DNA of 42,031 nt, taken from the NCBI GenBank assembly GCA_002633005.1, contig NMRA01000583.1, positions 221,988 through 264,018 of the forward strand, given 5' to 3'. The position numbers and the translations under genes are program-made. How positions within the stretch are numbered: position 1 is the stretch's first letter; every line of letters begins with the position of its first letter. A model generated the notes under the pieces. The model saw only the letters and a program-made list of their open reading frames with translations, did no database searches and was not told the DNA's origin. Origin of the DNA: Phoronis australis (Eukaryota > Animalia > Phoronida). Below, piece by piece: positions 1 through 42,031 of this stretch.

Positions 1-1744
1 TTACATCCAACAATGACACAACAAAGGAAAACAATGATAGGACCGATGGGCGAAAAACATGCGACGAGTTGCCATGGACAGTGGTGGAGTTTGTCTTGTC
101 ATTCGAATGTTTTTACAGAACTGCAAACCCGGTATTTCGTCAGGAAAATTTCTGCAGTCTTTTGTTTTAAGTCGTGGGAAAAATTGCGGTCATGCAACCA
201 AACTTATCCTTCATTTGATATTACAATGCATTGCATGAACATTTGATCAACAGAAAATCTGACTTGAATATGTGTGAAGAAATACCCATGAGGAAATTGC
301 AAAGTAAAACAACTGTAAATCAAAATAACCTACATTTGTCCAATTCATGTCTAACCCTGTTCACTGTGGAGGACATAATCGGCTTTTTACAAAATGGAGC
401 CATGTATGGTATTTAGGGGTACTATAGCCCTAAGTGATCAGTAGTAAAACGTTCAAAATTTTCAGGAGGAACTAACTTGTTGCAAAATATCGAAAAACAT
501 GAAGGACAATCGGATTTTACGGTGCTCACGCATCGATCTCAGAAGTATGAAAATTTCTCATTTTAGTACATTTGAGGTGCCAAAATATATAACTAATAAA
601 CTGGCTGACAAAGTTTTTATTTTTTGAAATGAAAGTAACATGTTTTGTCAACATTTTGGCTAAGTTTCATTCTCTTAGCAGTGGGGGCAGATTTGGTACA
701 GCAATGTACTGAACACAACCTCAAAATGGCATAACGGGGGGCAGTGTTGTAAAACTACTAAATGAGGGTGGTAAATCGGAATCGTGTTTCAAGACATCTG
801 TGTAACAATCTATAGGCTCCACTAAACAATGCCAAGTGAATAATAAATCAATAGCTTTCATTCAAGGAAAAATATGAACAGTTAAAACTGGACAGTTTTT
901 ATACCGTGAAAACATGGCTGCGAAGCCGTAAAATGTGTTTTAGCCTATAACTTTAGAAAAACGCAATATTTTGAGGAAACATTTTACCACTGTTTATAGA
1001 TCCTATAGGACTACCTATGTGCCAAATTTGGTGAAAATCGGCTGACTCCCACCTTGCCGCTCATGGCTGGTGCTCTCGTGGACTAGTACTTAATATTCGA
1101 GCCTATTGTTTATATTTGAACTGCAGACGAGCAGTCAAAGATTCGATTGTGAAATGTTACAACTTGCACGACATGGACGGGCCAGTGTCGTCAGAATATA
1201 CGTGTACACATTTTGAAAAGGCATGTGTAGGTTTTGGATCATCTAAGCTACACAAAATAGTGTTTGGACGTTCTATTTTGGCTCTTAATTTTCAAGGAAG
1301 TGGATAAATATAATCACGCATGTGGGCTATGTGTTCAACAAGAACATATAATTGCTAATTTGGTATACATATTGTTTTCATCCGACAGTGTGGAAACGTT
1401 TTAAAAATCAAATCTCTCAAGAAAGAATCTCGAAACGGTTAGTTTAAACAACGGTTCAGAAAACTGGATTCCGGCTTAATGATAAATGGTCCATGTGCTA
1501 CCAATCACTCGCATGTTAAACAGGAGATAGTAATGCAGTATCATTCAATTTTGTCTCAAAATCTCTCCTTCGATGGTAAAGGGTGATTATTTCTAGAATC
1601 AAAAAGTGTCTTATTGAAAGTATTATTTTTTGTGGAATTGGCCAGTGTTTTTATACTTGCTGATGTCCTAAATAGAGACTTTGTTTATGGAAAAGTTCGA
1701 GACACACGTGCGTATTATTTTACTAAGTATGCTTAGTTATNAAT

Positions 1745-1752
<8 letters not shown>

Positions 1753-1826
<74 letters not shown>
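1753..1826. repeat. (TG)37 microsatellite
   Basis: Uninterrupted TG dinucleotide run. It generates the spurious CVCV/THTH ORFs. An N at 1741 lies just upstream. Confidence 0.97.
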
Positions 1827-1830
<4 letters not shown>

Positions 1831-1841
1831 TACATACACAT

Positions 1842-1942
1842 ACGTTACACCAGCGCACCGACCTGATCCCCGGCCGTGGCCTTGTTGTGATTGCAATCAC
1901 AAGGCCACGGCCGGGGATCAGGTCGGTGCGCTGGTGTAACGT
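1842..1942. repeat. ~100-bp near-perfect palindrome (foldback/MITE-like)
   Basis: ACGTTACACCAGCGCACCGACCTGATCCCCGGCCGTGGCC... pairs with ...GGCCACGGCCGGGGATCAGGTCGGTGCGCTGGTGTAACGT. There is no loop and a single extra TTG on the left arm. The flanks can be read as a TA or ACGT target duplication. Confidence 0.85.
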
Positions 1943-2298
1943 TATTGTTCCTTTCTTTCGTGAATGAGCAGCTACTTTCTGAAAACAGAGGCTAAGTGAT
2001 AAACAAAAATAACAATAGTTCATTACCGTACAGGAAAAATGTACCAGTTCGAAAACTGAAGGATTGCTTTTGATGTGCATATTCCCTGGTGCAGATGCCG
2101 GTGTAAATGAGAGCAGCTTATAAATGCTACCTTAAATATTATTATTCCCTATGCTTCTCGGTACGCTTCTCATCTGCAACCGTATGTCTTGCGTCAGTTA
2201 CATCAATTAAAAGTATCAGGACACATTTCATTTTCCATCATTGAATGTAAGGCTTCATGCAATAACAGTGAGCTATGGATTTTCACCTTTCTTTTCAG

Positions 2299-2322
2299 CT
2301 CCCCCCTTACCAATTGTACCAG
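2299..2322 (+). CDS. 24-nt phase 1-1 micro-exon, Pro-rich (x-PPLPIVP), of the mucin-Sushi host gene
   Basis: Strong acceptor tttcacctttcttttcag and donor CAG|gtatgt. The length is a multiple of 3 and the phase-1 translation is Pro-rich like the other micro-exons. Confidence 0.6.
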
Positions 2323-4835
2323 GTATGTTGCTGGGCTGTCAATGAAGATTGTTGTTGGTTCCGACTTGTCAGTTCCAAATACTTGTAGTTAAGATTTGTG
2401 AGTATAATATACATTATATGTCTTGGGGAGGTCGTAAACAGAAAAGCTCGCCAATGGTCAATATTTAGGAGTCAATAATCGCGGGCAAATCCTCGCTTAG
2501 CGGTAGCGGGTAACGAGGCGTCAGTTGTTACGTGACCCGAAATCATTGTGCGTGGATTTTTTGTCATGCTCCCATTAACCATTAGAAATTGCATTCTCGG
2601 CTCACTCAATTTCCGGATTTTAGCTGTAGTGCGCATGCTCGAACGAACTTCTTTACCAATATTACCAACTTTGCAGCATTAACACCCTCTCCTCACCAGA
2701 ATTAAGATTTTGTCAGTGACAAAATGATGACGCATCAACACAAACTCTAGCTTCGTTTTTTCATTCGAAATTCCGGTCACAAAAAGGAAATTTTCCAATA
2801 TCCAGTAACCGAAAACGCTACCAAGCATTAGTCACCGCTCAAAACTGACCTTATCGAACGGTGTTTAAAGAAAATCAACGGCTTAAAGGAAATACTGTTA
2901 ATTTTATTACAGCTGCATCCTATTCAATAGGATGATTTTGAAAACCAAAGCTATCATTGTCGGGGCAACTCTAATCAGACGAAGAATTTAATTATTTTCA
3001 GTTAGATCGCTCCTTCACCAGTTCAGATGTGATCAGAAAATCGCCCACTTTAAAAATGGCCGTATTTTCACTATAAAACAACTTTAGCAACCATTTATCG
3101 GGCCTATGCTGTGTGTTTATGATCTATGGTGGCCTTGACTTCGCGTGTCGTGTAATTTGAGCTCAAAACCAAACGACCCGTGGAATATGTAAATACATGT
3201 ACTGTAGAAGACGGGACAGACTGGTACAATTTGAATAGTGTTTGTTTCTCACATGACCTGGAATGTGTTACGACACGTCTGATTAATAACAGCGAGTACG
3301 CAATGTTTTGATATTACAAGGGCGAATTAATTACAAAGTAGTGCAAAGTAGAAATCCATACGCTTTACATTTTATCATCTGCAAAACATTAATACCAACG
3401 ATCAAACGCGCCTACCAAACCATGCCAGAATTCCGTGATGACGGCTAGGTTATGATTGACAAATCTGGTTTCCCAACTGTACGTACTCCCAATCATGTAA
3501 ACAACTTCATAAACGGACCCATCTTCGGCGGCGAATTCCATATCTACGTTAATTCGAACGGAAACGAGCCCCAACTCAAGAAACGTGGTGAGACCAAGGA
3601 GTGTAGTACAATAGGAGAGTTCACTTGTGAGTTCGCTGTTATCGCTACTACTAACGCCACCAAGCGATGAGAAGCACCGGTCAAGTAGAAAGCGTGAGAA
3701 CAATGGGGAAGGGCGCATTTTGCATTGCGATAAATTGCAATAATTCATCCAGAAAAACCCCAGACATGTCAATGTTTACGTTTCCTAAGGATCCAGAAAT
3801 GTAATGATTATTTGTTATTCAATATTATGATAGACTGTCTTTTATTTTGTGTGTTCTGTTCATGGAATGTTGAGAGAACATCGCAATGGAATACAGTGTT
3901 GTGGTAGTGATGAATTGTCTTGCTTTGTTCTTCTTACTTGTGTTACACCTACTGCAAGAAGCCTTTGTCTGCACTGGTACCAGCCTGGCGTATTCAATAG
4001 AGAACACACTCAAATGTTTTGGATGGACATGAAACACGCAGTGAGCTGGGGGCACTTTATAATGAAAAGTTGGAAAACACCCGTGATGGTACTAGCGCAT
4101 GATGGCCACCAGTCATTACGGCCAAAAGTCTTTGGGCTCATGCTCAAAACAAGGGACAAATCTTATCACCACCTCAGCACAGTCATGTTGTCAATGGTCA
4201 GGGGAACAACCGAAATTTGTGACAATGGGAGGGACTCAACACTCATGTGGCATGCCCCATTGGTTTTTACTTGTTTACTACTCCTCCCCTGGGAGGGGGT
4301 CAACACCCATTTGGCGCTCAAATGGTTTCCGCTCCTTCACTTTACCCTTTTGCTGGCAACTCCCAGGAGCAACCATTAAAATTATGTAGTCCAAAGAGGT
4401 ATGAAATGCTATGAGGAACGGTAATTTGCCTTATTAAGAACTCAAGCATGGAACAAAACAATGATGGCTCTAAAGGGGCTTCAACAGAATTAAAGCAAAT
4501 ACACTTTTTTAATTGATTAAAACACACCTTTTCATTCTCATTCGATTATAATTGGATGTTTGTTTACGAATTTTACCCATTTCCAATCACACAGTAATTT
4601 TATTGCACGTCGAACGTCATTAAAGCACGAATTTACCAGTGATTACATGGTTCGGACTGCGTCAATAAATTAGTGTTGCTTATTACTCTGCGCGTGTAAG
4701 ACAACTTTGATTCTCAGCATTAAACACATTTTCCATGGGCTTTGCAATAATTCTCCTAAAGACGCTTATGATGCACCGCATAGGGCCAATTAGTGCAAAG
4801 GTCAGGTAACGTTCAAAATGTTATATCTCTTACGT

Positions 4836-5370
4836 TTTTCAAGGAATTCTTTTCAATTTCAGCACACTGGTGTAAGTCAACATGCCAATTGAATATCCTA
4901 CTTTACTTTGCAATAGGTCTAACCAATCAGAAAAAATAGGTTAAAGGTCATTGAGTGCAAACTAAAATTTTGAGCTAGAGACTTCAGAATTACATATCTG
5001 TTTACTAAGTGAGATTGAGTTTGAATTCTAAATGTTCAGGTCATTAGGTGCATTTTTCTTCTGAAAGTTTGGCCAACTCATTCATCTTGTATTCTGAAGT
5101 GCTTAAAGTAAAACATCTGTGATTATTAGCATTAACTACACTTTTAATCGAGTTAACAATTATTCCCTCACCGGGGCTCATAATGCACCGGAAGAGGTCA
5201 ATAAGTGGAAAGGTCATCAAAAAATTAATATGTAATTTCTCCTACAATTTTAAAGAATTCCTTTTCATATTGGTAAATGGGTTGCTGTCAGTAACTTCCC
5301 ATAATAATTCCAATAATACACACGCGCAGAGTCCATTATTGTCACACCGTGAAAATAATCTTTCTAGTTC
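4836..5370 (+). repeat. ~540-bp segment duplicated at 19311-19865
   Basis: Direct alignment from ttttcaaggaattcttttcaatttcagcacactggt to ctttctagtt. Both copies give the same spurious MHRKRSISG ORF (5183 and 19679). Confidence 0.9.
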
Positions 5371-6523
5371 GCCACTTGGAGCGCTAATTTTTCGACTGAT
5401 AACCATTGCGGCGAATACCAAGATGCCGGAGTGAACTCTCATATTCTTTGTAGACTCCTTGGAGAGACTATCAGGCTGTGCTATCTCAGTCAAGTTCAAT
5501 TCAGTGCTAACACCCGGGAAGACCTGCTGACCGTTTGTTTATAAATATTTGATAAGTTTAAATATTACAAATTCAAGGGCAATTTATTAGATTCTAACTT
5601 GAACGTTTCTTACGAAATCTGAATACTATTTACAATTGTTAAATTTAAAACAAAACTATTAACAAAAAGTAACTGAGTTTACTTAACATTGCGCAACGTG
5701 TTTTTACAAAGGTTTTAGACAAACGTCGAATTTTTTGGCAAAAAAGATCGTTTTTTTCGGTTCATGTGAGAAAACAAGCCTCTGTTGATCATGTCATAAA
5801 CCTGAGGCGAGTGTAGGATTACTGGTGTAAGATTATTTAACAGGTTTAAAACGTTTCTTGAGTGTTCGCTAGTTTAAAACTTGCGTGTTCACCTCGTCAA
5901 AATCGCCGATCCAAATCCTTGCAAAATGGCTACCATCAGCTGTTCGTCCCGCGTGGAACAATATTTTGCCGTGTGGTCGTGTAACCGACCACTCAACAAA
6001 CAACAACGGTGAGCAGGCGACGTGCTTGACGGGAGTTAATTCCGATGTCACACCAGGCGAATAGAAATGTTGCGCCTTGTGCGCAGGATCTCAGATTTGT
6101 GCATTTAGACTTACAATTGCCAGTCTTTTGGTAATTTGTGACCACCTGTCGAAGACTTGCACGAGAACGAAATAGCAATAATAAGGTTTTGCGCGACGAC
6201 GTATTTTGATAACAATCCGTCTTTTTAGCAGCTGTTTACATGCAGACAGCGACGCATGCGCAATTCAATCACCACTAGTAAAGCAGCGACACCGAGAGGA
6301 GAATTCTCCGAATATCCGCATTGCCAGTTCATACACATGTAGTAGGCTATGGCCTAAGCGAAGACCGAAAACTACCCTGCCGCAGTGTAGTCTTAAATTC
6401 AGGGTTTTGGTCTAAATGAAGACCACGACATCATCATTGTAAATCGTTGACGATATTTGTCATTGATATATTTCACGTTTCAGAATCTAGTGACCCTATG
6501 CAATTTGGAATTGAAATTTCCAG

Positions 6524-8285
6524 TGTTACATTCGTTTATTTGTTTAGTTTTTTGTGGAAGTCGCTAGATGTCGCACCAAGTTGTGCGCACGCGTAGCTCG
6601 CCCTTCCTGGCCCGGACATTTTGTAAAAGGGTCACGTTCTTTGTTTTGCTCCTGTAGGATATATTTGTCAATCACAACCTCGTGACAATATAGTAACCAG
6701 GAAAGAGAACCGGTTTATTTTTTTGTCTTGTGCATTGGCATTTCTTATATCATTGACAAATGCCTCGTGAGGGGCTACGTTCGGGGCCTGGAGAGCCGGC
6801 AACTCAGGAAGAAGTTATGGAAGAAGAAGCCGTACAACAGCAAACTAGTCAAACCACCACAAGTGACATAGTAAGAGAACTCTCGAAGCCAAAGATAAAA
6901 ATATCGCCGTTTAGTGGTGACCCACTAACTTATAGAAGATTTCTGAGACAATCACTGTATCAAGTCAAATACTGATAACTTTGATGAACAGTTAAATTAT
7001 TTGGAACAGTATACGCTTGGTGAGCCTTTGAACATCGTTAATGGCTACGGTGCTTTGCCGAGTAGCAAGTTAGCTGTAAACTCTATTTTCCCTGAGTTTG
7101 AAGATCGTTATCGACAAAAATCCATTATTGCCAATGCCTACATCAAAAAGGCATTAGGTTGGCCCATCGTGAAAGCTGAACATCCAAAGAGTTTGGATGA
7201 ATTAGGACTAATTCTTCTGGAATGCGGCCTTGCAGTGGAAGAAGTTGGTAGCATTAGCATTCTAGACTATCCTGACAATATTCGCCAGCTTGTGTCTAAA
7301 CTTCCCTTCAGCTTACAAGAACGTTGGAGATCTAGAGTCTATGATATCACGGAAAAGGACGAGGTGGTTGCGTTTGGTGATTTTGTGGCGTTTGTAAAGA
7401 AGGAATCCAAAAAGTCCAACGATCCAGACTATGGTAAAACCATAATATCAGAAACGACAACACGATATTCAAAACCTAGTACGACTAACACACAATCGAA
7501 ACCCAAGTCATTAGCTACCTCTGTTGAAGAACATGGCAAGTGTTATTTGTGTGGTTCTTGTAGCCATGAGCTGTGTTCATGCAAGGATTTTGGGACAAAA
7601 ACACTGGATGGCCGAGTGGCATATATTCAAAGCAATAAGCTTTGCTTCGGTTGTCTTAAAGACGGTCATAGAAGTCGTCAGTGCCCAAGTCGTTTGGTGT
7701 GCGAGGTTTGCGAAAAGAGCCATCCTACACTCCTGCACGATGAATCGAAGTTGAAGTCCAAGAAAGGTGATGAACCAAGTACATCCTTCAAGACATGTGC
7801 AAGTGCAATCCATGACGGTAGTGATTCAACGGGAGATGGTGAATGTACAATGGCCATCATTCCAGTGAAGATAAGATCATCTCGGAAGATAACTGTTAAA
7901 GGTTACGCCTTCTTAGACCCAGGTTCAAATGTGAATTTTTGTACTGATAAACTGGCTGAAGTTGTGCAGGCTAACCAGGAAGGTGCTTAAATCTCATTAG
8001 GAACCATGACTAGTCAAGGTTCGCTTAGTGTAAAGCGTGTAACTGGTCTTGAAGTGACCTCACTTCATGGTAACTCGTTCTTTAAATTACCACCCGTATA
8101 CACCCAACAGGAGATGCCAGTGAATCAGCGTCACGTACCAACAAAAGAAGACGTTGCCAAGTGGAAGCACCTTAATGACCTGCCCACCCCTGTAGTTGAT
8201 GGAGAAATATTTTTGCTCATTGGTAACAGTGTGCCAGATGCTTACTCACCTTGTGAAGTTCGTACCGGTCCGTCAGGCAGTCCTC
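6524..8285 (+). mobile_element. Truncated, decayed BEL/Pao LTR retrotransposon (possible 5' LTR, gag and aspartic protease)
   Basis: Three ORF pieces (6760-6975, 7001-7990, 8006-8290) broken by a frameshift and a stop. They include the DUF1759-type ELSKPKIKISPFSGDPLTY, the BEL triple zinc knuckle CYLC..H..C / CFGCLKDGH..C / CEVCEKSHPTLLH, and protease motifs FLDPGS and LLIGN. The element ends before RT. A TGT...ACA segment at 6524-6687 is only a tentative LTR. Confidence 0.9.
7001..7990 (+). pseudogene. BEL/Pao Gag-protease fragment
   Basis: 329-aa ORF with AYIKKALGWP, LVSKLPFSLQERWR, three Cys/His knuckles and the DPGS protease active site. It is flanked by disablements. Confidence 0.9.
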
Positions 8286-9112
8286 TCTAGCTTTCAATTC
8301 GAGAAGCGGCAAAAGCTCGAAGCGCTGATATTAATTGTGTGGCGGTCCCTAGACGGACCTTCGCGGATAGTTCTCGAGATATCATCGTGTGTTACACGAG
8401 AAGCACAGATTGAATTACTATAGCTTCCTTCGCGATATTCTTGTATCTACGGAACTAACCCAGCCGTGAAATCGTAGACTACCTCAGGATAACACACGAT
8501 CAAGCGAAGCAAGTGGTCACACTAGTTCGAGAGATTCTTGTATCTACGAAACTAGTCCTGGTTCCATCTCAAATAAACACGATCCCAATTGTAGTGATGT
8601 CTATGTTGAAAATCCCTGTCTATTGGACTTACAAGTCCAAAGTTATTCTGGCTTGAAACTGCGCTTCCCACATCGCCTGGGTACTGTTACATGTAGTTTG
8701 TGAATTCATAACAGCATGTTAACCTATGGCGAAAACCGACTAAATTTCGGTCTTCAGACCGATGACTGAAAACCTAGCTTGTGTTCATGAAACGGTCTTG
8801 TCTGGATTATCGTCGTCTTTCTTAGATTAGCCCGAATTTCGATGTTAACTTAAACACTTTCTGGAATTTAGCCTCTTAATGTCTCGAGTCATTTGTCATA
8901 AAACGGGCCCCAAATCAGCTCTGGCGAAAACTGACTTAATTTCGGTCTAAGTTGCGACCAAAAACCGAAAACCGAAGTTATGGTCATAAAACGCTTTTCC
9001 CGAATCTTTGTCTTCGGTCTTATGTGTAACTTAATTGAGCTTAAATTATGGTCTTTCAAGAGACCGAGTTCTATAGGGTCACGCAAAACTACTAAATTTA
9101 AAAGCCACGGAT

Positions 9113-10065
9113 CAGTGGTGGATCTAGGATATCACAAGGGGGTGCCAACATTTTGTCTGTAAGTATTTGTGCAACGCACAAATGTAGAAGCGCATAGCAC
9201 CGAATGGGGGGAGGTCGGGAGGGGGGTTTGCCCCCTCCTGACCAGGAAAATTTTTCTGTTTTTTCCTCGATAATCAAGCATTTCCTTGATTCCTAAAGTA
9301 TTATACAAGAAAAAAACACGGAGAACGTATCAAGCTTGAAAAACTGCAATTACCACAGACTCGAACTCACGACTGGCGGATGGAGCGCGCTTGCTTTACC
9401 ACTGCACCACCACGATTGCACTCATACTTCAATACTAAGAGACCTATTGTTTATGGTCCACAGCGTTTGCACGCGAAACCTATTTCTTTTTGTAATGCTT
9501 ATTACACTTTTTGTCCTTTGTGCAATCAGTTCGTAACAAATTTGTTGTGTTTAAAATAGTCTTCAATTGCCCAAAAGACCAAATCCGTTTTTTATGTTGG
9601 CATTAATGACGCGGTTGCTTTGGAAATCGTCTTAGGTTAAGGTTTGACAAAGAGAGAACTATGAGCTTCTGAGTGATTCACTAAGGTTAAAATTCACATC
9701 TTACCAGCAGCTTCTGTTTTTTCATCGTTACTCAGATTCCATTTTCTTTAAAAAATGAAGCAATTTTCTTCATTGCATAGTGAAACAGACGACGGAAACG
9801 GAGTGGTAGTGCGCGGCGCCACTGCCGGTCGCCTGGGATATCGCGGGAGAGCCTGTACTAAGCCATAGGCCTAGTTCCGTTACGATTGCGCCGTGTTCCG
9901 AATTTGACACTAAAACTGCACACATTTAAATCTTGTTTCAGCCGTATAATGTTAATTACCTAGGTTAATTAATAAACTCAACATTTCCCTAAGATCTTGC
10001 TGTTTTATTTTTGCGGCAGCCAAGGGGAGGGGCCGGGCCCCCTGCCCCCCCTAAATCCGCCTATG
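9113..10065. mobile_element. Non-autonomous DNA transposon remnant (hAT-like termini)
   Basis: Imperfect TIRs CAGTGGTGGATCTAGG and CCTAAATCCGCCTATG with G-run/C-run subterminal motifs. No 8-bp TSD is visible, so the two ends may belong to different copies. Confidence 0.45.
9353..9414 (-). promoter_or_regulatory. tRNA-derived Pol III A/B-box remnant (SINE-head-like)
   Basis: The minus strand reads TGGTGCAGTGGTAAAGC...GTGAGTTCGAGTC, an A box and a B box at tRNA-like spacing. There is no full cloverleaf. Confidence 0.5.
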
Positions 10066-10467
10066 ATAATTGAAAGGCGAAAAATACTAGAATTATTCGT
10101 GTTCAACACTAAAATATCAAAAGTGGACGAGCACTTTCAAAAACTGTGTTGAATTCCTGATACTCCTTTGATACCAACTGTAAGTAAATTGGAAGGAAAC
10201 GTCTTACTCATCTGCATAGGAAGTGCACGTATATACTCGCCTTACTATACAGCAAATGTGAAAAATAGCCTTCGGCAATTGATCGATAAGGCATGGTGGT
10301 AGTAACCGTTGCATAAACGCTCGCAAATTCAAATATTCCTAATTCTTGTGCACTTTTTGACAAATTGGTGGTCCACTTTTCAGTATTTTGTTGAAGCTTT
10401 TGGTAGTTTTTTGACGTTTGTACAAGGTACATGTTACTAATGATCAGCGGTAATTTTACGTTTCAAG

Positions 10468-10521
10468 GCTATGGACATCTGCGACCGCTTGCAAGCTCAG
10501 CACCAAACACGACACAATTAG
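10468..10521 (+). CDS. 54-nt phase 1-1 exon (x-YGHLRPLASSAPNTTQL) of the host gene
   Basis: ttttacgtttcaag|...TAG|gtacggcaacaac. It has the same length, phase and homologous intron flanks as the exon at 30258-30311. Confidence 0.6.
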   Translation, partial: AMDICDRLQAQHQTRHN

Positions 10522-10760
10522 GTACGGCAACAACTTCTTATATTGAATAGTGTTTACCTATCTGCACAAGTTTAAGTAAAACTGTTGTTTCTACGTTATA
10601 CGGATGCTGAAGTAAAACACTAGCAATACATTACGAACAATTCTCATAGTGCTGTTTTATGATCACGCGGCTCAGGTGAATCTCTTGTGCCGATTCCAAC
10701 TACCACTGGACTTGGATCTAACATTTAATAAATAGCCAAATAGTACACGACTTCATATTC

Positions 10761-10797
10761 TGACATGTTTCGAGGTGCGCACTCGTCATTCTCAAAG
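10761..10797 (-). ncRNA. Degenerate minimal hammerhead-ribozyme-like motif in the Penelope pLTR
   Basis: The minus strand reads TTGAGAATGA-CGAG-tgcgcac-CTCG-AAAC-ATGTCA. Stem II and GAAA are present and the CUGANGA core is imperfect. It sits just 3' of GIY-YIG, where PLE hammerheads are known to occur. Confidence 0.5.
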
Positions 10798-11303
10798 ACA
10801 CAAGTACCAGAATGATGGAAAGGTCAAGGTCACAAGTAAAAGGTCATGCAGATGTGAGGCATGATAGGCCAATAACACACGCAATGGTGAACAGCATCAA
10901 GATGGTGAGGTTGCACATTCAGGGATGGTTTTAATCAATGAATATACAATGCCTCCTCAAGTTTAAGTCTCAGTATGTCCTCGCACTGTCCATGATACTG
11001 AAACAGGACACTGAGTATTCTGATATGCATTCTAGATGATCATGCAAATGTTTGTACATGTTGGAACCTGTGTTAGACACATGCGTGTATTCAGACGTGG
11101 ACGTGTTTCGCCAGCATGACATTAACTACAGTCTGCACAGCAGAGTTCATACACATGTGAGCCTGTGAACAGTGGTGAACTGTCTTTAGGCGAAAAGGTA
11201 GTGAAAGCCAAACGAATCACAACAACGCTTTGCAAATACGCTTCGGTGCTATTGCAAAAAAATGGCCTACGTATGAGACACTAAAACGTTTTACGGATAA
11301 ACC

Positions 11304-11345
11304 ACCCCTCCAACGCCCCCTCCAACGCCTCCTCCAACACCCTCC
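11304..11345. repeat. 12-bp tandem repeat (CCCCCTCCAACG) x~3.5
   Basis: Seen directly. It lies between the RT and GIY-YIG parts of the Penelope element. Confidence 0.75.
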
Positions 11346-12065
11346 CCCCAATACTACCGGTATTGTGTGTCAATCCTGAAAAATAAATAGCATGTACATC
11401 TAGTTTATAATCAGAGTAGCTGGAAACCGATTGTTCTGCGGTATTGCAAACAAATCCTTGACACAATTCCAAAACTCATTCTGCGTGCCACAAATCCTGT
11501 ATGCTCTATCTATCATGCTTCTGACCAGTCCAAATTTGTAGCTGTACATGTGTAAGCTGTAACGATGGAACCTTGGTCAACAAACCAGTGTAAGACTTTG
11601 TTTCTATAGACACTTGTTAACACCACCTCTTTTAACCTGGACAACCAGAAGTGGAATGGAAGACTGGCATTCATCCTCCATGTTGCAAATTAAGCTGACA
11701 TGACGACTATTCATCAATTGGCAAAAATGCTGCGCACAAGTCAACATCTTTGAGGGTGCATAATTATATGCCCCAGTAGAGAACAGTGTAGGTCGAAATG
11801 CTGTAAACATGTCAGCAATGTGAAGTTGTGTACTATTTGGCAATTAATTAAATGTTTGTCTGTGTTTCTGCTGGCTCAAATATTCCAGAAATTTAGAAAG
11901 TACAAGTAAATTGAAATGCTTTCAAAACATTTCTGTCTCTTCGCTTGAAAGGTTCTGTAGCAGTTTTGTTAAAACACCGCTGTATAATTGCAAGGTAAGT
12001 GAGTGTTTCGCAAGTCAAACTGCCGTTTTCCATTTACAATTTGTGCGCATGATTTTTATTTTCAG

Positions 12066-12095
12066 TGACACCCTCCCCACCGCGACCCAGGACAA
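12066..12095 (+). CDS. 30-nt micro-exon type A (x-TPSPPRPRT)
   Basis: tttttattttcag|TGACACCCTCCCCACCGCGACCCAGGACAA|gtaagt. Confidence 0.75.
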
Positions 12096-12637
12096 GTAAG
12101 TTCTTGTGCAATAAAACATTTAATCAAAGAGTATTTTGCACTTGATACGAATAGGAGCTATCCGTTGATCAATGCCAATTTGATGTTGAAACTGTTTTAG
12201 TTTATTGTTGATTAGTTATTGCGTTTAGAATAGTAATTTTTATTTACTCAAATAAAACTACCGGAATTATGATCAAAAGTCTCAACTGAGCAGGGATATT
12301 TGCCACGCCTCCTTCAATTGCACGTAGGCATTGGACACTAATTTGTGTCGGCAATAGCGGATCAGTCACTCTGCATTCACCAAAGCGTTGGTAAATTGGT
12401 GCATTTGCCTGCGCTCACGTGTTCTGTGTGTGCGCATAGGCTCGGAGTTGCGTAGTCTGTGAACCAAACTTGATTGAATCCAAACAGGTGGTAGTATATT
12501 GGCTGTGTACGGTTTAGTGTTACACAAATCAAACTCTCATTGAACCCCAAATATTGAGCTGCGCACGTCTGCATTACGATAGCAATTCAAACTGCCGTTT
12601 TCCATTCAGAAATAATGCGTATGGTTTTCATTTTCAG

Positions 12638-12667
12638 TGACACCCTCCCCACCGCGACCCAGTACAA
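12638..12667 (+). CDS. 30-nt (or 36-nt to 12673) micro-exon type A (x-TPSPPRPST[ST])
   Basis: ttttcattttcag|...AGTACAA|gtacat|gtaagt. Two donors 6 nt apart both preserve frame. Confidence 0.7.
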
Positions 12668-14206
12668 GTACATGTAAGTTCGTGCCCAAAAAACATTTTA
12701 ATAAAAGAATATTTTTGTACTTGATACGAATAGGAGCTATCCGTTTATCAATGCCGATTTGATGTTAAAATTATATTAGTTCATGGTTGATAAGTTATAG
12801 AGTTTAGAATCGTCAATTTAATTTACTCTAATATGATCAAAAATCTAATATGAGCGGGGATTTTTGCCATGCCTCCTCCAAGAACACGTAGGCATTGGAC
12901 ACTAATTTGTTTCGCCAACAGCGGATCAGTCATTCTGCATTCATCAATACTTTGGCAATTTGGTGCATTTGCCTGCGCTCACGTGTACTGTGTACGTGTA
13001 TATGCACCGACATGCGTAGTCTGTGAACCAAACTTGATTGAATCCAGAAAGGTGGTAGAATATTGGCAGTGTAGGGTTTACTGTTACACAAATAAAACTC
13101 TCATTGAACACCAAATATTGAGCTGCACACGTCTACATTACGATCGCAGAAAGAACTCCATCCGCAGAAATGAAAGGCGAATATAGCCTAAAAAATATTT
13201 AACCTTGTTTTGACGACATCGCACTGTCTATTCACCTTTTTGAACCTGGAAGTTCCCGAGTGTTGCTTCCTGAAGTTTAAGTTTCTTTTGTCACATAATG
13301 TTTTACTTCGCTTACATGTGTGTGACACACGGTCTGGTAGCATTGTTTGGAACTAACTTAGGTAAATAACACAACGTGTCACATTGACATAGGTAAAATA
13401 ACGTGAACGTGTTATAGATGTATACACAAAACGTACCGAGAGTGGCGTACATGTAGATGAACTAATATCCCACAAGACATCATTCCACGCATCGACCGAG
13501 ACCGAATCCCATATGCTTTGAATTCCTAATTAACTTTCCTTCAGTTTTTCGGCAGATTTTCTAAACACTTTCCTCAGACTGTTTACGTGGTGGATCGCTT
13601 CCTATATGTATGTACTTGCGGGTAAGGTTGGACGTTTTCTCTAGTAAAAGAAAAGATTTAACGATTTATTAATTAAAAAGAGATAACAAAGATTAAAAAA
13701 TGGTAACTTTACATTGAACTTGTAACATCTCCCGAAAAATTTAAATAACAACAGTGTTTGATATTGTATTTACCGAGGAATCTAGGAATGAGTTTCTGCC
13801 GATATAATATTAAGCAATTGAAAACTGAGACAAAACTGTTATACGGTCCTGTTCCAGATGATGCAATTGGGACCTGATTGCATGTCGATGTTAGTTATAC
13901 TGTTTCAACTGTATTACTTTAAACTATATTAGGAAAGTTTGATGATCGAACCGGCTAACGACGTCGAGTCGACATTGACCTCCTTTTTGAACTTACCATG
14001 TCAGAGGTCACTGTTGAACAAGTGCGGGAGGTGAATATAGAAAACAATAGTACATGGCCTTATTGCATTGACTGATTCAACGCGTATGGGGTAAATTTCG
14101 ATATCCACTGCGTAATTGTTTAAAACGAAATAATTTTCCGGAACACTATTCAATTTTATACTTCATTTTCACGATCATGTCAGTCACGCAGGAATTTCAT
14201 TTGCAG

Positions 14207-14236
14207 CTACACCCATTCTACAAAACTCAAGTACAA
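14207..14236 (+). CDS. 30-nt micro-exon type B (x-TPILQNSST)
   Basis: atttcatttgcag|CTACACCCATTCTACAAAACTCAAGTACAA|gtaaat. Confidence 0.7.
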
Positions 14237-14393
14237 GTAAATCGAAATGCTTCCAAAACATTTCTGACTCTCTGCTTAAAAGCTTCGTAGAAGTTTTTAA
14301 AACACCGCTGCATATTTGAAAGGTATGTGAGTGTTTCGCAAGTCAAACTGCCGTTTTCCATTTACAAATTGTGCGCATGGTTTTTATTTTCAG

Positions 14394-14423
14394 TGACACC
14401 CTCCCCACCGCGACCCAGGACAA
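14394..14423 (+). CDS. 30-nt micro-exon type A (x-TPSPPRPRT)
   Basis: Copy of 12066-12095 (+2328) with AG/GTAAGT intact. Confidence 0.72.
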
Positions 14424-14965
14424 GTAAGTTCTTGTGCAATAAAACATTTAATCAAAGAGTATTTTGCACTTGATACGAATAGGAGCTATCCGTTGATCAA
14501 TGCCAATTTGATGTTGAAACTGTTTTAGTTTATTGTTGATTAGTTATTGCGTTTAGAATAGTAATTTTTATTTACTCAAATAAAACTACCGGAATTATGA
14601 TCAAAAGTCTCAACTGAGCAGGGATATTTGCCACGCCTCCTTCAATTGCACGTAGGCATTGGACACTAATTTGTGTCGGCAATAGCGGATCAGTCACTCT
14701 GCATTCACCAAAGCGTTGGTAAATTGGTGCATTTGCCTGCGCTCACGTGTTCTGTGTGTGCGCATAGGCTCGGAGTTGCGTAGTCTGTGAACCAAACTTG
14801 ATTGAATCCAAACAGGTGGTAGTATATTGGCTGTGTACGGTTTAGTGTTACACAAATCAAACTCTCATTGAACCCCAAATATTGAGCTGCGCACGTCTGC
14901 ATTACGATAGCAATTCAAACTGCCGTTTTCCATTCAGAAATAATGCGTATGGTTTTCATTTTCAG

Positions 14966-14995
14966 TGACACCCTCCCCACCGCGACCCAGTACAA
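14966..14995 (+). CDS. 30/36-nt micro-exon type A (x-TPSPPRPST[ST])
   Basis: Copy of 12638-12667 (+2328). Confidence 0.68.
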
Positions 14996-16534
14996 GTACA
15001 TGTAAGTTCGTGCCCAAAAAACATTTTAATAAAAGAATATTTTTGTACTTGATACGAATAGGAGCTATCCGTTTATCAATGCCGATTTGATGTTAAAATT
15101 ATATTAGTTCATGGTTGATAAGTTATAGAGTTTAGAATCGTCAATTTAATTTACTCTAATATGATCAAAAATCTAATATGAGCGGGGATTTTTGCCATGC
15201 CTCCTCCAAGAACACGTAGGCATTGGACACTAATTTGTTTCGCCAACAGCGGATCAGTCATTCTGCATTCATCAATACTTTGGCAATTTGGTGCATTTGC
15301 CTGCGCTCACGTGTACTGTGTACGTGTATATGCACCGACATGCGTAGTCTGTGAACCAAACTTGATTGAATCCAGAAAGGTGGTAGAATATTGGCAGTGT
15401 AGGGTTTACTGTTACACAAATAAAACTCTCATTGAACACCAAATATTGAGCTGCACACGTCTACATTACGATCGCAGAAAGAACTCCATCCGCAGAAATG
15501 AAAGGCGAATATAGCCTAAAAAATATTTAACCTTGTTTTGACGACATCGCACTGTCTATTCACCTTTTTGAACCTGGAAGTTCCCGAGTGTTGCTTCCTG
15601 AAGTTTAAGTTTCTTTTGTCACATAATGTTTTACTTCGCTTACATGTGTGTGACACACGGTCTGGTAGCATTGTTTGGAACTAACTTAGGTAAATAACAC
15701 AACGTGTCACATTGACATAGGTAAAATAACGTGAACGTGTTATAGATGTATACACAAAACGTACCGAGAGTGGCGTACATGTAGATGAACTAATATCCCA
15801 CAAGACATCATTCCACGCATCGACCGAGACCGAATCCCATATGCTTTGAATTCCTAATTAACTTTCCTTCAGTTTTTCGGCAGATTTTCTAAACACTTTC
15901 CTCAGACTGTTTACGTGGTGGATCGCTTCCTATATGTATGTACTTGCGGGTAAGGTTGGACGTTTTCTCTAGTAAAAGAAAAGATTTAACGATTTATTAA
16001 TTAAAAAGAGATAACAAAGATTAAAAAATGGTAACTTTACATTGAACTTGTAACATCTCCCGAAAAATTTAAATAACAACAGTGTTTGATATTGTATTTA
16101 CCGAGGAATCTAGGAATGAGTTTCTGCCGATATAATATTAAGCAATTGAAAACTGAGACAAAACTGTTATACGGTCCTGTTCCAGATGATGCAATTGGGA
16201 CCTGATTGCATGTCGATGTTAGTTATACTGTTTCAACTGTATTACTTTAAACTATATTAGGAAAGTTTGATGATCGAACCGGCTAACGACGTCGAGTCGA
16301 CATTGACCTCCTTTTTGAACTTACCATGTCAGAGGTCACTGTTGAACAAGTGCGGGAGGTGAATATAGAAAACAATAGTACATGGCCTTATTGCATTGAC
16401 TGATTCAACGCGTATGGGGTAAATTTCGATATCCACTGCGTAATTGTTTAAAACGAAATAATTTTCCGGAACACTATTCAATTTTATACTTCATTTTCAC
16501 GTTCATGTCAGTCACGCAGGAATTTCATTTGCAG

Positions 16535-16564
16535 CTACACCCATTCTACAAAACTCAAGTACAA
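16535..16564 (+). CDS. 30-nt micro-exon type B (x-TPILQNSST)
   Basis: Copy of 14207-14236 (+2328). Confidence 0.68.
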
Positions 16565-16721
16565 GTAAATCGAAATGCTTCCAAAACATTTCTGACTCTC
16601 TGCTTAAAAGCTTCGTAGAAGTTTTTAAAACACCGCTGTATATTTGAAAGGTATGTTAGTGCTTCGCAATTCAAACTGCCGTTTTCCATTCAGAAATAAT
16701 GCGTATGGTTTTCATTTTCAG

Positions 16722-16751
16722 TGACACCCTCCCCACCGCGCCCCAGTACAA
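16722..16751 (+). CDS. 30-nt micro-exon type A (x-TPSPPRPST)
   Basis: ttttcag|...|gtaagt, with a synonymous CGA>CGC change. Confidence 0.75.
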
Positions 16752-18285
16752 GTAAGTTCGTGCCCAAAAACATTTTAATTAAAGAATATTTTTGTATTTG
16801 ATACGAATAGGAGCTATCCGTTTATCAATGCCAATTTGATGTTAAAAATATATTAGTTCATGGTTGATAAGTTATTGAGTTTAGAATCGTCATTTTTATT
16901 TACTCTATTATGATCAAAAGTCTAATATGAGCGGGGATATTTGCCCTGCCTCCTCCAATAACACGTAGGCATTGGACACTAATTTGTGTCGCCAACAGCG
17001 GATCAGTCATTCTGCATTCATCAATACTTTGGCAATTTGGTGCATTTGCCTGCGCTCACGTGTACTGTGTACGTGTATATGCACCGACATGCGTAGTCTG
17101 TGAACCAAACTTGATTGAATCCAGAAAGGTGGTAGAATATTGGCAGTGTAGGGTTTACTGTTACACAAATCAAACTCTCATTGAACACCAAATATTGAGC
17201 TGCACACGTCTACATTACGATCGCAGAAAGAACTCCATCCGCAGAAATGAAAGGCGACTATAGCGTAAAAAAATATTTAACCTTGTTTTGACGACATCGC
17301 ACTGTCTATTCACCTTTTTGAACCTGGAAGTTCCCGAGTGTTGCTTCCTGAAGTTTAAGTTTCTTTTGTCACATAATGTTTTACTTCGCTTACATTTGTG
17401 TGACACACTGTCTGGTAGCATTCTTTGGAACTAACTTAGGTAAATAACACAACGTGTCACATTGACATAGGTAAAATAACGTGAACGTTTTATAGATGTA
17501 TACACGAAACGTACCGAGAGTGGCGTACATGTAGATGAACTAATATCCCACAAGACATCAATCCACGCATCGACCGAGACCGAATCCCATATGCTTTGAA
17601 TTCCTAATTAACTTTCCTCCAGTTTTTCGGCAGATTTTCTAAACACTTCACTCAGACTGTTCCCGTGGTGGATCGCTTCCTATATGTATGTACTTGCGGG
17701 TAAGGTTGGAAGTTTTCTCTAGTAAAAGAAAAGATTTAACGATTTATTAATTAAAAAGAGATAACAAAGATTAAAAAACGGTAACTGTACATTGAACTTG
17801 TAACATCTCCCGAAAAATTTAAATAACAACAATGTTTGATATTGTATTTACCGAGGAATCTAGGAATGAGTTTCTGCCGATATAATATTAACCAATTGAA
17901 AACTGAGACAAAACTGTTATACGGTCCTGTTCCAGATGATGCAATTGGGACCTGATTGCATGTCGATGTTAGTTCTACTGTTTCAACTGTATTACTTTAA
18001 ACTATATTCGGAAAGTTTGATGATCGAACCGGCTAACGATGTCGAGTCGACATTGACCTCCTTTTTGAACTTTCCATGACAGATGTCACTGTTGAACAAG
18101 TGCGGGAGGTGAATATAGAAAACAATATTACATGGCCTTATTGCATTCGACTGATTCAACGCGTATGGGGTAAATTTCGATATCCAATCCGTAATTCTTT
18201 AAAATCAAATAATTGTCCGGAACACTATTTAATTTTGTACTTCATTTTCACGTTCTTGTCAGTCACGCAGGAATTTCATTTGCAG

Positions 18286-18315
18286 CTACACCCATTCTAC
18301 AAAACTCAAGTACAA
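18286..18315 (+). CDS. 30-nt micro-exon type B (x-TPILQNSST)
   Basis: tttgcag|...|gtaaat intact. Confidence 0.68.
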
Positions 18316-18473
18316 GTAAATTGAAATGCTTTCAAAGTACTTCTGACTCTCTGCTTGAAAGCTTCCGTAGAAGTTTTTAAAACACCGCTGTATATTTGAA
18401 AGGTATGTGAGTGCTTCGCAATTCAAACTGCAGTTTTCTATTCCGTAATAATGCGTATGGTTTTCATTTTCAG

Positions 18474-18503
18474 CTACACCCATCCCGCCGCGACCCAGTA
18501 CAA
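18474..18503 (+). CDS. 30-nt micro-exon type A/B intermediate (x-TPIPPRPST)
   Basis: ttttcag|CTACACCCATCCCGCCGCGACCCAGTACAA|gtaagt. The 5' third matches type B and the rest matches type A. Confidence 0.75.
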
Positions 18504-19310
18504 GTAAGTTCGTGCCCAAGTAAACATTTTAATTAAAGAATATTTTTGTACTTGATACGAATAAGAGCTATCCGTTTATCAATGCCGATTTGATGTTAAA
18601 TTCATATTAGTTCATGGTTGATAAATTATTGAGTTTAGAATCATCATTTTTATTCACTCTAATATGATCAAAAGTCTAATATGAGCGGGGATATTTGCCA
18701 TGCCTCCTCCAATTACACGTACATGTAGGCAGTGGACACTAATTTGTGTCGTCAACAGCGGATCAGTCATTCTGCATTCATCAATACTTTGGCAATTCGG
18801 TGCATTTGCCTGCGCTCACGTGTATTGTGTGCGTGTATATGAACCGACTTGCGTAGTCTGTGAACCAAACTTGATTGAATCCAGAAAGGTGGTAGAATAT
18901 TGGCAGTGTAGGGTTTACTGTTATACAAATCAAACTCTCATTGAACACCAAATATTGAGCTGCACACGTCTACATTACGATCGCAGAAAGAACTTCATCC
19001 GCAGAAATGAAAGGCGAATATAGCGTAAGAAATATTTAGCCTTGTTTTGACGATATCGCACTGTCTATTCACCTTTTTGAACCTCGAAGTTACCGAGTGT
19101 TGCTTCCTGAAGTTATACTTTCTTTTGTCGCATACTGTTTTACTTCGCTTACATCTGTGTGACACACTGTCTGGTAGCATTTTTTGGAACTAGCTCAGGT
19201 AAATAACACAACGTGTCACATTGACGTAGGTAAAATAGCGTGAACGTGTTATAGATGTATACACAAAACGTACCGAGAGTGGCGTAGATGAATTAATATC
19301 CCACGAAACA

Positions 19311-19865
19311 TTTTCAAGGAATTCTTTTCAATTTCAGCACACTGGTGTTATTCAAGATGCCAATTGAATACCCTACTTTACTTCGCAATAGGCCTAACCA
19401 ATCAGAAAAAATAGGTCAAAGGTCATTGAGTGCAAACTAAAATTTTGAGCTAGAGACTTCAAAATTACGTATCCGTTTACTAAGTGCGATTTAGTTAGAA
19501 TTCTAAATTTTCAGGTCATTTGGTGCACCCATGGGGTCATTAGGTGCATTTTTCTTCTGAAAATTTGACCACTTCATTCATCTTGTATTCTGAAGTACTT
19601 AAAGTAAAACATCTGTGATTATTAGCATTAACCACGCTTTTAATCGAGTTAACAATTACTCCCTCATCGGGGCTCATAATGCACCGGAAGAGGTCAATTA
19701 GTGGAAATTTCATCAAAAAATTTATATGTAATTTCTCCTACGATTTTAAAGAATTCCTTTTCATATTGGTAAGCGGGTTGTTGTCAGTAACTTCCCATAA
19801 TAATTCCAGTAATACGCACGCGCAGAGTCCTTTATTGTCACGCCGTGACAATAACCTTTCTAGTT
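19311..19865 (+). repeat. Copy of 4836-5370 replacing ~300 bp of one array monomer
   Basis: The monomer stops at aatatcccacgaaaca and resumes at gatattgtagttaccgagga. The intervening monomer sequence is absent. Confidence 0.88.
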
Positions 19866-20314
19866 GATATTGTAGTTACCGAGGATTCTACGCCTGAGTT
19901 GCTGACGATATAATATTAAGCAATTGAAAACTGGAGACAAAAGTGTTATACGGTCCCGTTCCAGATGATGCAATTGGGACCTGATTGCATGTCGATGTTA
20001 GTTACACTGTTTCAACTGTATTACTTTAAACTATAATCGGAAAGTTTGATGATCGAACCGGCTAACGACGTCGAGTCGACATTGACCTCCTTTTTGAACT
20101 TTCCATGTCAGAGGTCACTGTTGAACAAGTGCGGGAAGTGAATATAGAAACCAATATTACATGGCCGCATTGCATTCGACTGATTCAACGCGTACGGGGT
20201 AAATTTCGATATCCACTGCGTAATTGTTTAAAATCAAATAATTGTCTGGAACACTATTTAATTTTATACTTCATTTTAACGCTCATTTCAGTCCCGCAGG
20301 AATTTCATTTGCAG

Positions 20315-20344
20315 CTTCACCCATTCTACAAAACTCAAGTACAA
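20315..20344 (+). CDS. 30-nt micro-exon type B (x-SPILQNSST)
   Basis: tttgcag|CTTCACCCATT...ACAA|gtaaat. Confidence 0.68.
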
Positions 20345-20502
20345 GTAAATCGAAATGCTTCCAAAACATTTCTGACCCTCTGCTTGAAGGCTTCGGTAGA
20401 AGTTTTTAAAACACCGCTGTATATTTGAAAGGTATGTGAGTGCTTTGCAATTCAAACTGCCATCTATCATTTTGAAATAATGCCCATGGTTTTCATTTTC
20501 AG

Positions 20503-20532
20503 CTGTACCCATCCCGCCGCGACCCAGTACAA
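20503..20532 (+). CDS. 30-nt micro-exon type A (x-VPIPPRPST)
   Basis: ttttcag|CTGTACCCATCCCGCCGCGACCCAGTACAA|gtaagt. Confidence 0.73.
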
Positions 20533-20841
20533 GTAAGTTCATGTCCAAGTAAACATTTTAATCAAAGAATATTTTTGTACTTGATACGAATAGGAGCTAT
20601 CCGTTTATCAATGCCAATTTGATGTTAAGTTATTTGAGTTAGTGGTTGATAAGTTATTGGGTTTAGAATGGTCATTTTTATTTACTCTAATATGAACAAA
20701 GTCTAATATGAGCGGGAATATTTGCCACGCCTCCTCCAATTACACGTAGGCATTGGACACTAATTTGTGTTGCCAACAGCGGATCAGGCACCCTGCATTC
20801 ATCAATACTTGGTGCATTTGCCTGCGCTCACGTGTACTGTG

Positions 20842-21881
20842 CCCCTTCCATCCATTACACAGTCAAGTGAATACTGCACTTGACAGGTGTGTGAACCCCG
20901 TCCCTGCAACAGAAACTTATGGACTTCGTCCTAGACCTTTTCGCAATGCCTCCCACCAAAGACTTAGCAGGTGCTCGTGGACTGTCGCTGCTGTTAACGC
21001 AACCATGGGTCTCATCGGCGAGCACATGATCGCGCAAGATGCTGCTTGGCTGCCAGTACAAGAACTTGGTGAGGAACCGAATGTCATCATTGCTTTCAAC
21101 AGGGAAGCGCGGGAATGGCCTCCTGGAGTAGCCCAAGCATTGTGCCGTCAGCAATGGCGTGATCTTGGCGGTATTAATGCCATCATGGTAGCAACTGATG
21201 GATCTTTCGATGGTGAAACTAATCGTGCGGGATGGGGTTATCAAATACGCTGTGCTAACAACGTCATTGCGGAAGGTCGTGGCTGCCACCATGTATACAC
21301 AAGCAGTGCGCGGATGGAGTTTGAGGCTATACAACGTGCCCTAACCAAGCTGTCACTCCTAGACCTGGAGAATCACACCATTATCTTTGCCACCGATTCC
21401 ATGGCAGTGTTGATGAAAGTTCAATCTAGAAACCCCCCAGCCAACTGGGGTGTCTTCCGATCACGCCACCCTCATCATGTAGTGATCTGGTCTTTCGTAC
21501 CTGGCCACGCCGGTGTCTCGATAAATGAGCGTGCAGATTACAGTGTACCTCGCTGGCTCATGCACCACCAACCATCCCCTCTACTTATATTCGGCTGACG
21601 TTAAGCTGCTGGCCCGCAAACGCAACCTCGAGCAGACTGCATCCCACCTGGCTGAGTTCAATGATGGCAGCCGCCTGCTCGAAGCCGGTATTATTTATGG
21701 CCATACTGCGAAGAGTCACAAGAAGAGCCGTGCCCGAGTGCTGTCTAATCAAATGCTTACAGGCAACGTCAGCCCTGGATTTCTGCGCCTTCTGCTGTCA
21801 CGGGGAAGGTCTGGGGAGGGGATTAATGCACCAGCAAATCCCCAATGATCCTGTCCGTGACAGGTATTACAGGTATTACAG
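20842..21881 (+). mobile_element. 5'-truncated non-LTR retrotransposon 3' end carrying RNase H (I-group/Ingi-like)
   Basis: RNase HI motifs ATDGS..AGWG, SSARMEFEAI, ATDSM and FVPGHAGVSINERAD, with a frameshift near 21541. The 3' tail is (ACAGGTATT)x2.5. It is a clean insertion into the monomer sequence actgtg^tgcgtg with a possible GTG duplication. The clade is inferred. Confidence 0.85.
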
Positions 21882-23086
21882 GTGTGCGTGTATATGCACC
21901 GACTTTCGTAGTCTGTGAACCAAACTTGATTGAATCCAGAAAGGTGGTAGTATATTGGCAGTGTAGGGTTTAGCGTTACACAAATCAAACTCTCATTGAA
22001 CACCAAATATTGAGCTGCACACGTCTACATTACGATCGCCGAAACAAATTCATCTGCAGAAATGAAAGGCGAATATAACGTATTTTAAAAGAACACGAAA
22101 TCCTGTTTTGACGATTTCGCACTGTCTGTTCACCTTTTTCAAGCTGGAAGTTCCCGAGTATTACTTCCTGAGGTTTATCTTTCTTTTGTCACATACAGTA
22201 CTGTTTTACTTCGCCTACTTCTGTATGACACACTGTCTGATAGCATTCTCTAGAACTCGCTCTGGTAAATATCACTGCGTGTCATGTTGACGTAGGTAAA
22301 ATAACGTGAACGTGTTATAGATGTGAACACAACCGAGAGTGGCGTAGATGAAGTAATATCCCACTAAACATTATTCCGCGTATCGACCGTGGTCGAATCC
22401 CATACGCTTTGAATTCCTAAGCTTCTTTCATTTTTTCGGCAGATTTTTTAAATACTTCACTCAGACTGTTCACGTGGCGGATCACGTACTTTATGTATGT
22501 ACTTGCTTGTTAGGGTGGAAGTTTTAACTAGTAAAAGAAAAAAAGCTCGAAATGTAACTATTTATTACTTGAAAAGAGATACATGTATCAAAGATGAAAA
22601 CAACTGTAACTGTACTTTGAAGTTGTAACATCTGAGAATATTTCAATAACAACAATATTTGATACTCTAGTTACCGAGGAATCGCCGCCTAAGTTGCAGA
22701 CGCTATAATATTTAACAATTGAAAACTGAGACAGAACTGTCATATAATTAACAGTCCTGTTCCAGATGTTACGGTTTGGTACATGAATGCATGTTGAGTG
22801 TTATTTACACTGCTGCAATTGTATTACTTTAAACTATTTTCGGAAAGTTGATGATCTCACCGGCTAACGAAGTCGAGTCCACATTCATTTACCTTTCGTA
22901 CTTTCCATGCCAGAGGTCACTGTTGAAGTAGTGCGGGAGGTGAATACGGAAGACGTTATTACATTGACGTATTTCCTTCGTCAGGTTCAACGCTTTTGAT
23001 ATCCAATGTGTAATTGTTAAAAAATCAAATAATTGTTCGGAAACTACCTTATTTTCATGTCAGTCACGCAGGACTTTCTTTTTCAG

Positions 23087-23116
23087 CTACGCCTATTCTA
23101 CCAAGCTCAAGTAAAA
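23087..23116 (+). CDS. 30-nt micro-exon type B (x-TPILPSSSK)
   Basis: ctttctttttcag|CTACGCCTATTCTACCAAGCTCAAGTAAAA|gtaagt, with synonymous ACA>ACG and CCC>CCT changes in a diverged monomer. Confidence 0.72.
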
Positions 23117-23276
23117 GTAAGTTGAAATGCTTTCAAAACATTTCTGTCTCTCTGTTTGAAAGCTTCTGTAGTAGGTTTTCAAAACACCGCTGTATCTTTG
23201 CAAGGCGTGTGAGTGTTTTGCAATTCAAACTACCGTTTTCCCTTTCAAAAATCATGCCCATGGTTTTCATTTTCAG

Positions 23277-23306
23277 TTACACCCTCCCCGCCGCGGCCCA
23301 GTAAAA
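23277..23306 (+). CDS. Type A micro-exon with mutated donor (pseudo-exon, or 24-nt exon ending at 23300)
   Basis: The acceptor is intact but the donor is ttaagc. An in-frame cryptic gtaaaa lies at 23301. Confidence 0.45.
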
Positions 23307-24916
23307 TTAAGCTCATGTGCAATTAAACATTTTAATCGAAGTATATTTTGCACTTGATACAAATAGGGACTACCTGTTTATCAGTGCCAATTTGATGTTG
23401 AAACTGTTGTTGTTGACAAGTTATTAAGTTTAGAATGGTCAATTTCATTTACTCTTATGAAGCTATCGGTATTAGGATCAAAAGTCTTAAATGAGCGGGG
23501 ACATTTGCAACGCCTCCTCCAATTATGCAGTACGTACATGTACGCATTGAACACTAATTTGTGTCGGCAATAGGGGATCTGTCAATCTGCATTCATCAAA
23601 ACATTGCGCTCCTGTGTACTTTGTCTGTGTATATGCTCGGACTTGCGTAGTTTGTGAACCAAACTTGATTGAATCCAAACAAGTTGCTGTATATTGGCAG
23701 TGTAATTGTTAGTGTAAGTTACATAAATCAAACTCGTATTGAACACCAAATATTGAGCCACACGTCTACATTACGACCACAGAAACAAATTAATCTGCAG
23801 AAATGAAAGGAGAATATAACGTAAAAGAATAGTAAACCCTGTTTTGACGATTTCAACCAATCCTCGTTCTGGCAACTGCTAATTCATCATTGGTTTCAAT
23901 CATTAGGTTAAATGCATAATCCTTGGTGGTATTTTCCCACAGCTGTCCAGTAATTAGCTAAACGTATAAGTCACACTTGCACATTTAGCAGTATTTGAAA
24001 GGGAGTTTTCAAAATTTCCTCCAAACTTTTGAGGGTTGACGAAGGTTACAGAGCGCTATTTTGTTTCAGTGAACTGGATGGAAAAGTCGTTTTTAGTATC
24101 TGTTAATAGGACAAAACCAGGTTTGGCATCCTTTAAACGGAAGTCATTCAAAAGTATTTATCTATTCCAACATTAAACTTTTAGTGTTCGCTTGAAGCTC
24201 CGCTATTTGCATTTTCATCCAGCGGTGAACCCGTATAGAACATGCCTGCAATTCTTCGTTGGTTTGCATTCGGCGTCATTTTGTCAAAATCTTTGAGTAC
24301 ATCGTAGCATTTAATGCTAGCCCACTTCTCCAATTTTCGTCTTTAGCGCAACAGCAGTAACCTGTTGACTTGTTGCCTTGCAATTCCTCCCTTATCCTCA
24401 TTTGCTTTTAAATGCGAAACTTTGAAAAAACCTTGGTGCTAATCACGTGTTACTTTAGACATCGACACCTGGTGGTATGATAAGGTTTTCTGTGCAGAAG
24501 GTTGCATAAGGGAATATTTTTGAGTTCCGGAGAAAAGACCTTTTTACAGTGTATGAATAAATATGATGCGCATATTAGTTCCTCGTCATCTAGAGACCAC
24601 CAGAATCTGGTTCTAAATGATCAGTGTCCAATATTTGAGCCTGGTTTATTGAAATATCTCCCCAGTATTGATTCTCAAGTGTTAGTTTTCTTTTGTCACA
24701 TACTACTTTAATTCGCTTACATCTTTGTGTCGCAATGTCTGATAGCATTCCATGTAACTCGCTAGGTAAATATCACAGCGTGTCACGTCGCCATAGCAAC
24801 AACAGCGTCTCCAATGTGGAATTGTTTAAAATCAATTTATTGATCTAAAGTAACTTTAATTAATTTTATACTTCATTTTCACGCACATGTCAGTCACGCA
24901 GGAATTTCATTTCCAG

Positions 24917-24952
24917 CTACCACTGCACCCATTCGACCGGGCCCAGATAAAA
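24917..24952 (+). CDS. 36-nt micro-exon (x-TTAPIRPGPDK)
   Basis: atttcatttccag|...|gtaagt in the most decayed monomer. It differs from type B by an in-frame 6-nt gain. Confidence 0.7.
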
Positions 24953-25125
24953 GTAAGTTGAAATGCATTCAAAACATTTCTGGCGAAGTTTAGTTTCGTT
25001 GCACTGTACTACAACTTGTCCCGGCAGAGATTTTAGACTGATGTGAAAGCTGTTCAAGTTCATCAATTATAAGATGCTGACGACAGTATAGAAACTGATA
25101 AACTCTTAAGATAGTCACGAATTTC

Positions 25126-25686
25126 TTCTGTTTCTGTTTCTGTGGTGACGTCAGAGGGTAGGCACCGGGATAGTCTGGCTCTGCTCCTTCCAGTATCGCA
25201 CGCAATGTAAAATTGGAGATGCAACCAACTTCATGCTGATTACACACTCTTCGATCTTTTCCCCTGATACGAGTTTTTGCTGCATCTCCGTATTGCCATC
25301 CTCGCTCTATGAGGCGCTTTGTTGCCCTTCTTTCACTGCGATAAAAGACACTGGCAATTACTGAAAACTTTTCTCACGTTATTCTGTTTCTGTTTCTGTT
25401 TCTGTGGTGACGTCAGAGGGTAGGCACCAGGATAGTCTCTGGCTCTCCTTCTTCCAGTATCGCACGCAATGTTAGGGATTCCTGGATCCCTCTGTTCAAC
25501 TCTATTAGTGGTCTCTTCACCAGTGTTTATATACCAGGACACTGTGGCATCTCATTCAACGTCAAGGCGGATGAGCTTGCAGGCATCGCAGAACCGATTG
25601 CCAACCTGCTCCTCACATCAGCAGATGTAATCTCCAGGGTGCGTGAATCGCTTACAGGTGCCGAGATTGTACGAATTTCTCAATGA
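25126..25686. mobile_element. Rearranged RNase H-LINE fragments: two minus-strand 3' ends plus an inverted RNase H piece
   Basis: 25126-25208 and 25382-25472 are ~85-bp direct copies with a (CAGAAA)n tail on the minus strand. The minus strand reads RLIERGWQYGDAAK..NQ..G.IS..LR. The plus strand at 25483-25686 reads VYIPGHCGISFNVKADELAG..SADV. Both translations align by eye to the LINE at 20842-21881. Confidence 0.75.
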
Positions 25687-26366
25687 GCGGGAATCTTTTC
25701 CACACCATTTAAACTTTGGCTATTTAATGTGAGACTTTCATAAAGCGCTTATTATGGAGGTTGATCAACGACTTTTCACCACCTGGATATACCAGGAGAT
25801 ATTTTTTCACAGCAGGTGGCTCACGGGCATTGTTTGACTTCTGTTAATAGTAAATTTCCTCATGTACATGACACACACGCAGCTTCATATGCAATTAGAA
25901 CATTATGACAACGACGAGTGTTCTACTTGATACGAAAAAGACCCGTTCCTTCAACACTGTCAGTTTAGTATAAAAACTAAGGATCGTTCTAAAGTTCCCA
26001 CTACAACTTCGACCCACGGTCCACAACTCCTTTGATCGAGTCTACTTTTTAGAGTAGATAGCATCCATGATATCCATTACGATTTCATTATGAAATCAAC
26101 ACTTTTCTCGTTGCAATCACAGTCTTTCAAATGTTGCCATCGTTCACGCCAGAATTTCCCCTCAACTGAGATATCATCCATTGATACTTCGATCTACTCC
26201 AGCAATTCCTATGCACGAGAATTTTCCCCGCGACACGTTGAAACGCCGGCGCTGCATCGATGTCTGCCATGTCCTTTCAGTCATTCCTTTCGGTCATTCC
26301 TTTCGGGGTCTTTAGAGTCTGTCGCTATTTCGGCCTACTGGCCGCTTGTATTGGTTTCACTGACTA

Positions 26367-26459
26367 ACAGGGCTTGGGTAGATGGCCTTCTTTCTCACAT
26401 TTAACGTCTATAAACCGGCAACCTTGAGCTTCATGGCAGCTGGCATCACATTGAGTGCA
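26367..26459 (-). pseudogene. Possible decayed Ty3/Gypsy gag zinc-knuckle fragment
   Basis: The minus strand reads CTQCDASCHEAQGCRFIDVKC-EKEGHLPKPC, resembling a double knuckle with part deleted. Confidence 0.35.
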
Positions 26460-27140
26460 GACTAGCCCGTGTCTGGCTCACAGAGAAGTTGTTTTAAGAT
26501 TTTTTCCATGAGTAGCTCTTAAGAATACATGGATCAAGTTTAATGAACTTTTGTTTTTAATTATATTTTGATGTGATGTGCCTAAAGTGCATTGCACATG
26601 TACTATCATAAACTTATGGTCATATCACGAGACAAAGCAGCTACATGTTTTGGCTGAGATCATATCAGGGATCCTCGGTGTTATCAAAGGGGTCTGTAGC
26701 CCACTGGTCTGTTGAAATCATATGTCAAACACTGAAATACAGCCATGACCATATTGCCAACTTAGAGTAGAAGCCAGTTTGAGTCCTGCACGGTATATAA
26801 ATCTTTTTGGACTCACCCAACCATGCAACTCAGAACCGGGCCAGCAGACACCCCGCCAAAATGCTCCGTACATGGTAACCAAACTCCATTCGTATGCACC
26901 AGATTCCATGACCGTGCAAAGAAACCGGTACTGGAACAGCCACAACTATTGAATCTGGTCAGGTGACTGGAGATTGGTTACCCGTTATGGGGACATTTAT
27001 CACGGATTTTGTGGGTGGCGGTTCGGGACAAGGTTTTGGGAATTTGTAGCGGAATCGTTTCCGCGCCTTAATGAGGGCGTTGTTAAGGGCACACTTTCAC
27101 TGAACTGTGTACACTAAAACAGTAACTTATTCCATTGCAG

Positions 27141-27158
27141 TTCCAACGCCACGTGGGA
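27141..27158 (+). CDS. 18-nt phase 1-1 micro-exon candidate (x-PTPRG)
   Basis: cttattccattgcag|TTCCAACGCCACGTGGGA|gtaagt. Confidence 0.5.
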
Positions 27159-27189
27159 GTAAGTAACAAATGAGTAACTGGTGATGGTT

Positions 27190-27342
27190 GTGCTGCAGCA
27201 GGTGGTGTATCTTCTGCTGCAGCCTCTAGTTGGCTGTAGTTAATGGTGGTAGTGTTGTTGCTGTTGATGTTGCTGCTGTACTGCTGCTGCTGCTTCTGCT
27301 GATGCTGCTGCTAGTGCTGCTGCTTCTGCTGCTGCTGCTGGC
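27190..27342. repeat. Degenerate (CTG/TTG)n trinucleotide low-complexity tract
   Basis: Imperfect gctgct runs with no sustained ORF. Confidence 0.8.
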
Positions 27343-27438
27343 TAAGATGAACATAGTGATAGTGATAGCGATCGATGACAACGTACATAACAAAGGCGGA
27401 TGACTTCGTCACAAATTGTATATATTTAGTGAACAGTA

Positions 27439-28247
27439 TACACCGGGGACCTAAAGTCGTGAATATAAGCATAATAAGTGCCGATTGTCATACTACCCAA
27501 TGTCCGTTAGCAACTGCTCATGTGATGTCATGGACTAATATCAGCCTTCACAAATATACGTGTTTTGACAATCTTAATCCTTGTTTGTATCCGTAAGCAG
27601 ATTTTTAAAACTGTCGCTGATATCGGCGGCCATTTTGAATGAGGCCCTAAAATCGTGACCGTTTCGGTTAGACGGAAATACACGAAGTAAGACCTCCCAA
27701 GTCAACTACAGTGCGTACAGTTACTCTAGATGACATAAAAATGTATTGCATTGTTTATTAATTCAGTTTCAATTGAAATAAATTGTCATAAGTTTTGCAC
27801 CCAACTTTGATGTGCACAGACGTTTTCAATGAGGTTGTTCACGTAAAACGCTAAGAACCCAGCATCAATTATCGCTCTGTATTTTATTGTTTTGGCCTTA
27901 CAAAACTTGATCAACCCTGGGACATTTTGATACATTATTCAAGCTACCCCTGGAGCGCGTGTTTGAGTAAATCTGAACGATAAATAGTTTCGAAAATATA
28001 TCCCAAAAATGCCCAAAAAAGTGAATTAGTGAAATATGCTGTTTTTAAGATACATTTGAAAAAAGAAGCCACTCACTCACTGTTTGTTATCATATTGTGA
28101 ATACGAACACGTCCGGGTATTCGTTTGACGTTCGTAAGCAGACGAACGCTGGAAACTTCAACGCCAGATGTCGCAGGACCGCGCAGAAGAGGAAATAAGA
28201 TCGTTCACGACTTTAGGGCACTCACGACTTTAGGGCCTCTGACGGTA
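27439..28247. mobile_element. MITE-like element (Tc1/mariner-pogo type end)
   Basis: CCTAAAGTCGTGAA (27450-27463) is inverted at 28204-28217 and repeated at 28222-28235. The right end is ACGG-TA and the left terminus is degenerate. Confidence 0.55.
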
Positions 28248-30257
28248 TATCTTGATATACATTGGATAGATTTGGTTCTGGTTTGACTCCTAACTTCAAG
28301 TCTACGGAATTAGACAAGTAAGCATATGCATTTGTTCGATAGGAACCTTCTGATAATTTGGTTTACATTTTATGATTAGTTTTATCTCCCAGTGAAGTCT
28401 CGGTCTATAGTCAAAACGGTCATTGGTCCAAAGGGCCAATAGTCTCAAACACTATTTGGACTGTGACCCTTCGGAATGAAAAGCGTAAAGCTTATCTTTC
28501 TGTTATTTTGATTGTTAGTTTATCACTTAATATGTTCGTTTTTCCGAAGGATCGGTAGTCTAAAGGGCTTTTGGTCCGAAGAGCCTGTAGTCCAATTGTT
28601 GAGAATACCTCTAGGCCTATTTTCCAACAATCTCCTCTCCGAAGGGTAGAATGTCCGCACTTGTAAAAAGGGATTAACGTCAGTAAATATATTACAGATT
28701 TCTTGAATTTTAAGAAACCCAAACTAACGCTTGCGTGACCTCAGGACATGCATGATTTCAAGTTTTAGGGCTACAATCTGCTCATTAAACTAGACACCAT
28801 CGGGCTCCTTTGAAGGGCTTATGCATCGCGTCAATCGGTTGAATTATTTTTGAAATATAAGAAAGTTGTCCGGTATCCATTCGGTTTGTAAATTAATCAT
28901 GTCATCCTGAAAATACTCCCTTCCTGACAGGCGTCCAAATTTGTTCATTGCCGTATCGCATTCGTTACGAAAAAAAGCGCAACAGATCATAAAACATGGA
29001 AGGGAATCAAATAATGGCATTTGAAATTTTTCAAGATACTTTTTGAATTTAGGCGACCGACGATAACAAGTGTAATATATTTTACCTAATGACCTAACCA
29101 TCTCATCGCGTGCCAAGCGTTGGACAAGGAGAGTAAAACAAACTTCATTGTAAGGGCGGCCAGTTAGAACAAATTTTATTTTCAGGATGTATGCATAAAT
29201 GGATAGATAAAAACATATAAACCGTAACGAGATACGGATTTCTAAATGCAAATTAGTGAATTGTTACACGTAAATATGAATGTGTGATTATGTGTGACCA
29301 CTTGTAGATTACTAGATTTTCCCATGGGCATGACCTTTAAATTGCAGTACACGGGATTAAAAAAAAAAATTATCAGCCGCGAAATCCGTGCTATCGTCCA
29401 GGTAGTTTGACAATAGACGAACACGGCTGAGTGTGTTTGGAATTTCTCCAATACAAAAAATAAATGTGACCAAACAACATGTTCTAGTCTACCTGAAAGC
29501 CCTTTGTGTCCTTAGCTGTTAAGAAGATTTTTTCGGCCGTTAGCGATAACATAAGAAGAGGGGGGGCTTCAGCTTAGTTTTTCCTAGATGTACTTCACTT
29601 TATTTAAAGCTATAAGCACGGATTCTCATTGAACCACACATTTACAGCATCGTGTTTCGGTAACGGCATTGGATATTCGTGAGTCAGTGCCTTTGTGGAA
29701 GGCATTCTTGCTGGCTGCCGTGTTCTCTGCATTTTGTCTTTTGCATTAACTTTTCTAGTGTTCAACTTGCCTAGGACCATGCAAATGTCGTCGATGCTGC
29801 AATGTTAAATCATAAATTATAATCCAGTGTTTTCGTTCTGTAAGCCTGAAATACATGCACGTCTTGGGTGTTTTGAGTGTATACGGTTAAGTAGTGGTAA
29901 ATGTATGAGTAGACAGGATTGGTAGAATGCGTATCCCACTAAAATGACTTTCATAATGTCAGTCAAATTTCTCATGAAGTTAAACCTTCATTTGACGTCA
30001 ACGAAGAGTGTGTATCCTTACATTTTTACTGTACGAGAGATGATCTGAGTTTTGAATTAGCTAGAAAACGGAGCTACTATACGGTAGAGATTAATCTTCT
30101 TTTCAACGCTTGTAACATCTGATTTTTACAAAAATTTGCTCAATTTTACTACAATATTTTGGGCTAATTTCAATATTTTGTAGTTATATTGTTGGCGTCT
30201 GTTCACTCCACATTCGTGTGTTTACGTGTAAGATCAACCGTCATATTTTGTTTACAG

Positions 30258-30311
30258 GCCTTGGGGGAATAGTGAAGCCACCATCGACATTACCAATACC
30301 AATACAAAAAG
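30258..30311 (+). CDS. 54-nt phase 1-1 exon (x-LGGIVKPPSTLPIPIQK)
   Basis: tattttgtttacag|...AAG|gtacagcaacaac. Paralogous in length and flanks to 10468-10521. Confidence 0.62.
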
Positions 30312-30841
30312 GTACAGCAACAACATCAAGCTTGTATCCTTAATGTTTACTGATATGTGCCACATGGTTATGTAAAACTACAAATCGTATCCATACATGT
30401 ATACTTGTATGCGATCGTGTATGTGTATTTGCCAGAGTATACACCGGTCCTATTATCCATTAGACATTGCAACTTAGTAAACTTCCAGCATGCGTTTTTC
30501 AACCAGTCTATATTGTGATTTGTGCAACAGCGGAGTTTTTGCGCCTTCCACCGTACTTAAACAATAAACTAGATCCTTGTCGGGTTGTCTACGTTACTTT
30601 TGGAAACTGGTTCAGTGGTTACCGAGTGTACATGGCTGTTTTATGTTTATTTCATCAATGACTGCTATGTTTAAGGTGATGCACTGACAGAACTCGTGAG
30701 CCCGTACCCATAGCAATAATAACGTTACCGTGTTAAAATTTAATTTCCATAATGAATTTATTTAAAATGTTGTTTGATATAATATTTAGTTCACACACAC
30801 TTGTACATGCTAGACACTCATGGCTTTCATTTCAACTACAG

Positions 30842-30859
30842 GCCCTCCGAAAGTACCAA
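30842..30859 (+). CDS. 18-nt phase 1-1 micro-exon (x-PPKVP)
   Basis: ctttcatttcaactacag|GCCCTCCGAAAGTACCAA|gtaagt. The flanks resemble those of array micro-exons. Confidence 0.58.
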
Positions 30860-30970
30860 GTAAGTTCACATGAAGTGTAAACACTTCTAGTGGCTGAAGT
30901 TTGGTTGCTTTCATCGTTTTGTTGTCAACAGCTTTGAAATTCATTATTTGCTGTTTTTGCTAAAGTATAG

Positions 30971-30982
30971 GTATGATCTCAG
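30971..30982 (+). CDS. 12-nt micro-exon candidate (x-MIS)
   Basis: tatag|GTATGATCTCAG|gtaagt. Consensus donor, weak acceptor. Confidence 0.3.
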
Positions 30983-31084
30983 GTAAGTAATGTATAAAGT
31001 ATACTGACCTAGTTAATTTCTAAAATGAGTGAATGCGTGGTCTTCATCTACCGTCAGATGTATAAAACAATCTGAGATCTACAG

Positions 31085-31198
31085 TACCCTCCACTGTCAG
31101 CAGTGGACTCCTACTGGGACCATCTGATTCTCCGTTGGCCGATAGCGAATCAGTCGCACAGAACAGTAGCATGCCTTTATCAGAACGTTGTCAACCGC
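31085..31198 (+). CDS. 114-nt phase 1-1 Ser/Pro-rich exon candidate (x-PSTVSSGLLLGPSDSPLADSESVAQNSSMPLSERCQP)
   Basis: ctacag|...C|gtatgt. Open in phase 1 and S/P-rich, but the polypyrimidine tract is weak. Confidence 0.45.
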
Positions 31199-31559
31199 GT
31201 ATGTAATCTTAATCTTCGTCCCCGTTGTCGTCAGCTCCCCTGGCGCAGTTGCTTCATCCAAACATTGCGAACACTCGTCCAAAAGTTCTAACTCACACCG
31301 TCTGTTAAGTATTTTCGTGTAAACCAGCACCGGTTATGCGTAAAATCGTTTCGCCACACAGCATTTCTCGATTGTTAACTAGTGTAGACTAACAGCACTA
31401 AATATCAATACATTAATTATATTGTATTGCATTACTATGAAATTGAGACTAACAGCCGACATCTGACGGGTGAGCTCGGTTGGTAGGAACAAGGTTATGT
31501 AGGATGCATTTTTCCAAGCAACGTACTTACTTGTAAACATGGTGGTATCTGCTACACAG

Positions 31560-32970
31560 CTTTGTAATCAAAATCACGATCTTCTTGCTGTCTGAGCACA
31601 ACACTATATCTGGTCTTAACTGGGTTACTGCAACATGGCTCGGACATGACCCCTAGTGACCATATCTGTCACAATCTTCCAGTCGGCAGCCATGCCAAGA
31701 ACACCTGAATCGCACTTCTTAGTGGATATTCCGCCTTTGTAGAATCTAATGAGTGCCTTACCAGAGTTGGTCTCCTTCCTTCTCTCCAGATCTAAAACAT
31801 GGACAATACACTTCAGAATCTTGTCATGGCGCCAAGTGTACTTTCCTGAAGTGAGAGCTTCTCTGCAGCTGGACAGAACGTGTTCTTAGGTAGACCGCTT
31901 TTCACAGCCCCTGCAGCTGTCGTCCTCAGTTTTGCCCCACGTTCGAAGATTGACAGGAGTTGGGAGAGTGTCATATGTAGAGCCAAGTAGAAAACTAAAT
32001 TTGAACTGGTCTGGATACAGAATATCTTTAACAGTTATCCTTCTGCTGCACACTCCTTCCCATGAAGTCCATGCACCCTGTTTCATCAGTCCGACTGCTT
32101 CAGCATACCCTTCTCTCATTCTACTGGGATCTAACTCCGTCTGTAACCATTTTGAGCCTCTCTTTGCCTGTTGACGACTTCCACCTCTTTCCCGGAACAA
32201 TTCCCAATCCATGTCTTCCATGGCAGACGGTGCCCACGATCTCTGTATGCCGTAACCGCTCTCCGCCTCCTCCACTGCTACAGCCGCCTTCCACTATCTT
32301 CCAGAGTCTACCGATAATTCACTCTCTCTGGTCAGTAATGTTCTGCACTTTACCACCTTGAACTCATCCACAATCGATGTCACTGGCAGAGAAACTGCAC
32401 CTCCTTTGATGTATAAACCGAGTTTTGCAACGCTTGGTGGGACACCCAACCACTTTCTTAACCATCTGCTCACCATCCTTTCTGTTTTCTCTGCAGTTGA
32501 AATTGAGAAATCGTACATTGTCAGTGGCCACATAACTTTACCGAAAAATCCAAACTGGTAACACCATACTTGAAGTCTTCCCGGGAGACCGCTCTTCTCA
32601 ATCTTGATCAAATTGTCATTCAGCTCTTTGGTGGCTGCCTTGACACGCCCCACATCTTTCAAAGACCCGATGTAGGACTTTCCTACGTATTTAAGTGTTT
32701 TACTGCTCACGGATGGAATGGCCTCTGATCGTGGGTTCACTTTCCCTTCCCAATCAAAAGGCTACGAGACTTCTCCACATTGAAACTCATGCGTGTCCAA
32801 TTAGCTAGCTCGCCCAATGTCTTGACGAACCAAGCGGCACCTACAGCAAACCCTGTTGTAGGCTAATCGACAAATCATCCACAAATGCTCTGCAAGGTGG
32901 CATCCTTTTGCCCTCCAACAAAGATACTCTGCTCTCTTTACTAGCCCGCTTGGTGATAACATTCATAGTT
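31560..32970 (-). mobile_element. Decayed RLE-type non-LTR retrotransposon (HERO-like, R2 group)
   Basis: Minus-strand motifs: RAFVDDL (RT motif C), KYVGK, LPGRLQVWCYQFG..WPL, LRKWLGVP, QGAWTSWE, YDTLPTPVNLRTWG..C..C..HVLSSC..YTWRHD (zinc knuckle) and RPDIVL (start of the PD-(D/E)xK nuclease). Multiple frameshifts; truncated at both ends. Confidence 0.88.
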
Positions 32971-33271
32971 GAGTCTCTATTTACATGTAGCAATCGTGCA
33001 CCAGGTCACGCTCATATTGAAGTAAAAAGTAATTTACAATCTACGGTAACACTTTTGAAACAATATGGATGATACTCGGTAAAAAGTACATGTATATGTA
33101 CAGGTAGTATGATGTCAAGTTTTTCGAGACAATTGCAAGAGACAAAAAATTGAATGTTGATCAGCATTTGTTTCAGTCTGTAAACCTAAATTTTGCTCAG
33201 TTGCAGTTTACATCTGATTGTCTAAATCAAGGTTTATTTTGTTTAACATGAAACTGATTTATTAATTTTAG

Positions 33272-33341
33272 AACAGTGCGTGGTACCAGAAAATGCTCCA
33301 CGAAACGTCGAATTATCCTGCACGGAAACACAAGATTCCAT
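33272..33341 (+). CDS. Sushi/CCP-like domain 1, first half (x-QCVVPENAPRNVELSCTETQDS-I)
   Basis: attaattttag|70 nt|gtaagt, phase 1 to 2. Joins in frame to 35307. Confidence 0.85.
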
Positions 33342-33496
33342 GTAAGTTATAAAATGTTGTGTGGCTCCGCAAGTTGGATTTTCACCGCGGGTCCTTTTAT
33401 GCGCTGAGCATGGTCAATAATGGATTGCCAATTGGGGGATTTCAGCTTTCTATGGAAAAACTTGCCCACTGCAGGGGCTGATTGTTGTGTTCAAAT

Positions 33497-34433
33497 GCCT
33501 TGGTACAAAGCTGTGCACTAAATATGAAGCTTTGTTCTGATCCGGGTAAAAGTTTGGTCAAATAAAACGTGGCACAAAATTAGATTAGTGTCATTAAAAG
33601 CTACATTCTTCCTTGAGTAAATTTTGATTGTTTGCCGGTGTTGGAAACACTGGTGTTCTGCCGTTTTTCTGTTGCTAGAGTTGTGGTGCGACTTTATGCA
33701 TATTCAACTTTCGGTGTAATGAAATATAGTGTCACCTATTGGCCAGTTTCTTTTTTTCGCCGATTTTTTAATGAACTGTTATTCTTTCACGAGGTTGCGT
33801 ACATACAGTATCACAACAAACTGTGGGAACTGGTTTCATTTCGTTATAAGTTTTTAGTACTTTAATGCCAGCCAATATATTTTTAGAACAATTTTTGCTG
33901 CTGCAGAAGCTGCTACCATATCCCGAGAGATGTCCCAAAAATTGGGAAATGACGCGTGCGCGTGTCACGAGTGTTCTGTTTTCAAAATTACGGAGAATTA
34001 TGCAATAAAACGACTTTTTTAGATTTGTTTTCACTTTAACGGCTGTAACGGGTAATAAAGGTGAATGACTGTTGACTCCCAGATTTTGCATGGAGTGCAC
34101 CCCCGCCGGAAGGAAGTTCCGATAATTTTGTTGTGACATGTACTCAAGCTTGTGCCGGCAACGAAGACCAGTAGAGAAAATACTCGGGGGAAAAGAAATT
34201 GGTCAAGGTCAGGTGGCGTAATCGCTAAAGGTCGACCCAAAAGAACGCATTACAATTTTAGCAAAAGCCGATATAACGACTGAACACAGTTTTTTCCAAC
34301 ACCGGTAAATATGTTACTTTACTCAAAGAAGAGAATAGTTTTATGACACCAATTTTGAATCAGGTTTTATTTGTTCATTTTTACACAGATCGGCGCAAAC
34401 CTTTATATTTAACATACAGCTTTGGGCTAAGGC
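33497..34433. mobile_element. ~940-bp non-autonomous element with long (~165 bp) diverged TIRs
   Basis: gccttggtacaaagctgt...ccggtgttggaaacactggtgttc aligns with the reverse complement of gaacacagttttttccaacaccgg...acagctttgggctaaggc. Confidence 0.7.
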
Positions 34434-35306
34434 TAGGGCAACCGATGGTATGCCATGTCCATACCCTTAGAAGGCACCTTTTGCAGGATCCCTACAAAAA
34501 GCCATGGCGAACCTCTTACAGCACTGTGGCAAACAGTAAAAAATACGAACGGCTGATACAATGATAAAATACGATGTAAGCTCTTCACAATATGACAGCG
34601 GTACGTGATAACCAGTCGCGGCCCCACCAGCCACGTCACTGACATACCAGCCAATCAGCGATTGCTGTCAGGATTTCTGTCTTTTGACAGTAGATATCAA
34701 TCAGGTTTTGTTTGGCGCGCAACTCGGGCAATTGTGTGACTGATTTGCATGTTAGAACCGGTTAACTGCTGCATTATTTTTCTACAGTCCTCTTTTTAAG
34801 TCACTAGATCGGGGTTCCTTTGATATTGTTTACTTCGATCACTGCTCGTTTTAATAATTTGCAACTTCTCAAGTCAAAGGTGGTCAACATACTACGTAAC
34901 AGTAAACTGGGAGGGGTTTCACAGATTTCAACCAACGGGAAGGACTGAATGTTATGACGTCGGCTTCATTACTTTAACCTATGAGAAGCCATTGTCAAAC
35001 AACATTCTACCATTTCTACTATTTTGTAGCACTGCGAAAGAGTGTAGTTTTAGTGTGATCAAGTGACAAGTGATGTTTCCTGTCAGAATGTTGAAGAATG
35101 ACCAAGTGTTCTGTGATGCTACCGGATTTACCAGTGGATATCTGTCCATAAAGCATTTGAAAAACGGCGGCAGCGTCATCCTTCGAATAAATTACAAGAC
35201 GTGAAACCATTTCTCGCCTAAGTTAGGACCATGTTGAAAACAGTTTAAAATCTGCAAAAATTTTTATCGAGATAAATATGTTAAAAATCTCAACATATTT
35301 TTTCAG

Positions 35307-35434
35307 ACGATGCGCTGCATCATGCACCTTGGATGACCCTACTTTCTTGTTTCCCAACTTGCAAAAGATGTTGGTGACGGAATGCAGATTTGATGAAGGA
35401 ACATGGAGTAGTAAGCCGGATTCCGAGTGTACTG
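35307..35434 (+). CDS. Sushi/CCP-like domain 1, second half (RCAASCTLDDPTFLFPNLQKMLVTECRFDEGTWSSKPDSECT)
   Basis: tattttttcag|128 nt|gtaatg, phase 2 to 1. Shows the C-x3-C ... C-x4-G-x-W-S ... C pattern. Confidence 0.85.
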
Positions 35435-37081
35435 GTAATGTTAACACCCTTTTCCCGTTCATTCATCCATCCACTTGTCCGTCAACTTATTTATTTCACT
35501 AAGGCAGAGCCTTGGTTGCGGACGAAAGCCAATAATTAGTGTTAACAACTCTGTCTGATCATTTTCACGGTGAATGAACAAGTTCAGTATGACGAATATG
35601 CTGTTACTAAATGGTTAGTAACAATTGAATTTGGTCACTAAAGCACAACTGGGGAATATGATCGGCACAAGGTTTTTGCCGTGAAGATTCAAACTGAAAT
35701 AAATCGACTTTGCGTGAGAGAATGGGATCTGAAAAATTATCCAATTTCATTTGATCCCGATAACAGCTATTCGACGTTTCGACGGTGAATTGGTTTTTTG
35801 TGTGTTTACCATTCATTACATGTTGTGTGAAGATTTTTTTCAGTTTTGTTTAGTGCTCTTTGGTGCAGGTTGAGAAATTCGCGATTAATGTTTTCTCGCT
35901 TTTGTGATTGCTCTTTTAAGATAGCCTACGCGAATTACATGTATCTAAAATGAACAAAACACCGACCTCCAGAATGAACTTTGGTTAATTTAGAGGGACC
36001 CTTTCCCTACTGGCGTCGCTAGTACATTTATATAGCCTTTTGATGACGTCTTGACCGATCTGTTGCCAATTTGTAACCTAGCCAATACGTAAGCAGCTTG
36101 TATGCGGAGTGCTATAGTACATGTATTTTGTTACTATGGTCAATGATACTTTTGGATACTTTTTTGTCAAGAACGCACAGCATTAGTTCAGTTTTAGTCG
36201 GACGGGCGAGTTATTTTCGACTTCGGTTCCTATCCGCACTGGATATTTGGATTATTGCGTTAGGCTATACTAGGTTGTCTCAACACGGCATGGTTTCATG
36301 AGTCATGGGCTACAATTCGACCGACAACGTGTAAGTTTGTCTCACGCGATGTGTTGAACGCGGAGTCCATTTTCATAGCGAATGTCTACTTAAATCAATA
36401 TAGAACAACGAATATCAAATCAAAGTGCATCGGAGGTCTTATCGTTGTTAACTGGCAGAAAACTTGACGTTGTGTTATGCTATTTTGTTGCTTTACTGTA
36501 CACGTAAACACCGGCTTGAGCTATGAAAACAGGGGGTTGGCTATTTCCTCGTGCTGAACATGCAAAAGACGGCTCGAACAAAGTCTAATTAGATTGTTTT
36601 TAACGCAAACCAATGCATACGAATGTTTTCGGTAACTGCCGACCACAATGATGGTGTGACTGAAAATTCGAAAGAAAAAGTCGAAAGAAGTATTATCAAC
36701 TATCTGATCGCCACCTTTGCAGTCCGCTCAGGAAAGTTACTAAAGGGTTACAGCCGTACAAAGGTTAGATTTGAATTTTGCGACAAACTGTGACAGAAAG
36801 GTCGATGCATTGCTTTGAGTTCTCCTGCAGGCAGGCCCACTGTCAAAAGAGATGATTTATTTTCACCACCCCTGCTTGAGGAATGCTGGAACTACATGTA
36901 ATGTTTTTGTTAACGATGCAATATTTATTGTAATGGCGGCTTCCCCAGCTCTCCTTCATTTTTCTTAGTGACAACAAAATTTTTCATCTACACCTATGTG
37001 CTCTCTTGACCTGTTATTTCACGTAAAGACACAGGGCGGCGCTCCCGCTGGTCGCCCGCTATAAACAAATACTTTCATCCA

Positions 37082-37181
37082 TACAAACAAACACACATAC
37101 ATGTATATGGATACACACAGTCGCAAATATCTACCCACACACACACACACACACAAACAAACACACACGCACGCGCACACA
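37082..37181. repeat. Imperfect (CA)n microsatellite
   Basis: CA/CAAA/CG runs seen directly. Confidence 0.8.
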
Positions 37182-37761
37182 TTCACGCTCATTTACTCAT
37201 AAATGCATGTACGTATACTTAAATGCATGTAGCATACAAAGTCATGCATACAGGAAATTTTTCCTTAAGTGCTGCTGCGTACTTAAGAGTCGCTTTCCGC
37301 TTCATTTCAGTTAAAAACTTTCATAAAAGGGTTCTTAACGCAAGTTAGTTCAGTTGAATCTTAGGTCCAAACAATGCGCATTCGATTTTTAAGTTAAGTT
37401 AATCTTTTTGTTTTTACTGGTGCATCATCAACTGAAATGGCAGCCGTAGTGAGTAACAGGTGACTTAAGCATCATGGGTACTCGCTCAGCAGCCACCATA
37501 CGTAATGAGGTTTCGTGGAAACACCGCAAACTTTTTCAAAGTAAAATAATTAGGCAAACAAAAAGAAAGCTGAAAGTTACGAAATGCAAATACGTCTTGA
37601 CTGACAAAACTCCTCCTGTGTTCCAAACTGATAATTGTAAAGGAAAGATTTGTTTTAACTTATTACTAGACTAACGTAATATAAAAGAACAAGCACATTT
37701 GTTCTAAGTTTGACTTGCAATAAGTTTATTCGTTATATTTTGCTAATTGTTTCTGTTTCAG

Positions 37762-37840
37762 AAAAGTGCAAAAAGCCATTTACTGCGTTACATGGAGTTG
37801 ACAGGGTTGATTGCGAGCATTCAATAACCGAAGACTACCG
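37762..37840 (+). CDS. Sushi/CCP-like domain 2, first half (E-KCKKPFTALHGVDRVDCEHSITEDY-R)
   Basis: ttgtttctgtttcag|79 nt|gtatgt, phase 1 to 2. Confidence 0.85.
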
Positions 37841-40064
37841 GTATGTTAGTTCGTTTTCACGCCGTAACAGGCGACGAATTTCCTCTACAACTTGTCCCCG
37901 TCAGTTATACAAGTGAAATTGAGAAGCAGTGAATCTGTTGTGCCGAATACAAAGAATGTTTTAACGAAAATTCTAACAACTGAAATATGTTGTCTTGCAC
38001 ATTCATGCACATGTTCTTGCTTCGTCGTTCTTCACGTAATTTCGGTTGCTGTTTGCATTACTTTTTATTTTATTATACATGTATAGACAAACGTGTTAAG
38101 TCATATACATGTATATTGCACAACTAATACGATTGTACCAATGTCATTACTATAGTTTGAGATTAGTGATTTTCAAAAGTGTTTGAAAGAGGGCCAATGT
38201 ACAACATGCCGCAAAAAATTCTTTATGGAAGCGGGCTTTCGTGTTTTTGTCATCTAAATCACTGGATAGTTCCTTCGCGGGGCCTTCATGAAAAGGTAGA
38301 AATGGCGCCGCTGCAAACATAATGAAACCAGGAACCGTTGCAAACGCTTACACGGGAGAAAGGCGCCATCGCCAAACAAAACATTCTGATGGGCCAGAAT
38401 GGCGTTGAATAGACTGATCACAATATACAATGGCTTCCAATCAGTTTTCGTTTGGTACCAAAAATGATGCAAGATAAAAATCCGACCTTTGAATACTTTT
38501 ACGCAGACAGAGGGTTAAATAAATTATAGGAACATCCTCTCGCTTAGTACATTTCATTATAAAAACGTGCTTCAAGAGACATACACCTTTCAAGAAGTGG
38601 TTGCTCAACACCTCGCTTCTTTTTTGTTTCATAGGCGAACAAGACACTGCAGAGTTACGTTACCGGTTTTTGCCGAGAGTACACTAATCACAATTATCAT
38701 GCTTTGGTGTAATAGTATTTTGCAATAAGCCAATAAGGCGGCTACATGTGCGTTGAGCTGATAATGCCTTTGGAACAAGGCACTATGGATCACGCTTAAC
38801 TTGGGACTTTAGGTTCACTTACCAATTTTGATTCTAAGTAAGGTGTAGGGCTATAAACTTTCAAATTATCTTGAAGAGTCTGGAGGAACATGTCGTTTTT
38901 CGCTATTAATTATTCCGCAAACACGACCGCCTTTCCCTCTTCAGATATCTTGAATGACCTCGAGAATCCGTATTTATTGCCAATGTTCGAAAAAGAAAAA
39001 GCGGGACACGTGAACTGAAAATGAGGGACATCTAAACATAAATACCTGTACCAAAAGGCACTTGTGAAATGTTCACCGCAACATCTGAATAAACACCTAT
39101 AGCGTCTTTTTGTTTAGTCGAGCGGGATTCTAATATGGTGACGAGAAAAATAATCATCACACGAGAGTCACCCTCCAGCCGCACTTAACGTGCATAATTT
39201 CATGAACTAATACTTCATTGAAACCTGAAAAGTCCGTGTTTTTAGCAAAAGCGGCAAAAAAATCCCCACCACTTATGTCTACGGTATGACTTTATAAGCC
39301 TGAAAAATCACGTGATTATTTGTGTCACCCATTCTGGGAAACTGAGCGGGGAGTTGTTCGTTTGCAACGGGGTCGCCTTCGGCGTTTATTTCGTTGACGT
39401 CGTCCTAATTTCCAACTACCTTTTGACTGTCGCACGGTGATAGCTGATGTTACGACGGCGCAGTGAGTTAATGTTGGCGCAAGATGTGCAGTCGTTTGCA
39501 TGATTTTGCCGGCGTCACTATCACCGTCATGAATGAAGGTTTATATTTCAGTGTTAACATCGTCAATGTCGCGTTCGAGTTGACAGTGCTGCCATCTTGC
39601 CGATATTGTCCGTATCCGTTTGCTGCTGAAGTTGGCAGGATTGCCATCTTAATTATGTCCCACGTCCTTGTCCTCAGTAGCTACTTCGTTCTCATAGATA
39701 GTTCTGCTTCTTTTAACTTCACCTTTAGGAAAATATTGGCGAAGGAGATGTCAGAAACAATTTGACTCATTAAATTCCAAATGAATTTGTAGATCATATG
39801 TTCTATTTCGTGCACTATTTCTTTTTGGGGAGGGCGAGCTTCAGAGCAAACGAGTCATTCACAAGAGTTTAGTATCGCTGTCGCTTAACACATCCCGTGC
39901 ATTTTTCTATGTAATTGCATTCCGTTACTTTGGAACGATCAACTAAAAATGTACTCCACACGTTTTTATATTATTAGAATTGTATTACATTTAAACAAAA
40001 TGCATTGGCCTTATGTTGCTGTGTTGTCCAGGTCATTGTCTTTAATTGTACTGTATTCTTATTC

Positions 40065-40370
40065 ACCAGGGCTGAGTTGCATAAAGCTTCAACAGTTATC
40101 CGCTGGATGAGTTTGATTGTTGCAAGACGTCAGGTGCATTGTTCAACAGTAACAACGTGACGCGACGTCATTGTTGCTATACGGCGTATAATTTTTATGC
40201 AACTGTGTTATTCTGAGCCCAGTTTTATAGAAGTTATACGCCGTATAGAAACAATGACGTTGCATTATCACGCGTCACTTTGTTATTATTGAACAATGCA
40301 CCCGACGTCACGCAACAATAAAACTCATCCAGCGGATAACTTTTGAAGCTTTATGCAACTCAGCCCTGGT
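40065..40370. mobile_element. ~305-bp foldback MITE (PIF/Harbinger-like terminus)
   Basis: ACCAGGGCTGAGTTGCATAAAGCTTCAA... is inverted at the right end. The arms pair for about 135 bp, almost to the centre. Confidence 0.85.
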
Positions 40371-40443
40371 TTGTAGTGCGTTTACACTGTGATTGGATAA
40401 ACAATCAATAGCCGGCGTGCGTACAGTTGACGATAGGACCTAC

Positions 40444-40549
40444 GCTAGGACCTAGCTAAAATCGAGTCAAGGTCACGTGTTCTCATTTAAAATACACCGC
40501 AATATCTCATATAATCTCGCGAAGTCTTGCATTTTAGCGAGGTCCTAGC
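40444..40549. mobile_element. ~105-bp mini inverted-repeat element
   Basis: GCTAGGACCTAGCTAAAAT and ATTTTAGCGAGGTCCTAGC match at 18 of 19 positions as an inverted repeat. Confidence 0.55.
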
Positions 40550-40623
40550 ATTACCTCATTAGTCACGTGCTAGAGTGCCGAAACACAACCATATACATGT
40601 ATATAGAACGATTTATATTCCAG

Positions 40624-40751
40624 ATCTTGCACCGCGAGCTGTAACAAAGGCTTTGTATTCATGAATGGTGAAGCCAAGGGGAAGGAAAAGTTCAGGATCA
40701 CGTGCAGGTTTAGCTCAGGCATATGGAGCGGCAAATTCAGCGAGTGCAGAG
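40624..40751 (+). CDS. Sushi/CCP-like domain 2, second half (SCTASCNKGFVFMNGEAKGKEKFRITCRFSSGIWSGKFSECR)
   Basis: tttatattccag|128 nt|gtacat, phase 2 to 1. Shows the C-x3-C-x2-GF ... TC-x4-G-x-WSG-x4-C Sushi signature and has the same length as 35307-35434. Confidence 0.88.
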
Positions 40752-40876
40752 GTACATGTAAATGTATTAAACTGAAAACGTACAACAATTGTGATAATAT
40801 CATAATAGGTTGCCTTTATGACATAGAATTGCAAGTACAAGTAGCAGACCCATACAACTTTACCAAATATTTTGAA

Positions 40877-41137
40877 AACACTGATGGTCACAGAATCGTA
40901 TGTGTACATGTCTAACACTGATGGTCACAGAATCGTATGTGTACATGTCTAACACTGATGGTCACAGAATCATATGTGTACATGTCTAACACTGATGGTC
41001 ACAGAATCGTATGTGTACATGTCTAACACTGATGGTCACAGAATCGTATGTGTACATGTCTAACACTGATGGTCACAGAATCGTATGTGTACATGTCTAA
41101 CACTGATGGTCACAGAATCGTATGTGTACATGTCTAA
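40877..41137. repeat. 37-bp minisatellite x7 (AACACTGATGGTCACAGAATCGTATGTGTACATGTCT)
   Basis: Units start at 40877, 40914, 40951, 40988, 41025, 41062 and 41099. Unit 3 has one G>A change. There are no spacers. Confidence 0.97.
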
Positions 41138-41165
41138 TAATGTGTCATTGCATCACACGTTTCAG

Positions 41166-41299
41166 AAAGTGTGGACTCCGGTTCAGGGGTACCAGCAGAA
41201 TTGCATGAAGCGAAACAGTACGATCAAAATGCGTCAGCCCAGCTCACTCACAACGCACACGGTGTAATTGCCTTGACCTTGATCCTAGCTCTGTATTGA
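41166..41299 (+). CDS. Terminal coding exon with GPI-signal-like C-terminus (E-SVDSGSGVPAELHEAKQYDQNASAQLTHNAHGVIALTLILALY*)
   Basis: cacgtttcag| entered in phase 1, matching the previous exon. Small residues NAS/A, a polar spacer and a ~12-residue hydrophobic tail precede TGA at 41297-41299. Confidence 0.72.
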
Positions 41300-42031
41300 T
41301 GGCAAGCACTGGCTTCAGTGGTCGACGAGTTCATAGACAGCGATAGCGAAACTTACATTCAAAGAAACTAATAGAACAATACAATTAATAGAACTCTTTA
41401 CTAGTTGTGTTGCTTGAAACATGATTCGGTCATTCTACGCCAGGGAGGTGGAACGAACTGAACATTTCAACAGATTCTGTCCTCCGGAGGTAACATCTGA
41501 AGTCCTTTGTTTTGAATTCGTTCCACCTAATTCGGACGTTTTTTTATATGTTTAGCTTCATAACAACTGCGGACATTCTGCGTTGGAATATTGTCCTAAT
41601 CACTTAGTGCCATAAAGAGGAGGTAATATCTCTGATATTATTTTCGACGAAAACCTATAATCACCAGGTAGAAACTGTTTGATAACTATTCAACCTACTA
41701 AGATCGAGGGACTCAGTTCAACGGTATAACAGGTGTCAAAGCAAAACAGACGCAGGACGGTATATTTCATTAAAAATGCTATAAACGTTGCGGGTGTATG
41801 CCTTTGAGACAGGGAGTCCGTTTTCTTAAAGTCACTATTTCCTTTACTTTCGCCTGCTTAGATCACAAATTGAGCTTTGCCAATCGAAAGATATCACTAA
41901 AATTAACTCTTTTCGTAAATTACAGCCATGTACATACTCTCGTTATTTTACTATAAATTTTTTAAATTTATAAAAAGTGGGCGGACCTTCAGCCAAACCT
42001 CATTATTTATGCGGGGTTGCCAGTGGAGAGA

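Follow-up and report, generated by a model that had tools for sequence, protein, structure and literature searches.

Invertebrates commonly have lineage-specific surface glycoproteins in which Sushi domains have been shuffled. In membrane mucins such as MUC1, MUC4 and CD68, a distal PTS region stands over compact domains (SEA, VWD, EGF or LAMP) next to the anchor, and a single large exon holds most of the repeats; CD55 (DAF) is anchored by GPI. The Sushi/CCP domain has about 60 residues, four conserved Cys and a Trp ahead of the last Cys (PMC9083331, PMC4710209), and modules with an extra central Cys pair, six Cys in all, are described as the selectin/SRPX type (cluster D; PMC4710209, PMC2151080) and make a rigid stalk in selectins (PMC4710209). 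In CD46 (MCP), four CCPs precede an STP segment whose STP-A, -B and -C exons encode 14–15 aa each, and activity lies in CCP2-4 (PMC12043084). Botryllus fester has one Sushi domain with short in-frame exons after it, three membrane spans, and demonstrated polymorphism and alternative splicing (PMC11507803). Schistosome MEGs (MEG-4.1, 14, 29, 32 type) are coded mostly by micro-exons between two long flanking exons; the micro-exons are symmetric (≤36 nt) and T/S/P-rich, the products are predicted to be O-glycosylated, expression is restricted, and membrane-anchored members have been proposed as a protective coat (PMC4671649).

The component parts of the locus described here are known, and their order and record of exon birth and death are unusual: a literature search for a PTS region placed over paired six-cysteine CCPs that are followed by a GPI-type tail found no such arrangement.

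Gene model and transcription

Within the window, the whole 42,031-nt stretch that was analysed, we found a gene of 19 coding exons (995 nt across 39 kb, + strand; Table 1). AG acceptors precede all 19 exons and GT donors follow all 18 non-terminal ones, and one frame of the spliced chain is open up to a lone stop at its end, whereas the remaining two contain 15 and 14 stops. The 14 small exons (18–54 nt) are all in phase 1-1, and 12 of them are ≤36 nt, together 348 of the 995 coding nt. The first-pass annotation had read from the sequence a chain of phase 1-1 small exons, four exons in phases 1-2, 2-1, 1-2 and 2-1, and a phase-1 terminal exon with a stop; this chain was recovered, together with an exon absent from that annotation (10468-10521), which was found from RNA reads. 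Annotation pipelines probably miss a gene like this verified one, with 12 tiny exons, a coding density of 2.6% and no database homologue.

The gene is real, transcribed, spliced and strongly expressed. RNA reads support the exon joints in two of four runs (X1 and X2), with hundreds of reads per joint, and a crude estimate places expression at ~200 RPKM in both. All joint reads have their first mate on the minus strand, which corresponds to + strand RNA in the usual stranded library. The joints 33341-35307, 37840-40624 and 40751-41166, set beforehand as refutation tests, are all joined by reads, and the micro-exons and Cys modules, which might have belonged to separate transcripts, are linked into one gene by a chain of overlapping short reads, each covering part of the whole. 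Joints 18503-20503, 20532-23087 and 24952-27141-30258 are without direct joint reads; the last path is supported by strand-specific depth and four variant reads. Short reads do not distinguish the near-identical copies at 12066-16751. Run X3 contained no joint reads among 11.0 million records, which could also reflect an allele less than 90% alike. A minor joint, 40368-40624 (4/7 vs 377/323 reads in X1/X2), starts in a hairpin element and was taken as splicing noise.

Table 1 Features of the locus, with read numbers given as X1/X2
Feature	Position	Strand	Evidence
Micro-exon 1, 24 nt, phase 1-1	2299..2322	+	Upstream loose ends 244/215; joint 2322-10468, 258/233
Small exon 2, 54 nt, phase 1-1, N-T-T sequon	10468..10521	+	Joints 2322-10468, 258/233, and 10521-12066, 205/265
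Tandem array of exon-plus-intron units, ~1.75-2.3 kb, B-type and A-type micro-exons	11898..23850	+	Self-BLAST, 75-96% identity
B-type micro-exon, 30 nt	12066..12095	+	Joint from 10521
B-type micro-exon, 36 nt	12638..12673	+	Copy shared with 14966; 254/243 reads with three extra letters
Skipped in-frame look-alike exon of A type with an N-S-S sequon and a weak GTAAAT donor	14207..14236	+	Sequence and reads
B-type micro-exon, 30 nt, identical to 12066	14394..14423	+	Sequence; read ratio fits two units
36-nt B-type micro-exon, same sequence as 12638	14966..15001	+	Sequence; read ratio
A-type look-alike exon, weak donor; skipped	16535..16564	+	Sequence and reads
B-type micro-exon, 30 nt	16722..16751	+	X2 loose-end consensus after 36-nt exon matches (85 reads)
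A-type look-alike exon, weak donor; skipped	18286..18315	+	Consensus of 94 X1 loose-end reads (agreement 0.88) passes from a B exon to the 18474 type
B-type micro-exon, 30 nt, diverged	18474..18503	+	Loose ends and sequence
A-type look-alike exon, weak donor	20315..20344	+	Sequence only
B-type micro-exon, 30 nt	20503..20532	+	Inclusion inferred from intact splice sites, not from reads
A-type micro-exon, strong GTAAGT donor; used	23087..23116	+	278/178 loose ends upstream of 24917, agreement 1/0.99
Dead B-type copy, donor GT lost; skipped	23277..23306	+	Reads and sequence; skipping agreement 1/0.99
36-nt micro-exon whose flanks share homology with A type	24917..24952	+	Self-comparison and reads
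Micro-exon, 18 nt	27141..27158	+	Depth of 11.4/8.2 across the 566-nt bin that holds it, all from one strand; X3 depth 0
Small exon, 54 nt	30258..30311	+	Joint to 33272 by way of exon 30842-30859, 201/206
Micro-exon, 18 nt	30842..30859	+	Letters between 30311 and 33272 in 197/206 reads; also joined to 33272 by 28/37
Cys module 1, first half, phase 1-2	33272..33341	+	Joint 33341-35307, 293/241
Cys module 1, second half, phase 2-1	35307..35434	+	Joints 33341-35307, 293/241, and 35434-37762, 327/232
Cys module 2, first half, phase 1-2	37762..37840	+	Joints 35434-37762, 327/232, and 37840-40624, 377/323
Second half of Cys module 2 (phase 2-1), with a weak match to Pfam Sushi	40624..40751	+	Reads and profile scan
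Terminal coding exon, entered in phase 1: short linker, GPI-type signal, stop	41166..41299	+	Loose ends from 40751, 220/273; hydropathy

Sushi-like modules and protein ends

The two modules contain six Cys each, spanning 63 and 66 residues from first to last (spacings 13-8-3-19-14 in module 1 and 14-10-3-20-13 in module 2), with G-x-W placed 8 and 7 residues before the last Cys, and they share 27 identities over 74 columns (0 of 5000 shuffles scored as high). Both thus have the length, the conserved Cys and the Trp near the last Cys of a Sushi/CCP domain, and both carry the extra central Cys pair, so that the pattern points to the selectin/SRPX type rather than to the four-cysteine CD55 type. 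The exon phases and Cys pattern agree with the annotated pair of CCP-like modules, each split by a phase-2 intron; from the CD55-like make-up that had also been suggested, the parts are retained, and CD55 serves only as an analogy because six Cys per module and the domain order are unlike CD46/CD55.

When single exons were scanned with Pfam PF00084, one of the four half-module exons matched (second half of module 2; E 0.0023, profile positions 25-56 of 56), at 18.7 bits and so below the cut-off of 20.7. The same half had 14 matches among PDB sequences, 13 of them CD55 chains (E 0.03-1, best 0.03), and its top matches in the Atlas were Sushi clusters at 0.89; the second half of module 1 gave no usable Atlas or PDB match. 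Structure prediction returned a three-strand sheet for one half (pLDDT 82) and a pLDDT of 53 for the other, and Foldseek with the former found no match under E 0.001. No homologue was found by protein alignments or the HMMER scan, mainly with half-module queries: a two-exon alignment against longer proteins gave five candidates, none at E ≤ 10; with a single exon, proteins close to it in length yielded no candidate; and a two-sequence profile against the PDB gave chance matches only. Three matches in the HMMER scan of 1.84 billion representatives, all repetitive proteins without Sushi domains, were rejected. These blank searches are weak because the queries were half-modules of 42 residues.

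At the C-terminus, an N-A-S triplet (23-21 residues from the end) is followed by a 9-residue spacer and 11 hydrophobic residues that run to the stop. A small-residue site, a spacer and a hydrophobic C-terminus in this order are the layout of a GPI signal (PMC5054108), which the tail, by inspection, shares, as the first-pass annotation had proposed. Its hydropathy (best 2.81 over 11 residues) is only 1.27 over 19 residues, so the tail is too short for a membrane span. At the other end, reads lead into exon 2299 from an in-frame exon that lies beyond the window, which bears out the expectation that the start lies there and adds at least one further coding exon upstream. The 30 upstream letters read encode a basic run, K-Q-R-R-R-K, that is not hydrophobic, and no signal peptide was found in them.

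P/T/S-rich stretch and micro-exon duplication

The 14 small exons encode 152 residues with 61% P+T+S (Pro 32%; 45 S/T), no Cys, and 17 K/R vs 1 D/E. Six x-T-P-x-P and seven P-P-R-P motifs are present, the former a consensus for mucin-type O-glycosylation (PMC4123919). With its unusually basic charge, high Pro content and only 45 S/T, the stretch departs somewhat from the typical dense mucin and could have other roles.

Much of the stretch lies in a tandem array of exon-plus-intron units, some copies of which are skipped. The youngest pair is identical over the first 2108 bases of the copies (12066-14173 and 14394-16501), and the 36-nt B-type exons are six bases longer than the 30-nt copies. 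The used A-type copy has a strong GTAAGT donor and its four sister copies have weak ones; reads skip three in-frame weak-donor look-alikes (14207, 16535, 18286) and the dead-donor copy at 23277. The P/T/S stretch grew by tandem copying of exon-plus-intron units, and its length would evolve through unequal copying of whole cassettes. Because every small exon is in phase 1-1, copies can be gained, or silenced via donor decay, without a frame break, and protein length likely evolves one exon at a time. A single locus in this way records the growth and shrinkage of a likely mucin-like stalk, with cassettes copied and some copies silenced. The region had been annotated as length-variable and distal: length change holds as genomic history, one dominant splice path with no length-varying splicing was seen in X1/X2 at readable joints, and a distal position was not shown, since a head that is encoded upstream and was not seen may sit on top of the region, which would then be a stalk.

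The identity of the two copies in the youngest duplication (12066-14393 vs 14394-16721) would suit an assembly artefact, in which case the real gene would have two micro-exons fewer. This has a slim chance, since RNA joint-read ratios fit two units and not one: from the 30-nt to the 36-nt type they were 1.74/1.64 (X1/X2; two units expect 1.59-2.0, one unit 1.0), and from the 36-nt type to the next 1.24/1.09 (one unit predicts ≤1.0), under a simple read-counting model with two calibrating joints. Comparing exon with intron divergence across the B copies produced a mixed picture for the 30-nt exons, from which no selection is claimed. Near 10690, a candidate fossil exon that the 10720-11856 element would have split was rejected as unproven, as 6 of 300 random stretches scored equally high.

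Proposed function and alternatives

On balance, the product is probably a GPI-anchored, O-glycosylated surface protein made of the P/T/S stretch, two Sushi-like modules and the hydrophobic tail. The protein would enter the secretory pathway through a signal peptide encoded outside the window and receive its GPI anchor close to the N-A-S triplet that lies 23 residues before the C-terminus. The module pair, with three disulfides per module, would act as a rigid base, and the P/T/S stretch, once O-glycosylated, as an extended mucin-like stalk or coat, with a physical role on one cell type (spacing, lubrication or presenting the unseen N-terminal part). The earlier proposal of a cell-surface glycoprotein stays the best reading, given the linker composition, the six x-T-P-x-P motifs and the GPI-type tail, and is here narrowed to a lineage-specific, sample-restricted, GPI-anchored, mucin-like protein. 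Counting against this reading are the short hydrophobic tail, the missing signal peptide in the 30 upstream letters, a Sushi match below the Pfam cut-off in one of four half-module exons, and the lack of a homologue to provide functional context.

Basic Pro/Arg repeats could instead bind polyanions or microbes in a secreted or processed matrix or defence protein, whose tail would not be a GPI signal or which would be cleaved at the basic run upstream of exon 2299; taken together, these variants seem rather unlikely. The 17 K/R vs 1 D/E of the linker, its seven P-P-R-P motifs (P-R-P motifs may resemble proline-rich antimicrobial peptides), the K-Q-R-R-R-K run and a hydrophobic tail of only 11 residues favour them, but the tail has all three GPI-signal parts in order, ending at the stop, the six T-P-x-P motifs favour O-glycosylation, and the basic run does not fit the furin cleavage pattern R-x-K/R-R. 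Lists of skeletal matrix proteins from echinoderms also contain Sushi and mucin-like members (PMC5460417), which favours a matrix role. A complement regulator of the CD55/CD46 kind, shielding cells from the animal's own C3-like proteins, would use the same parts (CCP, S/T/P and GPI) and is favoured by the top PDB sequence matches, which are to CD55; it is highly improbable, as there are only two modules with six Cys each, the S/T/P region is on the wrong side of them, and the CD55 matches are weak, cover half a module and represent redundant chains of one protein.

We regard as distinctly unlikely a recognition protein of the immune, gamete or allorecognition kind whose diversity would come from alleles, from the number of exon copies and from alternative use of micro-exons, as in Botryllus fester or schistosome MEGs. 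Symmetric exons permit frame-safe skipping, 2.1 kb were duplicated very recently, four intact in-frame A-type cassettes with weak donors are present, expression is on or off between runs, and in fester, too, short exons that are alternatively spliced accompany a Sushi domain (PMC11507803). However, one splice path dominates in X1 and X2, with only three letters between the 36-nt exon and the next B exon in 254/243 reads; no A-including form occurred among 12 of the 39 rows; exon 23277 was skipped (agreement 1/0.99); and fester has three membrane spans where the protein here has none. The CCP exons had no read-difference row among the 40 best-supported of 733, which is weak evidence against allelic hypervariability because the runs may derive from the sequenced individual. 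A micro-exon 'accordion' outside schistosomes, equally doubtful, would have cassette copy number differing between individuals, so that a GPI-anchored CCP protein is adjusted in height and sugar coat, and four weak-donor in-frame cassettes, each with an N-glycan site, held in reserve for other tissues or states; if true, this would amount to a newly designed molecule for surface recognition, coded by splicing and copy number. Unless copy number or splicing turns out variable, the finding is useful rather than startling.

Comparison with known systems

If the product is the surface protein that we favour, it shares with CD55 and CD46 the CCP modules, an S/T/P segment from short exons and a membrane anchor, along with the weak sequence similarity of one half-module to CD55. 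However, the order is reversed, with the P/T/S stretch N-terminal and the modules beside the membrane, so that the layout of four N-terminal CCPs followed by STP is not found; there are two modules instead of four, six Cys in each, and 14 small exons instead of three, and STP-type alternative splicing was not seen at readable joints in X1/X2. The six-Cys CCPs of selectins, SRPX and SVEP1 (cluster D) match the modules in size (~60-65 residues), Cys number and conserved Trp, and a membrane-proximal position is consistent with a rigid stalk (PMC4710209, PMC2151080). Unlike those proteins, the gene encodes no lectin, EGF or HYR domain within the window, has a mucin-like stretch above the modules, and ends in 11 hydrophobic residues directly at the stop instead of a membrane span and cytoplasmic tail; sequence searches gave no homologue.

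As in schistosome MEGs, symmetric micro-exons code for T/S/P-rich sequence and expression is restricted (PMC4671649), but the micro-exons make up 348 of 995 coding nt, four exons with two Sushi-like modules follow, introns are duplicated with exons, and splice variation was not seen at readable joints in X1/X2; no sequence relation is claimed. Botryllus fester is likewise an invertebrate surface protein with a Sushi domain beside short in-frame exons (PMC11507803), whereas its single Sushi domain, trailing short exons, three membrane spans, polymorphism and splicing were not found here. Membrane mucins (MUC1/MUC4, CD68) resemble the locus in placing PTS sequence N-terminal to compact, anchor-proximal domains, and differ in that here each repeat has its own exon and the domains are CCP-like.

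Gene model and expression

The window has the composition of animal genomic DNA (~39% GC, GT-AG introns, transposon remnants), and its plus strand carries a gene of 19 exons (995 nt of coding sequence from 2299 to 41299) that reads in a single frame to a lone stop at its terminus; the two alternative frames of the spliced chain contain 15 and 14 stops. Exons 1–14 are all phase 1-1 and 18–54 nt long (≤36 nt in 12 of them), and the last five follow as 1-2, 2-1, 1-2, 2-1 and terminal, which bears out, and extends, the chain and phases proposed in the first-pass annotation. When alternative ends of one exon were entered separately, a plain scan gave 30 small in-frame exon look-alikes on the plus strand vs 10 on the minus, of which 18 vs 3 had ≥40% P/T/S.

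RNA from four datasets with the same species label (X1–X4) was mapped, with four runs on 23900-40870 and two on 1835-12580. The joins 33341-35307 (293/241 reads in X1/X2), 37840-40624 (377/323) and 40751-41166 (220/273 unaligned read ends equal to the initial letters of exon 41166), all proposed earlier, were seen, together with 35434-37762 (327/232), 2322 to a 54-nt exon at 10468-10521 (258/233) and 10521 to 12066 (205/265). In 197/206 reads an 18-nt exon at 30842 separates 30311 from 33272, and exon 23087-23116 accounts for 278/178 loose ends upstream of 24917. In all of these reads the first mate maps to the minus strand. Two joints (18503-20503 and 20532-23087) and the 3' end of the gene fall in 12580-23900 or past 40870, outside the mapped intervals, and are inferred. 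Expression in X1/X2 is ~200 RPKM by a crude estimate, and none of these joints occurred in X3 (11.0 million records read) or the X4 contigs, though both cover intron repeats. The gene is thus strongly expressed in some samples but was not detected in another, although the X3 blank may instead reflect a strongly diverged allele.

In 244/215 reads, with an agreement of 1, exon 2299 is spliced to a single preceding sequence that the window lacks, so the gene starts upstream, as had been suspected. This sequence is in frame, stop-free and encodes a basic run; just 5' of exon 2299 it does not have the character of a signal-peptide end.

Tandem duplication of micro-exons

The small exons encode 152 residues (Pro 32%, Thr 17%, Ser 12%) with 17 K/R vs 1 D/E, no Cys and six x-T-P-x-P motifs, given as an O-glycosylation consensus in PMC4123919. 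Many of them lie in a tandem array of exon-plus-intron units (11898-23850; 75–96% mutual identity) with two alternating exon types, A and B. The youngest unit pair shares 2108 bases without a difference; the ratios between RNA joint counts, 1.74 and 1.64, lie within the 1.59–2.0 expected for two youngest-type units under a simple model of read counting and fit a transcript holding two such units rather than one.

GTAAGT donors follow all seven intact B copies, and the eighth, at 23277, has lost its donor GT and is skipped in reads. A-type exons 23087 and 24917 also have GTAAGT donors and are both used. The A copies at 14207, 16535, 18286 and 20315 are in frame and encode an N-S-S sequon, and they have GTAAAT donors. 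Since the 36-nt B exon joins the next B exon directly in 254/243 reads, with no A-including form among the 12 rows listed out of 39, the splice path leaves out copies 14207 and 16535, and loose ends indicate that 18286 is bypassed too. A six-base insertion, seen at 12668-12673 and 14996-15001, created the TACATGTA motif common in this genome and lengthened two B exons in frame from 30 to 36 nt, the form that reads use. With donors variously intact, altered or lost and some copies skipped, the locus thus records the birth and silencing of symmetric exons. The region had been called length-variable, which holds for this genomic record, but both expressing runs follow a single dominant path, and variable exon number or cassette use is improbable.

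Cysteine modules and C-terminal tail

Module 1 (exons 33272-33341 and 35307-35434) and module 2 (37762-37840 and 40624-40751) each have six cysteines with matching spacings, a first-to-last Cys span of 63–66 residues and a G-x-W motif. The two are homologous to each other, with identity in 27 of 74 columns (0/5000 shuffles as high). Scanned as a single exon, the second half of module 2 matched Pfam Sushi at E 0.0023, with 18.7 bits where the cut-off is 20.7; CD55 chains made up 13 of its 14 hits in the PDB, the best at E 0.03, and it fell with Sushi clusters in the Atlas at 0.89, a lead only; the other three module exons, scanned singly, had no match. Pattern, intron phase and these three weak, partly dependent matches make six-cysteine CCPs probable. 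Four cysteines are usual in a CCP (PMC9083331), whereas six characterize the selectin/SRPX group, in which the extra central disulfide gives a rigid stalk (PMC4710209, PMC2151080). The earlier Sushi/CCP-like assignment is retained, probably for this group rather than the usual kind.

Exon 41166-41299 encodes a short linker of polar character and then a triplet of small residues, 23 residues from the C-terminus. A spacer of nine residues leads from there to a run of 11 hydrophobic ones that ends at the stop. With hydropathy averaging 2.81 over 11 residues but 1.27 over 19, this run is too short for a membrane span. By inspection, this order agrees with the proposed GPI-like tail and matches the four-part GPI signal outlined in PMC5054108.

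Comparison with known systems and proposed function

The gene product is probably a GPI-anchored mucin-like CCP protein whose stalk is built exon by exon. We favour, with moderate confidence, its display on one cell type: the protein would enter the ER, gain a GPI anchor and O-glycans and stand on the outer membrane, its CCP pair forming a stiff base beneath a P/T/S stretch that serves as an extended stalk or coat. There may be a further N-terminal part, or cleavage at the basic run 5' of exon 2299. What the data establish is transcription, splicing, composition and duplication; the fold, the role and the steps of secretion, anchoring and glycosylation are inferred. A secreted or processed polycationic protein, to which the K/R excess could also belong, is unlikely beside the putative GPI signal.

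The first-pass interpretation is upheld in part. Set against the layout of CD55, the likeness it had drawn stands for the parts, but order, module number and module type differ. The same is true of CD46 (layout in PMC12043084). A complement regulator is accordingly very improbable. A diversified recognition molecule is also unlikely, a little more so than the polycationic protein. Against hypervariability, none of the best-supported 40 of 733 differences falls in a CCP exon, a weak point given that the RNA may have come from the sequenced individual. Schistosome micro-exon genes (PMC4671649) resemble this gene in the size and symmetry of their exons and in being rich in T/S/P, but they are mostly micro-exon, in contrast to 348 of 995 nt here, and the gene is not a fester (PMC11507803). 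Homology searches with half-modules, weak queries, returned no homologue, and literature searches, mostly outside subscription journals, listed no account of this architecture.

Transposable elements and repeats

Transposon-related and repeat features of the window
Feature	Position	Strand	Remarks
LTR retrotransposon remnant	6736-8290; ORF 6947-7990	+	zinc-knuckle match, DUF1759 homologues; intron after exon 2299
G+C-rich insert of ~1 kb within one of the tandem units	20842-21881	+	RNase H ORF, PF00075 E 1.7e-10
Two ORF fragments resembling non-LTR retrotransposon end	31886-32761	-	by eye
Hairpin element	40065-40370		100-nt arms, 92% complementary
Element with 40-nt inverted ends	10720-11856		immediately precedes first tandem unit
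Element with long imperfect inverted ends	33497-34433		pairs of 55, 35, 23 nt
555-bp dispersed repeat, two copies	4836-5369; 19311-19865		89.6% identity
37-bp unit with TACATGT motif	40877-41137		seven near-perfect copies
TGC, TG and CA microsatellites	27259-27340; 1753-1831; 37136-37181		in introns or upstream

The ORF of the LTR remnant, which we take to be Pao/BEL-like, has a top match of 61% identity and a best named match in Saccoglossus (38%); the minus-strand ORF fragments had no Pfam match. In the first tandem unit, the A-type exon is represented by its 3' end alone, near 11898. The hairpin provides a donor that 4/7 reads join to 40624 as a minor variant, the long-inverted-end element is transcribed elsewhere in the genome, as judged by both-strand read depth, and the 37-bp run stops ~28 nt short of the last acceptor. 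A lone N lies at 1741. The TACATGTA motif, linked to marine invertebrate genomes, occurs 21 times across the whole window vs about 1.2 expected.

Follow-up and report, generated by a model that had tools for sequence, protein, structure and literature searches.

The window analysed here is a 42,031-nucleotide stretch of the Phoronis australis genome (contig NMRA01000583.1, positions 221,988 to 264,018; coordinates below are those of the window), and it holds a 13-kb region of tandem repeats. Is this region satellite DNA, or is it part of a gene? The initial annotation read it as a cassette array of 14 frame-symmetric micro-exons. The best explanation, to which we give a probability of roughly 0.75, is an array within a gene of intron-plus-micro-exon units, in which copies with a GTAAGT donor are spliced in order and copies with damaged donors are skipped, the result being a lengthened rod on a predicted GPI-anchored two-Sushi protein. 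RNA reads directly show splicing, exon order and strand, and that use of the copies follows their donor sequence.

Layout of the array

The 13-kb region is a tandem duplication whose copies are about 75-99% identical and whose insertions sit in introns. It contains 14 segments of types A and B, all of 30 or 36 nt and each starting at the position first given for it; the pyrimidine tract and CAG ascribed to each are present in front of all 14, and none has a stop in the phase-1 frame. The proposed monomer of about 1.75 kb with two segments does not describe the array, in which B-to-B spacing runs from 1751 to 2772 nt and three segments (B, A, A') make up each of the first two units. Nor does every segment carry a GTAA(G/A)T donor, the 30-nt form at 23277 ending at TTAAGC. 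The 6-nt steps in segment length are real at 12638 and 14966, where they stem from a GTACAT insertion, but they are not peculiar to exons: among 38 pairwise indel records, 3 show the same hexamer gained or lost in an intron, with one TACATG besides, some of these records being the same event. Two pairs of type A segments are identical in sequence, A1 with A2 (30 nt) and A1' with A2' (36 nt).

Splicing of the array

Three raw-read RNA runs (X2-X4), bearing the same species label and from one study, were used, with 18-19% of each run read; paired counts and depths are given as X2/X3, the two expressing runs. No joints of the gene were found in the 18-19% of X4 that was read, nor in run X1, in which 0.20 of words were present. 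In two of the three runs, stranded reads lead from the exon at 10468 through the type A copies to 23087, 24917, the Sushi exons and the last exon; GT..AG joints and loose ends mark the path throughout, and the first mate is nearly always on the minus strand. The features of this part of the window are as follows.

2299..2322, + strand: candidate upstream symmetric micro-exon, Pro-rich, 24 nt, from a splice-site scan
10468..10521, + strand: 54-nt phase-1 exon; its 3' end matches the loose ends before type A (192/235 reads, agreement 1)
11897..11905, + strand: B0, a type B copy truncated to its 3' end, donor GTAAAT, not used
12066..12095, + strand: A1 micro-exon, 30 nt, used
12638..12673, + strand: A1' micro-exon, 36 nt, distal donor used (joint with extra CAT, 286/271 reads)
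14207..14236, + strand: B1, 30 nt, donor GTAAAT, skipped; identical to B3, U1 duplex -3.0 kcal/mol
14394..14423, + strand: A2 micro-exon, 30 nt, used (23 X2 reads; junction ratio)
14966..15001, + strand: A2' micro-exon, 36 nt, likely used (two copies predict a junction ratio of 1.59, and 1.65/1.69 was observed)
16535..16564, + strand: B2, 30 nt, donor GTAAAT, skipped, on the same basis as B1
16722..16751, + strand: A3 micro-exon, used, with possible skipping in some 5% of messages
18286..18315, + strand: B3, donor GTAAAT, skipped (bin depth 1.37/0, pooled over three type B copies, since 14207 and 16535 fold onto this bin)
18474..18503, + strand: A4 micro-exon, used (18503->20503, 102/89 reads, plus 123/106 placed on A5)
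20315..20344, + strand: B4, donor GTAAAT, skipped (bin depth 0.14/0)
20503..20532, + strand: A5 micro-exon, used (20532->23087, 233/180 reads; loose ends 263/184)
23087..23116, + strand: B5 micro-exon, donor GTAAGT, used (23116->24917, 283/183 reads)
23277..23306, + strand: A6, donor GT changed to TT, skipped (bin depth 0/0; bypassed by 23116->24917)
24917..24952, + strand: B6 micro-exon, 36 nt, used (RNA joints)

The spliced micro-exons within monomers rule out non-coding satellite DNA, and they bear out the proposal that tandem duplication of intron-plus-micro-exon units expands a P/T/S-rich region. The expectation that all 14 segments serve as exons held in part: nine are likely used, and five (four of the six type B segments, plus A6) are skipped. 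The letters of B0 are absent between 10521 and type A in the reads.

Could any subset of the exons be skipped, giving many isoforms as in schistosome micro-exon genes? This suggestion of free combinatorial skipping now looks improbable. All array exons are symmetric, as it would have them, and one possible skip junction was seen, 16754->18474 (11/10 reads, about 5%), which suggests skipping of A3 and is the sole such junction among the joints listed; 46 and 20 further joints, where those of low count fall, belong to the two junction analyses. Against it, low-level skips between near-identical repeats may reflect template switching or an allele lacking A3, the three tested boundaries each have a single neighbour with agreement 1, and sequential array junctions carry 150-280 reads each, main junctions of the gene carrying about 180-380. 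Loose ends in front of 23087 agree with 20503, loose ends behind 23116 agree with 24917 (agreement 1 each), and A3 joins A4 (16751->18474) in 107/86 reads, plus 54/62 placed at 20507. One ordered path dominates in both expressing runs, that is, in two samples.

Because two pairs of type A segments are identical, we infer the use of both copies in each. A rival account makes the youngest 2.3-kb duplication (11898-14228 versus 14229-16556) an assembly artefact or a private allele, with seven exons used. The two halves do show only 3 differences in 2.2 kb; but the repeated-junction ratio of 1.44-1.69 fits two A/A' units (simulated values 1.0, 1.59 and 2.18 for one, two and three units, provided each read is counted once), and 23 X2 reads run from a 36-nt exon into an A1-type exon and then A, so that this account is very hard to credit.

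Two further candidates were set aside. A joint 23113->33272 (4 reads) was taken as a likely artefact, and a third 30-nt candidate per monomer (13578, 15906, 17656 and 22465) has a weak donor and both-strand reads, with no joints among those listed.

Donor sequence and silenced copies

The five of 14 segments left out of the message are exactly those with damaged donors, B1-B4 and A6. Used copies carry GTAAGT, whereas type B at 14207, 16535, 18286 and 20315 carries GTAAAT. U1 duplexes came to -5.3 kcal/mol or stronger for the 15 used donors that were scored and to -3.0 kcal/mol or weaker for the 8 scored unused donors in array segments and the type C candidate; predicted U1 pairing separates used from skipped array donors. 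It does not decide use on its own, since the donor at 11995, almost perfect at -11.4, appears to go unused. Depth at 23087 is 39/28.9, to be set against the bins at 18286 and 20315 above. For A6 the only possible donor belongs to a 24-nt form with GTAAAA, which is ruled out by a depth of 0 in both runs. The five skipped copies are likely pseudo-exons.

Alternatively, B1-B4 might be cassette exons under regulation, their donors weak by design, that are turned on in other tissues or stages, each adding an N-S-S sequon. All four keep an open frame and intact acceptors, B1, B3 and B4 vary little (1 of 56 columns in exon and splice sites, versus 53 of 442 intronic, P=0.009), type B shows possible trace depth in X2, and CD46 regulates an STP exon by such means (PMC2118878, available text). 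Yet the trace amounts to at most about 10 reads in X2 for the pooled B1-B3 bin and none in X3; B1-B4 share one inherited donor change, and their sister copy B0 is truncated. The quiet type B window is itself not significant in a scan; 74% of shuffles contain a window as quiet, and 14 of the 911 windows match it. We regard regulated use as unlikely. The same doubt attaches to its fuller form, a set silent by default whose tuned weak donors would permit inclusion in other tissues or on challenge, inserting four N-glycosylation sequons between O-glycosylated A repeats; if true, a young tandem array would switch, through splicing, both the glycans and the length of an orphan GPI-anchored Sushi protein. 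The low variation of the skipped B1, B3 and B4 is odd for dead exons.

Variation among copies

Exons and splice signals had been expected to be more conserved than the monomer around them. Among the five used A copies this was not so, 9 of 30 exon columns being variable versus 76 of 310 intron columns (P=0.81). Conservation is an invalid test of exon status here because the copies are so young, and the exons are real although the test came out against them. Changes are too few for dN/dS in the array exons, where variation equals that of introns; selection on exon sequence is unsupported by the conservation and indel-length tests on array copies. Units 0 and 1 show 15 differences before 12,000 but just 3 over the 2.2 kb that follow, an edge such as recombination would leave, and the flanks of A1 group with those of the distant A6 (support 0.977). 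The array may have grown by unequal recombination between monomers. Phase-1 symmetry would let copies be gained or silenced without frameshift; rod length would therefore shift mainly by duplication and donor mutation, not by splicing choice.

The predicted protein

Downstream of the array the path continues through the following exons.

27141..27158, + strand: symmetric 18-nt micro-exon, probably used (4 reads join it to the 30258 exon)
30258..30311, + strand: Pro-rich phase-1 exon, 54 nt, used (RNA joints)
30842..30859, + strand: 18-nt micro-exon, used (its letters stand between 30312 and 33272 in 197/206 reads)
33272-33341 and 35307-35434, + strand: two exons of Sushi-like domain 1, six cysteines (joints 293/241; repeat profile)
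37762-37840 and 40624-40751, + strand: two exons of Sushi-like domain 2, six cysteines (joints 377/323; Pfam; repeat profile)
41166..41299, + strand: last coding exon (loose ends after 40751, 220/273 reads; hydropathy)

The proposed phase-1 fit between array and Sushi exons is evident in the RNA joints. The link 24952->27141->30258 is thinly documented (4 reads), and no direct 24952->30258 joint occurs among the joints listed. The used array exons contribute 288 coding bases, about 96 P/T/S/R-rich residues, to a pre-Sushi region that is 61% P/S/T over 152 residues; micro-exons make up 348 of 995 coding bases (35%) and 12 of 19 exons, a count that excludes the 5' end of the gene, outside the window. 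After this region come the two Sushi-like domains, scoring 25.9 bits (domain 1; best of 500 shuffles, 11.0) and 27.6 bits (domain 2) on the repeat profile, with a Pfam Sushi match to the second half of domain 2 at E=0.0023, below cut-off. The C-terminus is short, hydrophobic and GPI-signal-like as judged by eye and hydropathy, and on sequence grounds the product is predicted to be a GPI-anchored two-Sushi surface protein. A simple scan of 1-10460 found no signal-peptide exon; the signal peptide is likely encoded upstream of the window. The rod, by its composition, would be O-glycosylated and extended. It would stand beyond the two Sushi domains next to the membrane as a spacer or shield, and might carry a head at its N-terminus, encoded further upstream than the window reaches.

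When half-exons of the Sushi domains were used singly as queries, which gives weak evidence, no close homologue was returned. Five matches at E up to 0.001 were long repeat proteins of 28-42% identity, two with bacterial-type domains, and were rejected as orthologues.

The micro-exons at 27141 and 30842, the candidate at 2299 and the B0 remnant ending at 11905 add to the initial annotation. Judging from flanks that align with those of types A and B, the 30842 micro-exon appears to be an older paralogue with a shifted acceptor.

Relation to known systems

The exon-per-repeat design is already known from chicken Muc13; this locus adds a young array in which live copies stand next to silenced ones. 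Exon-per-repeat splicing also occurs in FIM-B.1, a large secreted gel-forming mucin with vWD domains, of which this window has none. The Xenopus FIM-B.1 is a polymorphic mucin with a short consensus repeat, to go by a title cited in the available part of PMC7177656. According to the accessible text of PMC1552070, the PTS domain of chicken Muc13 has one near-identical exon per 20-residue repeat, and length variation by splicing was raised as a possibility; Xenopus Otogl has a multi-exon mucin domain (PMC5789918, likewise in part). The present locus resembles both in having a P/T/S repeat domain, here found in transcripts, in which each repeat is one near-identical exon. It differs from Muc13 in its shorter repeats (10-12 residues) and in carrying a pair of Sushi-like domains with six Cys each, then a GPI-like tail, where Muc13 has SEA and a transmembrane segment with cytoplasmic tail. 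In contrast to both, its introns are still alignable, silenced copies are interspersed, and splicing has been measured and is mostly fixed. The Muc13 idea of length variation by splicing is thus, at this one locus and in two samples, mostly not borne out.

CD55 is GPI-anchored, and in CD46 and CD55 the STP region lies between the Sushi domains and the membrane anchor. Like these proteins, the predicted product joins Sushi domains to a Ser/Thr/Pro region that short exons encode (for CD46, the available part of PMC2118878). Unlike them, it has P/T/S exons N-terminal of Sushi, two six-Cys domains rather than four SCRs, and no major isoform switch in two samples; apart from the fold motif, it has no homology to RCA proteins. 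With schistosome micro-exon genes, as described in the accessible part of PMC8293314, it shares runs of symmetric exons of at most 36 nt, a predicted surface product and TE-rich surroundings; it departs from them in that micro-exons form only 35% of coding bases, are tandem paralogues, are joined to globular domains, and show no free skipping in two samples.

Literature searches, with most subscription papers outside their reach, found nothing on invertebrate PTS domains built from short tandem exons and only an irrelevant match for micro-exons, Sushi and GPI together; for TACATGTA they returned only oomycete and fungal promoter papers, and the available part of PMC4948705 holds nothing on exon-per-repeat domains.

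The locus captures, with confirmation from RNA, how mucin-like domains of the exon-per-repeat kind come about, with the introns still present. Single donor changes part used from skipped copies in near-identical surroundings, a natural mutagenesis series for micro-exon definition. In annotation, the 13-kb repeat would probably be masked, at a loss of 288 coding bases.

Array and host gene

The micro-exon array is real and expressed. All 14 segments named in the initial annotation were found at their assigned starts, with a T-rich tract and CAG ahead of each; the donor claimed at 23277 is absent, TTAAGC standing there where the other segments have GT. By self-BLAST, 11898-24982 is a tandem duplication (~75-96% identity per match), in which each unit comprises a type B segment, a 157-160-nt gap, a type A segment and a long intron. 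A 572-nt internal duplication gave the first two units a second A segment (A', 36 nt), and insertions lengthen later units, the B-to-B spacing being 1751-2772 nt.

Exons of the host gene beyond the array are:
33272-33341, downstream exon
35307-35434, downstream exon
37762-37840, downstream exon
40624-40751, downstream exon
41166-41299, last coding exon

The downstream exons encode two domains; both contain six cysteines and a single tryptophan. In domain 2, Pfam Sushi matched the second half weakly (E=0.0023, below cut-off). A profile built from 31 similar repeats in two database hits scored 25.9 bits for domain 1 and 27.6 for domain 2, versus at most 11.0 among 500 shuffles; because those hits were retrieved with domain 2, domain 1 is the sole independent test. 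The C-terminus, judged by eye and hydropathy, is predicted to be GPI signal-like, with a short hydrophobic tail behind small residues. A simple scan of 1-10460 found no signal-peptide exon, and the 5' end of the gene therefore likely lies upstream. Database searches returned no orthologue of the host protein. Judged by its domains and introns, the gene is that of an animal. In the product, the repeat region would form an extended rod, probably O-glycosylated, with the Sushi pair between it and the membrane.

RNA evidence for ordered splicing

The RNA data comprised three raw-read runs of one study (X2, X3, X4) and one contig set (X1), mapped to two regions, 22950-40850 and 16600-23450; in the latter mapping, 16722 and 18286 also collect the reads of the A and B copies further upstream. 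The micro-exons are spliced in order, as the joints demonstrate.

Reads at splice joints (X2/X3)
End of exon 10468-10521 to type A: 192/235 (loose ends ahead of type A, agreement 1)
A to A: 328/326
36-nt form to A: 326/296, with 50/38 more placed on later copies
16751 to 18474: 107/86, with 54/62 more placed at 20507
18503 to 20503: 102/89, with 123/106 more placed on A5 (20503)
20532 to 23087: 233/180
23116 to 24917: 283/183 (GT..AG, passing over 23277)
30311 to 33272 by way of 30842-30859: 201/206 (GT..AG), with 28/37 more placed directly
Three Sushi joints: 232-377 (GT..AG; X2, X3)
Into the last exon: 220/273 (loose ends)

An 18-nt exon at 27141 has 4 reads among the joints listed, which do not include a direct 24952 to 30258 joint. 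Bin depth (X2/X3) was 1.37/0 at 18286, 0.14/0 at 20315 and 0/0 at 23277, versus 39/28.9 at 23087; converted from per-base depth, the three pooled B copies amount to at most ~10 reads in X2, versus ~300. From the joints and bin depths it was concluded that nine of the 14 segments are likely used, totaling 288 nt or 96 residues, and five skipped. Expression is sample-specific within the study, X4, like X1, having none of the 22950-40850 gene joints. In X2 and X3, exon depth is about 300-fold over the portion of each run that was read.

Short reads do not separate A1 (12066) from A2 (14394), nor A1' (12638) from A2' (14966). The repeated junctions exceed single ones by a factor of 1.44-1.69; the simulated ratio, with each read counted once, is 1.0 for one unit, 1.59 for two and 2.18 for three (for two units, 2.0 if a read is counted twice). 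In 23 X2 reads, moreover, the 36-nt exon is followed by an exon of A1 type carrying a one-base variant. Both the ratio and these reads favour transcription of two A/A' units.

The sole skip-like joint among the 15 listed, from the 36-nt form to 18474 (11/10 reads, ~5%), may come from messages that really lack 16722, from an allele or from template switching, and the other 46 joints are probably no better supported. Three boundaries checked via loose ends have one neighbour apiece (agreement 1). In light of this lone joint and these single neighbours, the combinatorial exon use that had been proposed is not seen in X2 and X3, the two expressing samples.

Donors and skipping

Use of the copies is linked to the donor. 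Every used array exon has GTAAGT; GTAAAT is found in B0 (a truncated remnant ending at 11905) to B4, and GT is lost in A6 (23277). Duplex energies, based on the motif at the U1 5' end, reach at least -5.3 kcal/mol in strength for each of the 15 used donors scored, versus -3.0 kcal/mol or weaker for the eight unused donors scored (array segments and a type C candidate, the third 30-nt candidate per monomer). Change of the +5 G in a donor leads to exon skipping, and we infer that it does so in the array. Use here requires U1 pairing, yet pairing alone is not enough, since a strong, near-perfect donor at 11995 appears unused; it lies 71 nt ahead of the 12066 acceptor. The pattern is reciprocal, A being used and B dropped in units 0-4, and B used and A dropped in unit 5; resting on two mutational events, it may be chance.

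One result runs counter to taking the skipped B copies for likely pseudo-exons: exon plus splice sites of B1, B3 and B4 (14207, 18286, 20315) vary in only 1/56 columns versus 53/442 in introns (P=0.009). This was one among several tests, 14/911 windows are equally quiet, and 74% of shuffles contain a window of this kind. It gives the reading of these copies as regulated cassette exons a low but real probability. Silencing of a copy, like its gain, would be harmless owing to frame symmetry.

Sequence variation and origin

The extra conservation expected of the exons was not found: among five used A copies, 9/30 exon columns are variable versus 76/310 intron columns (P=0.81), and exon sequence is therefore free to drift within the P/T/S/R palette. 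The 6-nt gain of A', whose longer form is used according to RNA, is a GTACAT insertion; it need not mean frame selection, because similar insertions occur in introns. GTACAT indels recur in the window, and TACATGTA occurs 21 times versus 1.2 expected from base composition, a strong excess; a literature search yielded no relevant paper.

Type A, type B and the 18-nt exon 30842 can be aligned to one another around splice sites only, and thus descend from older duplications. In exon 30842-30859 the ancestral A/B-type acceptor is apparently gone, with a new AG 6 nt downstream and the frame kept. Differences show a sharp edge (15 before 12,000, 3 after) and the flanks of A1 group with those of A6, consistent with growth of the array by unequal recombination.

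Related designs

Published accounts offer several comparisons. Chicken Muc13 has a PTS domain with one exon per 20-residue repeat, a design shared with this array (PMC1552070), and Xenopus Otogl also matches it (PMC5789918). CD46 is a model of a regulated STP exon next to Sushi domains, with a domain order unlike that of this gene (PMC2118878). Schistosome micro-exon genes have mostly short symmetric exons subject to skipping (PMC8293314), whereas here such exons account for 35% of the coding sequence seen, with little skipping.

Mobile elements and repeats

Pfam finds an RNase H domain (E=6.5e-11) in an insertion in unit 4 (20842-21881), which has short tandem repeats at its end and resembles a 5'-truncated non-LTR retroelement. 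The intron between 2322 and 10468 holds a broken gag/protease-like retroelement fragment (6757-8290; zinc knuckle, weak Pfam match), which we take to be BEL/Pao-like. At 31600-32960, minus strand, a broken reverse-transcriptase-like fragment was read by eye; Pfam searches with three pieces of it gave no match. One dispersed repeat, abundant among RNA reads, occurs at 19311-19865 (unit 3) and 4836-5369 (upstream), with 90% identity. Palindromic or inverted-repeat, MITE-like elements lie at 40065-40370, 1842-1942, 33497-34433 and 10720-11856, the last adjoining the truncated B0 copy. Most of the last intron is taken up by a 37-bp minisatellite (40877-41137; 7.1 copies, 99%).
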